A DNA stretch of 29,423 nucleotides. It comes from Clostridia bacterium (GTDB lineage: Bacteria > Bacillota > Clostridia > Peptostreptococcales > JAAYPU01). The notes beneath the pieces were generated by a model. It was given only the letters and a program-made list of their open reading frames with translations. It was not told the DNA's origin and ran no database searches. Every line of letters begins with the position of its first letter. Positions within the stretch are counted from its first letter, which is position 1. The translations under genes were made by a program, and so were the position numbers. This document shows, one piece after another, positions 1 to 29,423 of the stretch. Location: NCBI GenBank assembly GCA_028279945.1, contig JANQMT010000149.1, positions 1 through 29,423 on the forward strand. The letters are read 5' to 3'.

Positions 1-902
1 CACCGTTGATGTCGGCACAAATTGGTGTAGGCAATACGAAATTGGTCATGTATTCTAATTTAACTGGCAACATAATCAATGTAGTATTGAACTATGTGTT
101 GATATTTGGTAAATTTGGATTTCCTAGAATGGAGATGGCAGGCGCAGGTTTAGCTACGGTCATCGGTAATGTGGTCATATTTTTATTGTTGTTAAAATCA
201 GTTATTCGTGGCAAAAATGGCATCAATATTTTAAAGGGCAGTTGGAAATTTAAAAAAGGTGTCATGAAACCACTATTAAATATTGGCAGCAGTTCCTTGA
301 TGGAACACAGCTGGGAAAGGATTGGTCTGTTCATCTTTGCCAGACTCATTGCTGAACTTGGCACAGTTGCCATGGGGATACACCATTTTTGTATTCTTAT
401 TTGGGATCTGTACTATTACTTTGGCATGGGCATGGGCACAGCAAGTGCATCCTTCTCCGGTAGGAAGATAGGTGAAGGACGTAAAGATCTGGCCATTATT
501 TACACAAAGGTAGCCCAGCGTTCAGGATTGATTATTTCTATGATTGCCAGTGTCATATTTATATGGGTGCGTGAACCGGTTTTTGATTTTTTTGTCTCTG
601 ATTCTGAAGGCATTCGACTGGGAGTTGCAGTTATGGGTATTGTGGCGATGTTAATTATTCCACAAACCTATGCTCAAGTTTCTTCTGGGACTTTACGTGG
701 TGCAGGTGACAATCGATTTATAGCGGTTTATTTTTTGGCTGTCAGTGCTATACTACGGCCTTTGAGTGCGTATGTTTTTGCTCTTAGCTTAGGTTTAGGT
801 TTACCTGGAATGTGGTTGGCATTATTGCTAGATGAGAGTTTGAAAATGGTTCTTACTCGATATCGTATTAAAAAAGGAATTTGGTTGAAGATTGAATTTT
901 GA
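1..902 (+). CDS. MATE-family multidrug/oligosaccharidyl-lipid efflux transporter, C-terminal ~2/3 (5' end lies outside window)
   Basis: Open frame from window edge. Polytopic hydrophobic protein with MATE-like motif LRGAGDNRF and repeated TM helices. The ORF-track ATG at 6 is probably internal. Confidence 0.7.
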   Translation, partial: PLMSAQIGVGNTKLVMYSNLTGNIINVVLNYVLIFGKFGFPRMEMAGAGLATVIGNVVIFLLLLKSVIRGKNGINILKGSWKFKKGVMKPLLNIGSSSLMEHSWERIGLFIFARLIAELGTVAMGIHHFCILIWDLYYYFGMGMGTASASFSGRKIGEGRKDLAIIYTKVAQRSGLIISMIASVIFIWVREPVFDFFVSDSEGIRLGVAVMGIVAMLIIPQTYAQVSSGTLRGAGDNRFIAVYFLAVSAILRPLSAYVFALSLGLGLPGMWLALLLDESLKMVLTRYRIKKGIWLKIEF

Positions 903-1035
903 TATAAAATGTTTGTAGTTCAGCATTCTCAGAGATATTTGGAAAAGATGATATTTCTTTGTCCATTGATTGTATAAATACTGTGTAATTCTGGTGACGA
1001 AATGTGGTTAGGGATTGTTGCTCGAGAGTAATTTT

Positions 1036-1073
1036 GGGGTGAAAAATTGGCTGAAAAACGCCATTTTTGCCCC
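1036..1073 (+). other. Long imperfect hairpin inside 5' block (GGGGTGAAAAATTGGC / GCCATTTTTGCCCC)
   Basis: Near-perfect inverted repeat with one bulge. The equivalent position in copy 2 (4196-4227) also folds (GGGGCAAGAAATT / AATTTTGCCTC) using a different sequence. Confidence 0.4.
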
Positions 1074-1156
1074 TTTATAATGGGTAAAGATATAGATGAC
1101 ATAGAGGATTTGGGGTATGAAAAGCAAATATTAATTGATATGTGAATGTAAAAGAC

Positions 1157-1203
1157 GAAGCTTTGGTCAGTTAATGATTTAAAAGCTTCTTCTATTTTGT
1201 TGG
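1157..1203 (+). terminator. Terminator-like hairpin GAAGCTTT-N16-AAAGCTTC followed by TCTATTTTGTTGG
   Basis: 8-bp perfect stem plus T-rich tail. Copy 2 has a hairpin at the same aligned position with a different, compensating stem (4360-4410). Confidence 0.45.
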
Positions 1204-1268
1204 AAAAATTCAAATGACATCTTGTGTTTATAATTAATTAAAAATTTGATATAATTTGTAAAAATATA

Positions 1269-1297
1269 TTGGATATAATTGGAAATGGGTGTAGAAT
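1269..1297 (+). promoter_or_regulatory. Sigma-A-like promoter: -35 TTGGAT, 17-bp spacer, -10 TAGAAT
   Basis: Both hexamers and the spacing are conserved in copy 2 (4496-4524). The promoter sits about 95 nt upstream of the 1389 start codon. Confidence 0.5.
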
Positions 1298-1388
1298 GAA
1301 TTCAGGTGTAAGTTTGCAGATATTTAATTACGATTGAGTTATTAGTGTTTTGTAAATAATAGCGTTATGCAATATTGGAGGGGATTAT

Positions 1389-2138
1389 ATGAATGGGCAA
1401 CTTCATCATTTGATACAAGTTGTGGATACTTGTAGCAAATACTTGAATGGTAAAAGTCAAAATGTGTTAGATGATAAACATTATAGCTCGTTAGTATTTA
1501 TAAAGCAGAACGAAAATACAATTATCAAAAAATTAATGGGTAAGCCTACATCTGAACTAGTGATAGCTACTAAAATTTCAGAGTTTCAGAAATACTTGGA
1601 GAATAACAAATGTAAAAAAGTGTATATTCATTTATCAGTAGAAGAGGATGATATAAATTTGTCTGCATATGCAAATGGGATTGCTGGGCAACTTATGGTA
1701 TGTGAATTCAATAATTATATTGAAATATGGAGGAATAGTTTTAATTATAATGGTGAAAAGTGGGATGTAGTTTATTATATGATAGATCGTAGCAACAAAC
1801 AGTATAAACCTGTTAAAAGAAATCTGAAGGAAGAGTATATTAAATTGATTAATTGCTATGAATCATTAGAAGAATTTGCTTTGTTAATTGAACAAAAATA
1901 TTGGGCTGAGTTTTTTGAAAAGGGTAAAAGAAACTTATTGGATATTCCTGATTTAGAACGTAATGAAATAAACAAAGTAATACAGAATATCAAGTGGCCT
2001 TTTGGGGGTATGGGTTCATGGAATGATTCACCGCCATATTCTGCTCATGAAAAAGGATTGGATGAAGATTTTAAAGTGAAAAGTAATATGTTATACAATC
2101 AATTGCATGTTGTAATTGAAGCTATACTTAATATGTAA
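1389..2138 (+). CDS. Hypothetical cytoplasmic protein (249 aa), cargo of cassette 1
   Basis: Strong RBS TTGGAGGGG 7 nt before the ATG. Clean ORF with no recognisable family motif. C-terminal WPFGGMGSWNDSPPYS stretch noted. Confidence 0.6.
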   Translation: MNGQLHHLIQVVDTCSKYLNGKSQNVLDDKHYSSLVFIKQNENTIIKKLMGKPTSELVIATKISEFQKYLENNKCKKVYIHLSVEEDDINLSAYANGIAGQLMVCEFNNYIEIWRNSFNYNGEKWDVVYYMIDRSNKQYKPVKRNLKEEYIKLINCYESLEEFALLIEQKYWAEFFEKGKRNLLDIPDLERNEINKVIQNIKWPFGGMGSWNDSPPYSAHEKGLDEDFKVKSNMLYNQLHVVIEAILNM

Positions 2139-2143
2139 GCACC

Positions 2144-2218
2144 TGAATAACGCTGCATTTACCCACATACCTCTAGGTTGAGGATTAGCCCTTGTAGGTA
2201 TTACAGGTGGGGTTTTGA
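2144..2218 (+). repeat. Conserved structured 3' element, copy 1 (paralog of 5274-5342)
   Basis: About 70% identical to 5274-5342. Outer stem CCCAC(2162-2166)/GTGGG(2207-2211) co-varies with CCAAC/GTTGG in copy 2. Inner stem CCTC/GAGG corresponds to CACAC/GTGAG in copy 2. It ends in GGGGTTTTG. Confidence 0.55.
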
Positions 2219-2326
2219 TAATTGTCGGAAACGTTATAATGGAGATATCTGATCTGGGTTGGAAAGCTAAACTTGATAGTAAGAAATAAAAATAATAAAT
2301 AATTAAGGACTGGATAGAGGTAGAAT

Positions 2327-2872
2327 ATGAAGAAGAAAATTATAGTATTAGTTATTGTCTTGTTATTTTTGAGTTGTTCATGTAGTAAGCAAACTGAAGA
2401 CATTGAAGGTAATGGAAACGAACAAATCGACTTAGAATCAGTAGAAGATGGTAAAGAAAATAATCAAGATAATGAAGTAATAATATTTGATGAAGACGGT
2501 CAATATTTAGAATTATATTTAGAGGAAAAACCATGGATGTATATCGCAAATATCAAGGATATTCCAGAATTGTCTGAAGCGAATGAGGGTGGAGCAGATT
2601 ATGATCATGAAAATGGAGTGATAAGTTTTTCAATTACAAAAGCTACTGGAACGATGACTGGAGCAGTAGATGGCCCATGGGTTTTTGCAGAAGTTGATAT
2701 TATAAAAAAACAGGTATTAAAAAAGAAATTTGGTCCTGCTCCAGAATTTGATAATCCTAAATACAAAGAGTTTAGTGGAGAAATATTAGAAATTTCGGAT
2801 ACACGATTAACAGAGATTGCAAATTATTTTTATAGGATATTTAATGATAAAAGTTTTGAATGTATTAAATAA
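2327..2872 (+). CDS. Putative secreted/lipoprotein (181 aa), acidic
   Basis: RBS GGATAGAGGTAG. N-terminus MKKKIIVLVIVLLFLSCSCS is signal-peptide-like with Cys close to the cleavage region. Confidence 0.55.
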   Translation: MKKKIIVLVIVLLFLSCSCSKQTEDIEGNGNEQIDLESVEDGKENNQDNEVIIFDEDGQYLELYLEEKPWMYIANIKDIPELSEANEGGADYDHENGVISFSITKATGTMTGAVDGPWVFAEVDIIKKQVLKKKFGPAPEFDNPKYKEFSGEILEISDTRLTEIANYFYRIFNDKSFECIK

Positions 2873-3088
2873 TGGTATGAGCAAGTTGTTGAACATAGAT
2901 ATAATATGTTTTTTAAAGAACTTAATTTGTCTAAGAGCATAGTGATTGATGATTTAGAGAAAGCTGATCATGCTTTTAACTAAGGAATTGTCAGACGAAA
3001 GTGATAAATCTATAGTATCTAAAATTATCAGCAGAGAGAATATAGGAGTCGAGCTTCAAGAAGTAAAAAAGCATATAATGAAGTCAAT

Positions 3089-3560
3089 TTGTCAAGCCTG
3101 ACCCCTTGCTACTTAATAAAAATGCTTAATAAAAATGTTAGAATAAAAGTTAAGGAATCAAGAGATAATTATGTTGAGAAAAAATATGAATATAAAAACT
3201 TTGTTGTTGGAACAGCGATAACGTTAACTAGTTTTTATTTAGGATGCTGCATCAATTGCATATACTGTTGTATCGGGAGTACAAGTGATTCAAGAAAATG
3301 CAGAAATTGCAAAAGATGCAGAATATTCCTATTGGGGAGCTAAAGAAGGTTACGCATATGATACGACACTCTATAATGATGATGTATTGGTGTATAATAA
3401 TTCTGAAGGATATGATAAGTATGGGAATTGGACTTGGATAGAGTCACCACGTTCTGATGCGTATAGCGTTAGCAATACTAAAAAAATAAACAAAACAATT
3501 GAGCTCTATAATGCATGTATAGTAACTTATGGATATTGTGAATTATATTCTCCAGATTAA
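3089..3560 (+). pseudogene. Small secreted-type protein gene split across three frames (two +1 shifts at T-runs); possible pseudogene or sequencing-error-affected gene
   Basis: Frame 1 reads MLRKNMNIKTLLL then stops. Frame 2 reads KNFVVGTAITLTSFYLG. Frame 0 is open from 3243 and reads DAASIAYTVVSGVQVIQENAEIAKDAEYSYWGAK through to 3560. Joined, they form a plausible signal peptide plus mature protein. The Cys-rich tail of track ORF 3089-3343 is an out-of-frame artefact. Confidence 0.35.
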
Positions 3561-3585
3561 ATTTAAGTGCTTGAAGGTGGTTTAG

Positions 3586-4077
3586 TTGGATTTATTTATA
3601 TTGCAGTCTTTTTTAATTTTAGCAGTGTGTATTCCTTTAATTGATAATATACTTCACACAGGAAAAGTGAGTTATAAGTTTAGGAGAAATATACTTTTTG
3701 CTCGCCCAATACCTTGTGCAATGATTGGATTTGAGCTGTTTGTATTTGCTAATTTATTAATAGTTGATAAAAATATTTTATATAGTGTTGATTTTGAGTT
3801 AGTAAGTACGATGATTATAACCGTAATACTTATTGTATTTACGCTCATTGAATATGCAAAAATTTCAGAAGGGGTATATTCTAATGGATTAGTCCTCAGA
3901 GGACTTTTTTATAAGTGGAAATTAATCCACTCGTATGAAGCTATTGTTACAGACAGTGGAACGGTTATCTTAGATCTTTGTTTTATTACGAAAACAAAGA
4001 CCGTGTATAGAAGGTTTAATATTCATAAAACTGATTGGAACCATATGGAAAATATATTCGAAAAAAATATTAAGTAA
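3586..4077 (+). CDS. Small integral membrane protein (163 aa, TTG start)
   Basis: RBS GAAGGTGG 5 nt upstream of the TTG. Three to four hydrophobic helices. Its 3' third (3847-3960) is duplicated at 9760-9873. Confidence 0.5.
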   Translation: MDLFILQSFLILAVCIPLIDNILHTGKVSYKFRRNILFARPIPCAMIGFELFVFANLLIVDKNILYSVDFELVSTMIITVILIVFTLIEYAKISEGVYSNGLVLRGLFYKWKLIHSYEAIVTDSGTVILDLCFITKTKTVYRRFNIHKTDWNHMENIFEKNIK

Positions 4078-4087
4078 AGTAGTATGG

Positions 4088-4133
4088 AAACTCTTTGGAT
4101 ATAAATTATACCCAAAGAGTTTTTCTTATTTCT
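4088..4133 (+). terminator. Rho-independent terminator (AAACTCTTTGG-N13-CCAAAGAGTTT then TTTTCTTATTTCT)
   Basis: Perfect 11-bp stem immediately after the 4077 stop, followed by a U-rich tract. Confidence 0.7.
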
Positions 4134-4359
4134 GTAAGCGTAAATTACTAGATGAAAGCTCCATAGGTATAAAAGCCAGTGTTTGAGAGTCTTTTGGGGC
4201 AAGAAATTGGCGTGAAAATTTTGCCTCTTTAAAATGGGTAAAAAAATAGATGACATAAAGGGATTTGGGGATGACAGGGTGGAAATAGGAATTATTTACA
4301 AATGAAGAGAAAATATTCATTTGAGTTTGAATAAAAATTCATAGATGTTGGATAAGAAA

Positions 4360-4410
4360 AGGTGAAATTTTGGTCAAATAATGACTTAATGACTTCGCCT
4401 ATTTTGTTGA
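4360..4410 (+). terminator. Terminator-like hairpin AGGTGAA-N27-TTCGCCT followed by ATTTTGTTGA
   Basis: Positional homolog of 1157-1203. The stem is kept by compensating changes, including one G-U pair. Confidence 0.4.
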
Positions 4411-4495
4411 GAGAATTAAAATTAGAAAAGGAGAATGCATTAATCATTGTCTATTTATAGTATTTGAAAAAAATGAGATGATTTGTAAAAATGTA

Positions 4496-4524
4496 TTGGA
4501 TATAATTAACTGAGGGTGTAGAAT
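4496..4524 (+). promoter_or_regulatory. Sigma-A-like promoter: -35 TTGGAT, 17 bp, -10 TAGAAT (copy 2)
   Basis: Same hexamers and spacing as 1269-1297. Confidence 0.5.
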
Positions 4525-4650
4525 AAATTAAGTTATAAGTTTGCAGCTATTCAATGATGATGGAGTTATTAGTGTTTCGCAAATAACAATGTTATATGCC
4601 ATTTATATTTTTATAATTCTCAGATTTCATTAAAATAAGAGGGTGGATTT

Positions 4651-5217
4651 GTGAAAAAGTATTTTAATAAAAGTACCATACTTATTATTTTAACTATTAT
4701 ATTTTTAGGTTTTGTATTTTACTATAGTTTTTATAATATTGAAAATAATGTAGCTCAAATTGAGGAGAGTATTATAGAATTGATTAGTTTAGAAAAAGAA
4801 AGGGTTACTTTTCAAGCGAGTATAGAAATTGATAATAAAAAGTTTGTTTTATTTACTTTTGATGATAATGCTATGGGATATTCAAAGTTTCAAAAAGGAT
4901 TAAACAATAAATATAAAATAGAAAGTGTAGGGTATGAAATCGATAAAATTGAACACAGAGCAATAGATATAAAGGATAAAAAGTATTTTATTGTGCTAGG
5001 TAGAAATAATGATATGAGAATAAAAAGTATAAAAGCTATTATAGCTGGTAATGAATATATGCTTGATATACAACAAAATGAACATAGTATATCATATAAT
5101 AATGAATACTTTATTACATATTGTGAAGTGTTAAATGAAACTGAAACTGTGTTTCCACAAAAGTTTATATTATATGATATGAACAATAACGATATTACTG
5201 AGCAAATATATAGATAA
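4651..5217 (+). CDS. Hypothetical membrane-anchored protein (188 aa, GTG start), cargo of cassette 2
   Basis: RBS AGAGGGTGG. N-terminal TM/signal anchor ILIILTIIFLGFVFYY. No similarity to the cassette-1 cargo. Confidence 0.55.
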   Translation: MKKYFNKSTILIILTIIFLGFVFYYSFYNIENNVAQIEESIIELISLEKERVTFQASIEIDNKKFVLFTFDDNAMGYSKFQKGLNNKYKIESVGYEIDKIEHRAIDIKDKKYFIVLGRNNDMRIKSIKAIIAGNEYMLDIQQNEHSISYNNEYFITYCEVLNETETVFPQKFILYDMNNNDITEQIYR

Positions 5218-5273
5218 GATCATAATTATGTTTAAAAAATGGAGTAAGCTAATAGCATTATAAATTAAACGGC

Positions 5274-5342
5274 ATATAACACTGCATTTACCAACATGCA
5301 CACAGGGTAAAGGTGAGCTACAGTAGGATTTATCGGTTGGGT
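5274..5342 (+). repeat. Conserved structured 3' element, copy 2
   Basis: See 2144-2218. Confidence 0.55.
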
Positions 5343-5443
5343 AACTTAAGTGTTGTATTCTATTCATGGCGCGCGTCGTTAAATAAGATAACAGCGCAAG
5401 GATTCCGCAGTGTGAAGCGCTGGCTGGATAAAATCAGCATTAA

Positions 5444-7745
<2,302 letters not shown>

Positions 7746-7763
<18 letters not shown>

Positions 7764-7786
7764 AAGTTGCAAACTTTTTGTCTTTT
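7746..7786 (+). terminator. Rho-independent terminator (AAAGTTTGCAAC-N9-GTTGCAAACTTT then TTGTCTTTT)
   Basis: Perfect 12-bp stem spanning the stop codon of 6753-7763, followed by a T-tract. Confidence 0.65.
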
Positions 7787-7920
7787 AAATGGCAATTTAT
7801 TCCCATATACTAAAATTGTTCTTGATTTTTATAGCAGAGATTTCTGAATGGTCTCGCGGTGCCTTTGATAAAATGAGATAAGGTATACCAGAAAGATGGA
7901 ACCCGTAGAACTGAAGTGTT

Positions 7921-7948
7921 GGAGGTTCGATTCCTCTATCGCCAAATT
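7921..7948 (+). other. tRNA 3'-end-like fragment (T-arm GGAGG-TTCGATT-CCTCT plus acceptor-like ATCGCCA)
   Basis: Canonical T-stem-loop, but no foldable D arm, anticodon arm or matching 5' acceptor strand within 100 nt upstream. Confidence 0.35.
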
Positions 7949-8010
7949 GGTGATTAGCTCAATGGTAGAGCATTCAGCTGATAGTATGGGGTTCGATTCC
8001 CCTTCAAGTG
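7948..8010 (+). tRNA. Degenerate tRNA-like element or pseudo-tRNA (canonical D-arm TAGCTCAATGGTAGAGC and T-arm GGGG-TTCGATT-CCCC, but no anticodon loop: TTCAGCTGA leaves no loop)
   Basis: D-arm and T-arm are textbook, but the anticodon stem-loop and acceptor pairing cannot be formed by hand. Needs tRNAscan-SE or ARAGORN. Confidence 0.3.
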
Positions 8011-8198
8011 TGGTTACTTGTTGCTCGAAAGAGCTCCCGACTTTTAATCGGAAAAGAAGATAAGTAAGAACTATTTTAAGAACTCTCAGCAGCAGTTTAC
8101 TGCGCTAAGTTTTAAGCTTTGCAGTGTGTGGATACCGGTCAAAATACGTATATTCTTGCTATGTATTTTACTTCTTAATTATATGGTTATACCTAAAA

Positions 8199-8243
8199 CT
8201 AAGAAAAAAATCATAGCAACAATATATTAGTTTTTTTCTTAAG
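8199..8243. promoter_or_regulatory. Inverted repeat CTAAGAAAAAAA-N21-TTTTTTTCTTAAG upstream of the SPFH gene
   Basis: 11-12-bp inverted repeat, possibly a protein-binding site. Confidence 0.25.
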
Positions 8244-8332
8244 CAACATTCCGCCTAAATCTTAGGAGAGTTTTTAAAAAGTTCATAGGACAGTAATGGT
8301 AATATTTATATAGATTTGAAAGGGTGATTTTA

Positions 8333-9439
8333 ATGAAAATTATTGTGAAAAAAGATGAAAGAGGGCTTCTTTTTAAAGATGGCAATTATATGATGTGTTT
8401 AAAGGCCGGAAAACATAGGTTAAATCCTTTTGGAAAATATAGTATCCAACTGGTTGATGTGAATGAGTCTTTTGATACAATGGGTAAGAACATCAATATC
8501 TTTTTAGACGATGAAGAACTTTTAAAAGAGTTAACTGTAATAGATGTTAAGGATAATGAACTGGCACTCCACTTTGAGGATGGGAAATATATTGATGTTT
8601 TAAAATCAGTAAAAGGTGCTTACTGGAATGTACTCAAAAAACATGATTTTCTAGTTATTGATTTAAAGGATACGAAAGTGAAAGACGATATAGATGCTTC
8701 AATTTTAAGTAATCCAAAGGTGTGTGAATATTTAAACTGCTTCAATGTTGAAAGTCATGAAAAAGGTCTATTGTATTATGATAATGTGATACAAAAAGTA
8801 TTAGATCCTGGAAAATACTTTTTCTGGAAAGGACCTACCGATGTTACCGTTAAAACTGTAGATATGAGACAGCAACAAATTGGGATGGCTGGGCAGGAAC
8901 TGATGACGGAAGATAAAATTACGCTTCGATTGAATTTTGTATGTCATTATAAAGTTACAGATCCTTTGAAAGTAGTTGAAATTAATTCCTTTCATGAACA
9001 ATTGTACATAATTTTACAGTTAATCTTGAGAGAATACATTGGATGCGTTAAGCTAGATGTTCTTTTAGCAAAGAAACAAAATATAGGAAGTTATGTTCTT
9101 GAAAGATTAAAAGAAAAGAATAGTGAATTTGGAGTAGAGTTTATTTATGCGGGGTTAAAAGATATCATATTGCCAGGTGACATAAAAGAAATTTTAAACA
9201 CCGTATTAATAGCAGAAAAGAGAGCACAAGCTAACGTTATTACAAGAAGAGAAGAAGTTGCCTCAACAAGAAGTTTGTTAAACACGGCAAAGCTAATGGA
9301 TGAAAATCAAACCTTGTATAAATTAAAAGAGCTGGAGTTTCTAGAGAAAATATGTGAAAATGTAGGAAATATTTCTATAGCAGGAGGCGGCAACTTGTTG
9401 GAACAATTAAATGATTTGCTTTCAACTAGAAAAAGCTAA
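8333..9439 (+). CDS. SPFH/band-7 (stomatin/prohibitin/flotillin/HflKC) domain protein, cytoplasmic, with an internal ~150-aa insertion
   Basis: RBS AGGGTGA 5 nt before ATG 8333. N-terminus IVKKDERGLLFKDG...QLVDV. C-terminal core LRLNFVCHYKVTDPLKVV...AGLKDIILPGDIKEILNTVLIAEKRAQANVI matches SPFH. There is no N-terminal TM segment. Confidence 0.6.
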   Translation: MKIIVKKDERGLLFKDGNYMMCLKAGKHRLNPFGKYSIQLVDVNESFDTMGKNINIFLDDEELLKELTVIDVKDNELALHFEDGKYIDVLKSVKGAYWNVLKKHDFLVIDLKDTKVKDDIDASILSNPKVCEYLNCFNVESHEKGLLYYDNVIQKVLDPGKYFFWKGPTDVTVKTVDMRQQQIGMAGQELMTEDKITLRLNFVCHYKVTDPLKVVEINSFHEQLYIILQLILREYIGCVKLDVLLAKKQNIGSYVLERLKEKNSEFGVEFIYAGLKDIILPGDIKEILNTVLIAEKRAQANVITRREEVASTRSLLNTAKLMDENQTLYKLKELEFLEKICENVGNISIAGGGNLLEQLNDLLSTRKS

Positions 9440-9457
9440 AAAAAGGGTAATAATACA

Positions 9458-9703
9458 GTGATAGAACTAAGGGGCAGATACAACACAGTAAAAGTATTTA
9501 CCCATAATATAGAAGAAAAGGCTGCAGAGCAAATACATGAGCTTTGCAGTCAAAAAATAGAAGCTTTAGCTTATATCTGTCCAGTTTGTTTTTGTGAAAT
9601 AGACCTTTTTATAACATGCGAAGATGAACCGAGTGATCAAAATCATGGTCTAACTTTATTGGAGGCAAAAAATAACTATATTAGATTAGGGCGCATGCTG
9701 TGA
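9458..9703 (+). CDS. Small hypothetical protein (81 aa, GTG start) with CPVC...C...C cluster
   Basis: RBS AAGGGTAA. Sits 19 nt after the SPFH gene. Confidence 0.35.
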   Translation: MIELRGRYNTVKVFTHNIEEKAAEQIHELCSQKIEALAYICPVCFCEIDLFITCEDEPSDQNHGLTLLEAKNNYIRLGRML

Positions 9704-9759
9704 AGATATGGTAAGCCGTGTAAGGCAGCCTAAAGTTGATGAATTAAATGGCTTGGAAT

Positions 9760-9873
9760 ATTGAATATGCAAAAATTTCAGAAGGGGTATATTCTAATGG
9801 AGTAGTCCTCAGAGGATTTTTATATAAGTGGAAATTAATCTACTCGTATGAAGCTATTGTTACAGACAGTGGA
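9760..9873 (+). repeat. ~114-bp direct repeat, about 95% identical to 3847-3960 (internal fragment of membrane-protein gene 3586-4077)
   Basis: Read directly from sequence, roughly 6 mismatches. The embedded ORF 9748-9975 is a remnant with no TM part, so likely a gene fragment. Confidence 0.75.
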
Positions 9874-9897
9874 GGGGAATCATCTTTTAGCGTCTTC

Positions 9898-9930
9898 AAA
9901 TGCTGTACTCGAAAAGTGAGTACAGCATTT
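9898..9930. terminator. Bidirectional intrinsic terminator: perfect 13-bp inverted repeat AAATGCTGTACTC-gaaaagt-GAGTACAGCATTT
   Basis: A-tract upstream and T-tract downstream. It lies between the convergent 9748(+) remnant and the 9962-10708(-) gene. Confidence 0.65.
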
Positions 9931-9961
9931 GATTTAATGAAATATAGAGGGGAGAATTTGA

Positions 9962-10708
9962 TTAAAAGCCACTAATGTCTTGTGCAAGTCCGATGACCAT
10001 CATTTCTGATACACATCCGCCTTTTGTCAATGCGCATGCCTGATAAACCATATCTGCGAAGTGTTCAGGACGAACTGCCATTTCCTCATCCCATTCAAAC
10101 TTACTGATGCCTTCGGCAGATTGGAAGTTAGTATTTGAGCCACCTGGTACAAGTAAGGTGACACTTATGCCATGAGGTCTAAGCTCTGTATATAGGCATT
10201 TTGTGAAAGCATTTACTGCTGCCTTTGCAGCCGAGTATACCGACCAGCCGGGCCATGAACGGCGGTCGCAAACACTGGAGACGTTAAGTATTTTACCGTA
10301 GCCTTGTGCTTTAAACTGTGGAGCAAAGGTTCTACAGCTCATGATGGTGCTTGTTAAGTTTAAATCAATGATCTTTTTGTTCATTTCATCGTCCATTTCT
10401 TCAATGGGAGCAACTCTTACTGCTCCTCCAGCATAGTTGAGTAGAAAATCAACCTTTCCAAAGTTGTCTATGCATGCCTTTAGAGCTGCTTCAAAGGTTT
10501 CGGGCTTTGTAGCATCGCCTTTGAAAGCAATAACCTTTGAACCATGTGCTTCGCAGTTCTTGACTGTGTCTGCCAATGCCTCTTCATTAATATCAAACAG
10601 CACCAGATTACATTGATCCAGCTTTGCAAACAACTCAGCGGTTGCTTTTGAAAAGCCTGAAGCAGCTCCCGATAAAACAGCAACCTTCCCTTTAAAAGAT
10701 TCACCCAT
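9962..10708 (-). CDS. SDR-family NAD(P)-dependent oxidoreductase
   Basis: N-terminus KGKVAVLSGAASGFSK (Rossmann fold), YxxxK present. RBS AAGGAGGG. Confidence 0.85.
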   Translation of the reverse strand: MGESFKGKVAVLSGAASGFSKATAELFAKLDQCNLVLFDINEEALADTVKNCEAHGSKVIAFKGDATKPETFEAALKACIDNFGKVDFLLNYAGGAVRVAPIEEMDDEMNKKIIDLNLTSTIMSCRTFAPQFKAQGYGKILNVSSVCDRRSWPGWSVYSAAKAAVNAFTKCLYTELRPHGISVTLLVPGGSNTNFQSAEGISKFEWDEEMAVRPEHFADMVYQACALTKGGCVSEMMVIGLAQDISGF

Positions 10709-10837
10709 GAATAACCCTCCTTACCAATTATAGTAAATAATTGATCTTTTGAGATTATACTAACATATTCCATGACAAAGGTCAACAGCTCGTTTTTTAT
10801 CTTTGACATTTTTTATGAAAAAGTTCAATTGTTGAGA

Positions 10838-10866
10838 TTGACAAATGTCATAAATTAATTTAGAAT
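10838..10866 (+). promoter_or_regulatory. Promoter (-35 TTGACA, 17 bp, -10 TAGAAT) overlapped by palindrome TGACAAATGTCA (10839-10850)
   Basis: Perfect 12-bp palindrome, one of three copies in the window. A degenerate second half-site TTGACATTTT lies at about 10802. Confidence 0.55.
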
Positions 10867-10916
10867 TTAATTGAACAAATGTTTTGAAAAATGTTAATGA
10901 AGGCGAGGTCGGTGAT

Positions 10917-11699
10917 ATGTTAGTTAATTTGAATGGTAAGGTCTGTGTTGTTACAGGTGCAGCTAGAAGTATAGGTCTGGGTATTGCAGAGAAGTATTGC
11001 GAAGACGGAGCTAAGGTAGCAATGATCGACATTAATCCTGAGGTTGTATATGAGGCGGATAGAATTTCTAATGAATATAAGGCAGATGTAAAAGGCTATG
11101 TATTAAATATTACTAATAGAGAAGAGGTACTCAAATGTTTTGATAAGATTGTTGAAGAGCTTGGTCCTATATTTGCCTTGGTTAACAATGCAGGAATTGT
11201 AGATCAACGTTCCTTTGAGGAAATCACCGAAGATATGATTAACAAACAGATGGCAGTAAATGTGAATGGAACGCTTTTCTGTACCCAAGGTGCAGTAAAA
11301 AGTATGAAGGATCAGAACGAAGGCAGAATTATAAATTTTTCATCCAAATCAGGTAAAACAGGGTCAGCCCTAATGGCCCATTATTCTGCAGCAAAGGGAG
11401 CAATTATTGCCCTTACACATGCCCTTGCATTTGAATTGGCTTCCGATAATATTCAAGTGAATTGCATCTGCCCCGGTATAACTGATGCTACGGGTGTTTG
11501 GAATCAAGTAAGTTCAGGATATACAAAAAACCTAAACTTGTCTCGAGAAGAGGTCATAAAGCAATTTACAGCAAAAATTCCAATGAAGAGACTAACAAAT
11601 ATTGAAGATATTGTTGAGATGGTTTACTTCCTTACTCTAAAGGGAGATTATATGACCGGTCAAGCATATAACATTACAGGAGGAAGGGAGGTGCACTAA
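10917..11699 (+). CDS. SDR oxidoreductase, sorbitol-6-phosphate 2-dehydrogenase (SrlD)-like
   Basis: GKVCVVTGAARSIGLG, GRIINFSSKSGKTGS...YSAAK and C-terminal TGQAYNITGG resemble SrlD. Probable start is ATG 10917 rather than TTG 10884. Confidence 0.8.
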   Translation: MLVNLNGKVCVVTGAARSIGLGIAEKYCEDGAKVAMIDINPEVVYEADRISNEYKADVKGYVLNITNREEVLKCFDKIVEELGPIFALVNNAGIVDQRSFEEITEDMINKQMAVNVNGTLFCTQGAVKSMKDQNEGRIINFSSKSGKTGSALMAHYSAAKGAIIALTHALAFELASDNIQVNCICPGITDATGVWNQVSSGYTKNLNLSREEVIKQFTAKIPMKRLTNIEDIVEMVYFLTLKGDYMTGQAYNITGGREVH

Positions 11700-12746
11700 A
11701 TGAGTCATATGATAGGGAAGTGTGTGAAATATTATGCCCCAATGGATGTTCGAATTGAGCCGTTGATGGAAATACCTCAGATTTGTGATGGAGAAGTTTT
11801 GATAAAAATCGAAGCCTGTGCCATCTGTGGAACGGATATAAAATCCTTTGTCAATGGCAATCCCAGAATCATGCCTCCAAAGGTAATGGGGCATGAGCTT
11901 TGTGGAAAGATTGTGGCAATGGGCAGTGGCGTTGATAACTATAAAATAGGTCAGAGGGTAACGATGGCTACTACCATAGGCTGCGGCAAATGCGACTACT
12001 GCAAAAGTGGAAAGACAAATCTTTGTAGAAGTGCAGAGGCAATGGGCTTTCATTACCCCGGGGCGATGGCACCTTATGTGGTTATACCGGAAAAGGCGGT
12101 AAGACAAAAACATTTGGTGGATGTGGGAGATCTGGATGTCGTTATTGCAAGTCTAAGCGAGCCCCTATCCTGTGCTATGAATAATATAAGTCGTGTACCA
12201 GATGAAGCACTGGGAAGTGTACTTGTTATTGGCCTTGGGCCACTTGGAATGCTGCATGCTGTTTCCTTAAGGGAAAAAGGAGTCAAAAACATAGTGTGCG
12301 TAGCAAGACCGGGTAAAAGAGCGGATATGGCAAAGCAATTGGGCTTTGATATAGTGCTTTCGCCTCATGAGATAGATGAAAAATATAAGGAGCTTACAAA
12401 TGGCGAAGGATTTGATTTGATTATCATAACAGCTCCCAGCAACGAGATGCAAGGGAAGGTACCAATGTATGCTAAGAAAGGAGGGTACGTATCCTATTTT
12501 GCCAGTCTCCCTGTTGGAGATGAAATGCTGACAATGAACAGTAGGATTATCCATTATAATGAATTGGTGCTTTACGGTACTTCGGATTCTACAGTACAGC
12601 ACGTGAAAGCAGCAGTTCACCTTTTAAGAAAAAATCCGGAAGCCTTCAAGCCTTTGATTACACACGTTATGCCATTTGAAGATTTTCATAAAGCTATGGA
12701 TGAGATAAAGTTGAGAAATGCCGTTAAAATAGTACTTGTTCCATGA
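11700..12746 (+). CDS. Zn-dependent medium-chain alcohol/polyol(-phosphate) dehydrogenase
   Basis: CAICGTDIK, GHE, CGKCDYCKSG structural-zinc motif, GLGPLG NAD site. The start abuts the upstream stop. Confidence 0.85.
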   Translation: MSHMIGKCVKYYAPMDVRIEPLMEIPQICDGEVLIKIEACAICGTDIKSFVNGNPRIMPPKVMGHELCGKIVAMGSGVDNYKIGQRVTMATTIGCGKCDYCKSGKTNLCRSAEAMGFHYPGAMAPYVVIPEKAVRQKHLVDVGDLDVVIASLSEPLSCAMNNISRVPDEALGSVLVIGLGPLGMLHAVSLREKGVKNIVCVARPGKRADMAKQLGFDIVLSPHEIDEKYKELTNGEGFDLIIITAPSNEMQGKVPMYAKKGGYVSYFASLPVGDEMLTMNSRIIHYNELVLYGTSDSTVQHVKAAVHLLRKNPEAFKPLITHVMPFEDFHKAMDEIKLRNAVKIVLVP

Positions 12747-12941
12747 TACTATGGGTAGTGTAAAGTAAACTATAAATTACTGGCGACTGACGCCACCTTT
12801 GACAGTATAGAAAAACAATGCTCTGTAGTTTTTACCGATAGCGAAGAACTCAAGAACAGGTAGAGAAATCGACTTCAGACTATAGCACTTTAACATTGTT
12901 TTTCTGTACCATCAAGAGTAAATACGAGGGGGAATAAGTAA

Positions 12942-14003
12942 ATGAAACTTGTAGGTATAGGTGATTTGTTCATACCAAAGGAATACATTGAGAAGGGCTT
13001 TCAATCCTATTGGGAAATGAATGTTGAGGTTGAAACCGTTGAATGGATGCTTGCAGATTTTAATGAGCTTCAAAAAATTAATTTAATGGTGGAAAAAGGA
13101 GGCTGTGAGGCTTATGAGCCGCCTCAATATATTTTCGATGCCTGTGAGGATGCAGATATTATTATCACCCAGTTTTGCACCATTACAAAAAAATTGATGG
13201 ATCATTGCAAACACCTAAAGATCATCGGCGTTTTAAGAGCAGGTATAGAAAATGTTAATCTTGCATATGCAAGTGAGAAAAATATACTCGTCTACCATAC
13301 ACCGGGGAGAAATGCAGATGCAGTTGCTGATTTTACGATAGGTTTATTGCTTTCAGAATGCAGAAATATTGCCAGAGGCCATATGGGATTGAAAAATGGA
13401 AAATGGATTAGAGAATATCCCAATTCCTTTTATATTCCGGATCTTCCAGGGAAAACGGTGGGTATCGTAGGCCTTGGAGAGATAGGTCAAAAGGTTGCCA
13501 AGCGGCTTGTTGGCTTTGATGTAAAGCTATTGGGCTATGATCCCTATGTTTCAAATCCTCTCTATGGAATAAAGATGTGTTCTCTTGAAGAACTGATGGC
13601 AAAATCGGATTTTGTTACTGTTCACGTCAGACATACATCGGATACCGAGAATCTGATAAATCGAAAGTTAATCTCTAGAATGAAACCTACCGCCTATCTT
13701 ATCAATACTTCACGATCGGTCATAGTTGATGAAGATGCTCTTTTTGAAGCTTTAAGAGACAAAAAAATAGCAGGTGCCGGCTTAGATGTATTTAATGTTG
13801 AGCCGCCCACCAAAGATTATCCCATTGTTGCAATTGATAATGCAACCGTGACACCTCATATGGCAGGGGGCTCCAAGGATGCGTTTTTGAATTCACCTAA
13901 GAAGCTGGCGGAAGGGCTAAAGGGTTATTGGAGCAAAGATGAGTCAAGGTATCTGGTAAACAAGGGCTTGCTTGGAAAAATGACGGCTACAACGAAAAGA
14001 TAA
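12942..14003 (+). CDS. D-isomer-specific 2-hydroxyacid dehydrogenase family protein
   Basis: GIVGLGEIGQKVAKRL NAD-binding motif and a catalytic His region. RBS GAGGGGGA. Confidence 0.8.
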   Translation: MKLVGIGDLFIPKEYIEKGFQSYWEMNVEVETVEWMLADFNELQKINLMVEKGGCEAYEPPQYIFDACEDADIIITQFCTITKKLMDHCKHLKIIGVLRAGIENVNLAYASEKNILVYHTPGRNADAVADFTIGLLLSECRNIARGHMGLKNGKWIREYPNSFYIPDLPGKTVGIVGLGEIGQKVAKRLVGFDVKLLGYDPYVSNPLYGIKMCSLEELMAKSDFVTVHVRHTSDTENLINRKLISRMKPTAYLINTSRSVIVDEDALFEALRDKKIAGAGLDVFNVEPPTKDYPIVAIDNATVTPHMAGGSKDAFLNSPKKLAEGLKGYWSKDESRYLVNKGLLGKMTATTKR

Positions 14004-14019
14004 TTGGAGGTAAGGGGCT

Positions 14020-14316
14020 ATGTATGCAGCAAAAATTATAGGTACAGTAGTATGTACCCGAAAGGATGAAAAATTAAGTGGCAGGACGTTACAGGTGGTA
14101 CAGCCCGTTAGTCTCTTGACACTGGAATATGAAGGTAAACCTTCTGTAGCCATTGATTCCGTCGGGGCAGGAATGAATGAAATCGTTCTGGTTGTAGGAG
14201 GAAGTTCTGCAAGGCAGACAACAGTTACATCCAATACACCTGTGGATGCCACAATCATGGCCATTGTAGACCTGATTGATATAGATGGCCAAAAGGTATT
14301 CGATAAAGGTCAATAA
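14020..14316 (+). CDS. BMC vertex (pentamer, BMC-P) protein, EutN/PduN/CcmL family, copy 1
   Basis: MYAAKIIGTVVCTRKDEKL start is typical of EutN/CcmL. RBS GGAGGTAAGGGG. Confidence 0.85.
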   Translation: MYAAKIIGTVVCTRKDEKLSGRTLQVVQPVSLLTLEYEGKPSVAIDSVGAGMNEIVLVVGGSSARQTTVTSNTPVDATIMAIVDLIDIDGQKVFDKGQ

Positions 14317-14333
14317 TCTAAATTGTAGGGGGA

Positions 14334-14609
14334 ATGTCCATGTTTCTAGCTAAAATTATTGGAACAGTTGTTGCAACCCAAAAGGATGAATCATTGAGAA
14401 GTGTAAAGCTGCTGGTAATACAGCCCATTGATTCCTTTGGAAAAGAAGCAGGTTCTCCTGAGGTAGCTGTGGACACCATTGGCGCAGGCTATGGAGAAAT
14501 CGTATTTTGTGCAAAAAGCAAGGAAGGGGCTATGCCCTTACCTGACCCTAATGCGCCGGTGGATGCAGGAATTATTGGAATTGTTGATTGCATCTATAAT
14601 AATCGTTAA
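14334..14609 (+). CDS. BMC-P vertex protein, copy 2
   Basis: LAKIIGTVVATQKDESL, paralog of the previous gene. Confidence 0.85.
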   Translation: MSMFLAKIIGTVVATQKDESLRSVKLLVIQPIDSFGKEAGSPEVAVDTIGAGYGEIVFCAKSKEGAMPLPDPNAPVDAGIIGIVDCIYNNR

Positions 14610-14622
14610 AGGATGATTTGCC

Positions 14623-14919
14623 ATGATATTTGCTCGAGTAGTTGGAAATATGGTTGCAACCCAAAAAAATGAAAATCTGAGAGGTTCAAAATTAATGATT
14701 CTTCAACCTTTGGACACAAAAGGGAAAAGTGTCGGAAAACAGATCATAGCAGTGGACGCAGTAGGAGCGGGAATAGGAGATATAGTCATCGCCATTGCTG
14801 AAGGGGGTTCGGCAAGGCAGGTGTATAAGGCAAAACCCATGGCACCCATTGATACAATTATTGCGGGGATTGTTGACATCATTGAGACAGAAGATGGAAG
14901 CATAAGCTTATATGATTAA
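14623..14919 (+). CDS. BMC-P vertex protein, copy 3
   Basis: IFARVVGNMVATQKNENLRGSKL, a third tandem paralog. Confidence 0.85.
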   Translation: MIFARVVGNMVATQKNENLRGSKLMILQPLDTKGKSVGKQIIAVDAVGAGIGDIVIAIAEGGSARQVYKAKPMAPIDTIIAGIVDIIETEDGSISLYD

Positions 14920-14933
14920 AATGAGGTGAAAAA

Positions 14934-15794
14934 ATGGAAATGAATAAGTTGATTGAGGCCATTACCCAAGAGGTATTAAAAGAACTGGGTGAAGACGACC
15001 TTTTTAAAGTCGGCGGTATCTCCATCTCAAAGGAGGTGCTACCCAACGGTGTTGATATAAACAATCTGGCGAAGACAGTAGACCACACTGTTTTAAAGCC
15101 AGACACGACTAGGAACACTATAGAAAAATTTTGCAAAGAAGCAGCGGAATGGAGGTTTGCATCCGTCTGTGTGAATCCAACCCATGTAAAGCTGGCTGCA
15201 AGCCTTTTAAAGGAGACTGATGTAAAGGTATGCACCGTAATAGGTTTTCCTTTGGGAGCTAACACACCCTTTGTGAAAGCAATGGAAGCAAGGGATGCAA
15301 TAGCCAATGGTGCACAGGAGGTTGATATGGTGATTAACATAGGCGCCTTGAAGGATGGTGAATATGATCTTGTTTCAAAGGACATAAAGGCTGTCGTGGA
15401 TGCAGCGGCCGGTCAGGCGCTGGTAAAAGTGATTATCGAGACCTGCCTGTTGACAGAGCAAGAGAAGATAAAAGCCAGTTTATTGGCTAAAAATGCAGGA
15501 GCAGATTTTGTAAAGACTTCTACCGGAATGAGCACCGGAGGTGCTACGGTGGAAGATATCGCTCTTATGAGAAAAACAGTAGGCCCCCAAATGGGTGTTA
15601 AAGCTTCCACAGGAGTAAATAATCGTGAAATCGCACTGAACCTGATAAGAGCAGGAGCGACAAGGCTGGGTACTAGCAAGGGTATCATCATTCAAACCGG
15701 ACAAAGCCCTGAACAACCAAGCTGTGTAAACTGCGGCAACTGCAAATCAGGCTGTCCTACAGGAAATGCACATGTTGTGAAAGACAACTATTAA
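14934..15794 (+). CDS. deoC: Deoxyribose-phosphate aldolase (DERA) with N-terminal amphipathic helix and C-terminal CxxCxxCxxxCP tail
   Basis: [10 protein letters not shown] and MGVKASTG (the two catalytic Lys regions), TVIGFPLG. N-terminal [15 protein letters not shown]-terminal [12 protein letters not shown]. Confidence 0.85.
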
Positions 15795-15798
15795 AATA

Positions 15799-17292
15799 AT
15801 GTCAGCTGAAATAGGGGATGTGAATAATATGGTTGTCAATGAAATTGATCCGGTGAAAAGGTCCGTAAGAGAAGCCAATAAACTGATGGATGAAGCTTAT
15901 GAAGCTCAGAAACTGATAGCTGACTATGACCAGCAGAGAATCGATAGAATTGTTGCGGCAATGGTCCATGCAGGCTATGAGAATGTAAGGAAATTGGCTT
16001 ATATGGCCGTTGAGGAATCCAAAATAGGTGTTGCAGAAGACAAGGTGATTAAAAATGTGTTTGCAACAAAAAATATTTATGAATATATCAAGGATATGAA
16101 AACTGCTGAAATCATTAGTGAGGACAGAGAACAAGGGATAATAGAGATTGCAGCTCCTATGGGTGTCGTAGTAGGATTGATTCCCACTACTAATCCTACC
16201 TCAACCGTAATGTATAAGGCAATCATATCAATAAAATCAAGAAATGCCATCGTTTTATCCCCTCATCCAAGATCGGTGAGATGCTGTATGGAAGCTGCAA
16301 GGATTATGGAAGAGGCTGCTATTGCAGCCGGAGCGCCAAAGGGAATCATCAGATGCATGTCCATATGCTCTAAGGATGCAACCGACACACTGATGCACCA
16401 TCCAAAGGCAGCGGTCATATTGGCTACAGGCGGTAGTGCTATGGTTAAGGCAGCATACAGCTCAGGTACACCAGCATATGGAGTGGGACCGGGAAATGTT
16501 CCGGCTTTTATAGAACGGTCTGCAAATATATCTGATGCCGTCAGCAAAATATTTAAAAGCAAAACCTTCGATAATGGTACCATCTGTGCTTCGGAGCAGG
16601 CTATCGTAACAGAGGCTGTTATTGCTGAAAAAGTAAAGGCTGAGGTAATAAAAAGAGGCGGATATTTTGTTGTTGGTTCAGACATGGAAGCTCTGGACAA
16701 AACCATCATACTTCAAGATGGAGGGGTTAATCCGAAGGTAGTAGGTCAATCCCCCACAGCCATAGCTAAATTGGCAGGGATTGAAATACCTGAGGGAACA
16801 AAAATTATCTGTGTAGAGCTAAAGGGAGTAGGAAAGAAATACCCTCTTTCGGCAGAAAAGCTTTGTCCTGTATTGGCGTTCTATGTTATAGACGATTGGG
16901 AAGCTGGCTGTGAGCGGTGCATTGAACTGCTGAATTATGGTGGTCTAGGGCATACTATGGTGATACATTCACACAACGATGCAATCATAAGGGAGTTTGG
17001 ACTGAAGAAACCGGTTTTTAGAATCTTGGTAAATACGCCTTCCTCTCAAGGGGCTATAGGATATACCACCGGTCTCGCACCGGCTCTGACCCTAGGCTGC
17101 GGCACATGGGGAGGCAGTATCACCTCAGACAATGTTTCGCCCTTGCACTTGATAAACAGAAAGCGGATCGCATATCATCAACCTGCAAGTGAAGAGAAGG
17201 CAAAGTCTAAAGGTACTAGATATGTATATACATTGACTGAAATAAATAAGGCTATAGATAATTATAATAAAGGAGGCTATTGGAATGAGTGA
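15799..17292 (+). CDS. CoA-acylating aldehyde dehydrogenase (PduP/EutE family)
   Basis: [10 protein letters not shown] catalytic Cys, [23 protein letters not shown]. The alternative start ATG 15829 is possible. Confidence 0.85.
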
Positions 17293-17596
17293 AACAATAG
17301 GCATGATAGAAACAAAAGGCTTGGTAGGAGCAATAGAAGCTGCCGATGCAATGGTAAAAGCGGCAAATGTTCAATTGATGGGAAAGGAAATCGTGGGCGG
17401 TGGATTTGTAATGGTAATCGTAAAAGGAGATGTGGGAGCAGTTAAGGCTGCCACAGATGCAGGTGCTGAAGCAGCCGGAAGAGTAGGCGAACTGAAGTCC
17501 GTTCATGTGATACCACGCCCGCATAATGAGGTTGCAGTGATACTTCCCAAATACGAGACTGTTAAGGCCGGACCAAAAACAAAAGCAACGACTTAA
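17285..17596 (+). CDS. BMC hexamer shell protein (BMC-H, PduA/EutM family), copy 1
   Basis: [25 protein letters not shown]...GDVGAVKAA...HVIPRPH. Confidence 0.9.
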
Positions 17597-17637
17597 TATG
17601 GATAGCCACGTAGTTGAAAGATAGGAGGTAAAATATA

Positions 17638-17907
17638 ATGAGTGAAGCAATTGGAATGATTGAAACCAAAGGCTTGGTTGGAGCCATAGAGGCAGCAGAT
17701 ACTATGGTTAAGGCTGCCGGTGTCAAACTAATAGGTAAGGAATGTGTTGGAAGTGCTTTGGTAACGGTTATGGTAAGAGGAGACGTAGGAGCGGTTAAAG
17801 CTGCTACCGATGCAGGTGCAGCAGCGGTACAAAGCGTTGGAGAGTTGAAATCCGTTCATGTGATTCCAAGGCCTCATGCTGAGGTAGAATCCATATTACC
17901 AAAGTAG
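17638..17907 (+). CDS. BMC-H shell protein, copy 2
   Basis: Same signature. RBS GGAGG. Confidence 0.9.
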
Positions 17908-17944
17908 TATTATGTTTGAATAGATGAATTAGGAGGGTTTTAAT

Positions 17945-18217
17945 ATGGAAAATGCATTGGGAATGATAGAGACAATCGGTGAGGTAGGAGCCATAGAAGC
18001 AGCAGACGCTATGGTAAAGGCTGCTAATGTAAAGCTTATGGGCAAAGAGAAGATAGGCAGCGGCTATGTAACAGTAATGGTAAGAGGTGATGTGGGTGCC
18101 GTTAAGGCTGCAACAGAAGCCGGTGCGGCAGCTGCGCAAAGAGTTGGGGAGCTGAAATCCGTTCATGTGATTCCAAGACCTCATAAGGATGTAGAGAGCA
18201 TATTACCTGAAAAATAA
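17945..18217 (+). CDS. BMC-H shell protein, copy 3
   Basis: Same signature. RBS GGAGGG. Confidence 0.9.
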
Positions 18218-18251
18218 GGTACGGACCAGAGAAATAATAGGCGGTGGGTAA

Positions 18252-19121
18252 ATGATGGAATTGGAATTGATAAAAAAGATCATAATGGCGGTATTGTCAA
18301 ATATAAATACCTACTCCTTTGAAAGCTATATGGAAAAGCCTATTTCAATAGGCGTTTCAAACAGACATCTGCACCTTTCGAAAGAGCACCTGGAAACACT
18401 ATTTGGATTTGGATATCGGTTAAAGAACCATAAAGAACTGTCTCAACCGGGACAATATGCCTGTGCAGAGACAGTCATACTGGTTGGACCCAAGGGCAGT
18501 ATTGAACAGGTAAGAATATTAGGGCCTGCGAGATCCCAGACTCAGGTGGAGGTTTTGAAAAGTGACTGTTTTCATCTTGGTGTGAATGCACCTGTCCGGG
18601 AGTCGGGAAAGCTAAGAGAATCAGGCGGTATCACCATCGTTGGACCTAAGGGAACGGTGCAGCTGAACGAAGGTGTAATCGTTGCACAACGTCACATTCA
18701 TATGACTGCCAAGGATGCCGCTGTCTATGGTGTTGTGGATGGGCAGTGCGTAAGGCTGAAGGTGGGCAAAGAAAGAGGTTTGGTTTTTGATAATGTCATT
18801 GTGAGAGTAAGCGATAGCTTTGCCCTAGAATATCATATGGACATGGATGAAGCCAATGCTTCAGGTATTCAGACAGGGGATCAGGCATTTTTACTGACTC
18901 CGCTGTGTGAAAATCTGCCGGTTGATAAACCGGCGTATAGCTTTATTGGAGACAATCTGGAACAAAGTGAAGAAAAGGAACCCTTGAGGCTTGTTACGGA
19001 TGAAACCGTTAGGGAGGCTTGGAAAAAAAGAGAAAAACTTAAAATAAGCAGTACAACTATTATTACACCCCTTGCAAGGGACACCATAAAGGAGCTCAAA
19101 GTGGAAATGTTGGGCTCTTAA
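18252..19121 (+). CDS. pduL: Phosphotransacylase PduL/EutD type, with N- and C-terminal extensions
   Basis: GVSNRHLHLS and VIVAQRHIHMT double motif. Extra N-terminal LELIKKIIMAVLSNI helix and a ~75-aa C-terminal tail. Confidence 0.8.
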   Translation: MMELELIKKIIMAVLSNINTYSFESYMEKPISIGVSNRHLHLSKEHLETLFGFGYRLKNHKELSQPGQYACAETVILVGPKGSIEQVRILGPARSQTQVEVLKSDCFHLGVNAPVRESGKLRESGGITIVGPKGTVQLNEGVIVAQRHIHMTAKDAAVYGVVDGQCVRLKVGKERGLVFDNVIVRVSDSFALEYHMDMDEANASGIQTGDQAFLLTPLCENLPVDKPAYSFIGDNLEQSEEKEPLRLVTDETVREAWKKREKLKISSTTIITPLARDTIKELKVEMLGS

Positions 19122-19166
19122 ATATAACCTGAGATTTCCAATAATAAACACTGTGAGGTGAGCGAA

Positions 19167-19454
19167 TTGGCAAAAGTCATCACTCTAAAGGATATTATAA
19201 AGTATAGTGGTTTAAAAACCATAGAGCTGCCGGTTGATACTTTACTGACGCCTTCCGCAAAGGATTGGGCACATGAAAACGGGGTGCAGATTGTATTAGA
19301 TCAGGGAGATGAAAAAGCAGAACTACTTCAAAGAACCATTCAAACAACTTTGGACAATATTAATAAGTCGGGGAACTTGATTACAAGAAATGAATTGGTT
19401 AGAATAGTTACAACAAGCCTTGAAAGAATGGGTTGTGTTATAGAGAATATTTAG
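19167..19454 (+). CDS. Small hypothetical protein (95 aa, TTG start) sharing a TLLTPSAKD-type motif with the PduL tail
   Basis: SD GAGGTG 6 nt before TTG 19167. The track's GTG 19158 has no SD. Confidence 0.4.
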   Translation: MAKVITLKDIIKYSGLKTIELPVDTLLTPSAKDWAHENGVQIVLDQGDEKAELLQRTIQTTLDNINKSGNLITRNELVRIVTTSLERMGCVIENI

Positions 19455-19467
19455 GGGAGAGGTTGCT

Positions 19468-20946
19468 ATGAGTAAATACTTGCTAAGTGTAGACAATGGT
19501 CTTACAACGACAAAGGCAGTGATTTTTACACTTGAGGGCAAGGAAGTTGCATCCAGCCATGTGAATACATTGATCGAAAACAATGGTGATTTTGCCGAAA
19601 TTGATATGGAGCTGCAGTGGGCAAACACTGCAAAGGTCATTAAGAAATGTATATCAAAGTCAGAGGTAGATTCCCGAGAGATTGTTGGAGTTGGCAACAG
19701 TGGACATGGTGCAGGGCTATACTGCCTTGATGAAAGCAATCGCCCTGTTAGAAAAGCCATATCCTCTATGGATGCAAGAGCCAGCAGCATTATAGAAAAT
19801 TGGACCAAGAATGGTTTGAATCCATACAGCAGGATATATCAAAGCTTTTGGAGTGGGCAGGCCATACCTTTGTTGAGTTGGTTGAAAAACAATGAGCCCG
19901 AAAACTATGGAAATATTAGAAGCATCCTTATGGTAAAGGATTGGATCATATACTGTCTTACCGGTAGTGTAGGGATAGAATATACAGATGCCAGCAATTC
20001 CGGATTGATCAATCCTGTGGATAAGAAAGTGGATAAAGAATTGTTTGGAATGTTTGAAGTGGAAGAAGTTTATGAAAAAATTCCCAAACTTCGTAAAACA
20101 ACCGATATCGCAGGTTATGTAACAAAAAGGGCTGAAGAAGAAACCGGTCTAATGGTTGGTACGCCTGTAATAGGTGGGGTATTTGATTGTATTGCTTGCG
20201 CACTTGGCAGCGGTGTCTATGACAAGGATAAATATAGCATCATTGCAGGAACATGGAATATAAACTCAGGAATAGAGAATGCACTAATCAGTCCCCATGA
20301 CACAGTAAAATGCTCGCTTTTTATTGATATAAACAAGTATTTCTACACTGAATCCAGTGCTACCTCAGCAGTAAATCTAAGCTGGTTTATTGATCATGTT
20401 ATTGGAGGCTTCAACATCTCAAACACATCGGATGCGTGTATATATAAAGAAATTGAGGAAAGGATTAAAGAAATCGATCCAAGGTCTTCCGATATCATTT
20501 ATATGCCCTTTCTTTATAAATCCCATCTAGCTAATATGCAGGGAGCTTTTTTTGGGCTAAGACCTGAATACAATATCTTTCATATGATTAGAGGCATATA
20601 TGAAGGCGTTGCATTTGCGCATAAAATGCATATTGATAATCTAAAAAACTCCGGCATAACACGAAAAAGTGCAGTACTGTCAGGGGGAGCGTCAAAAAGT
20701 CCTCTGTGGAGTCAAATGTTTGCAGATGTTTTGAATATTGAAGTGGCTACGGCAGATGCTACTGAGGTTGGGGCTTTAGGCTGTGCTGTATGTACCTCTG
20801 TAGCTTTGGGGATTCATAAGAGCATCAAAGAAGCTATTGCTGTAATGGTGAAAGAAAAGAAGCATTTTTATCCGGAAAGCATAAATGAAGACATCTATGA
20901 TATGAAGTATCATTTATTTAAAGATATCATTCGAAAATTCATTTAA
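19468..20946 (+). CDS. FGGY-family carbohydrate kinase (xylulokinase/ribulokinase-like)
   Basis: N-terminal LSVDNGLTTTKAVIF, two actin-like ATPase halves, C-terminal GGASKSPLWSQMFADVL. RBS AGGGGAGAGG. Confidence 0.85.
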   Translation: MSKYLLSVDNGLTTTKAVIFTLEGKEVASSHVNTLIENNGDFAEIDMELQWANTAKVIKKCISKSEVDSREIVGVGNSGHGAGLYCLDESNRPVRKAISSMDARASSIIENWTKNGLNPYSRIYQSFWSGQAIPLLSWLKNNEPENYGNIRSILMVKDWIIYCLTGSVGIEYTDASNSGLINPVDKKVDKELFGMFEVEEVYEKIPKLRKTTDIAGYVTKRAEEETGLMVGTPVIGGVFDCIACALGSGVYDKDKYSIIAGTWNINSGIENALISPHDTVKCSLFIDINKYFYTESSATSAVNLSWFIDHVIGGFNISNTSDACIYKEIEERIKEIDPRSSDIIYMPFLYKSHLANMQGAFFGLRPEYNIFHMIRGIYEGVAFAHKMHIDNLKNSGITRKSAVLSGGASKSPLWSQMFADVLNIEVATADATEVGALGCAVCTSVALGIHKSIKEAIAVMVKEKKHFYPESINEDIYDMKYHLFKDIIRKFI

Positions 20947-20991
20947 TAAAGTGATTAGTTTTCTCAGAGACGATGAAAAGGAGGAATTTTC

Positions 20992-21753
20992 ATGGATTTA
21001 AACCTGAGAGGAAAGGTTGCTATCGTTACTGGCGGGAGCAGCGGGCTTGGAGAAGCCATTTGCGACATCCTATCGATGGAGGGCTGCAACGTAGTGGTCA
21101 ATTATATTGTCGATGAAGCCGGTGCCTTTCGATTTGTTGATCGATTGAATGACAAGAGCGATGCAAAAGCAATACCCCTATATGGTGATATTACAAAGGC
21201 ACATGATATTGAGAACACTATTGCCAGAACCATTGACATATACGGGAAAGTAGATATATTGGTCAATAATGCAGGCGTATGGCCTACCGAATGGGTTGAA
21301 AGCATGAGCGATGAGGAATGGGAGAAGACTTTAAAGATTAACCTGACAGGCCCTTTTATGTTCAGTAAGAGAGTCGTACAGCATCTTATTGGAAGGAAAA
21401 GTCCGGGAAAAATCATAAACATTGTTTCTCAGGCTGCCTTTCATGGGTCTACCAGTGGCCATGCACACTATGCAGCAGCAAAGGGAGGGCTGGTTACCTT
21501 CACGGTATCTCTGGCAAGAGAGGTGGCAAAGCATAAGATAAATGTTGTAGGCGTAGCCCCTGGCATGATGAGGACGCCTATGAACAAGAAAGAGTTGGAA
21601 GAAAGAGAAGGAGAATATATTAAGAGGATACCTTTGGGTCGGATATCTGATCCTAAGGAAGTTGCCTATACGGTTGCTTTTCTTGCTTCTGACAAGGCAG
21701 ATTATATCACCGGTGCAACGATAGATGTTACAGGTGGAATGCTCATGAGATGA
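20992..21753 (+). CDS. SDR-family oxidoreductase (FabG-like)
   Basis: GKVAIVTGGSSGLG, NNAG, YAAAK. RBS AAAGGAGG. Confidence 0.85.
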   Translation: MDLNLRGKVAIVTGGSSGLGEAICDILSMEGCNVVVNYIVDEAGAFRFVDRLNDKSDAKAIPLYGDITKAHDIENTIARTIDIYGKVDILVNNAGVWPTEWVESMSDEEWEKTLKINLTGPFMFSKRVVQHLIGRKSPGKIINIVSQAAFHGSTSGHAHYAAAKGGLVTFTVSLAREVAKHKINVVGVAPGMMRTPMNKKELEEREGEYIKRIPLGRISDPKEVAYTVAFLASDKADYITGATIDVTGGMLMR

Positions 21754-21773
21754 TTCATTTTACTTCAAGAGAT

Positions 21774-21802
21774 TTGACAAATGTCATGAGATTATTTATA
21801 AA
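21774..21802 (+). promoter_or_regulatory. Promoter (-35 TTGACA, 17 bp, -10 TATAAA) overlapped by palindrome TGACAAATGTCA (21775-21786)
   Basis: Second copy of the 12-bp palindrome, upstream of the regulator gene. Confidence 0.5.
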
Positions 21803-21920
21803 ATTTAGAATTTCGTTGAAATATTTTTATATATATGGTATTAATATTACTATAATCTTGTAATTGGCTAATAATTTTGATATTTCAAGAAATAAAATGT
21901 TATGATAAGAGGAATCGAAT

Positions 21921-22883
21921 ATGGACGCAAAATTTGATATTTCACTTATGGTTAAGGTTGCACAAATGTACTATATGGATGAAATGAAGCAGGAAAAAAT
22001 TGCAAAGGAGCTTCAGATTTCCAGGTCGCTTATTTCAATGATTTTGACAGAGGCTAAGGACGTAGGTATCGTCCAAATTACAATCAAAAATCCTCAACTC
22101 AATAATGATGAGCTTTCCAGAGAGTTTGAAAGTAAGTTCAACCTCAAAAAATGCATTATTGTGCCCACGGCTGTTCAGGATCCTAATACACTGAGAAAGC
22201 TGGTGGCACAGAGAGCTGTAGATGTATTTAATCAAGAAATAAAAGAATCATCTAATGTTGGTATTTCATGGGGTAGAACCTGCTATGAGTTTATAAACCA
22301 ATTTGTAAGTGAATCAGTTTATAAGAATGTTTCTGTTGTACCATTAATAGGAGGAAGCAACCAGACGGCACATTATTTTCAATCCAATGAAATGGTACGG
22401 CGTTTTGCTGAGAAGCTTGGGGCAACCCCTCATTTTATCTATGCACCCAGCTTGAATTCATCCATTGAAGAAAAACTGCTTTTTAAAAAAAGCTCAAATA
22501 TGCAGGTGATACTGGAGAAGTGGGCTGATATGGATATCATTGTGGCGGCTGTTGGGACACTTCCTGATTTTAATTCCCATGAGCGTGAAACTTATATCGG
22601 AGAATCGGAGATATTTAGAATCCTTGAAAAAAGCGAAGCTGTGGGGGATATTTGTGCAAGGTATTTTGATAGGGATGGTCAATTTATCGAGGACAAATAC
22701 TTTGAAAGAATTCTTGGAATATCCCTTGATGAAATTAGAAGAGCGCATACAACCATTGGGTTTGCTATAGGATTAGAAAAGGTAAATGCCATACTTGGAG
22801 CATTGAAAGCCAATATTTTCAACATTTTTATTACTGATGAACAAACAGCAAAAAATGTATTGAAGGCTGAAATACAAAAATAG
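21921..22883 (+). CDS. SorC/DeoR-family sugar-phosphate-responsive transcriptional regulator (Bacillus DeoR-like)
   Basis: N-terminal HTH VKVAQMYYMDEMKQEKIAKELQISRSLISMIL, sugar-binding domain motifs GISWGRT, VVPLIGG, GDICARYFD. Clearly alignable to B. subtilis DeoR from memory. Confidence 0.85.
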   Translation: MDAKFDISLMVKVAQMYYMDEMKQEKIAKELQISRSLISMILTEAKDVGIVQITIKNPQLNNDELSREFESKFNLKKCIIVPTAVQDPNTLRKLVAQRAVDVFNQEIKESSNVGISWGRTCYEFINQFVSESVYKNVSVVPLIGGSNQTAHYFQSNEMVRRFAEKLGATPHFIYAPSLNSSIEEKLLFKKSSNMQVILEKWADMDIIVAAVGTLPDFNSHERETYIGESEIFRILEKSEAVGDICARYFDRDGQFIEDKYFERILGISLDEIRRAHTTIGFAIGLEKVNAILGALKANIFNIFITDEQTAKNVLKAEIQK

Positions 22884-22907
22884 ATCACATATTTTTTTGT
22901 AACACTT

Positions 22908-22946
22908 AAACACCTCAACAGCTTTATAAGAGGTGTTTTTTTGTTT
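22908..22946 (+). terminator. Rho-independent terminator (AAACACCTC-N13-GAGGTGTTT then TTTTTTGTTT)
   Basis: 9-bp perfect stem plus T-tract right after the regulator gene. Confidence 0.65.
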
Positions 22947-23062
22947 GGGAGGCATGTTGCCCAGCCCATGGCTTTATCTCAGAAAAGAGCCGTGACAAAA
23001 TTTATGAAATATTCCAAACATTATATTGACATATGTTATGGATTTAGTTATAATTAAGAAAA

Positions 23063-23091
23063 TTGACAAATGTCATGTAAAAATTTAATAA
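23063..23091 (+). promoter_or_regulatory. Promoter (-35 TTGACA, 17 bp, -10 TAATAA) overlapped by palindrome TGACAAATGTCA (23064-23075)
   Basis: Third palindrome copy. A degenerate copy TGACATATGTTA lies at 23023-23034, 41 bp upstream. Confidence 0.5.
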
Positions 23092-23103
23092 GGGGGACTA
23101 CTC

Positions 23104-24186
23104 ATGAAAAAGAGCATTTCTACCATCATGTGTTTGGCATTACTGGTTGGATTAATATCAATGGCTGGATGTGCACCCAACGAGCAGAGCGATGCAACTG
23201 ATACACCTCCAACAGCAGAAGCGGAGCCCCTGCAAATTGGTTACTTCGTATCTGCATTAAACAACGGATTCCATCAGGCCCATGCAACTTGGGCGAAGAA
23301 CTATGCTAAAGAAGAGTATGGTGCTGAGGTACAAGTATTCGATGGCAAGTCGGATGCAAATGTTATGGCACAGAACTTTGATCAAGCCGTAGCAATGGGA
23401 ATGGATATGGTATCCCTTCACATTTGGCAAGGTGAGTCTATCAAGGTAGCAGCAAAAGAAGCTATCCAGAATGGAATGGCTGTAACGACATATTTTGATA
23501 AGATACCCGACATAGCAAATCCACACATCATGCCCGGTGAAGCAGAAATCTCAGAGCAAATGGGCAAAATTGCTGCAGAGCAGTGGAAAAAAGCCCACCC
23601 AGACAAACCAATTGTATTTGTTTGTATCGGATGGCCTGAGCATGAAGGCGTTACCACTGGTCGAACAAATCCTTTCATTAAAGGCGTGCAGAGCGTAGAT
23701 CCAAATGCAAAATATTTAGGCTGTATGGATGCAAGCAAAGGTGCGGATGCTGCGTTTAAAGTCACGCAAGATTTGATTCAAGCAAATCCTGATTTAAATA
23801 TTATTTACTCTGAGGCTGCAGACTTGACAGTTGGCGTACTTCCTGCGTTACAGCAGCTTGGCAGAGGAAAAATGGATAACGGCGTGCCGCTTACTGAAAT
23901 TTTATGCAGCGTGGATTGTCCCGAAAACGAGTTGATCGCATGCTTTGATCCAAGCAGCTCGCTAAAAATGTCAATGGGTCTTCCTCCTAAGGAAACGGCT
24001 ATAGTAAGAATAGATACCATGATGAAAATAAAGAATGGTGAATTAAAACAAGAAGATGCAAGCTTAGATACAATTTATGTACCTAACAAACTAATCGGTT
24101 ATTGGACGCAAAAAGATGTAAATGAAGCTGTAGATTGGTATAATGAGCAGTTTGGAGCGAGCTTGGCGGTACCTGAATACAATTAA
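23104..24186 (+). CDS. Sugar ABC transporter substrate-binding lipoprotein (PBP1, ribose/galactose-binding type)
   Basis: Lipoprotein signal LVGLISMAGCAPNE. RBS AGGGGGA. Confidence 0.8.
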   Translation: MKKSISTIMCLALLVGLISMAGCAPNEQSDATDTPPTAEAEPLQIGYFVSALNNGFHQAHATWAKNYAKEEYGAEVQVFDGKSDANVMAQNFDQAVAMGMDMVSLHIWQGESIKVAAKEAIQNGMAVTTYFDKIPDIANPHIMPGEAEISEQMGKIAAEQWKKAHPDKPIVFVCIGWPEHEGVTTGRTNPFIKGVQSVDPNAKYLGCMDASKGADAAFKVTQDLIQANPDLNIIYSEAADLTVGVLPALQQLGRGKMDNGVPLTEILCSVDCPENELIACFDPSSSLKMSMGLPPKETAIVRIDTMMKIKNGELKQEDASLDTIYVPNKLIGYWTQKDVNEAVDWYNEQFGASLAVPEYN

Positions 24187-24313
24187 TAACATACGGTGAA
24201 ACCCAGTGTAGTTGACACAAATTATCGGGAGGGACTTCATTAAGGAATTCCTCCCGATAGAATTATACAGCATCTACCGGTTGTCAAATAGCAAAGATGG
24301 GGGAGCGGAAGTC

Positions 24314-25816
24314 ATGAACGACTATGGATTACAAATCAAAAATCTTACCAAGGTTTTTCCGGGAGTACGTGCAATTGACGATGTAAGCTTTAATATACAC
24401 AGAAATACCGTTCATTGTCTGGTTGGCGAAAATGGTGCAGGGAAATCCACCTTAATAAAGATACTTACCGGTGCCTATGCCAGAACAAGCGGGACTATTC
24501 TTCTGAATGGGCAGGAATACGTTGCTCATAACCCGAAAGAAGCTAAGAACAAGGGGATCAGCACACTCTTTCAGGAGCTTAATGTGGTTGACCAGCTTAC
24601 GGTTAAAGAGAATCTAACCCTTGGAATAGAGGATACGACATATGGCTTTTTAAGGAAGTCTGATAAGGTAAAAAAAATGCTGGAAGTCTTAAAAGACATT
24701 GAACCCAGCATTGATCCGAAACAAAAAGTGGGAAGGCTTAGCGTAGCAAAGAAGCAAATAGTAGAAATCGCAAAAGCGGTTGCATCGGAGGCGGATATCA
24801 TTATTATGGATGAACCTACCGCTGCAATATCCGAAGGTGAAATCAAAAGACTTTTTAAAATTATAAAGGCCCTTAGAGAAAAAAATGTAACTGTGATATA
24901 TATATCACACAGATTGGATGAGATATTTGAATTAGGCGATAACGTTACGGTAATGCGTGACGGTAAACATATAGAAACAAAAAAAGTATCTGATGTTAAA
25001 GACCGTTCAGAGCTGATTAAAATGATGATAGGAAAGACGGTCATAGAGTCTTATATTCCAAAAGATCAAAAGCCGGACAACGTGCTTTTTGAGGCAAATC
25101 ACCTTTCCAATGAAAAGCTTCATGATATTTCATTTGATGTCAAAAAGGGTGAAATTGTCGGCTTCTATGGGTTGGTAGGAGCAGGGAAAACAGAGTTGGC
25201 ACGTGCCATTTATGGTGCAGATAATTATACCGGCTGCATTATATACAAGGGCAAGAAGCTTGCAGATTCCACGCATAAGGCCATAAAGGAAGGCATCGTA
25301 CTGGTCCCTGAAGAGAGAAGGACAGAAGGGGTATTTACGATACTAACCATTCGGGAAAATATCCCTATCATGAATATGGGCAAAATATCAAAGGCTGGTT
25401 TTGTAAACCGTTTAAAAGAGAGAAAAGCTGCCAATGAATTTATTACAAAATTAAATATCGTAACAAATAGCATGGAAAAAGAAACAGCAAAGCTTTCAGG
25501 AGGAAATCAGCAGAAAGTGGTATTTTCTAAATGTCTATTTGCAGATGCAGATCTTCTAATCCTTGATGAACCCACACGAGGTATTGATGTAGGCGCCAAA
25601 GGTGAGATTTATAGTATTATACGTCAATTGTCAAATCAAGGCAAATCCATTATGATGTTTTCCTCTGAATTACCCGAGATAATCAATAATTGCGACAGAA
25701 TATTTTTACTATATGATGGTCGAATAAAGGCAGAAATCAATAACGGCACTGATATCAACGGTGAAATGATTATCCATATCGTAACGGGGGGGAATAGTCG
25801 TGCAAAGCTTGAATAA
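24314..25816 (+). CDS. Sugar ABC transporter ATP-binding protein with tandem ATPase domains (RbsA/MglA type)
   Basis: Two Walker A motifs (GENGAGKST, GLVGAGKTELA), LSGGNQQK signature. RBS GGGGGAGCGGAAG before ATG 24314. The track's 24212 start is an in-frame upstream extension. Confidence 0.85.
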   Translation: MNDYGLQIKNLTKVFPGVRAIDDVSFNIHRNTVHCLVGENGAGKSTLIKILTGAYARTSGTILLNGQEYVAHNPKEAKNKGISTLFQELNVVDQLTVKENLTLGIEDTTYGFLRKSDKVKKMLEVLKDIEPSIDPKQKVGRLSVAKKQIVEIAKAVASEADIIIMDEPTAAISEGEIKRLFKIIKALREKNVTVIYISHRLDEIFELGDNVTVMRDGKHIETKKVSDVKDRSELIKMMIGKTVIESYIPKDQKPDNVLFEANHLSNEKLHDISFDVKKGEIVGFYGLVGAGKTELARAIYGADNYTGCIIYKGKKLADSTHKAIKEGIVLVPEERRTEGVFTILTIRENIPIMNMGKISKAGFVNRLKERKAANEFITKLNIVTNSMEKETAKLSGGNQQKVVFSKCLFADADLLILDEPTRGIDVGAKGEIYSIIRQLSNQGKSIMMFSSELPEIINNCDRIFLLYDGRIKAEINNGTDINGEMIIHIVTGGNSRAKLE

Positions 25817-26816
25817 AAGTAATACGGCAGGTTCTAAAATTAGCAACCTAACCTTTGTTAATCTGTCAATGCTATTGGTTTTGGCAGTCATTTTTACCAT
25901 TGCTTCTTTGGTTGTTCCAAGATTCTTTGACATCAACAACATATCCAATCTGATTGCACAACAAGCAGAAATCATCATACTCAGCATCGGTGTAACCTTT
26001 TTACTGATATCGGGCTATTTTGATATGTCCGTAGGTGGCATCATATCAATGGCTGCAGTTCTTTCGGCATATTTTTGTCAGGTACAGGGTGCGGCAGCGA
26101 ATGACTTAGGCAGCGGACTTGGCTTGGATTATGGTACGGCAATATTTTTAACCTTGTTGTGTTGTATGATCATGGGAGCTCTCAACGCATTGCTGATTGT
26201 AAGGCTGAGAGTGAATTCGGTTATTGCAACACTAGGTACAATGGCGGTTTCAAGAGGCATTGCGATGATTGTTGCAAAAGGTGCCCAAAGGATAACCGGC
26301 TTGCCGGCTCACTTTAAAATAATTGGTCAATTTACCATCATAGGAACCATAAATCTGGCAGTCGTGATTATGCTTATATTGCTGCTCATCGCATTGATTA
26401 TAGAGAATAAAACGGTATTTGGCAGAAGGACTTATCTAATAGGTGCCAATCAAACAGCCGCACGTTTATCCGGTATAAAGGTCGATAAGCATGTTACCAT
26501 GCTTTATATCTTCAGCTCGTTTCTGGCGGGGATAGCGGGAATTATCATGGCTTCAAGGTTCAACGCAGGTAACTGTACATTGGGTACCGGGTATGAGTTT
26601 GATGCGCTGGTCGTCACTGTTTTGGGTGGAACCAGTATTTTCGGCGGGTTTGGCTCTGTTACTTGTGCGGTAGTGGGTGCCTTTATCATCGGTATTCTTA
26701 GTACTTCAGTTAATATGCTTGGATTTCAGCCCTCTATGCAGATGCTGGTCAAAGGGTTTGTAATCATTGCTGCGATACTGGCACTGCGTTTAGCATTAAA
26801 TAAGAGAAATGTGTAA
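25800..26816 (+). CDS. Sugar ABC transporter permease (RbsC/AraH family), GTG start
   Basis: About 9 TM helices. RBS GGGGGGGA. Overlaps the ATPase stop. Confidence 0.85.
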   Translation: MQSLNKSNTAGSKISNLTFVNLSMLLVLAVIFTIASLVVPRFFDINNISNLIAQQAEIIILSIGVTFLLISGYFDMSVGGIISMAAVLSAYFCQVQGAAANDLGSGLGLDYGTAIFLTLLCCMIMGALNALLIVRLRVNSVIATLGTMAVSRGIAMIVAKGAQRITGLPAHFKIIGQFTIIGTINLAVVIMLILLLIALIIENKTVFGRRTYLIGANQTAARLSGIKVDKHVTMLYIFSSFLAGIAGIIMASRFNAGNCTLGTGYEFDALVVTVLGGTSIFGGFGSVTCAVVGAFIIGILSTSVNMLGFQPSMQMLVKGFVIIAAILALRLALNKRNV

Positions 26817-26829
26817 GGGGGTGGAAGAT

Positions 26830-27795
26830 ATGCATATCCTCAAAAGATTTTCATGGAAAACTGCGGTTAAGAATCTATATGTCCTTAGTGTTTTATTGCT
26901 GATTATATTGATTTTCAGTTCGGTTTCCGTAAAATTTATTCAAGGTCCTAATATAGTAAATATTTTAAGGCAGTCGGTACCACTGTTACTTATAGGAACG
27001 GCAGTAACACTGTTGATGATATCAGGAAACATTGACCTTTCAGTAGGTGGAATGCTTGGTCTTTGTTCAGTCGTTTTTTCGCTGCTATTGAAGGCTAATT
27101 TGGGCTATATGCTGTCAAGTACCATCACACTGATATTGGGCATATTCCTTGGATATGTCAATGGACTTCTGGTAGTCAGGCTTCGTATCGTACCTGTTAT
27201 TGCAACGTTGGCTACAATGAGCCTCTGTATTGGACTAGGAAAGTTACTTTCCCCTGGAGGAATCGGATTGATCAAAGGGCTTCCGGAAGACATCGTGAAA
27301 TTTGCTCGCACACCTTTCTTTTTGGGTTTGCCAGTCTCTTTCTATGTAACATGTGGGGTAATCATCATTCTGATTATACTTCAAAGGAAGACCGTACTTG
27401 GAAAGTATGCGGTGGCTATAGGAGGAAACAAAACAGCGGCAGAGCTCTCAGGTATTAATGTTGTGAAGACAGTGTGGTCCCTTTATATTTTAGTTGGATT
27501 TTGCTCTGCTTTAGCAGGTATAGCAAGAACCAGCCTTTTATCTCTTGGCGACCCTGTAACAGGCGCAGGAATGGAGCTGGATGCTATGATTGCTGTTGTG
27601 TTGGGCGGAACCAGTTTTTCAGGTGGAGAAGGTTCGGTAGCCAGAACCATCGTTGGGGTTTTGATTATCATGTGTTTGACGGCAGGGATGCAGGTAATAG
27701 GCATGGAGCCATACTTCCAATCTCTTGTCAAGGGTATTGTGCTTATTTTAGCTGTTGTCACAGATATAATGGTAAAAGAAAAGATTGAAGACTAA
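26830..27795 (+). CDS. Second sugar ABC transporter permease
   Basis: Paralog of the previous gene. RBS GGGGGTGG precedes ATG 26830. The track's start at 26809 lies inside the upstream gene. Confidence 0.8.
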   Translation: MHILKRFSWKTAVKNLYVLSVLLLIILIFSSVSVKFIQGPNIVNILRQSVPLLLIGTAVTLLMISGNIDLSVGGMLGLCSVVFSLLLKANLGYMLSSTITLILGIFLGYVNGLLVVRLRIVPVIATLATMSLCIGLGKLLSPGGIGLIKGLPEDIVKFARTPFFLGLPVSFYVTCGVIIILIILQRKTVLGKYAVAIGGNKTAAELSGINVVKTVWSLYILVGFCSALAGIARTSLLSLGDPVTGAGMELDAMIAVVLGGTSFSGGEGSVARTIVGVLIIMCLTAGMQVIGMEPYFQSLVKGIVLILAVVTDIMVKEKIED

Positions 27796-27875
27796 GGCTC
27801 CGCAATAATTGGTTAATATATATTTTGTGAGAAAAATTGTATCAATAAGGGGGAATTATCATTTTAAAATTATCT

Positions 27876-28622
27876 TTGAATATAGAACCGGTACTTACCA
27901 ATATGGACTTTTATGACAGGATAAAGGTGGCCGCAGAGCTTGGATTCAGTGCAATTGAGTTTTGGGATTCAGAAATAAAGGATGTGAAAAAGCTTGGCAG
28001 AATTGCCAGTGAAAATAATGTTAAGGTAGCGATGTGTACCATAAACGGCATTTTTCAATATGTTCTTGACAATCCATATCCTGTACTGTTAAAGGCTGTC
28101 AATGAGACAATTGGTATGATGAAAGAAATGGATTGCAGCTCAATGATTATCTTTTCAGGCAATACGGAAAGCAAATCTGATTCACAAAAGAACATCATCA
28201 TTGAAAACCTAAAAAGACTTGCTGAAGTTGCAGAAAAGGAAAGCGTAACCATCAATATAGAGCCTTTAAATTCTATAGTAGAATGTAAGGGTCATTATCT
28301 CGATTCACAATATAAAGGATTTGAAATGATTAAATGTGTGAATAGCCCATTCATAAAAATGGTATATGACGTTTATCATATTCAGATTATGGAAGGAAAT
28401 ATCATAGATGCCATTCAGAAGAATATAGACTGCATCAGCCATTTCCATTCGGCGGGAGTACCTGGCAGAAACGAGCTCTTCTTAGGAGAAAACGACTATC
28501 CCAATATCATAAAAGCAGTGGAAAAAACAGGATATAACGGATATTTTGGTGTGGAATATTGGCCGGCTTATGAGGACCATATGAAGTCGCTGCAGGAAGT
28601 TCTTCAATATTTAAGATCATAA
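27876..28622 (+). CDS. Sugar-phosphate isomerase/epimerase (xylose-isomerase-like TIM barrel)
   Basis: AAELGFSAIEFW N-terminal motif and conserved His/Glu metal ligands. Start uncertain (TTG 27876 or ATG 27903). Confidence 0.7.
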   Translation: MNIEPVLTNMDFYDRIKVAAELGFSAIEFWDSEIKDVKKLGRIASENNVKVAMCTINGIFQYVLDNPYPVLLKAVNETIGMMKEMDCSSMIIFSGNTESKSDSQKNIIIENLKRLAEVAEKESVTINIEPLNSIVECKGHYLDSQYKGFEMIKCVNSPFIKMVYDVYHIQIMEGNIIDAIQKNIDCISHFHSAGVPGRNELFLGENDYPNIIKAVEKTGYNGYFGVEYWPAYEDHMKSLQEVLQYLRS

Positions 28623-28727
28623 TATAAACAGCATTAGGCAGTTTGAATTTTTGGTCAGAGGCTAAAGTGGTTAAAGAATAGCGCTTATCAACATCATGTG
28701 TCGATAAAACTGGAAGAAGGGATTCAA

Positions 28728-29423
28728 ATGGATCAAAAGGATATCGATAAAATCGTTAAAGAGGTGATTCAAGAAACACTCAAACAACAACACCATCATA
28801 CTAGCAAAGGCGATGGTTCAACAAATATGTCCACAGCTTCAAAGCGGTTGGATTTTGATGTGCAACTAGCAGCAGTAATGGAGCATTCCATGATAAGACC
28901 GGATGCCACACCTGCAATGGTAAAACAGTTTTGTGAAGAGGCTGTAAAATACAAGTTTAGAAACGTTTCGTTGTCGCCTTGTTTTGTCTCTTTGGCAGCG
29001 GAGCTGCTGAAAGGAACCGGTGTTATGGTTTCCACAGCCGTTGGTTTTCCTATGGGGATAGCATCTATTGAAACCAAGGTTTTTGAAACCCATGAAGTAA
29101 TAAAAAATGGAGCTGCAGAAATTGATCTACCTATAAATGTGGGTATGGTCAAGGCAGGGAAACTAAGGGCTGTGAAGGAAGAAATTGAGGCAGTTGTAAA
29201 AGCCTCTGAGAAGAGGGCACTTATTAAAGCAGTTGTAGATCTGGGGCTGCTTACGGAAGAAGAGAAGATAAAAGTTGCTTTGATTGCCAAACTATCCGGT
29301 GCAGACTTCCTAAAGATAGCAACTACAACAAGACCGGTAGGCGTAAATGCCGAAGACATTAAGTTTTTTAGAAACATCGTGGGTTCGGACATGGGACTGA
29401 AAGCAGATGGAGGAATCAAGGAT
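28728..29423 (+). CDS. deoC: Second deoxyribose-phosphate aldolase paralog with ~35-aa N-terminal amphipathic extension (3' end beyond window)
   Basis: Absent from the ORF track because there is no stop before the window end. RBS GAAGGGA. AVGFPMG, GADFLKIATT, LKADGGI. N-terminal DIDKIVKEVIQETLKQ followed by an H/S/G-rich linker. Confidence 0.8.
   Translation, partial: MDQKDIDKIVKEVIQETLKQQHHHTSKGDGSTNMSTASKRLDFDVQLAAVMEHSMIRPDATPAMVKQFCEEAVKYKFRNVSLSPCFVSLAAELLKGTGVMVSTAVGFPMGIASIETKVFETHEVIKNGAAEIDLPINVGMVKAGKLRAVKEEIEAVVKASEKRALIKAVVDLGLLTEEEKIKVALIAKLSGADFLKIATTTRPVGVNAEDIKFFRNIVGSDMGLKADGGIKD

Follow-up and report, generated by a model that had tools for sequence, protein, structure and literature searches.

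IntI, the tyrosine recombinase of integrons, makes a hairpin out of one strand of the attC site, with an R box, an unpaired spacer, an L box and a variable loop, and cuts between G and TT; the cassette is excised as a circle or inserted beside a promoter. In Acinetobacter plasmids, pdif modules lie between conserved 28-bp XerC/XerD sites. Clusters of attC sites without an integrase are known as CALIN (Cury et al. 2016, PMC4889954; Neron et al. 2022, PMC9024848). In Firmicutes complete integrons are almost unknown, and only few CALIN have been reported (PMC9024848). Some mobile elements have attC sites as their target, among them group IIC-attC introns and IS1111-attC insertion sequences (PMC3001079, PMC7923331).

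The stretch analysed here (the window; 29,423 nt from a Clostridia bacterium) contains two look-alike modules, both of which are probably integron-type gene cassettes, in a host group where integrons are almost unknown. The original prediction described a shared 5' block of ~450 bp and a ~70-nt 3' element around unrelated genes, and the pairing is real. The copies of the 5' block (1024-1364 and 4185-4591), each preceding an unrelated gene, are 73% identical in a global alignment (253 of 347 columns, with indels of 53, 20 and 6 nt). They are, however, shorter than described, at ~345 and ~410 nt; upstream of ~1024/4185 no alignment between the modules was better than shuffled controls. With one copy as BLASTN query against the window the other was the sole match, and BLASTN aligned 1150-1368 with 4357-4595 (72% identity, E 5e-32) and 1024-1115 with 4185-4270 (80%, E 3e-16). 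The 3' element measures 67 nt; 2147-2213 and 5276-5342 align without gaps and are identical at 46/67 positions, the next-best 67-mer in the whole island having 34 matches, and a core 22-mer is identical at 20/22. Between the modules four ORFs (181, 43, 91 and 163 aa) were called, instead of three small genes. The homology between the modules stops at G/TTAT (the slash marks the junction) 5' of each gene and resumes at ATAAC 3' of it, and these breakpoints are the conserved GTT and AAC triplets of integron attC sites. The cargo proteins share no ancestry that could be seen, as had been claimed: BLASTP gave E 0.03 across 21 residues, and profile-profile comparison with hhalign (family alignments of 18 and 40 sequences) a probability of 0.07%. 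Both genes belong to real families, with 36 family matches for cargo 1 and 196 for cargo 2.

Table 1. Features of the two modules, in window coordinates.
Feature	Position	Strand	Description
5' block copy 1	1024..1364	+	apparently non-coding; last base is the G of the G/TTAT junction; homologous to 4185-4591
Hairpin 1, terminator-like	1036..1081	+	followed by TTTATAAT; copy 2 counterpart ~4196-4237
Hairpin 2, terminator-like	1154..1202	+	followed by conserved run CTATTTTGTTG; RNA fold; copy 2 counterpart 4361-4409
Promoter-like site	1270..1297	+	TGGATA-16-TAGAAT; consensus scan and alignment; conserved in copy 2, 4497-4524
Decayed attC-like 3' part, end of block 1	1312..1368	+	L''-like GTTTGCAG(A), L'-like TTTTGTAAATA, AGCG/TTAT
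Cassette 1	1365..2233	+	249-aa cargo ORF 1389-2138 and attC-like site; eroded
attC-like site 1	2145..2241	+	R'' GAATAAC(GCT), spacer GCAT, L'' TTACCCAC, loop, L' GTGGG(G)T (read from sequence)
5' block copy 2	4185..4591	+	hairpins ~4196-4237 and 4361-4409; promoter-like 4497-4524; decayed attC end 4539-4595
Cassette 2	4592..5352	+	188-aa membrane-anchored cargo ORF 4651-5217 and attC-like site; junction G4591/T4592
attC-like site 2	5274..5358	+	R'' ATATAAC+ACT, spacer GCAT, L'' TTACCAAC, 39-nt loop, L' GTTGG(G)TAA, spacer CTTA, R' AGTG/TTGTAT

In a scan with an attC descriptor, site 2 ranked top in the window. Its layout is that of attC, R''-spacer-L''-loop-L'-spacer-R' with one bulged G in L', and the minimum-energy DNA fold of the + strand consists of exactly the R stem, a 4/4 internal loop and the L stem with one bulged base; the stability of this fold showed no excess over shuffles (z 0.1 and -0.2). 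Class 1 integron control cassettes follow the same plan as site 2, AAC-5 nt-L''...L'-6 nt-GTT, and over their first 20 nt the sites are like class 1 attC sites at 10-13/20 positions. For the right end of cassette 2, G5378/T5379 is a possible alternative.

The start of a cassette generally pairs with its own end. In cassette 2 the initial 15 nt are complementary to the stretch that ends in the cassette's own AAC, a property also seen in the class 1 controls; GTTATATGCCATTTA (4591-4605) pairs with TAAACGGCATATAAC (5266-5280) at 14/15 positions. A repeat this good was equalled somewhere in 7/60 shuffled windows, and it carries weight only because of its position and the family-wide pattern. Among ten cassettes from five contigs, nine have 8-12 of the 13 positions beyond GTTAT matching their own 3' end, compared with 4.7 +/- 1.6 matches for start and end pairs that do not belong together; the observed sum was reached in 0/20000 permutations. 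The class 1 cassettes gave own-end matches of 10/12 (aadA1) and 12/12 (qacL). Cassette 1 was entered in this table with its start 2 nt too early; read directly from the sequence, its own-end complementarity is ~7/18. The site of cassette 1, whose homology breakpoints are G1364/T1365 and AAC 2149-2151, is eroded and has lost both R' and the terminal complementarity; R' is degenerate at the homologous position, and a possible R', ACG/TTATAA, is found at 2231-2239.

When the flanks were searched for beyond the window, as had been proposed, the same site family and boundary rule were found in four unrelated low-GC contigs: L004, L005, L020 and L027 (Natranaerovirga pectinivora). In L020, a JGI metagenome contig, the 3' element of the window follows a third unrelated gene, encoding a REase-fold protein (89% identity over 46 nt between site 2 and L020 881-926, E 5e-12). 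L004, L005 and L027 have related elements between cassettes with the same boundary rule, and homologues of cargo 1 lie inside such cassettes in all three. In L004, five cassettes (APH, GNAT, PIG-L and others) form an array on the same strand, separated by ~210-nt repeats that start ATAACACTACATCTG and end GCTTCCG/TTAT; an IS110-family transposase gene follows the last cassette. At IG1, L005 has an attC hairpin of 87 nt with the canonical layout: R'' GCCTAAC and, after 4 nt, an L'' bearing a bulged A, then the hairpin loop, L', CAAGAC and R' GTTATGC. The z scores of its DNA fold are -6.0 for one strand and -8.0 for the other. Immediately 3' of an attC-like hairpin in L027, starting right after GTTA, lies a group II intron (Rfam group-II-D1D4-6, 128 bits; TIGR04416 reverse transcriptase). 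Sites of the related family reach 205-290 nt, above the usual attC size range, and some members have a conserved internal core. Unrelated cargo together with flanks that recur elsewhere supports the earlier preference for cassette exchange or a small recombining unit over gene duplication; flanks confined to this locus around remotely homologous genes, which had been named as the mark of an old tandem duplication, are not what was found.

The 5' blocks look non-coding: ORFs on the minus strand had no Pfam match, and their frame is broken between the copies. Hairpin 1 is conserved in both sequence and stem (RNA fold -18.2 kcal/mol in copy 1 and -10.6 in copy 2), and the stems of hairpin 2 carry changes on both strands, GACGAAGC/GCTTCTTC versus GGTGAA/TTCGCC (read from sequence and alignment). 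The promoter-like site lies within the best-conserved stretch of the block (26/27 matching) and, judged by its sequence, may work as a promoter. The 3' half of the block end and that of the canonical attC at L005 IG1 can be aligned (TCGCAAA.A....GTTAT); GTTTGCAG, common to the two, lies outside that alignment and was read by eye. In block 1 the decayed part is without an AAC-bearing R'' and did not fold as single-stranded DNA, and no homologue of the block was found in the other arrays. The block lies outside the cassette, as a spacer that bears the putative promoter and ends in a decayed recombination site. The gene plus 3' element of each predicted module fits a mobile cassette; the 5' block does not form part of it.

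No recombinase or integrase is encoded in the 29-kb window, as had been noticed at the outset, and no integrase was found in L004, L005 or L020. Near a related cassette, L027 encodes a 282-aa tyrosine recombinase that scores 197 bits against TIGR02249 (cut-off 265), is without the middle segment of IntI and adjoins an IS91 transposase. Comparison with one related strain revealed no cassette gain, loss or swap at G/TT; cassette 1 is the same in that strain, whose contig breaks off within block 2.

It is unlikely that the units belong to a recombinase other than IntI, as Xer-dependent modules (pdif, CTX-phage hairpin sites) or small terminal-inverted-repeat elements whose likeness to attC is convergent. 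IntI is missing from the window, L004, L005 and L020, and the nearest recombinase seen, in L027, is Xer/IntI-like without the IntI insertion; furthermore, cassette ends such as TTATGCGAAAT presumably resemble Xer-arm sequences, and the terminal stems are 18 nt long, against 12 nt for the class 1 controls, and a 2-nt mismatch recurs in them at positions 10-11. Yet the cargo-adjacent repeats differ in each cassette and offer no conserved binding arm, and therefore recognition of structure, as by IntI, is favoured. The end table shows no 11-6-11 dif-like palindrome at the boundaries, there are no target-site duplications, and L005 IG1 and class 1 attC are alike in layout, even in the spacer before GTT (CAAGAC versus TCAAGC). 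Somewhat less probable again is an old segmental duplication of a promoter/leader and a terminator-like tail, the gene between being later replaced by homologous or illegitimate recombination with no site-specific system. The window does hold two copies only, at 73% identity, with conservation near the neutral-drift expectation and longest exact runs of 14-15 nt, and the indels between this strain and L008 fall at short direct repeats (read from the sequence at the breakpoints), so illegitimate recombination is active here. Left unexplained by such a history are the exact ends of homology at GTTAT and ATAAC, the pairing of start and own 3' end across five contigs, and the recurrence of the 3' element and the boundary rule behind unrelated genes in contigs that are themselves unrelated.

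The flanks could also be RNA elements, a shared leader or riboswitch that pairs with the 3' UTR and controls how two co-regulated genes are translated or their RNA is processed by RNase III. The common promoter region suggests co-regulation, and the end of the 5' UTR can pair with the start of the 3' element (duplex energies of -19 kcal/mol for module 1 and -24 kcal/mol for module 2), but this explanation is very improbable: no Rfam family matched at E below 5, leader and 3' element fold no better than shuffles, conservation reaches ~250 nt upstream of the promoter, and the pairing rule is kept in arrays with a different upstream partner element. The least credible explanation is that the inverted repeats flanking the ORF are the ends of an invertible segment, by which a distant invertase flips the gene relative to a fixed promoter as an on/off switch. 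Inverted repeats of 15-28 nt do surround cargo 2, with the promoter just outside; however, the orientation is the same in all assemblies (three sequencing runs) and in a second strain, with the repeats traversed unbroken, and the repeats are unconserved between loci, unlike the targets of one invertase.

Under the preferred reading of integron-type cassettes, each cassette would consist of one gene and an imperfect-palindrome site of the attC kind, bounded by G/TTAT upstream and ATAAC downstream. It would stand behind a paralogous block made up of two terminator-like hairpins, the promoter-like site and a leader ending in an eroded attC 3' part. This block may shield the cassette from transcription that comes from upstream and may also express it, acting as Pc/attI does or as a promoter-bearing cassette without an ORF would, with its putative promoter presumably in use. 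A recombinase presumably acts, or once acted, on the attC-like sites; with site 1 eroded and no integrase found close by, both units appear to be largely fossil now. The comparison of sequences supports naming the system, with due caution, as integron-type attC cassettes that are CALIN-like.

Like group IIC-attC introns and IS1111-attC elements, the L027 intron and the L004 transposase gene lie at the 3' end of an attC-like hairpin and after a last cassette, respectively; neither element is present in the window, and the L027 intron is co-oriented with the cassettes whereas group IIC-attC introns are normally in the bottom strand. As in pdif modules, the cargo genes are unrelated and lie between recombination sequences of inverse orientation, and the modules turn up in different contexts, but the flanking repeats vary per cassette beyond GTTAT and include no dif-like 11-6-11 site. 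The blocks resemble a Pc/attI platform in that the promoter-like site points into the cassette, the block ends at the G/TT junction, and an inverted AAC/AAT...GTT pair lies 3 nt apart just before it (ATAAC-AAT-GTTAT in block 2), which may be comparable to the attI1 simple site. They differ in having no divergent intI, in being two paralogous blocks in one island, and in a block end that appears homologous to an attC 3' half (L005 IG1) and to no attI. From CALIN and integron cassettes the locus is set apart by its host, a Clostridia MAG, by the missing IntI, by terminal stems of ~18 nt with their recurrent mismatch, by the long, core-bearing sites of some relatives, and by cassettes that are solitary in the window, each behind its own 345-410-nt promoter-bearing block, with no single attI. 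It shares with them one gene per cassette with short UTRs, bounds at GTT and AAC, the R''-spacer-L''-variable loop-L'-spacer-R' order with a bulged base, a cassette start complementary to its own R'' (as in aadA1 and qacL), a promoter-like site upstream of the cassette and, in related contigs, same-strand cassette arrays with similar sites, at or beside which lie a transposase of the IS110 family and a group II intron.

The two modules carry a repeated 5' block before each cargo gene, as the original prediction proposed, but the length of about 450 bp given there was too long: homology begins at about 1024 and 4185 and no alignment further upstream rises above shuffled controls, so the blocks measure about 345 and 410 nt. 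Within the window the sole significant BLASTN matches of the blocks are to each other (E 5e-32 and 3e-16), with 253 of 347 alignment columns identical (73%). The shared 3' element is also real, 46 of 67 positions being identical without gaps, against 34 at the next-best place in the surrounding island. The claim that the cargo proteins share nothing was upheld by hhalign (probability 0.07%) and by BLASTP, which rule them out as remote homologues. Cargo 1 (249 aa) has 36 homologues with a common C-terminal motif, FGGMGSWNDSPPYSA, and a weak match to DUF6966, and homologues of it occur in different arrays across genomes; its AlphaFold model is confident (pLDDT 89), and a Foldseek search against the PDB gave no match below E 0.01, the weak ones being NTF2-like folds. 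Cargo 2, the 188-aa membrane-anchored protein, matches no Pfam family; its 196 homologues are about 180 aa long.

Similarity between the modules stops upstream of the gene at GTTAT (G1364/T1365 and G4591/T4592, the slash marking the break) and restarts downstream at ATAAC, with AAC at 2149-2151 and 5278-5280. These are the boundaries of attC sites, where R'' ends in AAC and R' is divided at G/TT; the repeats between cassettes in L004 and L020, two other low-GC contigs with related sites, likewise stop at GTTAT and start at ATAAC, and a class 1 integron used as a control has the same AAC and G/TT boundaries. On the cargo side, the sequences at the two boundaries form an inverted repeat, which in module 2 pairs 14 of 15 positions of GTTATATGCCATTTA with TAAACGGCATATAAC. 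A repeat as good was found somewhere in 7 of 60 shuffled windows, and so this one, not being rare alone, counts as evidence through its position and the family-wide pattern.

In the published definition an attC site reads R''-L''-loop-L'-R', with only the AAC and GTT triplets conserved (PMC4889954, PMC7923331). Hairpins with an R box, unpaired spacers, an L box, one or more extrahelical bases and a variable loop, about 57-141 nt in all, were found at site 2, which follows cargo 2, and at IG1 (87 nt), an intergenic spacer of the low-GC contig L005. The minimum-energy DNA fold of site 2 gives the attC layout, with a 10-bp R stem, a 4/4 internal loop and an 8-bp L stem, at a stability no better than that of shuffled sequence. 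Site 1, which follows cargo 1, has a degenerate R' at the homologous position and an alternative, ACG/TTATAA, 12 nt further on. A scan with our own attC descriptor, which is crude and unspecific, gave 8 matches in the window, the best of them at site 2 (5274-5358). The window holds two attC-like sites 3.0 kb apart, of which site 2 alone is intact, and two decayed 3' parts besides.

Features of the modules, of related sites in other contigs and of the surrounding island (window coordinates unless another contig is named; a slash within a sequence marks the G/TT junction)
Feature	Position	Details
Hairpin 1, block 1	1036-1081	GC-rich, then T-run
Hairpin 2, block 1	1154-1202	then conserved run CTATTTTGTTG
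Promoter-like sites, blocks 1 and 2	1270-1297 and 4497-4524	TGGATA-16-TAGAAT; within best-conserved stretch (26/27 identical)
Leaders, blocks 1 and 2		about 70 nt; end AGCG/TTAT (block 1) and AATG/TTAT (block 2)
Decayed attC 3' parts	1312-1368 and 4539-4595	
Site 1	2145-2241	keeps R'', GCAT spacer and L stem with same bulged G as site 2
Site 2	5274-5358	85 nt; R'' ATATAAC+ACT; spacer GCAT; L'' TTACCAAC; 39-nt loop
Site 2, 3' half		L' GTTGG(G)TAA, one bulged G; spacer CTTA; R' AGTG/TTGTAT
L005 IG1		before cargo-1 homologue; R'' GCCTAAC; AACA; L'' TGTTTGC(A)GAC; hairpin loop
L005 IG1, 3' half		L' GTCGCAAACA; CAAGAC; R' GTTATGC
WYL/WCX-type regulator matches	5462-7763	three ORFs; first two of 245 aa and 154 aa, 100-nt gap
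SPFH/Band 7 gene	8324-9439	downstream of WYL/WCX ORFs
CPCC gene	9458-9703	small, Cys-rich
L027 group II intron	10968-12873 (L027)	Rfam D1-D4-6 model, 128 bits
L027 IS91 transposase gene and adjacent 282-aa Xer/IntI-like recombinase gene	14060-16040 (L027)	about 1.3 kb past second cassette; recombinase gene at 15192-16040

Integron recombination falls between the G and the TT, and a cassette, once integrated, therefore begins (TTRRRY...) with the outer half of the stem of its own attC; complementarity between the start of a cassette and its own end is thus what integron biology predicts. For each of ten cassettes from five contigs, cassette 1 having been entered with its start 2 nt too early, the 13 positions past GTTAT at the start were compared with the cassette's own 3' end in reverse complement. 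Nine of the ten match their own end at 8-12 of 13 positions, compared with 4.7 +/- 1.6 when starts were paired with ends other than their own, and none of 20000 permutations reached the observed sum. The exception is cassette 1, which, read from the sequence and counted from a start at 1364, is complementary at about 7 of 18 positions and which, given this and its degenerate R', is taken to be eroded. In the positive control, a class 1 integron of a Klebsiella plasmid, the aadA1 and qacL cassettes match their own ends at 10/12 and 12/12 positions, and since class 1 cassettes thus also pair over about 12 nt, the longer terminal stems are weakened as a unique feature of the present family. The control sites are spaced AAC-5 nt-L''...L'-6 nt-GTT, and TCAAGC, the last spacer in them, is similar to the CAAGAC of L005; over their first 20 nt, the Clostridial sites agree with these class 1 sites at 10-13 positions. 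A recurrent 2-nt mismatch was also observed in the terminal stem: counted from the G of GTT it takes up positions 10-11, is typically CA opposite CA and is followed by 7 more pairs (L004, L005, L020, L027 and the window at 4600-4601/5270-5271).

L004, L005 and L027 were reached through homologues of cargo 1, and L020 by scanning metagenomes with the 3' element core. In L020, a 35% GC contig from a JGI metagenome, an unrelated REase-fold gene is followed by the window's 3' element, with 89% identity over 46 nt (E 5e-12) and similarity that runs on for about 110 nt; the inter-gene element occurs twice in the contig, its copies being identical only as far as GTTATA, and an Rfam search of L020 returned nothing. 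L005 (29% GC) has four same-strand ORFs, and its IG1 gives a fold z of -6.0 on one strand and -8.0 on the other. L004 carries five same-strand cassettes, with genes for a kinase-like APH, a GNAT and a PIG-L deacetylase, an unknown gene and a cargo-1 homologue, spaced by repeats of about 210 nt that start ATAACACTACATCTG and end GCTTCCG/TTAT; each cassette has its own terminal inverted repeats of 18-27 nt. An IS110-family transposase gene (L004 4987-5994) lies directly after the last cassette of this array; the IS1111-attC branch of that family targets attC sites. In L027, from Natranaerovirga pectinivora (Clostridia, Lachnospirales), the cargo-1 homologue is bounded by GTTAGCAGACATATATAA... 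and ...TTATATACATCTGCTAAC, with a non-coding region bearing a terminator and a promoter before it and an attC-like hairpin (z -2.9) after it; a group II intron is inserted directly after the GTTA of this hairpin, in the orientation of the cassettes. The same R/spacer/L base is seen at the sites of L004, L020 and L027, whose loops are 170-250 nt long. The recurrence of this attC-type cassette family in five low-GC contigs, one of them from a Lachnospirales organism in culture, points to gene shuffling by cassettes, present or past, in Clostridia too; as cargo the family carries resistance-type enzymes, a nuclease-fold protein and small proteins whose function is unknown.

The last 55 nt or so of each block contain an L''-like GTTTGCAG(A), common, as read from the sequence, to the L'' of the canonical attC of L005, and the 3' half, T(C/T)G(C/T)AAATA....G/TTAT, aligns with the 3' half of that attC. 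No AAC-bearing R'' is found at the block end and the stretch does not fold. With an attC-like 3' end that has neither R'' nor fold, the block is best described as a putatively promoter-bearing, terminator-insulated non-coding unit fused to decayed attC remains, and each cassette consequently stands behind an attC-type junction, as in an array. The block itself may be a promoter cassette lacking an ORF, a platform of the attI/Pc kind or a duplicate of one such junction. That the blocks are non-coding, as originally predicted, looks correct, their minus-strand ORFs having no Pfam match; a pseudogene or intI remnant was rejected on the same result. Each of the two blocks has, in this order, hairpin 1, hairpin 2, the promoter-like site and the leader. 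The stem of hairpin 2 has changes on both strands between the block copies. Both blocks contain a short ORF (1080-1145 and 4234-4305; 21 and 23 codons, MGKDIDDIEDLG... and MGKKIDDIKGFG...) starting at the conserved ATGGGTAAA, which is probably untranslated since it has no Shine-Dalgarno and a 53-nt indel falls inside it.

No homologue of the 5' block was found in the other related contigs, and it has no homology to the promoter region before the L027 cassette. BLASTN of the block and related elements against phage and plasmid collections gave no match, and a phage or plasmid origin was rejected on these grounds. An exact-pattern scan with the promoter core gave one chance match, in a high-GC genome, and none in viral contigs; a viral scan with the end of the L004 repeat gave four matches, all by chance and in coding DNA.

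The window is a low-GC Firmicute contig whose proteins are also recorded in runs SRR20820732, SRR20820734 and SRR20820735. Both modules lie in an AT-rich island (900-9960, about 30% GC against about 40% for the rest of the window), with a MATE transporter gene on one side and a short-chain dehydrogenase gene on the other; outside it the window carries a microcompartment locus and a sugar-utilisation locus. In the one related strain, GCA_022360735.1, a MAG labelled Clostridia bacterium and 98% identical, the same cassette 1 is present; its contig L008 stops at window position 4434, within block 2, and a second contig, L014, picks up at 9682 after an unrelated transposase-like gene. This gene (L014 1-660, joined to the window at about 9682) encodes a 307-aa family protein labelled as a transposase or PIN-domain protein, is absent from the window and is probably an insertion that also breaks the sister-strain assembly. 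L008 also has two deletions, one of 168 nt within a lipoprotein gene (window 2572-2739) and one of 691 nt (2866-3556) that takes out ORFs of 43 and 91 aa; the latter looks microhomology-mediated rather than site-specific, as a short direct repeat, ATTAAAT, can be read at both its flanks.

A 114-nt direct repeat, 96% identical, was seen at 3847-3960 and 9760-9873: the C-terminal part of a DUF5673 membrane-protein gene (3586-4077) reappears as an orphan at the island's right edge, and both copies are break points of public assemblies. Between the repeats lie cassette 2, the WYL pair and the SPFH and CPCC genes, an arrangement suggesting that recombination brought this segment in. The first two WYL/WCX ORFs look like one split gene. 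WYL-type regulators are frequent companions of defence islands; PHROGs and PADLOC searches near the modules returned nothing beyond these regulators and the SPFH protein. In the microcompartment/sugar locus a 28-nt intergenic motif, TTGACAAATGTCAT..., occurs four times (10838-10865, 21774-21801, 23026-23053 and 23063-23090) and may be a shared promoter or operator of the SorC-type regulator (21921-22883). The three tandem paralogous genes for microcompartment shell proteins at 17284-18213 (DNA identity 71-74%) are an ordinary gene family expansion.

The original prediction saw no recombinase in the window and there is indeed none among its ORFs; a complete integron has beside its array an adjacent intI, a tyrosine recombinase gene encoding the IntI-specific extra domain, and no such gene lies within the window. 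The only candidate recombinase seen is the Xer/IntI-like protein of L027, which adjoins an IS91 transposase. Its TIGR02249 score of 197 bits is below the integron-integrase cut-off of 265, the two aligned stretches leave out the middle of the profile, and the protein lacks the IntI-specific segment.

A CALIN is a group of two or more neighbouring attC sites with no integrase near them. On this evidence the modules fit integron cassettes and may be such a CALIN-like cluster without integrase, their mobility in this genome being putative. Xer/pdif modules fit less well: they would have conserved 28-bp XerC-spacer-XerD sites, inverted, at both module ends, whereas here the flanking repeats are cassette-specific past GTTAT and the boundaries have no 11-6-11 palindrome. 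Transposon-like elements would also offer terminal repeats, and an invertible switch was considered too; both fit less well than attC cassettes. The same holds for a regulatory RNA: Rfam has no match at gathering score in the whole window, and a permissive search of 850-5500 gave nothing below E 5 bar a chance sRNA match (E 1.6). Among candidates of this kind, a known cis-regulatory or catalytic RNA (riboswitch, T-box, group I/II intron with loop ORF) was rejected as having no curated covariance-model match, and a structured leader or 3' UTR because single-sequence RNA folds were no better than shuffles.

For attC cassettes, the most likely history would be that a structure-specific tyrosine recombinase, with folded attC sites as its substrates, delivered the cassettes, that these are expressed from the predicted promoter of the block, and that they are now at least partly fossilised in a variable island. 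It is conceivable, if rather improbable, that Clostridia have an integron-like lineage of their own, with long-stemmed attC-like hairpins, an Xer-like recombinase without the IntI domain (e.g. the 282-aa Natranaerovirga protein) and 5' blocks as portable expression platforms before single cassettes; were this so, structure-specific cassette recombination would extend beyond IntI, which would help to explain the apparent lack of integrons in Firmicutes. The analysis yields concrete sites and junctions, a candidate set of genomes in which to hunt for the recombinase, and one case of a cassette that has a spacer, with a predicted promoter, to itself.

Gene capture in Proteobacteria classically goes through integrons. 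In Firmicutes, large surveys turned up next to none, with one complete integron and a few CALIN (PMC4889954, PMC9024848), and CALIN in that phylum are reported only sporadically (PMC9024848). An integron platform (attI and Pc) has a promoter that reads into the first cassette and an attI site that ends at G/TT. The block has a promoter-like site predicted to read into the cassette and ends in G/TTAT, but its end shares homology with an attC 3' half and there is no intI. From known integron and CALIN cassettes the present family differs in its host phylum, Firmicutes, and in the lack of an integrase in the window; its terminal stems are longer, with the recurrent mismatch at positions 10-11, some members have very long loops, and each cassette in the window has a private, putative promoter block.

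Follow-up and report, generated by a model that had tools for sequence, protein, structure and literature searches.

A duplicated non-coding block with terminator-like hairpins and a promoter-like site precedes two operons in an AT-rich island of a Clostridia bacterium

The window analysed here, a stretch of 29,423 nt from contig JANQMT010000149.1 of the Clostridia bacterium assembly GCA_028279945.1, contains an AT-rich island at positions 1000–9900 with about 30% GC, compared with about 40% in its flanks. The island is bounded by a MatE transporter gene, which ends at position 902, and by an SDR gene on the minus strand (9962–10708), beyond which a microcompartment and sugar operon of about 40% GC is located. 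Two operons lie within the island. Unit 1 (1389–4077) encodes a 249-aa orphan protein, a lipoprotein, small ORFs and a DUF5673 membrane protein, and unit 2 (4651–9703) encodes a 188-aa membrane orphan, an HTH protein, two WYL/WCX-domain proteins, an SPFH protein and a CPCC protein. The two units share no related proteins. Each unit is closed by a canonical terminator on the plus strand, located at 4086–4124 for unit 1 (−17.6 kcal/mol, z −4.0, with a U-rich tail) and at 9896–9932 for unit 2 (−24.5 kcal/mol, z −6.1). A 114-nt fragment of the DUF5673 gene, 96% identical to it, was found at 9760–9873. No recombinase or transposase was detected among the window proteins scanned, which comprised all the island ORFs and a selection of those outside the island. 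The host organism is known only from metagenome assemblies.

Each of the two operons is preceded by a copy of the same block of about 350 bases. Block A (1019–1368, plus strand) is non-coding and is located between the MatE gene and the gene of the 249-aa orphan, which starts at 1389. Block B (4180–4595, plus strand) follows the DUF5673 gene and its terminator and precedes the gene of the 188-aa orphan, which starts at 4651; the terminator at 4086–4124 is outside the repeat, immediately upstream of block B. Both blocks have the same orientation and each is placed directly 5′ of the first gene of an operon. Their similarity is far above chance (blastn E 2.5e-38) and amounts to 76% identity over 343 ungapped columns of the MAFFT alignment. 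Relative to copy A, copy B carries an extra 53 nt after position ~4276 and an extra 20 nt at ~4423–4442, and its leader is about 35 nt longer. A sensitive blastn search of both strands revealed no third copy in the 29-kb window.

The identity by thirds of the block was 80%, 68% and 81%, with the indels concentrated in the middle third, and the segment 1065–1108 was 86% identical between the copies without a coding signal. The pattern of matches and mismatches along the block fits a uniform neutral divergence (permutation of the variance, P 0.25–0.40), as does the longest identical run in the alignment, which was 15 (permutation P 0.78). Uneven conservation was accordingly rejected as a sign of constraint (permutation P 0.25–0.78). 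The mismatches between the blocks showed no preference for any codon phase, and each of the six frames contained stops or was broken by indels, which argues that the block is neither a gene nor a recent pseudogene; a hidden ORF or pseudogene was rejected on this basis. A small peptide starting with MGKDIDDI was also rejected, as it had no Shine–Dalgarno sequence and its frame was shifted and then restored between the copies. Neither the inverted repeats between the block ends nor the flanking direct repeats expected of a MITE were found.

A sequence-only reading of this DNA had described four successive elements in each copy, namely a long imperfect hairpin (a), a terminator-like hairpin (b), a promoter (c) and a leader hairpin (d), and all four are present where it had placed them in both copies. 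Hairpin (a) occupies 1036–1073 of the plus strand in copy A, where a 10-bp lower stem and a 4-bp apical stem are followed by UUUAUAAU, and 4196–4227 of the plus strand in copy B, where the stem has 9 bp. Its minimum free energy (MFE) was −18.2 kcal/mol on the plus strand (z −3.5) and −14.9 on the minus strand in copy A, and −10.6 kcal/mol (z −1.7) and −4.6, respectively, in copy B. The sliding RNAalifold analysis with column shuffling detected a conserved structure at (a) on the plus strand only (z −4.1 to −5.4). The four substitutions between A and B in this stem were all one-sided and all G-U compatible, again on the plus strand only, and no pair was changed on both sides. The tail of (a) is weak, with only UUUAUAAU (copy A) or UUUAAAAU placed 3′ of the stem and a U-tract just 3 long (UUU). 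In copy A, the hairpin may possibly act as a weak terminator or a 3′-end stabiliser for the MatE transcripts. An alternative hairpin (a′) at 1063–1091 uses the 3′ arm of (a), which then pairs with GGGUAAA at 1082–1091; its MFE was −9.6 (z −2.6) in copy A and −5.9 (z −2.3) in copy B, with alifold z-scores of −2.1 to −2.4.

Hairpin (b) is found on the plus strand at 1153–1193 in copy A, with a tail extending to 1203, and at 4360–4400 in copy B, with the same tail extending to 4410. In copy A, it consists of 17 pairs with one mismatch and one bulge, and the tail UAUUUUGUUG begins directly after the last pair. The U-rich tail TATTTTGTTG is identical in both copies, and CTATTTTGTTG, located 3′ of the hairpin, also shows no difference between them. 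The MFE of (b) was −14.6 kcal/mol (z −3.0) on the plus strand and −10.5 (z −3.5) on the minus strand in copy A; in copy B, the values were −13.1 kcal/mol (z −2.4) and −8.9, respectively. The alifold z-score was −2.9 on the plus strand and −5.0 on the minus strand. As an A-rich tract lies 5′ of the stem, the complementary strand also forms a hairpin with a U-rich tail. Hairpin (b) thus combines a stable stem-loop on the transcribed strand with a U-rich tract immediately 3′ of it, as expected of an intrinsic terminator, and it is a candidate for this role, possibly in both directions.

Together, (a) and (b) were the only hairpins of the block that were both conserved and more stable than shuffled sequences in both copies. 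The RNAalifold consensus of 1025–1210 and 4186–4417 contained these two hairpins and, in addition, a 5-pair A-U stem formed from the U-tract of (b). A simple consensus terminator scan, which looks for a short uninterrupted GC-rich stem with a loop of 3–8 nt, reported neither (a) nor (b). This is explained by their interrupted stems, the 5-nt loop of (b) capping a bulged one. From the MatE stop at 902 to position 1389, the same scan reported no further terminator-like site, which leaves (a) and (b) as the sole candidates to end the MatE transcription.

The stem of (b) had been read as kept by different sequences in the two copies, GAAGCTTT/AAAGCTTC in one and AGGTGAA/TTCGCCT in the other, and this was taken as a sign of compensatory change. 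The alignment contradicts this comparison, as the two pairs of arms do not occupy homologous columns. GAAGCTTT/AAAGCTTC is the middle segment in copy A and AGGTGAA/TTCGCCT the basal segment in copy B of one 17-pair stem, which is in register in both copies. The basal segment reads AGACGAA/TTCTTCT in A (six of seven positions paired) and AGGTGAA/TTCGCCT in B, and the middle segment reads GCTTT/AAAGC in A and ATTTT/AATGA in B. By-eye ‘compensatory changes’ in two copies may thus stem from comparing non-homologous segments of a stem. With the stem compared in register, 10 of the 17 pairs were invariant, two were changed on both sides (A-U to G-C and C-G to U-A), two on one side, and three had an unpaired cell. 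Both one-sided substitutions were G-U compatible on the plus strand only. The covariation score of (b) was reached by 134 of 500 shuffles.

Retention of the hairpins was evaluated against a neutral null, in which one copy received random mutations, matched to the real substitutions in number and type, and P was the frequency with which the hairpin remained as stable as that of the real other copy. For (b), P was 0.03–0.06 on the plus strand and 0.11–0.17 on the minus strand; for (a), it was about 0.11 and 0.2–0.4, respectively. Taken together, the tests of (a) and (b) gave P ~0.03 (our own Fisher combination). Retention of the hairpins beyond neutral mutation is therefore suggestive and falls short of proof. 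The sequences at hand were the two divergent copies and the near-identical copies of a second strain, and two sequences carry no statistical weight for covariation. The claim that compensatory changes argue for selection on RNA structure thus found no statistical support in the two sequences (134/500 shuffles; P 0.03–0.06 and ~0.11).

The promoter-like site (c) extends over 1269–1297 of the plus strand in copy A, with TTGGAT at 1269–1274, a spacer of 17 nt and TAGAAT at 1292–1297, and over 4496–4524 of the plus strand in copy B, with the same hexamers and spacing. The predicted transcription starts are located at ~1304 and ~4531. The site agrees with its earlier description: TTGGAT-17-TAGAAT is intact in both copies with equal spacing, and the hexamers and their flanks are identical, while six consecutive bases of the spacer differ. 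The site has a sigma-A layout of −35 and −10 hexamers with a spacer within 16–18 bp, and the promoter scan gave it a score of 9/12, as TGGATA-16-TAGAAT. In this AT-rich DNA, promoter-like hexamer pairs were not above chance (66 in 10 kb, with 52.1 ± 6.7 expected from shuffles). The grounds for regarding (c) as a putative promoter are its conservation and its position. A TATAAT at 1274–1279 overlaps the −35 hexamer of (c) in copy A; its use as a −10 element is argued against by the second strain, which has TATGAT here and leaves both hexamers of (c) untouched. An inspection by eye for sigma-H, sigma-54, CodY, Spo0A and Cheo box motifs revealed no convincing match.

The predicted 5′ UTR that follows on the plus strand is about 85 nt long in copy A (1304–1388, with the RBS GGAGGGG at 1377–1383) and about 120 nt long in copy B (4531–4650, with the RBS at 4637–4646). 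Up to position 1368, the leader of A is about 81% identical to that of B. Hairpin (d), with a 6–7-bp A/U stem on the plus strand, was confirmed at 1338–1360 in A and 4565–4587 in B, where its arms read GTTATT...AATAAT and GTTATT...AATAAC, respectively. Its stability, however, was at the level of shuffled sequences, with an MFE of −3.6 (z +0.34) in A and −6.9 (z −1.67) in B. No conserved structure was detected in the region 1206–1376, with alifold column-shuffle z-scores of −0.4 to +0.9 in all windows, and the leaders folded alone showed no excess of structure (z +0.49 and −0.77). The suggestion of a structured, possibly riboregulatory leader was not borne out, as the region contained no conserved structure and no Rfam match at E ≤ 10, and (d) did not differ from shuffles.

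A second metagenome-assembled genome, GCA_022360735.1 (Clostridia bacterium), was identified by cluster look-up and is about 98% identical to the window in the shared parts. Its contig JAKSCF010000610.1 (L013) carries the MatE gene, block A, the gene of the 249-aa protein, a shortened unit 1 lacking window positions 2572–2739 and 2866–3556, the DUF5673 gene followed by its terminator, and then block B as far as 4434. Block A of this strain differed by three SNPs, none of them in a hairpin or hexamer; one was the change of TATAAT to TATGAT mentioned above. The 5′ half of block B contained eight SNPs and a 5-nt deletion in 255 nt, relative to a local divergence of 2.4%, and so evolves at least as fast as its surroundings. 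The 5-nt deletion removes the apical stem of (b) in copy B, with the basal stem and the tail kept (−10.5 kcal/mol). The similarity of L013 ends at ~4434–4437, between (b) and the promoter of block B. Another contig, JAKSCF010000700.1 (L014), joins the window only from 9682 on, and its first 660 nt, which cover part of another gene, have no counterpart in the window. No close relative of the unit-2 proteins was found in the second genome. The manner in which L014 joins the window and the absence of matches to unit-2 proteins indicate that the cargo behind block B differs between the two close strains.

Relatives of the block were also sought more widely. A search of the whole window against Rfam gave no match at the gathering score, and with the cutoff relaxed to E ≤ 10 for the range 900–4700 nothing inside either block was matched. 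When GTDB genomes, JGI metagenomes and viral contigs were scanned for patterns from the block, only chance matches were returned, and these were rejected on reading; the patterns were fairly strict, of 19–20 bases, so that divergent relatives could be missed. No plasmid or phage matched the block or 8 kb of the island by ‘distant’ blastn, and the contigs found in Logan matched the window at 100% identity. For the 249-aa protein, relatives reached at most 45% identity, and their loci (L008 and L010) were without the block. The 188-aa and DUF5673 proteins matched only themselves. The block family is, so far, confined to one lineage.

The best explanation of these data, to which we give a probability of about one half, is that the block is a duplicated intergenic control region heading two operons in an unstable accessory island. 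The block would have been duplicated through an old duplication or recombination inside the AT-rich island. Transcripts arriving from upstream would meet (a), a weak terminator or 3′-end stabiliser, and then (b), whose long interrupted stem followed by UAUUUUGUUG would act as an intrinsic terminator; given the A-tract on its 5′ side, (b) could also stop antisense transcripts. About 75–95 nt further on, a sigma-A type promoter, TTGGAT-17-TAGAAT, would restart transcription into a 5′ UTR of 85–120 nt, alike in sequence and not in structure, ahead of the operons at 1389–4077 and 4651–9703, each of which would be closed by its own strong terminator. As the strong terminator at 4086–4124 precedes block B, unit 2 needs a promoter of its own within 4125–4650. 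From the sequence we infer that termination and initiation would actually take place at the predicted sites, and the shared promoter and UTR sequence may likewise point to co-regulation of the two operons, with the WYL-domain regulators of unit 2 as one candidate regulator.

Several observations are in favour of such a control region. The repeat is non-coding, (a) and (b) are more stable than shuffles, the tail of (b) and the hexamers of (c) are identical in both copies, the stem substitutions are G-U compatible on the plus strand only, and the second strain keeps the hexamers together with the basal stem and tail of (b). On the other side, the terminator scan missed both hairpins, the hexamers occur at chance frequency and the −35 hexamer has 3/6 matches, uniform divergence fits the block, hairpin retention is only marginal and the second strain shows no slower evolution in the 5′ half of block B than around it. 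Moreover, (a) and (b) of copy B are redundant as insulators, since they already lie behind the strong terminator at 4086–4124. The further proposal that the two operons form insulated transcription units is a reasonable reading, given that terminator-like hairpins, promoter, leader and first gene follow each other in both copies and a strong terminator stands at the end of each unit. Most likely, the block is no new regulatory RNA but a combination of a promoter with terminator hairpins, all of ordinary types. Our verdict is that the kinds of element are ordinary and the control region is lineage-specific.

An alternative is that the blocks are neutral remnants of an old segmental duplication, alike by descent, in which hairpins and leader would have no selected function and at most one usable promoter would remain. 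The pattern of conservation is no different from a uniform identity of 76%, the retention tests are not significant singly, the observed covariation is reached by more than a quarter of the shuffles, and the 5′ half of block B evolves no more slowly than its flanks. The island is also scarred by recombination, as seen in the DUF5673 fragment at 9760–9873 and in the deletions and cargo replacement of the second strain. We nevertheless consider this explanation unlikely. The two copies have retained the same orientation and the same place immediately before an operon, each of the six one-sided changes in the stems is compatible with wobble pairing on the coding strand, the combined retention P is ~0.03, and the outer thirds of the block are better conserved than the middle, which holds most of the indels. 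The replaced cargo could also be read as the sign of an exchange junction, with the block or its two halves as the conserved boundary between exchangeable cargo units, either as a substrate for homologous recombination in a cassette island or as a non-autonomous mobile repeat with an outward-facing promoter. The block stands at the head of two cargo units that are unrelated, the island differs in GC content from its flanks, and in the 98%-identical strain block A and the 5′ half of B are found together with other sequence left of 9682 and a loss of similarity at ~4434–4437, between (b) and the promoter. The end of that contig may, however, be an assembly break; terminal inverted repeats and flanking direct repeats are lacking, no recombinase or transposase was seen among the scanned window proteins, and no copy was found elsewhere in the pattern scans (GTDB, JGI, viral) or by blastn against plasmids and phages. 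The chance of such a junction thus appears rather small. A related idea is that the block forms the conserved ‘head’ of exchangeable cargo units in a lineage-specific accessory or defence-type island, where it would provide insulation, a shared co-regulated promoter/operator and homology for cargo swaps. A hint of this comes from the second strain, in which block A and the 5′ half of B are retained and the right end of the island has different cargo. Possibly, the WYL-domain regulators of unit 2 would then read the operator, but we regard this combination of functions as improbable.

The part of the block upstream of (c) could, alternatively, be a gene for a trans-acting small RNA of 115–215 nt, starting at about (a) or from TATAAT/TAAAAT (1076–1081/4230–4235) and ending at (b), with the unstructured segment 1078–1122 (~85% identity) as the seed. 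A 5′ hairpin, an unstructured segment and a terminator hairpin follow each other as this would require, 1065–1108 is well conserved in the absence of a coding signal, and TTGGCG-17-TAAAAT scores 9/12 as a promoter in copy B. In addition, (b) of copy B has nothing obvious to terminate, as the hairpin at 4086–4124 already stops the upstream operon. The promoter spacing is, however, not conserved, the −35 of copy A being 23 nt from TATAAT; the body of copy B is interrupted by the 53-nt insertion, two SNPs of the second strain fall within the proposed seed of this copy, and there is no Rfam match. Base pairing of the small RNA with the downstream leaders was rejected, since RNAduplex revealed no significant complementarity (z −1.2 and +0.9). 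A small RNA of this kind is thus as improbable as the multifunctional head considered above. A riboregulatory function, in which the entire block or just its part downstream of the promoter would act as a riboswitch or attenuator with (a)/(a′) or (d) as the switch, can draw on the mutually exclusive pairing of (a) and (a′), where the 3′ arm of (a) re-pairs with 1082–1091. It is highly improbable in view of the predicted leader, which has no conserved structure and a hairpin (d) at shuffle level, and of the Rfam search, which gave no family even at E ≤ 10. Hairpin (b) is, moreover, placed upstream of the best promoter, 190–240 nt from the start codon, and the orphan genes that follow are not related to each other, nor does anything link them to a common ligand.

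If the block is indeed a control region, it represents routine punctuation of gene expression, copied once within a small orphan-gene island of an uncultured member of the Clostridia, and its recognition aids the annotation of two operons and little more. Its importance would rise if more copies were found, as these could show that it is a dedicated cassette-head or recombination module, and the stretch from (a) to (b) would matter more if it were a new small RNA; the present evidence supports neither case.

The elements of the putative control region can be compared with known systems. Hairpin (b) resembles Rho-independent terminators, including bidirectional ones, in its stable stem-loop, U-rich tract and A-rich 5′ side, and (a) resembles them in its GC-based stem followed by UUU. 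Unlike these, (b) has a long stem of 17 pairs with a mismatch and a bulge, and its copy B is located behind a stronger terminator. Site (c) is similar to sigma-70/sigma-A promoters in the 17-bp spacing, the −10 hexamer TAGAAT (5/6), the A/T-rich upstream sequence, the location 85–120 nt ahead of an RBS and start codon, and the combination of conserved hexamers with a variable spacer, but its −35 hexamer TTGGAT matches TTGACA at only 3/6 positions and it has no extended −10.

Prophage ‘morons’ and similar accessory transcription units are self-contained, in that each has a promoter of its own in front and a terminator of its own behind. The units of the island are like morons in having their own promoter region and a strong end terminator, in being AT-rich and in carrying cargo that varies between close strains, whereas they are unlike them in that the island contains no phage genes and shows no similarity to phage or plasmid records. 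Morons are not known to share a homologous head sequence of 350 nt. The interspersed intergenic repeats of bacteria include BOX, RUP, ERIC/IRU and REP/BIME elements and MITEs. The block differs from such repeats in that it has two copies, without terminal inverted repeats or target duplication, both in the same orientation ahead of an operon and with none found in other genomes; it resembles them in being non-coding, hundreds of bases long, capable of forming stem-loops and repeated between genes.

The cargo of the AT-rich island, which holds the two operons headed by the non-coding repeat, varied between strains. A comparison of window positions 1-17475 with two contigs of a second strain (L013 and L014 from GCA_022360735.1), which were 98% identical to it, revealed that the second strain lacked window positions 2572-2739, corresponding to an in-frame deletion of 56 codons in the lipoprotein gene, and was also devoid of the 2866-3556 segment. 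To the left of window position 9682, the CPCC gene was replaced by a different gene in the second strain.

Sequence comparison also identified a 114-nt repeat with 96% identity, one copy of which was located within the DUF5673 gene (3847-3960) and the other (9760-9873) just 5' of the terminator closing unit 2, the operon downstream of block B. No similarity was found on either side of the repeat, and it coincided with a breakpoint of metagenome contigs. This duplicated piece looks like a recombination scar or a gene remnant.

Within unit 2, an HTH-like ORF (5462-6199) preceded two ORFs with WYL/WCX domains (6302-6766 and 6753-7763, overlapping by 14 nt), and the ORFs at 5462-7763 may represent a split or duplicated WYL-type regulator. 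The 560-nt gap (7764-8323) separating the WYL/WCX genes from the SPFH gene contained a YrlA-like site on the plus strand (7898-7998), detected in an Rfam E-value scan as a full-length match to RF02553 (Y RNA-like) with a score of 41 bits, below the gathering score of 69, and an E-value of 1.3e-7. The tRNA T-arm-like motif GGTTCGATTCC occurred twice at this site, where ARAGORN predicted no tRNA. No Ro/Rsr gene was seen among the scanned ORFs of the window, and the papers retrieved by a literature search combining YrlA and WYL all concerned the rtc operon of Salmonella.

Block A, the repeat copy heading the first operon, contained two tandem 24-nt units of 75% identity (1235-1282; TAATTAAAAATTTGATATAATTTG and TAAAAATATATTGGATATAATTGG), the 3' end of which reached into the -35 region. 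A weaker counterpart was present in block B. Such units could be iterated binding sites or else a chance product of AT-rich sequence.

Beyond the island, in the region encoding sugar and microcompartment functions, four copies of the box TTGACAAATGTCAT(N)... were located upstream of genes (10838-10865, 21774-21801, 23026-23053 and 23063-23090). The copy at 10838 made up TTGACA-17-TAGAAT, and the box is probably a common promoter/operator. The same region encompassed three paralogous units of about 270 nt in tandem (17284-18213), 71-74% identical, with ORFs at 17285-17596, 17638-17907 and 17945-18217. Their neighbors were three EutN/CcmL genes (14020-14919) and genes of an aldolase and an aldehyde dehydrogenase. 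Because a product at the matching position of the second strain was labelled PF00936 (BMC), the three units are probably microcompartment shell genes.

Follow-up and report, generated by a model that had tools for sequence, protein, structure and literature searches.

Probable eroded attC-type sites behind two small genes on a Clostridia contig

Organization of the locus

The DNA analysed here (the window) is a 29-kb contig of 29,423 nucleotides from a Clostridia MAG (GenBank assembly GCA_028279945.1, contig JANQMT010000149.1). Between a MatE gene and a pair of WYL/WCX regulator genes lie two modules built in the same order: a conserved non-coding platform, a small ORF unrelated to that of the other module and a conserved 3' element (Table 1). 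A preliminary description of the sequence had placed the two 3' elements directly behind the cargo genes, and this holds for both ORFs (1389–2138 and 4651–5217). The product of cargo ORF 2 has no homolog among 5.8 billion protein clusters. No tyrosine recombinase or integrase was found among the window ORFs with Pfam and NCBIfam; the window thus does not hold a complete integron, which takes attI and an intI gene encoding the IntI-specific domain beside the cassettes. A search for tRNA and tmRNA genes found none.

Table 1
Features of the two-module region and of the proposed sites
Feature	Positions	Strand	Remarks
MatE gene	6–902		Left flank of the two-module region
Platform, copy 1	1030–1363	+	Non-coding; about 77% identical to copy 2
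Cassette 1, left boundary	1364–1370	+	R'-type box GTTATGC, 19 nt before ATG; platform/cassette junction
Cargo ORF 1	1389–2138	+	249 aa; weak DUF6966 similarity; family recurs as cassette cargo
Proposed full attC-type site, cassette 1	2145–2239	+	Extends 2144–2218; degenerate
Copy 1 R''	2145–2151		GAATAAC
Copy 1 L''	2161–2166		ACCCAC
Copy 1 outer helix	2162–2166 / 2207–2211		CCCAC/GTGGG
Copy 1 L'	2207–2213		GTGGGGT
Copy 1 candidate R'	2233–2239		GTTATAA
Platform, copy 2	4190–4590	+	Non-coding; same layout, ends at GTTAT
Cassette 2, left boundary	4590–4605	+	TGTTATATGCCATTTA; holds R'-type box GTTATAT (4591–4597)
Cargo ORF 2	4651–5217	+	188 aa; orphan
Proposed full attC-type site, cassette 2	5274–5358	+	Extends 5274–5342
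Copy 2 R''	5274–5280		ATATAAC; then 7-nt spacer
Copy 2 L''	5288–5295		TTACCAAC; then 40-nt loop
Copy 2 outer helix	5291–5295 / 5336–5340		CCAAC/GTTGG
Copy 2 L'	5336–5344		GTTGGGTAA; one extra G; then 7-nt spacer
Copy 2 candidate R'	5352–5358		GTTGTAT
Copy 2 alternative R'	5378–5384		GTTAAAT
WYL/WCX regulator genes (pair)	from 5462		Right flank of the two-module region

A promoter scan places a promoter-like site, TGGATA-16-TAGAAT, in both platforms (1270–1297 and 4497–4524), and platform copy 1 carries a terminator-like hairpin at 1036–1073 (z −2.46). The similarity between the upstream platforms stops exactly at GTTAT. No homologs of the platform were detected in genome representatives, plasmids or the arrays fetched for comparison.

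The strain contig L223, which is 98% identical, shares the unit around ORF 1, called cassette 1 below. It is without window segments 2572–2739 and 2866–3556, both of them away from the cassette boxes; the second deletion is flanked by a short ATTAAAT direct repeat. In the right flank, the WYL/WCX-type regulator at 5462–6766 appears to be split by a single in-frame TAA (6197–6199), with no other stop between the ORFs, and a second WCX-domain protein follows at 6753–7763.

Sequence and folding of the 3' elements

Both elements contain a 22-nt block, ATAACNCTGCATTTACCNACAT, at 2147–2168 and 5276–5297, in which 20 of the 22 bases are the same. The window has no other match to this block at three or fewer mismatches, and the expectation from 100 shuffles is zero. 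Similarity between the elements begins exactly at ATAAC, and over the coordinates first given 48 of 76 aligned columns are identical (63%), slightly below the approximately 70% first claimed. The shared block and this identity establish that the elements are real and related.

The preliminary description held that the two copies keep an outer and an inner helix by compensatory change. The outer helices are present as written and differ by one compensatory pair, beyond which we see no further covariation. The inner helix is not conserved, since CCTC/GAGG of copy 1 aligns to CACA/AAAG of copy 2 and the columns are not homologous. When a third homolog, from the metagenome locus L213, is added, 63% of the cells in the two helices pair, against 58% in column shuffles, and the single change seen on both sides of a helix is equalled in 338 of 500 shuffles. 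A homolog with uncompensated breaks had been named as the observation that would count against the helices; the aligned columns of L213 no longer form the outer helix, and a shifted partner, GTTGGT, lies 13 nt upstream. Fold energies of both copies, computed as RNA and as DNA on either strand, are no better than those of shuffled sequences (z −0.96 to +1.47).

An RNA element in the 3' UTR could be a terminator, an mRNA-stabilizing hairpin or a small RNA, the last two being among the earlier proposals. Like intrinsic terminators, the elements lie on the coding strand behind the stop codons. In copy 1 a short, G-rich half-stem precedes TTTT, and the sequence GGGGTTTTG, described as terminator-like, does indeed follow this copy. 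The 5' leader and the 3' element could also pair in the mRNA. Against this, neither element has a G+C-rich stem running straight into a U-tract, and copy 2, as noted earlier, has no T-run at all. A terminator scan of 850–5500 returned only 3891–3905 and 5423–5438, neither of which is one of the elements. Rfam gave no match at the gathering score over the whole window and, for 900–5500 at E values up to 10, two weak unrelated matches only. The RNA folds score z −0.21 and +1.00 for the two copies. The two copies share no conserved open reading frame, and the frames of the platforms are also broken, so a coding explanation was set aside.

With the fold, terminator, Rfam, reading-frame and covariation tests all null, the RNA readings are left with position alone. 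Only one pair covaries, and the same boxes bound DNA cassettes in the arrays described below. We consider an RNA element very unlikely, and find nothing in favour of the RNA-stability or small-RNA roles in terms of Rfam matches, terminator-like sites or excess fold stability. Long-range mRNA pairing, or a ribozyme or intron with the ORF in its loop, would draw on the complementarity of leader and 3' element; these were dropped because those boxes bound DNA cassettes.

Boundaries of the two proposed cassettes

An attC site acts as an imperfect hairpin formed by a single strand of the DNA, with R'' (ending in AAC) paired to R' (starting with GTT) and L'' to L'. The R boxes follow the consensus RYYYAAC / GTTRRRY. 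The integron integrase cuts at the GTT triplet, and an ORF with its attC can then leave as a circle and re-insert. Conserved AAC and GTT triplets mark the ends of the site, which encloses a variable loop of 20–100 nt, and in an integrated cassette each attC is chimeric, its two parts having been joined at the GTT triplet (PMC4889954).

The left edge of cassette 1 reads GTTATGC...GGAGG...ATG. Its 5' UTR, GTTATGCAATATTGGAGGGGA..ATG, can be aligned base for base with the starts of cassettes in two other loci, GTTAGATAACATTGGAGGAG..ATG in L220 and GTTATACAACATTGGAGGAG..ATG in L222, which makes this boundary orthologous to true cassette boundaries. We built a profile of cassette starts (the R' profile) from 30 outside examples and scored 58,810 window positions with it. 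The box at 1364 ranks 31st and that at 4591 ranks fourth; four of the five predicted GTT boxes of the two cassettes are within the top 31.

Complementarity between the left boundary and the right end of the same cassette is strong in cassette 2 and weak in cassette 1. In cassette 2, TGTTATATGCCATTTA is complementary to TAAACGGCATATAACA (5266–5281), located just before and within R''. This 13-nt inverted repeat (I5) around ORF 2 has a score of 13, the best among 32 ORFs, and none of 1000 shuffles does as well. Around ORF 1 the complementarity of AGCGTTAT (1361–1368) with ATAACGCT (2147–2154) covers 8 nt and by itself is not significant, 113 of 1000 shuffles being as good. Complementarity of the cassette start with R'' also occurs in cassettes of L213, L218, L222 and L224. 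GTT on the left of a gene, AAC on its right and a left end that complements the right box are together the hallmark of an integron cassette that has been integrated.

The last 70 or so nucleotides of the platforms resemble decayed attC arms (GTTTGCAG...TGTAAAT...GTTAT) and carry both L-box arms of sites L218_A and L222_5 (GTTTGCAG...TCGCAAAT, then GTTAT). The R'' of this attC-like end is degenerate and it does not fold. The platform may be a decayed ORF-less cassette supplying a promoter, or an attI-like landing site.

Structure of the proposed sites

Our reading is that the two 3' elements probably represent the R''–L''–loop–L' part of eroded integron-type attC sites of gene cassettes. The ends given previously (2144–2218 and 5274–5342) cut the feature short, the matching GTT box lying 15–20 nt beyond them. 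Sites of this kind would explain why the element stands right after unrelated small genes, why each cassette starts with GTTAT and why the start of a cassette is complementary to the R'' region of that cassette. The cassettes would span approximately 1364–2233 and 4591–5352, each behind a copy of the promoter-bearing platform. Judged from the observed sequence features, context and homology, the sites would fold into hairpins in vivo, and the cassettes may at some time have been recombined through them.

The R'' boxes start 7 nt (at 2145) and 57 nt (at 5274) past the ORF stops, which is where an attC is expected. The AAC and GTT triplets are present in both sites, at 2149–2151 and 2233–2235 in the first and at 5278–5280 and 5352–5354 (or 5378–5380) in the second. 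Against the R-box consensus, the two boxes of copy 1 agree at five of seven positions each; in copy 2 the R'' and the candidate R' agree at six of seven and the alternative R' at all seven. The choice of R' in copy 2 is ambiguous, as the box at 5378 ranks 17th in the R' profile and that at 5352 ranks 11,101st of 58,810. The R' context of copy 1, GGAAACGTTATAATGG (2233), ranks 27th.

As DNA, copy 2 folds with an R stem of 10 bp and an L stem of 8 bp, the latter carrying a bulged G; the internal loop is 4 × 4 and the spacers are 6–7 nt. Its variable loop of 40 nt is within the 20–100 nt range (PMC4889954). The extra base of its L stem sits on the 3' arm. In a canonical attC it is on the 5' arm, which counts against copy 2. 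In copy 1 the fold pairs ATAACG with CGTTAT and ACCCAC with GTGGG, and the spacers of 9 and 19 nt depart from attC geometry, the 3' spacer of outside sites being 6–9 nt. Neither hairpin is clearly more stable than random: z is −0.75/−0.73 for copy 1 and +0.14/−0.42 for copy 2, compared with −6.6/−6.8 for the bona fide site L218_A. A relaxed attC grammar finds copy 2 as its sole plus-strand match, yet it has four matches in the window against 2.2 in shuffles. Shape alone therefore proves nothing, as this grammar is satisfied by chance about twice per window.

With a profile of 26 R'' arms, all from outside the window, copy 2 scores 19.7 bits and ranks first of 58,796 window positions; 30 shuffled windows reach a maximum of 18.6 (mean 12.9). 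Copy 1 scores −11.4 and ranks 2358th. In an alignment of 14 R'' arms that includes both window copies TAAC is invariant, with the consensus AAC.TC...TAACA.

We also constructed a covariance model (R2) from 12 attC sites outside the window. The model has power: it finds sites in L226, L224 and L228 on which it had not been trained at E values of 1e-8 to 1e-13, untrained sites reach 45–71 bits, and L213 scores 21.3 bits (E 0.007–0.016). In the window it gives less than 1 bit for copy 1 and a partial match of only 6.4 bits for copy 2, so that neither is recognized as an attC. A smaller arms-only model (R1) also misses the window copies; it is too weak for its own long-loop training sites. Taken together, the profile, fold, R2 and spacer results describe copy 2 as a plausible though weak attC and copy 1 as a decayed homolog, whose spacing would no longer be canonical and whose R'' arm would keep little of the consensus.

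A second R''-like start, GATAACAGCGC, is found just past copy 2 and ranks fifth of 58,796 in the R''-arm profile. Behind it come a small AGCGC...GCGCT hairpin and the terminator-like stem at 5423–5438. The stretch 5386–5450 may be the remnant of another attC.

Relatives of the element and of cargo 1

Exact-pattern scans found only the two copies in the window and one outside. The 3' pattern gave one true match in metagenomes, L213; three matches in genome representatives (Sphingomonas, Proteobacteria and Bacteroidota contigs) show no further similarity and were put down to chance. The same applies to about 100 matches for each of two 15-base patterns in viral contigs, none with extended similarity. 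The leader pattern had no match in 185,579 genome representatives, and a distant blastn search of a plasmid collection with the cassette and with L213 was also negative.

The L213 element is homologous to copy 2 over about 170 nt (66% identity, E 3e-14). Whether copies elsewhere also follow variable genes had been posed as a check, and this one follows an unrelated DpnII-like gene inside a metagenome cassette array. The DpnII-like cassette is bounded by GTTATATGACATT and AACATCATATAAC, and a repeated G+C-rich unit ending in ACGTTATA occurs on both sides of it. An element that travels with different genes argues against a gene-specific RNA role. We name the subfamily by ATAACNCTGCATTTACC and write its L-box pairing as ACCNAC/GTNGGT.

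Another origin deserves consideration here. Platform, gene and 3' flank might have been duplicated as a segment and one gene then replaced, leaving an element that is now functionless. The identities of the platforms (about 77%) and of the 3' elements (63%) would fit, as would the weak hairpins, the degenerate copy 1 and the missing integrase. Such a duplication leaves unexplained the same element behind an unrelated gene in another community (L213), the boundaries at GTT/AAC boxes common to true arrays, and the cassette-specific inverted repeat around ORF 2. We regard it as unlikely; it is also compatible with elements that began as attC sites. IS200/IS605-type ends, MITEs and Xer/dif modules were also considered and set aside, for want of a transposase, of additional copies and of a dif-like core.

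Homologs of the cargo 1 protein are 31–45% identical. Seven of their contexts were fetched, of which six proved to be cassettes next to attC sites and one, L217, a plain operon. The homologs adjoin attC sites in L218, L220, L221, L222, L224, L226 and L228. Upstream of the gene in L218, a 95-nt hairpin (1064–1158; z −6.6) combines a short TAAC/GTTA R stem and a bulged L stem with an unpaired spacer, and the same boxes are found in L220, L221 and L222. The L222 array also carries APH, GNAT and PIG-L cargo; an IS110-family transposase gene (L222, 4987–5994) adjoins its last attC.

Two of these loci are large arrays. In L226, which comes from a soda-lake metagenome, a repeat of about 75 nt with the consensus ATATAAC-AGCGA-GTTGACG...CGTCAAC-TCACAGGAC-GTTAGGT occurs 17 times, interspersed with YoeB, ParE and HicA toxin–antitoxin cassettes. 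L228, in a 5-Mb genome, has 26 attC sites in 20.8 kb that score 45–71 bits. Within the latter array (2240–9500 and 14150–14900) there are also about nine copies of a cassette of about 700 nt that has no called ORF; the copies are 86–100% identical and each is bounded by attC sites. This unit may be a repeated non-coding cassette. We found no homology between it and the platform of the window, and a relationship between the two was discarded.

The window shares its cargo protein family and its box logic with these arrays, which look to be of the sedentary chromosomal (Vibrio) type, and their R'' consensus, CATATAAC, is identical to that of copy 2. It differs from them in having two divergent sites and no array, where L226 and L228 have 17–26 near-identical sites of 75–80 nt with strong stems.

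Comparison with known systems

The points of agreement with attC sites are several. Each element immediately follows, on the same strand, a small ORF that seems to have no promoter of its own; the AAC and GTT triplets are 86–95 nt apart and the cassettes begin at GTT; copy 2 has the R and L pairings, unpaired spacers and a variable loop of 40 nt; the cassette start complements its own R'', significantly so in cassette 2, and cargo homologs reside in large attC arrays. The differences are that the window sites are AT-rich with weak hairpins, that in copy 1 the 3' spacer runs to 19 nt and the R'' arm matches poorly, that R2 recognizes neither copy, and that each cassette is preceded by a promoter-bearing platform of 330–400 nt and not by another attC or a known attI. 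The suggestion that the elements are recombination sites with attC-like logic is backed by the cassette context and the homology of the boundaries, and by the R''-arm profile together with the inverted repeat at the flanks. They look like actual eroded attC sites rather than the mere analogues that had been proposed.

Clusters of attC sites without an integrase are termed CALIN (Cury et al. 2016, PMC4889954); IntegronFinder 2 defines them as two or more attC lying within 4 kb on the same strand in the absence of an integrase (PMC9024848). The proposed sites are 3.1 kb apart on the plus strand with no integrase, and membership hinges on accepting sites that R2 does not score. With no integrase on the contig and a decayed copy 1, this is likely a CALIN-like, partly fossilized small attC cluster; such a cluster would be mobilizable only in trans, if at all. 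At best, then, the locus is a small CALIN-like cluster, or else two solitary cassettes, possibly fossil.

Observations on L224, from Natranaerovirga pectinivora, a cultured member of the class Clostridia, bear on a further possibility. Here an attC site of 27.8 bits follows the cargo 1 homolog. At 14060–16230 there is a tyrosine recombinase whose best solved relative is IntI4 (E 1.7e-41) and which is without IntI4 residues at about 180–240; it is 110 nt from a 49.6-bit attC, in divergent orientation, and its gene overlaps an IS91 transposase gene. The same locus has a group II intron (10813–11460) starting with GTGCGCC right after the GTTA of the 27.8-bit attC, with its RT/maturase at 11441–12592, a placement that we take to be the one expected for attC-targeting group IIC introns.

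The window sites could belong to a non-canonical integron-like system, with structured sites served by a recombinase other than classical IntI, for example an IntI-like enzyme without the IntI-specific insertion, and with the platform as attI-like landing site and promoter. The short IntI4-like recombinase of L224 beside a good attC would suit such a system, and both window cassettes stand behind the same platform ending in GTTAT. The R boxes moreover look extended (AAC.TC...TAAC / GTTA...GACATT), and complete integrons are almost absent from Firmicutes (PMC9024848). However, the L224 recombinase may belong to the overlapping IS91 element, no recombinase is present in the window, and L226 and L228, the large arrays, have the appearance of ordinary chromosomal integrons. 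No observation ties the platform to recombination, and its attC-like end does not fold. We hold this system to be improbable. A still bolder version, which we think quite improbable, gives the Clostridia an integron-like system of their own, with AT-rich, weakly folding sites, an IntI-like recombinase without the extra domain as in L224, and the platform ending in GTTAT as a portable landing and expression site. If true, it would help to explain why standard integron searches in Firmicutes come back nearly empty.

We return to eroded attC sites as the preferred reading. Integrons are the main gene-capture platforms of Gram-negative bacteria. In Firmicutes their components are reported to be extremely rare, with one complete integron and a few CALIN known (PMC9024848). 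The window elements most likely belong to a known type, the attC, in a rare and partly eroded occurrence in Clostridia. Eroded cassettes in a Clostridia MAG add to the evidence that cassette traffic reaches Firmicutes, as do the cargo relatives found in large attC arrays, of which one comes from a cultured member of the Clostridia. Standard models may miss sites this divergent. In annotation terms, the two orphan small genes and their conserved flanks would be explained as mobile cassettes and not as a new RNA element.

Other features of the window

A 114-nt repeat with 96% identity occurs at 3847–3960, in a DUF5673 gene (3586–4077), and at 9760–9873, in a short ORF at 9748–9975; it is a duplicated gene fragment within the same island. 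Four intergenic copies of a 28-nt motif with TTGACAAATGTCAT are at 10838, 21774, 23026 and 23063, near a SorC-type sugar-binding regulator (21921–22883) and an ABC sugar transporter, and the motif is probably an operator. Finally, three paralogous ORFs of about 90 aa (17284–18213), 71–74% identical in DNA, share an operon with genes for a DeoC-type aldolase, an aldehyde dehydrogenase and a PduL-type phosphotransacylase, and the operon looks like a microcompartment locus.

Follow-up and report, generated by a model that had tools for sequence, protein, structure and literature searches.

A putative DERA-signature microcompartment locus in a Clostridia bacterium

What kind of bacterial microcompartment is encoded on this contig, and what would it consume? 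A first-pass annotation placed positions 9962 to 29423 of the window (the whole stretch of DNA analyzed, 29,423 nt) in the sugar-phosphate utilization (SPU) class, and every gene type that it listed was found where it had been placed, with strong HMM support. Judging from the sequence, we consider the region to be, in all likelihood, a catabolic microcompartment gene cluster of the DERA-signature (SPU) class. The arrangement is beyond chance, since at least seven other contigs share this gene order, at 59–91% amino acid identity; synteny extends over the whole module in the loci designated L003, L004, L006, L083, L087, and L092. Because L083 belongs to the cultured species Anaerobacterium chartisolvens, the questions raised by the locus can be tested there. 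A continuation of the locus (L094) places its true end one SDR gene past the window. Features lie on the forward strand unless noted.

The shell and its signature aldolases

The shell set consists of three BMC-P and three BMC-H genes and no BMC-T; the window contains no open reading frame with a double BMC domain. All six products exceed the Pfam thresholds (25 bits for PF03319, 24.5 bits for PF00936), each BMC-P match having an E value of about 1e-27. BMC-P1, the vertex pentamer protein (14020..14316; 97 bits), is 39–45% identical to the other two and 72–91% identical to its orthologs across loci. BMC-P2 (14334..14609; 96 bits) has orthologs that are 70–84% identical, and BMC-P3 (14623..14919; 96 bits), which has diverged furthest of the three, retains 77–86% identity in L003 and L004 and only 42–45% to the third BMC-P of remoter loci. 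BMC-H1 (17285..17596; PF00936, 97 bits), a 103-residue EutM-like protein (112 bits) with a short C-terminal extension, is 74–79% identical to BMC-H2 (17638..17907; 92 bits) and BMC-H3 (17945..18217; 98 bits), the last of which shares 85–94% identity with the BMC-H proteins of related and EUT-type loci. The predicted shell combines three BMC-H proteins that resemble one another with three BMC-P paralogs of old origin. Such a triplet had been called unusual in the first-pass annotation; it is instead the hallmark of the class, all SPU loci having at least three BMC-P genes (Sutter 2021, PMC8217296; Dwyer 2024, PMC11585597).

DERA1 (14934..15794; TIGR00126, 286 bits against a cutoff of 117), whose ATG is preceded by GAGG at −11, occupies the position of the signature enzyme. 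Its layout comprises an N-terminal encapsulation-peptide (EP) helix (residues 2–20), a linker, a TIM barrel (residues 45–258), and a cysteine-bearing tail that ends at Tyr286; an AF2 model returns the same helix, a disordered linker (20–32), and a barrel with pLDDT > 90. The core is 67.6% identical to the solved DERA 5DBU (296 bits), the Asp/Lys/Lys triad aligns with that of E. coli DERA, and the terminal tyrosine is kept. The N-terminal helix is retained in 103 of 120 DERA1 homologs. Codons 15723..15758 specify Cys264-x2-Cys267-x2-Cys270-x3-Cys274-Pro275, and this CxxCxxCxxxCP tail is confined, among the 120 homologs, to EP-bearing DERAs (61 of the 103 with the extension, 0 of the 17 without it). 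Taken alone, the tail matches 13 Fer4-type Pfam families with E values from 8e-4 to 0.2, all under the gathering scores, and we regard it as a putative iron-sulfur-like site.

A second DeoC-family gene, DERA2 (28728..29423), is cut by the contig end and is complete (269 aa) in L094. DERA2 is 38% identical to DERA1, N-terminal helix included; it keeps the catalytic triad, and about 70 clusters of its homologs (50% identity or more) share the motif FLKIAATTR and lack the C-terminal tyrosine. The ortholog in A. chartisolvens scores 187 bits with TIGR00126, above the cutoff of 117. DERA2 is a conserved paralog bearing a predicted encapsulation peptide.

A probable EUT2-like core in an SPU-class locus

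The CoA-acylating acetaldehyde dehydrogenase (AldDH; 15799..17292), which may truly start at Met11, is of the EutE/AdhE type (TIGR02518, 626.5 bits; cutoff 620). It scores 515 bits against PDB 3K9D versus about 160 against PduP-type enzymes, and is 55% identical to EutE of the verified EUT2 locus of Enterococcus asini (L029). It is only 29–34% identical to the AldDHs of the SPU4-like loci that we term type B, despite 56–60% identity between the type B DERAs and DERA1. On these comparisons the enzyme is placed on the EUT2/AdhE trunk, not on the trunk described for SPU1–5 and SPU7. A C-terminal amphipathic helix (about residues 479–492), a putative EP, is kept in type A and type C orthologs.

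PduL (18252..19121; PF06130, 261 bits over residues 33–206) begins with an EP-like helix, ELIKKIIMAVLSNI, and ends in an extension of roughly 75 residues that bears a TPLARD module and matches both the C-terminus of the eut_hyp family TIGR02536 and the protein orf226 in L089. The next gene, orf98 (19158..19454), encodes a small conserved protein that weakly resembles the C-terminal end of TIGR02536 and has a TPSAKD module at its N-terminus and a helical region at its C-terminus; all type A and type C loci have an ortholog of 95–111 residues after PduL. By their terminal amphipathic helices, of a kind typical of encapsulation peptides, four proteins are predicted to be cargo: DERA1, DERA2, and PduL (N-terminal) and AldDH (C-terminal). 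These helices are kept on the PduL, DERA2, and AldDH orthologs.

The definition of SPU in current use, namely a DERA with an N-terminal encapsulation peptide together with an AldDH and a BMC-P triplet, holds for the predicted products of this locus, and the proposed metabolosome with a DERA, AldDH, and PduL core leading from aldehyde to acyl phosphate is supported. It is not a textbook example, however, because RpiB and TPI are missing and the AldDH lies on the EUT2/AdhE trunk; neither RpiB (PF02502), an enzyme common to SPU loci (Sutter 2021, PMC8217296), nor TPI nor PduS is found at the locus. Set against the subtype descriptions, it would be a Clostridial variant matching none of the seven published subtypes. 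Since the AldDH is so much closer to EUT2 EutE than to PduP-type or type B enzymes, we read the locus as a probable chimera that joins an SPU signature (EP-tagged DERA, BMC-P triplet) to an EUT2-like core of AldDH, BMC-H, and PduL.

Among the closest published systems is SPU4 (PMC8217296, PMC11585597), which shares a Firmicute host, a DERA with an N-terminal EP, AldDH, an EP-tagged PduL, a BMC-P triplet, similar basal BMC-H proteins, the lack of BMC-Tdp and of a consistent BMC-T, and a eut_hyp-related element. RPI is missing from 11 of 29 SPU4 loci, and some of these might already share the present architecture. Unlike SPU4, the present locus is without RpiB, TPI, and PduS/BMC-Ts, and has eut_hyp only as a module of roughly 40 residues, fused to PduL and in orf98; its AldDH, on the EUT2/AdhE trunk, has a C-terminal helix, whereas descriptions of SPU4 give the enzyme an N-terminal EP and put it on the EUT1/PDU-side trunk. 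Beyond SPU4, it carries a conserved block of SDR, Zn-ADH, 2HADH, FGGY, and SDR genes, a second EP-tagged DERA, and the Cys4 tail of DERA1. The statement that the class is known only from comparative genomics has been overtaken, since the DERA of SPU6 has been purified, is active on deoxyribose 5-phosphate, and forms a complex with RPI (Dwyer, Sutter, Kerfeld, Commun Biol 2024, PMC11585597). SPU6, a Chloroflexi type and the only SPU with in vitro data, resembles the present locus in its N-extended DERA with a conserved triad, its BMC-P triplet, and its AldDH, which belongs to the EUT2/3-GRM1/2 trunk and has a C-terminal EP; it differs in having RPI, a BMC-Tdp, a single BMC-H, and no PduL, and in phylum.

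Peripheral enzymes, importer, and regulator

The divergently transcribed gene SDR0 (9962..10708, reverse strand; PF00106, 164 bits) encodes a classical SDR oxidoreductase; its orthologs in L003 and L004 are placed alike and are 87–90% identical. This gene marks a rise in GC content from 0.31 to 0.41. Between it and SDR1, in the divergent intergenic region, is a candidate promoter, TTGACA-17-TAGAAT (10838..10866; 11 of 12 consensus positions). A promoter-like site also precedes the regulator (21877–21906), and a perfect −35/−10 consensus precedes the importer (23026–23054); across the region, sites of this kind are no more numerous than chance predicts.

SDR1 (10917..11699; PF00106 and PF13561) probably starts at ATG 10917, behind a Shine-Dalgarno sequence, the automatic ORF list giving TTG 10884. 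Among solved structures it comes closest to sorbitol/L-iditol and xylitol dehydrogenases (139–156 bits), and no NCBIfam equivalog match reaches its cutoff. The Zn-dependent medium-chain dehydrogenase (Zn-ADH; 11700..12746; PF08240 and PF00107) is kept in all type A loci at 67–82% identity; its nearest families, threonine 3-DH and IolM-like, score well under their cutoffs. These enzymes had been annotated as polyol-phosphate dehydrogenases. The families were correctly recognized, but both proteins resemble enzymes of free polyols and give no sign of phosphate substrates. The D-2-hydroxyacid dehydrogenase (2HADH; 12942..14003; PF02826, 198 bits) is related to PGDH and glyoxylate reductase in the PDB (about 160 bits) and occurs at 65–84% identity in L003, L006, L083, L087, and L092 but not in L004. 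Farther along are an FGGY-family sugar kinase (19468..20946; PF00370 and PF02782), nearest to XylB (224 bits) and LsrK (212 bits), both under cutoffs, and in the PDB to LsrK (122 bits), with orthologs at 50–70% identity; SDR2 (20992..21753; PF13561, 185 bits), which is FabG/glucose-1-DH/GolD-DthD-like and, at 72–88% identity, the most conserved of the peripheral enzymes; and a xylose-isomerase-like TIM barrel (27876..28622; PF01261, 105 bits) that is 2-oxo-tetronate/hydroxypyruvate-isomerase-like (OtnI 124 bits, Hyi 115 bits, both under cutoffs; nearest solved 3NGF and YgbM). From 2HADH through SDR2 the gaps between genes run from −8 to 45 nt, suggesting an operon.

The regulator (21921..22883; PF04198, 205 bits) was labeled DeoR. 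A regulator is indeed present, but of the SorC family to which the Bacillus DeoR type belongs, not Pfam DeoR; it is nearest to the Bacillus DeoR repressor, with 232 bits from NF053881 ("repressor DeoR," cutoff 420) and 107 bits from LsrR. A ribose-type sugar ABC importer follows (23104..27795; PF13407, PF00005, two PF02653), comprising a binding protein (23104–24186) that is weakly RbsB-like (38 bits), an ATPase (24212–25816), and two permeases (25800–26816 and 26809–27795). A DERA paired with a SorC-family DeoR repressor is found in the noncompartmentalized dra-nupC-pdp deoxyribonucleoside operon of Bacillus subtilis, which has a nucleoside transporter and a phosphorylase and is without shell, AldDH, PduL, ABC importer, or FGGY kinase. 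Near the present locus, genes for a nucleoside phosphorylase or a phosphopentomutase are absent.

A proposed pathway and its alternatives

We think it likely that this is a DERA-class compartment that converts a deoxy-pentose phosphate, by way of acetaldehyde, to acetyl phosphate. A 2-deoxy-pentose 5-phosphate, most simply 2-deoxy-D-ribose 5-phosphate, would enter the shell and be cleaved by DERA1 to glyceraldehyde 3-phosphate, which would exit to glycolysis, and acetaldehyde, which would be held inside; the EutE-type AldDH would convert acetaldehyde to acetyl-CoA and NADH, and PduL would yield acetyl phosphate and recycle CoA. The published SPU model and the in vitro DERA activity (PMC11585597) speak for this scheme. 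With less confidence, we suggest that the importer brings in free sugar, 2-deoxyribose being the leading candidate, that the FGGY kinase phosphorylates it, that the Bacillus DeoR-type regulator senses a sugar phosphate, and that the conserved SDR, Zn-ADH, and 2HADH enzymes convert related sugars or polyols into one another or reoxidize NADH. The kinase step is a guess, since known deoxyribokinases are PfkB-type rather than FGGY. An NADH-recycling Fe-ADH was found in L083, L087, L092, and L093 but not in the present organism. The PVM/GRM5 fucose/rhamnose compartments follow the same logic, phosphorylating a sugar in the cytosol and confining the toxic aldehyde made by an aldolase, but their aldolase is of class II (PF00596) and produces lactaldehyde, and their shell and core set is a different one. 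Simple deoxyribose catabolism does not account for DERA2, the TIM-barrel isomerase, or the conserved dehydrogenases, four or five in number.

In the reading of the first-pass annotation, which we rate as rather unlikely, the substrate would be an ordinary imported polyol or sugar, such as a pentitol, tetritol, or hexitol; oxidation and phosphorylation would take place in the cytosol, and DERA1, DERA2, or both would cleave the product in the shell. SDR, Zn-ADH, 2HADH, FGGY, and SDR2 are predicted to be cotranscribed with the shell genes; the dehydrogenase/kinase block is kept across type A loci (2HADH excepted in L004), SDR1 is sorbitol/xylitol-DH-like, a sugar-sensing set of binding protein, histidine kinase, and AraC response regulator adjoins the A. 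chartisolvens locus, related type B loci also encode Rpe, a GFO oxidoreductase, and a class II aldolase/epimerase, and the altered active-site motif of DERA2 may permit another substrate. Nevertheless, established enzymology limits acetaldehyde release by DERA to 2-deoxy aldose phosphates. Neither the window nor L094 encodes a dehydratase of the B12, GRE, or any other kind, so the originally proposed route from polyol to acetaldehyde lacks a step; in addition, DERA1 is close to a housekeeping-type DERA and the AldDH is an acetaldehyde-type enzyme. In a further reading, the encapsulated DERA-family enzymes would split non-deoxy pentose phosphates to glycolaldehyde and GAP, with the compartment handling glycolaldehyde rather than acetaldehyde. 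This would account for the RpiB of classical SPU loci, the Rpe and AraD-like enzyme of type B, and the xylulokinase-like FGGY kinases near DERA, and Dwyer 2024 (PMC11585597) remarks that RPI and DERA are joined by no pathway. We find it very improbable, given the resemblance of DERA1 to ordinary DERAs, the action of SPU6 DERA on deoxyribose 5-phosphate, and an AldDH score above the acetaldehyde-DH equivalog cutoff. Glycolaldehyde is, moreover, not known to serve as a DERA donor.

The two other alternatives concern the locus itself. Its resemblance to EUT2 loci such as that of E. asini extends to the AldDH, BMC-H (75–88% identity), a PF06130 PduL, and the predicted acetaldehyde to acetyl-CoA to acetyl phosphate chemistry, but we give almost no credence to a mistyped EUT2 ethanolamine or other classical compartment: EutA, EutB, EutC, EutL, EutH, diol dehydratase, and GRE are absent from the ORFs of the window and L094, as is PduCDE from those of the locus, an EP-tagged DERA stands in place of the ammonia-lyase as aldehyde generator, and there are three BMC-P genes where EUT loci have one. 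It is also quite improbable that a polyol/sugar cluster merely lies beside an independent DERA microcompartment operon with no common pathway. The regulator (SorC in some loci, histidine kinase and AraC in others) and the kinase (FGGY, a second FGGY of 38% identity, or PfkB) do vary, the TIM-barrel gene is found in the window/L094 and L093 but in none of the stretches examined elsewhere, and the regulator and importer have promoter-like sites of their own. The dehydrogenases and kinase are nevertheless interleaved with shell and cargo genes, with gaps of 16 nt between 2HADH and BMC-P1 and 13 nt between orf98 and FGGY, and these positions are kept across genera at 59–91% identity.

Gene content and class assignment

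The locus lies in an uncultured Clostridia MAG, the window being one entire contig of 29,423 bp, and all the genes named in the first-pass annotation were found from 9962 to the contig end. It opens with an SDR gene on the minus strand (9962-10708); the remaining genes are on the plus strand. SDR1 (10917-11699), a Zn-ADH (11700-12746) and a D-2-hydroxyacid dehydrogenase, 2HADH (12942-14003), are followed by three BMC-P genes (14020-14919; PF03319), the signature deoxyribose-phosphate aldolase DERA1 (14934-15794; TIGR00126, 286 bits, cutoff 117), an acylating acetaldehyde dehydrogenase, AldDH (15799-17292; PF00171; TIGR02518, 626.5 bits, cutoff 620), three BMC-H genes (17285-18217; PF00936), PduL (18252-19121; PF06130) and a small ORF of 98 aa, orf98 (19158-19454). 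The set is completed by an FGGY kinase (19468-20946), SDR2 (20992-21753), a regulator (21921-22883; PF04198), an ABC importer of ribose type (23104-27795), a TIM barrel resembling xylose isomerase (27876-28622) and DERA2, a further gene of the DeoC family (from 28728, cut by the contig end). Since the intergenic gaps from 2HADH to SDR2 measure -8 to 45 nt, these genes appear to form a single operon. Promoter-like sites occur in the three larger gaps, the overall count of such sites being not above chance, and an Rfam search for riboswitches and other RNA elements gave no matches in the window. L094, a longer assembly of that sample, gives the full DERA2 of 269 aa and, downstream of it, a further SDR; the locus ends on the right after this SDR, where unrelated SLH and chemoreceptor genes begin.

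Few bacterial organelles are as widespread as SPU compartments. The class was defined by DeoC plus RpiB in Axen 2014 and Sutter 2021 (PMC8217296); Dwyer 2024 (PMC11585597) gives DERA and AldDH as its common denominators and finds that RPI is not universal, being present in 18 of 29 SPU4 loci. The first-pass annotation assigned the locus to this class, and essentially rightly: it encodes a DeoC-type DERA (PF01791) with the catalytic triad and an N-terminal extension resembling an encapsulation peptide (EP), an AldDH and a BMC-P triplet. The triplet, which that annotation had thought unusual, is a hallmark of the class, every SPU locus having at least this many BMC-P genes (Dwyer 2024, PMC11585597), drawn from a grey clade, an orange clade and a third clade (Sutter 2021, PMC8217296). 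Nor is the class known only from comparative genomics, as had been stated; it has been partly characterised through heterologously expressed enzymes of uncultured Chloroflexi, the sole experimental SPU system so far. The SPU class itself was already known; the locus adds an undescribed chimeric architecture, a DERA with an Fe-S-like tail, a second DERA that is also tagged, and a host in culture.

RpiB (PF02502), which stands alongside DERA in the Sutter 2021 definition, matches no ORF of the window, is not found by tblastn in the compared stretches L001-L082 (with a query verified as PF02502) and is not annotated in L083-L094; triosephosphate isomerase (TPI; PF00121) is on no ORF of 9962-29423 or L094. 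Typing as EUT or PDU, which had been named as a result that would speak against SPU, finds no footing in the window, where the signature enzymes of EUT and PDU/GRM loci were searched for and are absent. Ethanolamine ammonia-lyase EutB/EutC (PF06751, PF05985), EutA and EutL, all missing from the window, are present in an EUT2 locus of Enterococcus asini (L029), and neither a B12-dependent diol dehydratase nor a glycyl-radical enzyme (GRE) occurs as signature enzyme in the window or in L094. The EUT2x type, EUT2-like without EutBC, was weighed and set aside, since it is restricted to Bacillales and has been described without DERA or a BMC-P triplet. An AI-2 (lsr) system was considered for the FGGY kinase, SorC regulator, ABC importer and DeoC-family protein and was ruled out: the regulator best fits the Bacillus DeoR repressor family (232 bits, short of the 420 cutoff) as against 107 bits for LsrR, the kinase scores 212 bits for LsrK against a cutoff of 528, and both DeoC proteins are of DERA type. 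The accessible portion of the Sutter 2021 supplements (PMC8217296) holds no match for Anaerobacterium, FGGY or related Pfam numbers.

Related loci, enzyme core and shell

The same gene order recurs elsewhere. Loci of what we call type A run SDR, Zn-ADH, 2HADH, three BMC-P, DERA, AldDH, one to three BMC-H, PduL, an ORF of about 100 codons and FGGY/SDR, sometimes with an Fe-ADH, and most are accompanied by a ribose-type ABC importer and a second DeoC gene. They were found in L003 and L004 (74-91% amino acid identity), in L005 and L006 (about 62%), in L092, in L087 and L088, which belong to a MAG lineage with its DERA listed in 228 blocks of the collection, and in the cultured Anaerobacterium chartisolvens (L083), whose DERA is 82% identical. 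Given this recurring order, the locus is not a chance assembly; and because A. chartisolvens is cultured and available, growth, induction and electron microscopy experiments are feasible. The EP-tagged DERA is shared by two sister architectures, types B and C. Type B loci (L089, L090) have Rpe, further SDRs, a GFO oxidoreductase, a class II aldolase, PduS and BMC-T. Type C (L091) has a PfkB kinase and a PFL-like GRE with its activase upstream, and PduS and BMC-T downstream. RpiB and TPI are in none of the type A, B or C loci. As a separate observation, the contig represented by L003 and L093 (JAJGRE010000003.1) is titled "Calditrichales bacterium", yet its locus proteins are 74-91% identical to those of the Clostridia locus, which points to mis-binning or recent inter-phylum transfer; among its further genes are a second FGGY kinase, another 2HADH and an Fe-ADH, with a PF01116 aldolase and a cupin beside DERA2.

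Because an EUT2-like AldDH and EUT-like BMC-H proteins stand beside the SPU signature, we suggest that the locus is best seen as chimeric, an SPU signature module joined to an EUT2-like core, and as set apart from the published SPU subtypes as these are described. AldDH scores 515 bits on PDB 3K9D, a Listeria EutE-type enzyme, and about 400-412 on AdhE N-domains, but PduP-type enzymes reach only about 160. With the AldDH (EutE) of L029 it shares 55% identity; L029 was verified as a true EUT2 locus by the presence of EutA, EutB, EutC, BMC-domain shell proteins, PduL and EutH. Identity to the AldDHs of type B loci, which bear an N-terminal EP, is only 29-34%. The BMC-H proteins are 75-88% identical to those of EUT-type loci. 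AldDH and its type A and C orthologs have in common a C-terminal helix, Y-[TS]-x-x-E-[IV]-x-x-A-[IV]. The annotated AldDH start lacks a Shine-Dalgarno sequence, and codon 11 is an in-frame ATG with AGGTGA ahead of it (15799-15831); this ATG is more likely the true start, which would leave no room for an N-terminal EP. SPU6 is the sole SPU type on the EUT2/3-GRM1/2 trunk of the AldDH tree (Sutter 2021, PMC8217296).

The nearest subtype is SPU4, with which the locus shares a Firmicute host, a PduL-type PTAC, the lack of BMC-Tdp, similar basal BMC-H proteins and an eut_hyp-related element. It differs in having no RpiB, TPI or PduS/BMC-Ts, and whereas the SPU4 AldDH carries an N-terminal EP and sits on the EUT1/PDU-side trunk, that of the locus is EUT2-like with a C-terminal helix. 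TPI is often EP-tagged in SPU4, and the SPU4 eut_hyp (TIGR02536) protein is full-length with an N-terminal EP. The type B loci, with their N-terminal-EP AldDH, fit the SPU4 description. Their DERA is 56-60% identical to DERA1 and has the same Cys tail, despite an AldDH that is only about 30% identical, and so the AldDH core seems to have been exchanged between locus types. Such a pairing of one EP-tagged DERA with two non-orthologous AldDH cores speaks for modular evolution.

The three BMC-P paralogs (P1-P3) lie in tandem, are 39-45% identical to one another and each have their own orthologs in related loci; they are old paralogs. The BMC-H paralogs H1-H3 are 74-81% identical among themselves, and no ORF of the locus encodes BMC-T. 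PduL bears an N-terminal amphipathic helix. The eut_hyp profile TIGR02536 (cutoff 152.6) matches C-terminal fragments only, at PduL residues 199-286 (19 bits) and orf98 residues 6-47 (24 bits). These matches reflect a module of about 40 aa, …[IV]-T-P-[LS]-A-[RK]-D-…-K-E-L-G-[VI]…, common to three proteins and confirmed against L089 orf226: it forms the C-terminus of an eut_hyp-like protein in L089 (14480-15160), is carried as a C-terminal fusion by the PduL of type A and C loci (window 18867-19121, PduL residues ~206-289), and makes up the N-terminus of orf98 and its orthologs, the small ORF always found after PduL (window 19158-19300). It may be an assembly or interaction module.

The two aldolases

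Over its core (residues 45-258), DERA1 shares 67.6% identity with PDB 5DBU, a solved DERA. Its catalytic Asp/Lys/Lys triad aligns with E. coli D102, K167 and K201, and the C-terminal Tyr is also kept. The N-terminal extension of 44 aa, whose upstream ATG is preceded by a good Shine-Dalgarno sequence, is modelled by AlphaFold2 as a helix (residues 2-20) followed by a disordered linker, and the helix, M-[ED]-I-N-K-L-I-E-x-I-T-x-E-V-L-K-E, is kept in 103 of 120 DERA1 homologs. This putative EP matches that of SPU DERAs, all of which have been described as carrying one (Dwyer 2024, PMC11585597).

DERA1 has a Cys-rich stretch of 12 residues that lies after the barrel and before the terminal Tyr. 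Compared alone with Pfam, the tail matched 13 ferredoxin-type families, all below threshold, as would be expected for a single half-motif. Of the 103 N-extended homologs, 61 have the Cys motif (56-100% identity, in type A and type B loci), and none of the 17 that lack the extension has it. During catalysis in E. coli DERA, the C-terminal tail and Tyr259 enter the active site; a cluster on the DERA1 tail could therefore gate activity, and by this analogy we speculate that a putative Fe-S cluster there could control the aldolase. Literature searches found no prior mention of an Fe-S DERA or of a DERA Cys motif, and "iron-sulfur" and "Fe-S" do not occur in Dwyer 2024 (PMC11585597).

DERA2 is 38% identical to DERA1 in an alignment that includes the N-terminal helix. 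It belongs to a distinct subfamily of about 70 clusters at 50% identity or more, in which an EP-like helix is conserved and the triad is kept, the C-terminal Tyr is missing, and the Schiff-base lysine motif reads FLKIAATTR rather than F[VI]KTSTG; the A. chartisolvens ortholog passes the deoC equivalog cutoff. DERA2 may have another substrate specificity than DERA1. Alternatively it may be a packing partner, the role proposed for the inactive RPI of SPU6 (Dwyer 2024, PMC11585597). Neither cargo feature, the Fe-S-like tail or the second tagged DERA paralog, is reported in the literature searched, and both could matter for engineering aldolase nanoreactors.

Feedstock, mechanism and flanks

Close homology and the published SPU model support a core route in which DERA1 cleaves a 2-deoxypentose 5-phosphate to GAP and acetaldehyde, AldDH converts the acetaldehyde to acetyl-CoA and NADH, and acetyl-CoA then yields acetyl phosphate. 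The regulator's family match fits a deoxyribose-phosphate-like effector, and importer and kinase suggest that the feed is a sugar taken up in free form from outside the cell; the A. chartisolvens locus is flanked by a set comprising a binding protein, a kinase and an AraC sensor. Together with the fixed dehydrogenase set, importer and kinase constrain the substrate question and argue against a simple "DNA detritus" model. An imported deoxyribose-type sugar is the leading candidate for the feedstock.

Its main rival is an ordinary polyol or sugar. The conserved dehydrogenase block, the weak point of a deoxyribose-type mechanism, speaks for this rival, and SDR1 resembles dehydrogenases of free polyols; the other dehydrogenases are unassignable by sequence. 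DERA requires a C2 methylene in its substrate and no dehydratase is encoded in the locus, so that the first-pass proposal of a polyol oxidised and then cleaved by DERA lacks its key step. A 2-deoxy step could, we infer, be supplied in type C by the GRE, dehydrating the terminal diol of a pentitol 5-phosphate: L091 (3840-7188, with 9028-17528) combines GRE, activase and PfkB with the same EP-tagged DERA, an EUT2-like AldDH, a BMC-P triplet and DERA2, and in the BMC literature examined we found no description of a GRE-plus-DERA microcompartment. Comparison with solved homologs named no specific ligand, the binding protein scoring only 38 bits to RbsB; the TIM barrel is OtnI/Hyi-like, below cutoffs, and it, the kinase, Zn-ADH and 2HADH are all far from characterised enzymes. 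Taken whole, a joint reading is rather unlikely and is offered tentatively: an undescribed SPU subtype in which a [4Fe-4S]-type cluster, on the mobile DERA1 tail that also brings in the catalytic Tyr, turns the encapsulated enzyme into an aldolase gated by redox state or oxygen, or into a conduit for electrons, DERA2 works with it at a different specificity, the feedstock is an imported sugar or polyol and not DNA-derived deoxyribose phosphate, and the L091 GRE perhaps makes a 2-deoxy sugar phosphate from a pentitol phosphate.

Two side observations touch on substrates. A DERA1 homolog (72% identical) without EP or Cys tail (L085 and L086, 10001-10735) is surrounded by polysaccharide utilisation genes, namely a PL8 lyase, GH1, GH2, a SASA esterase and ROK kinases, a setting suggesting that related Firmicutes may obtain DERA substrates from something other than DNA. 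In Brucella erythritol catabolism, EryI and EryH isomerise tetrulose and tetrose 4-phosphates, and the RpiB-like and TPI-like pair of classical SPU loci mirrors them; by analogy, C4 sugar phosphates might be the substrates of the SPU "RPI" enzymes, which show no activity on R5P.

GC content rises from 0.31 in window 1-9900 to 0.41 in 9962-29423, with the step exactly at the locus start. The loci in L083, L087 and L092 are likewise richer in GC than their flanks, and that in L004 is not; the step is suggestive only, of horizontal transfer or of compositional constraint. The left 9.9 kb encodes a truncated MATE pump, several ORFs without family match, two WYL-domain proteins, an SPFH protein and a CPCC protein. 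A defence or phage origin of this low-GC part was screened for, and the screen gave only the two WYL-domain proteins, encoded by adjacent, slightly overlapping WYL/WCX ORFs at 6302-7763 (PADLOC WYL, E 2.5e-16 and 5e-7) that are surrounded by ORFs without family match; the pair may be regulators of an unrecognised accessory or defence module.

Follow-up and report, generated by a model that had tools for sequence, protein, structure and literature searches.

A conserved repeat at the promoters of a sugar-catabolic and microcompartment locus is a predicted operator of the locus-encoded SorC-family regulator

In a 29,423-nucleotide stretch of DNA from a Clostridia bacterium (GCA_028279945.1, JANQMT010000149.1; hereafter the window), a repeated promoter element is most probably the operator of the SorC-family regulator encoded in the same locus, a protein with a DeoR-like helix-turn-helix (HTH). 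An operator of the DeoR/SorC regulator, with autoregulation, had already been predicted in the preliminary description, and the predicted operator of a SorC-family repressor of the DeoR subclass is well supported: the motif is enriched, is placed in promoters recognised by their consensus, is conserved across phyla together with the regulator, typically in front of sorC, and resembles the DeoR operator, and the recognition helix of the regulator is fixed. Biologically, the predicted circuit is a conventional local repressor circuit, an ordinary genetic switch.

The core of the element is the 12-mer TGACAAATGTCA, of which the window contains four exact copies against 0.01 expected; this number was reached in none of the 100 dinucleotide shuffles. 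With up to two mismatches, 17 matches were found against 4.7 expected. The three exact copies reported earlier (in O1b, O2 and O3b, Table 1) were all found again, each with a T in front that completes TTGACA, and the fourth, which lies in coding DNA, had been missed. The 12-mer had been called a perfect palindrome, but in its two central bases it does not agree with its reverse complement, TGACATTTGTCA; the sequence is a 5+2+5 inverted repeat with the 5-bp arms TGACA and TGTCA and an AA spacer. Around this core, conservation extends to the longer element TTGACAnnTGTyATGGAAT, which is embedded in sigma-70-type promoters, in the -35 box and the spacer. Here, the left arm is at the same time the -35 hexamer, and the remainder occupies the 17-bp spacer as far as the -10. 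The putative functional element is about 19-25 bp, longer than the 12-mer, with the consensus TTGACAnnTGTyATGGAAnnnkTTA.

Table 1. Candidate operator copies, promoters and genes in the window (scores from the position weight matrix, in bits)
Feature	Position	Strand	Remarks
Orphan fourth exact copy	7167..7185 (12-mer 7168-7179)	+	in WYL/WCX-type regulator ORF 6753-7763, coding; 15.7
Divergent short-chain dehydrogenase (SDR) gene	9962..10708	-	Pfam adh_short; predicted regulon member
O-div, operator copy TTGACCTTTGTCATGGAAT	10767..10785	-	21.1; one mismatch to 12-mer
O1a, auxiliary degenerate copy TTGACATTTTTTATGAAAA	10803..10821	+	15.8
Catabolic/BMC operon promoter, TTGACA-17-TAGAAT	10838..10866	+	11/12 consensus matches
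O1b	10838..10856 (12-mer 10839-10850)		in -35 and spacer of catabolic/BMC promoter; 24.7
Possible weak operator copy TGAACAAATGTTTTGAAAA	10872..10890	+	10.3; about +1 to +20 of operon leader
Catabolic and microcompartment (BMC) operon	10917..21753	+	profile matches; gene order in text
Regulator-gene promoter, TTGACA-17-TATAAA	21774..21802	+	candidate autoregulation site
O2	21774..21792 (12-mer 21775-21786)		in -35 and spacer of regulator promoter; 26.4
SorC-family regulator, DeoR (HTH) subclass, 320 aa	21921..22883	+	predicted motif binder
Terminator-like hairpin and U-run after regulator gene	22908..22943	+	-13.2 kcal/mol, z = -3.5; conserved in L001
O3c, weak operator-like copy GTGACAAAATTTATGAAAT	22992..23010	+	10.2; 34 bp before O3a
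ABC-transporter operon promoter, TTGACA-17-TATAAT	23026..23054	+	12/12 consensus matches
O3a, degenerate copy TTGACATATGTTATGGATT	23026..23044		in -35 and spacer of transporter promoter; 25.0
O3b	23063..23081 (12-mer 23064-23075)	+	26.8; unchanged in L001 and L002
ABC sugar-transporter operon	23104..28622	+	predicted regulon members

The regulon-linked copies in the window comprise six good and two weak ones: four lie in the region between the divergent SDR gene and the catabolic/BMC operon, three precede the ABC-transporter operon and one precedes the regulator gene. The minus-strand copy O-div, absent from the earlier inventory, overlaps the divergent SDR promoter (TTGACC 10785-10780, 17 bp, TG-TAGTAT 10762-10757) in its -35 and spacer; the same layout is found in locus L004 (2588-2606, minus strand). 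The proposed -10 hexamers at 17 bp are present behind O1b (TAGAAT, 10861-10866) and O2 (TATAAA, 21797-21802). Behind O3b, the hexamer TAATAA (23086-23091) is also present but runs into the ribosome-binding site, so there is no credible third promoter there. This copy, which had been taken for the -35 of the transporter promoter, lies downstream of the real one, just past its -10, at about +3 to +21 and before the ribosome-binding site, and it is the degenerate copy O3a that covers the -35. Degenerate copies upstream of the first and third sites do exist, at 10804-10815 and 23027-23038, at distances of 35 and 37 bp instead of 36-41 bp; O1a has no usable -10. In a promoter scan of 9.9-24 kb, the two best consensus matches were the motif-bearing ones. 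The closest relatives retain these copies: the O2 block is unchanged in the alignment of the window with L001 and L002, O3a is unchanged in both, and O3c is conserved in L001 and partly in L002.

The orphan copy has neither the 5' T nor the GGAAT extension and is probably outside the regulon. Across about 300 kb (the window and the orthologous loci), high-scoring sites were found only at regulon promoters, with one exact copy in unrelated coding DNA. The element is an over-represented dyad motif at promoters of the regulator's neighbour genes, as in a repressor-operator arrangement. A reading as an RNA hairpin was dropped, because no 5-bp stem can form over a loop of 2 nt. An Rfam scan of the whole window gave no RNA family match, and therefore no riboswitch alternative is at hand. 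The motif strings were not found in any relevant paper of the literature searched.

The catabolic operon likely starts at ATG 10917 and not at TTG 10884. It encodes, in this order, an SDR, a Zn-ADH, a 2-hydroxyacid dehydrogenase, three BMC-P proteins, a DeoC aldolase (DERA), an acylating aldehyde dehydrogenase (AldDH), three BMC-H proteins, PduL, a 98-aa ORF, an FGGY kinase and an SDR. The DeoC protein passes TIGR00126 (286 bits vs a cutoff of 117) and is a true DERA. The hairpin behind the regulator gene separates it from the transporter operon, which consists of genes for a binding protein, an ATPase and two permeases and of a xylose-isomerase-like TIM-barrel gene. Operator copies are also found upstream of orthologues of the transporter operon in L001, L002 and L006 and of the divergent SDR gene in L004, L006 and L010.

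A matrix built from five window sites alone was applied, at a threshold of at least 14 bits, to 228 kb of DNA from independent orthologous loci, with regulator identities no higher than 62%. It gave 24 matches, compared with 1.7 ± 1.25 (maximum 5) in shuffles, and 23 of them are intergenic, upstream of SorC, SDR1, SDR-div, 2HADH, XylTIM or ABC genes. The alignment of the 24 sites revealed conservation beyond the seed 12-mer, namely T at position -1, ATGGAAT after the seed and TATAAT at 17-bp spacing. The motif occurs at equivalent promoter positions in loci of Bacillota, Spirochaetota and Myxococcota and is thus a phylogenetic footprint. In the locus of an Anaeromyxobacteraceae genome (Myxococcota, 74% GC), the sole matches, TTGACAAACGTTATGACAAATGTGATAACA, are located in the 105-bp gap before SDR1-ZnADH-DeoC-sorC, and the spacer TGTyATGGAAT is kept; in the Salinispira locus (61% GC), the one match is at the same position. 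The GC content of the hosts in which the motif and a SorC orthologue are found ranges from about 30 to 74%. Of the 21 loci with upstream DNA available, 17 have a site before the transcription unit of the regulator itself; three orthologue loci (L008, L141/L142 and the first L006 paralogue) have none near the regulator gene. Because the loci were gathered via the regulator, the co-occurrence of the motif with SorC is partly built in. An unbiased dyad enumeration of sorC upstream regions placed TGACA-N2-TGTCA first among 5-bp arms, in only 4 of the 18 regions, since most sites have TGTTA. The matrix test is more informative than this enumeration.

The regulator belongs to the SorC family: its residues 60-315 match PF04198, the C-terminal NagB-like sugar(-phosphate)-binding domain (E = 1.9e-60). 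Its best relative of solved structure is DeoR of B. subtilis (8r7y, E = 5e-41), with which it aligns over the full length from residue 9, ISR motif included, and which places it in the DeoR (HTH) subclass; the N-terminus has a weak match to a Sigma70_r4-type HTH. This Bacillus-DeoR-like HTH protein is not the DeoR of E. coli. It is not an orthologue of B. subtilis DeoR (NCBIfam NF053881, 232.5 bits, cutoff 420) or of LsrR (NF011947, 107.5 bits, cutoff 486). The recognition helix ISRSLISMILTEAK is identical in 23 orthologues. It had been stated that this protein is the only regulator of the locus; this is correct inside the sugar locus, but the window also contains two WYL-type regulator ORFs 3-5 kb upstream.

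The experimentally defined operator of B. subtilis DeoR (dra-nupC-pdp) overlaps the -35 region with its right half, TTTACATATGTTCAA, and DeoR acts as a tetramer on multiple half-operators, with the DERA gene in its regulon (PMC11229326). This half and TTGACATATGTTAT of the window have a common core, ACATATGTT. The two systems also share the protein architecture, a deoxyribose-phosphate aldolase in the regulon and an operator over the -35 region and spacer. However, the half-sites are TGACA/TGTCA with a 2-bp gap in the window and TTGAA-N6-TTCAA in B. subtilis, and the window copies are 31-37 bp apart, whereas the half-operators of DeoR and CggR are about 23 bp apart. The recognition helix is ISRSLISMIL in the window and ISRPTVSRLL in DeoR, whose base-contacting R39 is replaced by Met. 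The DeoR regulon consists of nucleoside genes, while that of the window would be a large polyol/sugar dehydrogenase, kinase, ABC-transporter and BMC set. In the alignment, the Lys of DeoR that we take to be the one binding dR5P covalently appears to be Ile in the window regulator; therefore, the DeoR effector would not be transferable to it.

CggR of B. subtilis, which binds the gapA operator, is likewise an autoregulated, sugar-phosphate-responsive repressor of the SorC family, and its tetramer binds tandem half-operators with TGAC...TGTC elements (TGACGGGACGTTTTTTGTCA). Unlike the window regulator, it belongs to the winged-helix DNA-binding subclass, and its operator spans +32 to +77 instead of the -35 region; the two proteins are weakly similar, in the effector domain only (E = 9e-11), and their alignment starts only at residue 48. 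The lsr (AI-2 uptake) locus of E. coli and Salmonella also has a SorC-family regulator, LsrR, beside an FGGY kinase, an LsrB-type ABC importer with two permeases and a DeoC/LacD-family enzyme, and many homologues are labelled 'LsrR' in JGI annotations. The FGGY kinase of the window matches the AI-2 kinase model (1e-62) with 212 bits, below the cutoff of 528, and the aldolase is a true DERA by TIGR00126 and not LsrF. PocR (pdu), EutR/EutVW (eut) and the DeoR-family regulators of GRM5/PVM loci are also locus-encoded and substrate-responsive and control shell and enzyme genes, but they represent other protein families and act mostly by activation or antitermination.

We infer the following mode of action for the regulator. 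Without inducer, it would sit on its sites and exclude RNA polymerase from four promoters: its own, which would amount to negative autoregulation, and those of the divergent SDR gene, the catabolic/BMC operon and the ABC-transporter operon. It is probably a tetramer, as are DeoR and CggR. The adjacent copies 31-37 bp apart, which may add cooperative binding or a roadblock, form two clusters, one in the divergent region (O-div, O1a, O1b) and one at the transporter (O3c, O3a, O3b), with O3b just past the transcription start. This clustering supports the SorC-family mode of binding, a tetramer on a bipartite operator, indirectly. Release of the repressor would be caused by a phosphorylated pathway intermediate, probably the product of the FGGY kinase.

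The same sites could also be used for activation. [quoted passage not shown] Sites at the -35 are compatible with class II activation, and the auxiliary copies at about -70 (10803 and 22992) occupy activator-like positions. However, the promoters have a consensus -35, a near-consensus -10 and the ideal 17-bp spacing, so no activator is needed; in addition, O3b lies past the start site, as is typical of repression, and DeoR and CggR, the closest characterised relatives, are repressors. We consider predominant activation or a dual role unlikely. It is quite unlikely that the motif is bound by a factor encoded elsewhere, such as a global carbon regulator or a WYL-type protein, with SorC acting at other sites. 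The orphan copy inside a WYL regulator gene, the SorC orthologues of L008 and L141 with no site nearby and the partly circular choice of the loci would fit such a factor. Against it, WYL homologues were found in none of the 18 genome loci, the core of the orthologous loci contains no other conserved regulator gene, and the motif follows the SorC orthologue over three phyla, typically before sorC, and resembles a proven operator of the same protein subclass. The WYL regulators were rejected as the binder, as they are not conserved together with the motif.

The reading in which no specific factor is involved, and the repeats are strong sigma-70 promoters (TTGACA with a spacer rich in AT) or what is left of duplicated promoter regions, is strongly disfavoured and has a very low probability. 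The copies are indeed all AT-rich, their left arm coincides with the -35 consensus, and L001 and L002 share other upstream blocks too, such as 21833-21858. The preliminary description had itself raised the possibility of a generic promoter motif, and the hexamer counts argue against it: NNTGTYA follows 19 of the 58 intergenic TTGACA hexamers and 2 of the 201 coding ones, so that the TGTYA arm is missing at 39 intergenic hexamers. The conservation of the spacer at 74% GC, the excess of matches over shuffles and the failure of the flanks of the copies to align together are also difficult to explain by promoter strength or duplication, as are copies at non-promoter positions (23063 in the window, 2682 in L004) and the occurrence of the motif as a 24-bp palindrome in L003 (5846-5869).

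Under the preferred reading, a SorC-type repressor acting at these sites, the locus gives access to a poorly understood type of BMC. The combination of a DeoC-type aldolase (PF01791) with AldDH, PduL and BMC-H/BMC-P is that of sugar-phosphate utilisation (SPU) loci. An RpiB-type isomerase (PF02502) is stated to be common to all seven SPU subtypes, and SPU-type BMCs are reported among the most widespread types, their function being still a hypothesis (PMC8217296). No ORF in 9.9-28.6 kb matches PF02502; an RpiB gene may lie elsewhere in the genome. In the literature searched, we found neither a description of the regulation of SPU-type BMCs nor an operator of such a locus.

The window, L001, L002, L005, L012 and L018 have shell genes, and L004, L009, L010, L139 and L143 have none. 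Tentatively, the operator and regulator could mark a regulon that spans phyla and serves an uncharacterised catabolic pathway of an imported sugar or polyol, to which the BMC (AldDH, PduL and shell) is an optional addition; the candidate parts of the pathway are the ABC importer, SDR, Zn-ADH, 2-hydroxyacid dehydrogenases, FGGY kinase, TIM-barrel isomerase and DERA. If so, the SPU-like BMC would handle acetaldehyde from a specific imported carbohydrate and not from DNA-derived deoxyribose, as currently proposed, and the inducer of the repressor would identify the substrate of the BMC pathway. The regulator, its operator and the predicted regulon would thus offer a practical way to this substrate. 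In this reading, the operator is also compact, its 12-bp dyads following each other in tandem over about 25 bp, whereas the operators of DeoR and CggR are bipartite and 39-45 bp long; this would imply a DNA-binding geometry unlike that of DeoR and CggR. Given its compactness, its consensus sigma-70 core and its conservation from about 30% to 74% GC, the operator-promoter could serve as a portable inducible switch.

A reverse search for metagenome contigs with TTGACANNTGTYATGGAAT was also made. Among the 120 matches listed, four or five with the 19-mer (L025, L038, L111, L127 and perhaps L103) precede the same set of catabolic/BMC genes; most of those listed are chance or coding matches, and the search is weakly informative on specificity. 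A recurrent match among those listed is located inside ORF 9506-10147 of L135, the product of which was judged, by its sequence only, to be an Rpn-like nuclease. Finally, a second conserved block before sorC (21833-21858) contains the palindrome GTATTAATATTAC. It was rejected as a shared operator, being confined to the closest relatives; possibly, it is a second promoter.

Exact copies of the 12-mer TGACAAATGTCA start at four positions of the window (7168, 10839, 21775, and 23064); 0.01 copies would be expected from dinucleotide shuffles, 100 of which all gave fewer than four. When up to two mismatches are allowed, 17 matches are found against 4.7 expected, some of which are listed in the table. 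The observation is real, subject to four corrections. All three copies noted in the preliminary description were confirmed, but the one at 7168 had been overlooked. The 12-mer had also been called a perfect palindrome; each copy, however, mismatches the opposite strand at two positions, and the architecture is that of 5-bp inverted arms, TGACA and TGTCA, flanking a central AA. In each of the three intergenic copies, the base before the 12-mer is T, giving TTGACA, and a -10-like hexamer is located 17 bp further on. The copy at 7168–7179 lies within a WYL/WCX-type regulator ORF (6753–7763), where it is read as E-M-T-N-V-I-N. It has neither the flanking T nor the GGAAT extension, and it stands against about 0.01 exact chance copies for the entire window.

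When 24 intergenic sites, taken from the window as well as from related loci, were aligned, information beyond the seed was revealed: T at position -1, ATGGAAT directly 3', and then kTTA/TATAAT, where a -10 with 17-bp spacing would sit. Since the conserved information extends past the seed, the 12-mer represents the core of a predicted promoter-embedded operator of 19–25 bp, with the working consensus TTGACAnnTGTyATGGAAnnnkTTA. In the L003 locus, the element takes the form of a near-perfect 24-bp palindrome, ATTCCATAACAAGTGTCATGGAAT, and four other loci (L009, L010, L139, and L143) carry another TGTyA arm 12 bp past the first.

The promoters of the transporter operon and of the catabolic/BMC (microcompartment) operon are the top two sigma-70 matches in a promoter scan of 9.9–24 kb. 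The exact 12-mer had been described as embedding the -35 box of three promoters. It does overlap the -35 and the initial spacer in front of both the catabolic/BMC operon and the regulator gene, but at the transporter operon the -35 of the real promoter is held by a degenerate copy (23026–23044). The exact copy there (23063–23081) is located directly past the -10, at about +3 to +21, and its putative "-10", TAATAA, merges into the Shine-Dalgarno sequence. Transcription is predicted to start at about 10873 for the catabolic/BMC operon and at about 21809 for the regulator gene; at the transporter operon, the -10 at 23049–23054 would place the start at about 23061. Because a hairpin with a U-run comes after the regulator gene, transcription of the transporter operon requires a separate promoter. 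Before the regulator gene, the block 21816–21858 contains TTGAAA, a 17-bp spacer, and TG-n-TATTAAT, after which come the palindrome GTATTAATATTAC and TATAAT; only L001 and L002, the nearest relatives, share this block, which could be a basal promoter without an operator.

Features of the locus, with predicted operator copies (O) and promoters; coordinates are those of the window unless a locus is named
Feature	Position	Strand	Description
Divergent SDR gene	9962–10708	-	
Long operon			SDR, Zn-ADH, D-2-hydroxyacid dehydrogenase (2HADH), 3 BMC-P, DeoC aldolase, acylating aldehyde dehydrogenase (AldDH), 3 BMC-H, PduL, 98-aa ORF, FGGY kinase, further SDR
SorC-family regulator	21921–22883	+	320 aa; PF04198, E = 1.9e-60
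ABC sugar importer and xylose-isomerase-like TIM-barrel gene			Part of the locus
Catabolic/BMC operon promoter	10838–10866		TTGACA-17-TAGAAT, 11/12 consensus
Transporter-operon promoter	23026–23054		TTGACA-17-TATAAT, 12/12 consensus
12-mer match, up to 2 mismatches	10773		TGACAAAGGTCA
12-mer match, up to 2 mismatches	10804	-	
12-mer match, up to 2 mismatches	23027		TGACATATGTTA
O-div	10767–10785	-	TTGACCTTTGTCATGGAAT; over -35 and spacer of divergent SDR promoter
Cluster O-div, O1a, O1b			Dyad centres 31 and 35 bp apart
Weak fourth copy of this cluster	10872–10890		
O2			Lone site ahead of regulator gene
Cluster O3c, O3a, O3b			Centres 34 and 37 bp apart
207-aa ORF counterpart, L002	18288–18824		
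207-aa ORF counterpart, L005	1108–1659		
207-aa ORF counterpart, L017	5628–6197		

Homologues of the regulator number in the hundreds (50–78% identity). Thirty of them were aligned and used to scan genomes; in the 18 loci returned, the regulator is accompanied by the same SDR, Zn-ADH, 2HADH, FGGY, SDR, DeoC, and ABC genes, whereas BMC shell genes may or may not be present. A matrix made from the five best sites of the window alone (threshold ≥14 bits) was applied to 228 kb of loci with regulator identities no higher than 62%. It gave 24 matches, compared with 1.7 ± 1.25 (maximum 5) in shuffles, and 23 of the 24 were intergenic. The genes downstream of the intergenic matches encode the regulator, SDR1, the divergent SDR, 2HADH (as the gene heading the BMC operon), the TIM-barrel protein, or the ABC transporter. 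Three extra loci were obtained through individual regulator orthologues. In an Anaeromyxobacteraceae contig with 74% GC, the sole matches, TTGACAAACGTTATGACAAATGTGATAACA, are within the 105-bp gap ahead of SDR1-ZnADH-DeoC-sorC, and the single match in a Salinispira contig (61% GC) occupies the same position. The locus of a 53%-identical protein with a different gene context contains no motif matches.

All 23 orthologues examined have the same recognition helix, ISRSLISMILTEAK, with which an unchanging operator core is consistent, and the operator blocks are invariant islands in alignments of the closest relatives. Upstream sequence is available for 21 loci, and in 17 of them a site precedes the transcription unit to which the regulator gene itself belongs. 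The L006 locus encodes two regulator paralogues 2 kb apart (10001–10948 and 13163–14110), 57–58% identical to that of the window; their recognition helices are the same, and an operator copy precedes the transcription unit of only the second.

The preliminary description raised the possibility that the motif is part of a generic promoter consensus. This explanation, like a compositional accident, is ruled out by a census of every TTGACA hexamer in the window and 18 loci: NNTGTYA follows 19 of 58 intergenic hexamers compared with 2 of 201 coding ones, and 39 intergenic hexamers lack it. A reverse search, from the 19-mer to metagenome contigs, gave at least 120 matches, mostly chance or coding; among the matches listed, four or five stand immediately before the same catabolic/BMC genes, arranged in new ways (e.g., L025 and L038). 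The 19-mer TTGACAGATGTCATGGAAT, found at 9767–9785 of L135 and in about 12 other metagenome loci, lies within a coding ORF (9506–10147 in L135) of a type abundant in gut metagenomes, whose product is judged from its sequence to be an Rpn-like nuclease/transposase. This match is unrelated and illustrates that, at the terabase scale, chance readily produces the motif.

The best solved relative of the regulator is DeoR of B. subtilis (8r7y, E = 5e-41), followed by SorC of Klebsiella; at NCBIfam cutoffs, the regulator does not qualify as a DeoR or LsrR orthologue. DeoR binds its operator, ATTGAACAAAATTTCAATTACCAATTTACATATGTTCAA, as a tetramer, with a footprint from -60 to -21; the right half of the operator falls on the -35 hexamer and immediately past it. 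A deoxyribose-phosphate aldolase (DERA) gene is also under DeoR control (PMC11229326). The right half-operator TTTACATATGTTCAA and TTGACATATGTTAT of the window have ACATATGTT in common, as well as the placement in the promoter. This likeness is the strongest external argument that the motif belongs to the protein class of the regulator. However, the arm spacing differs, and neighbouring copies are 31–37 bp apart in the window, compared with about 23 bp in DeoR. Of the two base-contacting arginines of DeoR, R34 is kept and R39 is replaced by Met in the alignment (numbering inferred). The DeoR lysine that presumably forms the covalent dR5P adduct aligns with Ile. Because of these two replacements, dR5P should not be presumed to be the effector.

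Taken together, the 24 matches against 1.7, the helix invariance, and the DeoR likeness provide strong comparative support for the motif as the predicted operator of the SorC/DeoR-type regulator of the locus. The system would be a local repressor with operators embedded in promoters, a kind already well known. We infer the binding, oligomeric state, and effector of the regulator. When the inducer is absent, the regulator would occupy the operator-promoters of four transcription units, including that of its own gene, which it would repress, and shut out RNA polymerase. Auxiliary copies would provide cooperativity, the downstream copy at the transporter operon may act as a roadblock, and a phosphorylated pathway intermediate would release the regulator. 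Repression is favoured because promoters with consensus elements, such as these, can do without an activator. The value is practical, in that the system offers a way to find the inducer and, through it, the substrate; as far as the literature searched goes, this is the first explicit regulatory handle on a microcompartment locus similar to the sugar-phosphate utilization (SPU) type.

The SorC protein had been considered the sole regulator. This holds for the conserved core of the related loci, which contains no other regulator gene, but two WYL/WCX-type regulator ORFs, one of them with the orphan 12-mer, are located 3–5 kb upstream in the window. They are adjacent (5462–7763), and both match the PADLOC WYL model. 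ORFs 5462–6199 and 6302–6766 may be a single gene broken by a frameshift, and 6753–7763 encodes a full-length HTH-WYL-WCX-like protein. No WYL regulator homologues were found in the related loci, and the pair resembles a small islet of the defence or signalling type that precedes the sugar locus.

The locus is similar to BMC loci of the SPU type, and its DeoC aldolase passes the DERA equivalog TIGR00126 (286 bits, cutoff 117). An RpiB gene (PF02502) is described as always present, common to all SPU subtypes (PMC8217296); in contrast, none was found in window 9962–28622. The enzymes present instead point to uptake of a polyol or ketose: an ABC importer is joined by three SDRs, a Zn-ADH, a 2HADH, an FGGY kinase with kinship to xylulokinase and AI-2 kinase, and a TIM-barrel protein resembling hydroxypyruvate isomerase. 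When L004, L009, L010, L139, and L143 are compared with the window, L001, L002, L005, L012, and L018, the regulator, the operator, and the catabolic genes (SDR, Zn-ADH, 2HADH, FGGY, and sometimes DeoC) are shared, but the presence of the shell, AldDH, and PduL genes varies, with shell genes absent from the former group and present in the latter. Since the catabolic set occurs with or without shell genes, the microcompartment looks like an optional module on a conserved pathway.

An Rfam search of the entire window gave no family matches. The 98-aa ORF between PduL and the FGGY kinase (19158–19454) has no real Pfam match; its position is kept in BMC-containing loci at 24–53% identity, and it may encode a BMC-associated accessory protein. 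A 207-aa ORF without a Pfam match (28796–29419, minus strand) recurs beside related loci at 63–66% identity.

Follow-up and report, generated by a model that had tools for sequence, protein, structure and literature searches.

DERA-based (sugar-phosphate) BMCs are among the most widespread BMC types and are barely characterised. To date, discussion of Fe-S components in BMCs has been confined to PduS, PduT, and the glycyl-radical activases. Each cluster of a canonical ferredoxin takes its fourth ligand, the Cys of the CP pair, from the other motif, giving a 3+1 arrangement across the two halves of the protein. Designed semidoxins of 28 aa are homodimers that bind two coupled [4Fe-4S] clusters, and the natural semidoxin/protodoxin PD1 carries [4Fe-4S] both as a monomer and as a dimer (approximately one third is dimeric; Em -438 mV); O2 impaired the growth of cells dependent on designed semidoxins more strongly than that of cells provided with the full-length versions (PMC12648291). 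The word "aldolase" is absent from the main text of that study. In E. coli DERA, the terminal Tyr (Tyr259) was described as taking part in catalysis, and the tail as disordered with two conformations (PMC8403123).

Here, we analyzed a stretch of 29,423 nt (the window) from the forward strand of Clostridia bacterium contig JANQMT010000149.1 (GCA_028279945.1), in which an earlier note had reported a ferredoxin-type Cys motif at the C-terminus of a BMC-associated DERA. The motif proved to be real (C264, C267, C270, C274, and P275) and recurred in 61 of 119 close homologues. Its novelty, which the note had also proposed, was upheld insofar as the literature searched, including the main text of three SPU/BMC catalogue papers, contained no description of a DERA Cys tail.

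Genomic context of the DERA gene

The DERA gene and the genes considered with it were located as follows.

14020..14919, + strand: three BMC-P (EutN/CcmL) shell vertex genes directly upstream of the DERA gene (PF03319, E ~1e-27 each)
14934..15794, + strand: DERA gene (286 aa), encoding an N-terminal targeting helix, a linker, a class I aldolase TIM barrel, and a tail with the Cys insert
15799..17292, + strand: aldehyde dehydrogenase (AldDH) gene (PF00171), 4 nt after the DERA stop; predicted consumer of DERA-made acetaldehyde
17285..19121, + strand: three BMC-H shell genes and a PduL-type phosphotransacylase (PTAC) gene (PF00936 x3, PF06130)
28728..29423, + strand: second DERA paralogue (PF01791), cut by the window end

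The DERA gene adjoined shell genes, AldDH, and PTAC, the arrangement that defines a BMC-encapsulated DERA. These genes and the EP-like helix of DERA described below fitted an SPU locus but did not establish a canonical one, as no match to an RpiB-type isomerase (PF02502) was found among the window ORFs scanned. RpiB was described as common to SPU subtypes (PMC8217296), and SPU5 as being without RPI (PMC11585597). Related loci with tail-bearing DERAs (L080, L040, and L054) did contain RpiB.

The window end had hidden the C-terminus of the second DERA, leaving room for an Fe-S tail there as well. Its full-length sequence of 269 aa, taken from the 100%-identical protein P0121, ended in ..GASRSVKILNPHGVRNGTQAEK, with neither a Cys tail nor a terminal Tyr, and both features were absent from the whole family of the second DERA. 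The sole other in-ORF CxxCxxC of the window was located at 11982. It was considered as a pairing partner for the DERA motif and rejected, as its sequence CGKCDYCKSGKTNLC looks like the structural Zn site of Zn-ADH.

Domain organization of the DERA protein

The N-terminal part and the barrel of the protein comprised the following features.

14940..14990, + strand: encapsulation-peptide (EP)-like amphipathic helix (aa 3-19), a helix in the AF2 model
14991-15065, + strand: disordered linker after the EP-like helix (aa 20-44; AF2 pLDDT <50 at aa 20-32)
15066..15701, + strand: DERA TIM barrel (aa 45-256)
15324-15326, + strand: catalytic Asp131, invariant in alignment A1
15513-15515, + strand: Schiff-base Lys194, invariant in alignment A1
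15600-15602, + strand: catalytic Lys223, invariant in alignment A1

By family score and fold, the product of 14934..15794 is predicted to be a true DERA. Residues 45-253 matched the DeoC family TIGR00126 with 285.9 bits against a cutoff of 117.3, PF01791 was matched with 64.4 bits against a cutoff of 23.8, and comparison with solved DERAs in the PDB gave E = 1.6e-87. The AF2 barrel was modelled with pLDDT >90 and, in Foldseek, superposed on 8qps, 5dbu, and 6d33 with E ~5e-29 and an rmsd of 0.8-1.2 Å over ~215 columns. D131, K194, and K223 are the putative counterparts of E. coli D102, K167, and K201, the catalytic residues described in PMC11585597 and PMC8403123, assigned from motif context and not from a direct alignment.

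The N-terminal amphipathic extension, absent from ordinary DERAs, agreed with the published account of an N-terminal EP on SPU DERAs (PMC11585597). It was kept in 61/61 tail-bearing homologues and in the genome copies.

A conserved four-Cys insert in the C-terminal tail

The region 15700-15794 corresponded to aa 256-286 plus the stop codon, and the tail was divided into four segments.

15702..15722, + strand: variable polar, Pro-rich linker QSPEQPS (aa 257-263) from the last barrel helix to Cys1 (pLDDT ~55)
15723..15758, + strand: ferredoxin-type motif C264-V-N-C267-G-N-C270-K-S-G-C274-P275
15759..15779, + strand: conserved distal segment T-G-N-A-H-V-V, with the consensus [TS]-G-N-[AV]-x-[IV]-x
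15780..15791, + strand: tail tip K283-D-N-Y286, followed by the stop codon at 15792-15794

Across all six frames of the window, CxxCxxCxxxC occurred only in this DERA tail, whereas 6312 aa with the local Cys frequency (1.6%) would be expected to contain ~4e-4 such motifs by chance; its conservation in homologues ruled out a chance origin. The pattern C-[VIT]-N-C-G-x-C-x3-C-P-[TS]-G-N-[AV]-x-[IV]-x-K-x-x-Y was that shared by the 61 tail-bearing homologues. The conservation check on the four Cys residues that the earlier note had called for was carried out on 59 distinct tails drawn from homologues of 55-86% identity, and all four Cys residues were invariant in 59/59, as were the Gly that follows Cys2 and the Pro that follows Cys4. 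The linker before Cys1 differed in composition and length among these tails. The spacing from Cys1 to the end of the protein was exactly 23 aa in 51/59, and Cys1 of the window DERA likewise lies 23 residues before the stop codon. Rare variants retained four Cys residues off the ferredoxin spacing (P0056, CxxCx6CxxxxC; P0030, CxxCxxCxxxxC), and in P0029 all four Cys residues were gone but the distal segment was retained as ..AGNVAV...

A DNA pattern scan recovered the motif in 77 Clostridia species genomes, always at the C-terminus of DERA and always together with the N-terminal EP-like helix; in the sequences compared, the motif was confined to DERAs with this helix. The DERAs of these genomes were 46-82% identical to the window DERA, and both Cys codons (TGC and TGT) were in use at all four positions. 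BMC-H genes were located within 8 kb or less in 55 of the 77 genome pieces. The named hosts were gut or anaerobic-digester Clostridia, with Christensenella hongkongensis (HKU16), Faecousia intestinalis, and Anaerobacterium chartisolvens among the cultured carriers. The orthologue from A. chartisolvens DSM 27016 (P0013) was 82% identical to the window DERA.

The motif had been described as appended to an otherwise normal aldolase. Alignment instead showed 17-22 residues inserted into the native tail, after the barrel and ahead of the conserved K-x-x-Y that ends in the terminal Tyr. Y286 occupied the alignment column of the Tyr that ends ordinary DERAs and was conserved in at least 90% of the rows of alignment A1, which include ordinary DERAs ending in ..SDY or ..SNY. 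None of the solved DERA structures among the PDB profile and Foldseek matches covered such a tail. A C-terminal encapsulation peptide was rejected as an identity for the tail, which is Gly/Pro/Cys-rich and non-helical; the EP-like helix is N-terminal. A SCIFF or ranthipeptide-like maturase substrate was likewise rejected, with no such NCBIfam hit at E<=1 and no radical SAM gene in the window; the Cys spacing of these peptides presumably differs from that of the DERA tail.

Orthologues without the tail or with non-conserved Cys residues had been named as observations that would speak against the motif. Orthologues of the former kind do exist, as at least 34 homologues had the terminal Tyr without the Cys residues, whereas the Cys residues were invariant wherever the tail was present. 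Tail-less BMC DERAs carried tails of 15-23 residues without Cys, and in two loci (L081 and L084) the gene order was as in the window and DERA lacked the insert. The occurrence of orthologues without Cys, some of them in loci of identical gene order, indicated that the tail is accessory. Tail-less and tail-bearing proteins were interleaved all over the tree, and the module appears to have been lost many times.

An AlphaFold prediction of the tail, also proposed in the note, gave a confident barrel but not a confident tail: AF2 of the full protein with an 87-sequence alignment yielded a tail pLDDT of 48-61, and the 31-aa tail alone with 36 sequences yielded a pLDDT of 52, both without secondary structure. 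The lack of a confident tail fold is expected for a cofactor-dependent fold. Nearest-neighbour contrasts between 131 tail-bearing and 31 tail-less EP-DERAs, a comparison confounded by phylogeny, gave no clear signal of barrel positions co-varying with the tail.

Relationship of the insert to ferredoxin motifs

To characterize the motif, we compared a profile of the tail with the PDB, a representative library of 1.84 billion proteins, and Pfam. Among the 60 PDB matches listed of 235, only [4Fe-4S] ferredoxin repeats were found and no Zn proteins; the best matches were FwdF, MvhB, 1clf, PsaC, and NuoI, and the best single-repeat match had E = 6.5e-5. The representative library yielded 3272 proteins with polyferredoxins at the top. 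In the top 150 of these, the same single-motif tail was not found on any other enzyme, and all were multi-motif polyferredoxins but one. This sole exception was a 34-aa fragment of a DERA tail. Polyferredoxins led the list because scores sum over repeats, by which single-motif matches were buried, and of the matches listed from the PDB and from this library, almost all contained two or more matched stretches. The Pfam families Fer4_8, Fer4_7, Fer4_9, Fer4_10, Fer4_6, Fer4_2, Fer4, and Fer4_4 scored 12-17 bits against cutoffs of 21-27 (E ~0.007), and two relatives (P0081 and P0092) carried precomputed Fer4 hits. The designed semidoxins scored 21-23 bits against the tail HMM.

The window tail matched the signature C-x2-C-x2-C-x3-C-[PEG], and 36/36 tails of alignment A3 fitted a regular-expression version of PS00198. 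Conservation of the Gly and Pro residues is typical of ferredoxin motifs and not of Zn sites. At the level of sequence, the motif is thus of the ferredoxin [4Fe-4S] type. The two-motif arrangement of a Fer4 domain, with its 3+1 exchange of Cys residues, was not present, as the protein and the window contained one motif. A single motif amounts to half a ferredoxin; the "canonical [4Fe-4S] spacing" claimed previously was therefore borne out by the profile as ferredoxin-type and was overstated as a claim to a cluster site. Since the CP Cys ligates the other cluster in canonical ferredoxins, one cluster on the four Cys residues of a lone motif would be non-canonical.

Functional interpretation

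The reading that we prefer, with a probability of roughly 45%, is that the insert is a semidoxin-like, [4Fe-4S]-binding half-ferredoxin in the mobile tail of DERA that tunes tail closure and activity. A half-ferredoxin metal-binding module of ~20 residues would then lie between the barrel and the terminal Tyr of a microcompartment-targeted DERA, and an oxygen-labile [4Fe-4S] cluster would most likely be held by the four invariant Cys residues, in the simplest case as one cluster per tail, like monomeric PD1. The cluster would have no role in the aldol chemistry. It may give the otherwise floppy tail of 30 residues a compact, knot-like fold at a fixed spacing of 12 residues from the terminal Tyr. 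How easily the active site is covered by the tail could depend on this knot, as might perhaps the packing of DERA with its neighbours. In that case, anaerobiosis, redox state, or iron status would tune how much acetaldehyde is made in the compartment. Whereas the position of the insert, its ferredoxin-type sequence, and its conservation were established by alignment and profile comparison, we infer the binding of a cluster, its stoichiometry, and its effect on tail and activity. The loci with the gene order of the window and a DERA without the insert implied that any regulatory benefit is dispensable.

The same ligands could also be shared between subunits. Two tails from neighbouring DERA chains, either dimer partners or separate DERAs in the crowded lumen, might together build a ferredoxin-like unit. 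It would hold two [4Fe-4S] clusters, with Cys1-3 contributed by one chain and the CP-Cys by its partner in each case, and would control DERA oligomerisation or the condensation of the cargo core through metal-dependent cross-linking; it might also be a low-potential redox centre. We regard this as unlikely, although several observations fit it. Ligation of the 3+1 kind across halves is the canonical one in ferredoxins, and Cys4 and the Pro were invariant in the tails; in monocluster ferredoxins, by contrast, this Cys has usually been lost or forms a disulfide. From the end of the barrel to the C-terminus there are ~30 aa, the size of one ferredoxin half. Both the homodimeric designed semidoxins with their coupled clusters and the dimeric third of PD1 (PMC12648291) offer models for such pairing, and E. 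coli DERA was reported to crystallise as a dimer and other DERAs to be tetramers (PMC8403123, PMC6244999). Because the window had no second lone motif, any pairing partner must be another DERA. However, the initial beta strand of the semidoxin beta-alpha-beta fold is missing from the tail, AF2 gave no fold for the tail, pairing would engage the very segment on which the catalytic Tyr resides, and the same loci are built by tail-less orthologues. The fuller version, in which two tails pair into a 2x[4Fe-4S] module whose O2-labile assembly gates the C-terminal Tyr and cross-links cargo as a redox/iron switch on acetaldehyde and core packing, is more doubtful still; such a cross-subunit pair would correspond to the homodimeric proto-ferredoxin stage postulated for ferredoxin evolution.

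Readings other than a structural or regulatory cluster were judged less favourably. Four closely spaced Cys residues can bind Zn as a structural knuckle or form reversible disulfides as a thiol redox switch, and the variants P0056 and P0030 with their altered spacing, together with the sub-threshold scores of every Fer4 Pfam family, fit such a non-Fe-S module. It would leave unexplained the Gly after Cys2, the Pro after Cys4, and the ferredoxin-specific CP[TS]G..[AV]x[IV]; moreover, Zn proteins were missing from the PDB matches listed, and the hosts are anaerobes, in which Fe-S use is common. We consider this improbable. The earlier note had linked the tail to electron movement by PduS and PduT within or across the shell, and an electron-transfer or shell-docking module working with these proteins might draw on the ferredoxin-like potentials of semidoxin-type peptides. 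PduS and a PduT-like tandem BMC protein with a pore Cys (..PICPGKF..) were indeed encoded in some tail-bearing loci (L079, L080, and 17/77 genome pieces). However, the window encoded neither PduS (Complex1_51K/SLBB/Fer4) nor a PduT-like tandem BMC protein nor any other Fe-S gene, and all four combinations occurred among the loci: both tail and PduS (L079 and L080), tail only (the window), PduS only (L082 and L085), and neither (L081 and L084). In gene content, the presence of the tail was independent of PduS/PduT, and the proposed link was not sustained. The DERA reaction, furthermore, has no redox step, and the module sits on the catalytic tail and not on a surface-exposed terminus free of other roles, so that we hold this explanation to be very doubtful. 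Least credible is a functionless relic, left by an ancestral fusion to a ferredoxin-like gene and on its way to loss by drift, although the many losses, the interleaving of tail-less and tail-bearing proteins in the tree, and the loci of the same gene order that work without the tail would all suit it. Six positions were invariant and four were conserved at >=90% in proteins only 46-60% identical overall, both Cys codons were in use, and the Cys residues were lost together when lost (P0029); the invariant positions and the use of both codons indicated purifying selection and not drift.

If our preferred reading of a cluster-binding half-ferredoxin is true, the tail could couple DERA activity or assembly to a metal cluster that is oxygen-labile. 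At least 77 species-level genomes encode the signature aldolase with this strictly conserved half-motif of the ferredoxin type, set within the tail that bears the catalytic Tyr. With a cluster bound, the tail would act as a lid or assembly switch under cofactor control, on a class I aldolase whose chemistry needs no metal. Aerobic heterologous expression of such DERAs, as used for SPU enzymes, may then give the apo form with altered behaviour.

Comparison with known systems

Ordinary DERAs (E. coli DeoC and the short Firmicutes DERAs ending in ..S[DN]Y) share with the window DERA a terminal Tyr on a flexible post-barrel tail; they have ~8 residues from the last helix to the Tyr and no Cys, whereas the window DERA has ~30, including the four-Cys motif. 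PduS and PduT resemble the DERA tail, as read here, in being Fe-S components of BMC loci and are present in several tail-bearing loci, but PduS is a flavoprotein with a two-cluster Fer4 domain and PduT is a shell trimer with one pore Cys per chain, and both are unrelated to the DERA tail.

A short terminal Cys-rich segment (N-terminal in E. coli FNR, C-terminal in B. subtilis Fnr) holds an O2-labile [4Fe-4S] cluster that controls conformation or oligomeric state, and the proposed role of the DERA tail is analogous in function only, as these proteins are transcription factors with other Cys spacings and no sequence relationship to it. Clostridial 2x[4Fe-4S] ferredoxins and polyferredoxins (Fer4 clan, PS00198) have C-[IV]-x-C-G-x-C-x3-C-P-x-G..[AV]-[IV] in common with the DERA tail; they carry at least two motifs that exchange the fourth Cys, whereas the DERA tail has one and scores below the Pfam cutoffs.

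Semidoxins and PD1 (Jagilinki et al. 2025, PMC12648291) are 28-30 residues long, with a single CxxCxxCxxxCP, and occur in anaerobes, which resembles the ~30-aa segment from the barrel end to the C-terminus of DERA. They fold as beta-alpha-beta with an N-terminal strand YxIxxxxC, where the DERA tail has its variable polar, Pro-rich linker. Semidoxins are free-standing peptides with an electron-carrier role, whereas the DERA module is fused to a 256-aa enzyme and followed by the K-x-x-Y catalytic tip. If it binds a cluster, the tail would represent the semidoxin stage of ferredoxin evolution in a natural form embedded in an enzyme; until now, studies of this stage were limited to designed peptides and a single natural one that is free-standing.

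The Aldolase and Its C-Terminal Motif

The features of the window discussed here are listed below.
5462–6199 (+), ORF without family match, flanking the WCX-domain ORF
6302–6766 (+), WCX-domain ORF (PF25583)
6753–7763 (+), ORF without family match, flanking the WCX-domain ORF
8324–9439 (+), SPFH/Band 7 protein, after the WCX group
14934–15794 (+), deoxyribose-phosphate aldolase (DERA) ORF, encoding 286 aa
15723–15758 (+), four-Cys motif (C264, C267, C270, and C274, followed by P275), read from the DERA translation
18252–19121 (+), PduL
19158–19454 (+), 98-aa ORF
28728–29423 (+), second DERA, running off the window end (full-length protein, P0121)

On both sequence and model, the body of the 286-aa protein is unambiguously a DERA. 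TIGR00126 matched aa 45–253 with 285.9 bits (cutoff, 117.3), solved DERAs in the PDB aligned at E = 1.6e-87 over aa 44–260 only, and the AlphaFold2 barrel (pLDDT above 90) superposed on DERA crystal structures at ~1 Å root mean square deviation. The catalytic residues placed by motif (Asp131, Schiff-base Lys194, and Lys223) were invariant in the family alignment. In the model, a helix (aa 3–19) and a disordered linker precede the barrel, and this predicted layout agrees with the encapsulation peptide (EP)-like N-terminal extension that PMC11585597 describes in all DERAs of the sugar-phosphate (SPU) type of microcompartment (BMC).

The CxxCxxCxxxC(P) motif that the earlier note had read at the DERA C-terminus was confirmed by the ORF translation and was the only CxxCxxCxxxC in all six frames of the window, with ~4e-4 expected by chance in 6312 residues given how frequent Cys is locally. 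The same note had left open a tail on the second DERA, hidden by the window end; the complete protein P0121 (269 aa, 100% identical over the windowed part) has none, and neither a Cys tail nor a terminal Tyr occurs anywhere in its family. This separate family of paralogues (P0121–P0190) places the second DERA apart from the first, and the protein has its own EP-like N-terminus (MDQKDIDKIVKEVIQETLKQ). The Asp/Lys/Lys positions are kept, with KIATTT for KTSTG and GAS for GTS, and the protein may be an aldolase with another substrate or a non-catalytic partner.

Conservation and Position of the Cys Module

The best 120 homologues were taken from a 5.8-billion-protein collection, and 119 retained the barrel end. 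The canonical motif was present in 61 of these, another four-Cys arrangement in 2, a Cys-free tail keeping the terminal Tyr in 34, and a short tail without this Tyr in 22. All 61 tail-bearing homologues carried the EP-like N-terminal helix. Conservation of the four Cys, which the earlier note had proposed to check, held wherever the tail exists, but the tail itself is missing from many homologues, such as the 34 that keep the terminal Tyr on a Cys-free tail.

The 59 distinct tails followed the consensus C-[VIT]-N-C-G-x-C-x3-C-P-[TS]-G-N-[AV]-x-[IV]-[VIT]-K-x-x-Y, in which the four Cys, Gly, and Pro were invariant and Gly13, Asn14, Lys19, and the terminal Tyr were at least 90% conserved. The distance from the first Cys to the C-terminus was exactly 23 residues in 51/59 tails, and the linker N-terminal to the first Cys was variable. 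Rare variants included P0056, whose four Cys are spaced unlike those of ferredoxins (LCNQCHKVQSACGSGTC), and P0030, with an extra residue ahead of the fourth Cys (CKQPACP). In one lineage, represented by P0029, the four Cys were lost together and the tail length and ..AGNVAVKSSY were retained, which suggests an independent role for the distal segment.

Alignment showed that ordinary DERAs end in G-x4-S-[DN]-Y and tail-less BMC DERAs in G-x(10–18)-K-x-x-Y, and that tail-bearing DERAs have 17–22 added residues between the linker and the common K-x-x-Y tip. As aligned, the Cys module is an insert rather than a segment appended to an otherwise normal aldolase, as had been proposed. According to PMC8403123, which summarizes Schulte et al. 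(2018), the last residues of Escherichia coli DERA are disordered with two conformations, and the terminal Tyr259 takes part in catalysis, entering the active site when the enzyme is closed. The module is therefore located on the only mobile part of DERA known to matter for catalysis, at a constant distance of 12 residues from the Tyr.

Distribution and Genomic Context

One genome from each of 185,579 species was scanned with a degenerate DNA pattern of the motif, yielding 78 matches, 77 of which were C-terminal tails of DERAs with 46–82% identity to the window DERA. The N-terminal helix was found in 72/72 DERAs complete in the fetched piece, the remaining 5 being cut by the piece end. Both Cys codons were used at each Cys position across the 77 genes, and BMC-H genes were found in 55/77 loci within fetched pieces of 8 kb or less. 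The sole non-DERA match, in an Eggerthella sp. MAG (L022, 3398–3457, −), lay in an open frame of 370 residues that has several hydrophobic stretches resembling membrane segments and carries at least two ferredoxin-type motifs (..CGKRCGKCHAGCP.. and ..CISCGKCSDVCPVGNV..); with this lone exception, the pattern was specific to DERA tails.

The hosts were Clostridia (Oscillospiraceae/Faecousia, Christensenellaceae, and Eubacteriales and Bacillota MAGs). Four are named strains, and the names mark three of these as cultured isolates: Christensenella hongkongensis HKU16, Faecousia intestinalis CLA-AA-H192, Anaerobacterium chartisolvens DSM 27016, and Candidatus Clostridium stratigraminis. Eight MAGs encoded two different tail-bearing DERAs on separate contigs (L003/L010, L005/L051, L008/L035, L013/L028, L014/L026, L017/L059, L037/L078, and L045/L052), differing in tail subtype (e.g., ..CIACGRCQTTCPTGNVTITKSQY vs ..CVKCGACTATCPSGNVKITKNEY), which points to a pair of DERA gene clusters in each genome, with the module kept in both. 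In a neighbor-joining tree of the barrel, tail-bearing sequences occurred in every major branch of DERAs with the EP-like helix (EP-DERAs), interleaved with tail-less ones; this pattern fits an old module lost many times.

The gene order in the window was SDR, Zn-ADH, 2-hydroxyacid dehydrogenase, three BMC-P, DERA, AldDH, three BMC-H, PduL, the 98-aa ORF, FGGY kinase, SDR, SorC-type regulator, ABC sugar transporter, xylose-isomerase-like protein, and the second DERA. The locus (9962–29423) thus encodes DERA, AldDH, PduL, three BMC-P, and three BMC-H; no BMC-T was found in it, and since RpiB (PF02502) is missing, it does not belong to the canonical SPU type, whose definition is DERA plus RpiB. 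No gene for RpiB, PduS, PduT, or another Fe-S protein was found in the window. Related loci had both the tail and PduS (L079 and L080), PduS only (L082 and L085), or neither (L081 and L084, with the gene order of the window and a DERA without the insert); L080 also encodes RpiB and a PduT-like protein with a pore Cys (..PICPGKF..). Because PduS and the PduT-like shell protein occur in every presence/absence combination with the tail, and the tail-bearing window lacks both proteins, the gene neighborhood gives no support to the electron link to PduS/PduT suggested previously.

The ORFs at 5462–7763 and 8324–9439 lie upstream of the BMC locus and are unrelated to it. The AldDH ORF has an ATG 4 nt past the DERA stop (15799–15831) and a second in-frame ATG at 15829 preceded by GGGGA (15814–15818), so its true start and N-terminal extension are uncertain. 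The 98-aa ORF matched no Pfam family, has homologues in L070, L080, and L081, and contains a short motif, (I/L)(I/L)TP(L/S/A)A(R/K)D..A.E.G(V/I), that recurs in the C-terminal ~25 residues of PduL next to it and in small or unannotated ORFs of related loci (L080, 7645–7968; L079, 14480–15160).

Ferredoxin Character and Possible Role

In a search of all PDB sequences, the 60 matches listed for the tail HMM were solely [4Fe-4S] repeats of the ferredoxin type, including FwdF and MvhB polyferredoxins, clostridial ferredoxins, PsaC, and NuoI, and the match continued beyond the Cys into CPTG..[AV]x[IV]. In a 1.84-billion-protein library, the profile matched 3272 proteins led by polyferredoxins, among which other single-motif tails were not discernible. 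Pfam models run on the single sequence (Fer4_7, Fer4_8, Fer4_9, and others) all scored under gathering cutoffs; two relatives have precomputed Fer4 matches. Almost all proteins among the matches listed have at least two motifs, and the DERA tail has one. In canonical two-cluster ferredoxins, three Cys of a motif ligate one cluster and its CP-Cys the other; by its sequence, the tail is therefore half a ferredoxin.

A ferredoxin-type knot in the catalytic tail is the best-supported reading, with [4Fe-4S] as the most likely ligand. The data establish the motif with its ferredoxin-type sequence and conservation, its placement as an insert, its confinement to encapsulated DERAs, and its independence of PduS/PduT, whereas the binding of a cluster, its nuclearity, and any effect on kinetics are inferred. 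A bound cluster would order the tail, and the ordered tail could tune lid closure, the oligomeric state, or both as anaerobiosis, redox, or iron status changes, with the cluster playing no part in aldol chemistry. AlphaFold gave no confident tail structure, either in the whole DERA or for the tail alone, and no clean signal of barrel residues co-varying with the tail was found.

The main rival is that tails of two chains pair into a 2×[4Fe-4S] module, which would give canonical ligation geometry and has a precedent in dimers of semidoxins, half-ferredoxin peptides (PMC12648291); counting against it are the first strand missing from the DERA tail and the reliance on an assumed geometry of DERA oligomers. 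The invariant Gly and Pro, together with the ferredoxin-like continuation, make a Zn or disulfide module less likely, even though the two variants with altered Cys spacing would suit one. The pattern of conservation runs counter to a functionless relic.

Comparison With Known Systems

The N-terminal extension of SPU DERAs is described in the BMC catalogue papers and in the 2024 SPU characterization, whereas a Cys-rich or Fe-S C-terminal tail did not turn up in term searches and sections of their main texts; targeted literature searches found no prior description of it, and "aldolase" is absent from the main text of the semidoxin paper (PMC12648291). That study supplies a direct experimental precedent: designed 28-aa single-motif semidoxins formed homodimers binding two [4Fe-4S] clusters, the natural ~30-aa PD1 bound clusters as monomers (one cluster) and dimers (two coupled clusters) in a 2:1 ratio, with an Em of −438 mV, and cells dependent on designed semidoxins showed more oxygen-sensitive growth than those with full-length versions. 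The designs scored 21–23 bits against the tail HMM; they have an N-terminal β strand that the DERA tail lacks. We regard the combination of a DERA catalytic tail with a half-ferredoxin motif as a new architecture joining known kinds, widespread and directly testable.
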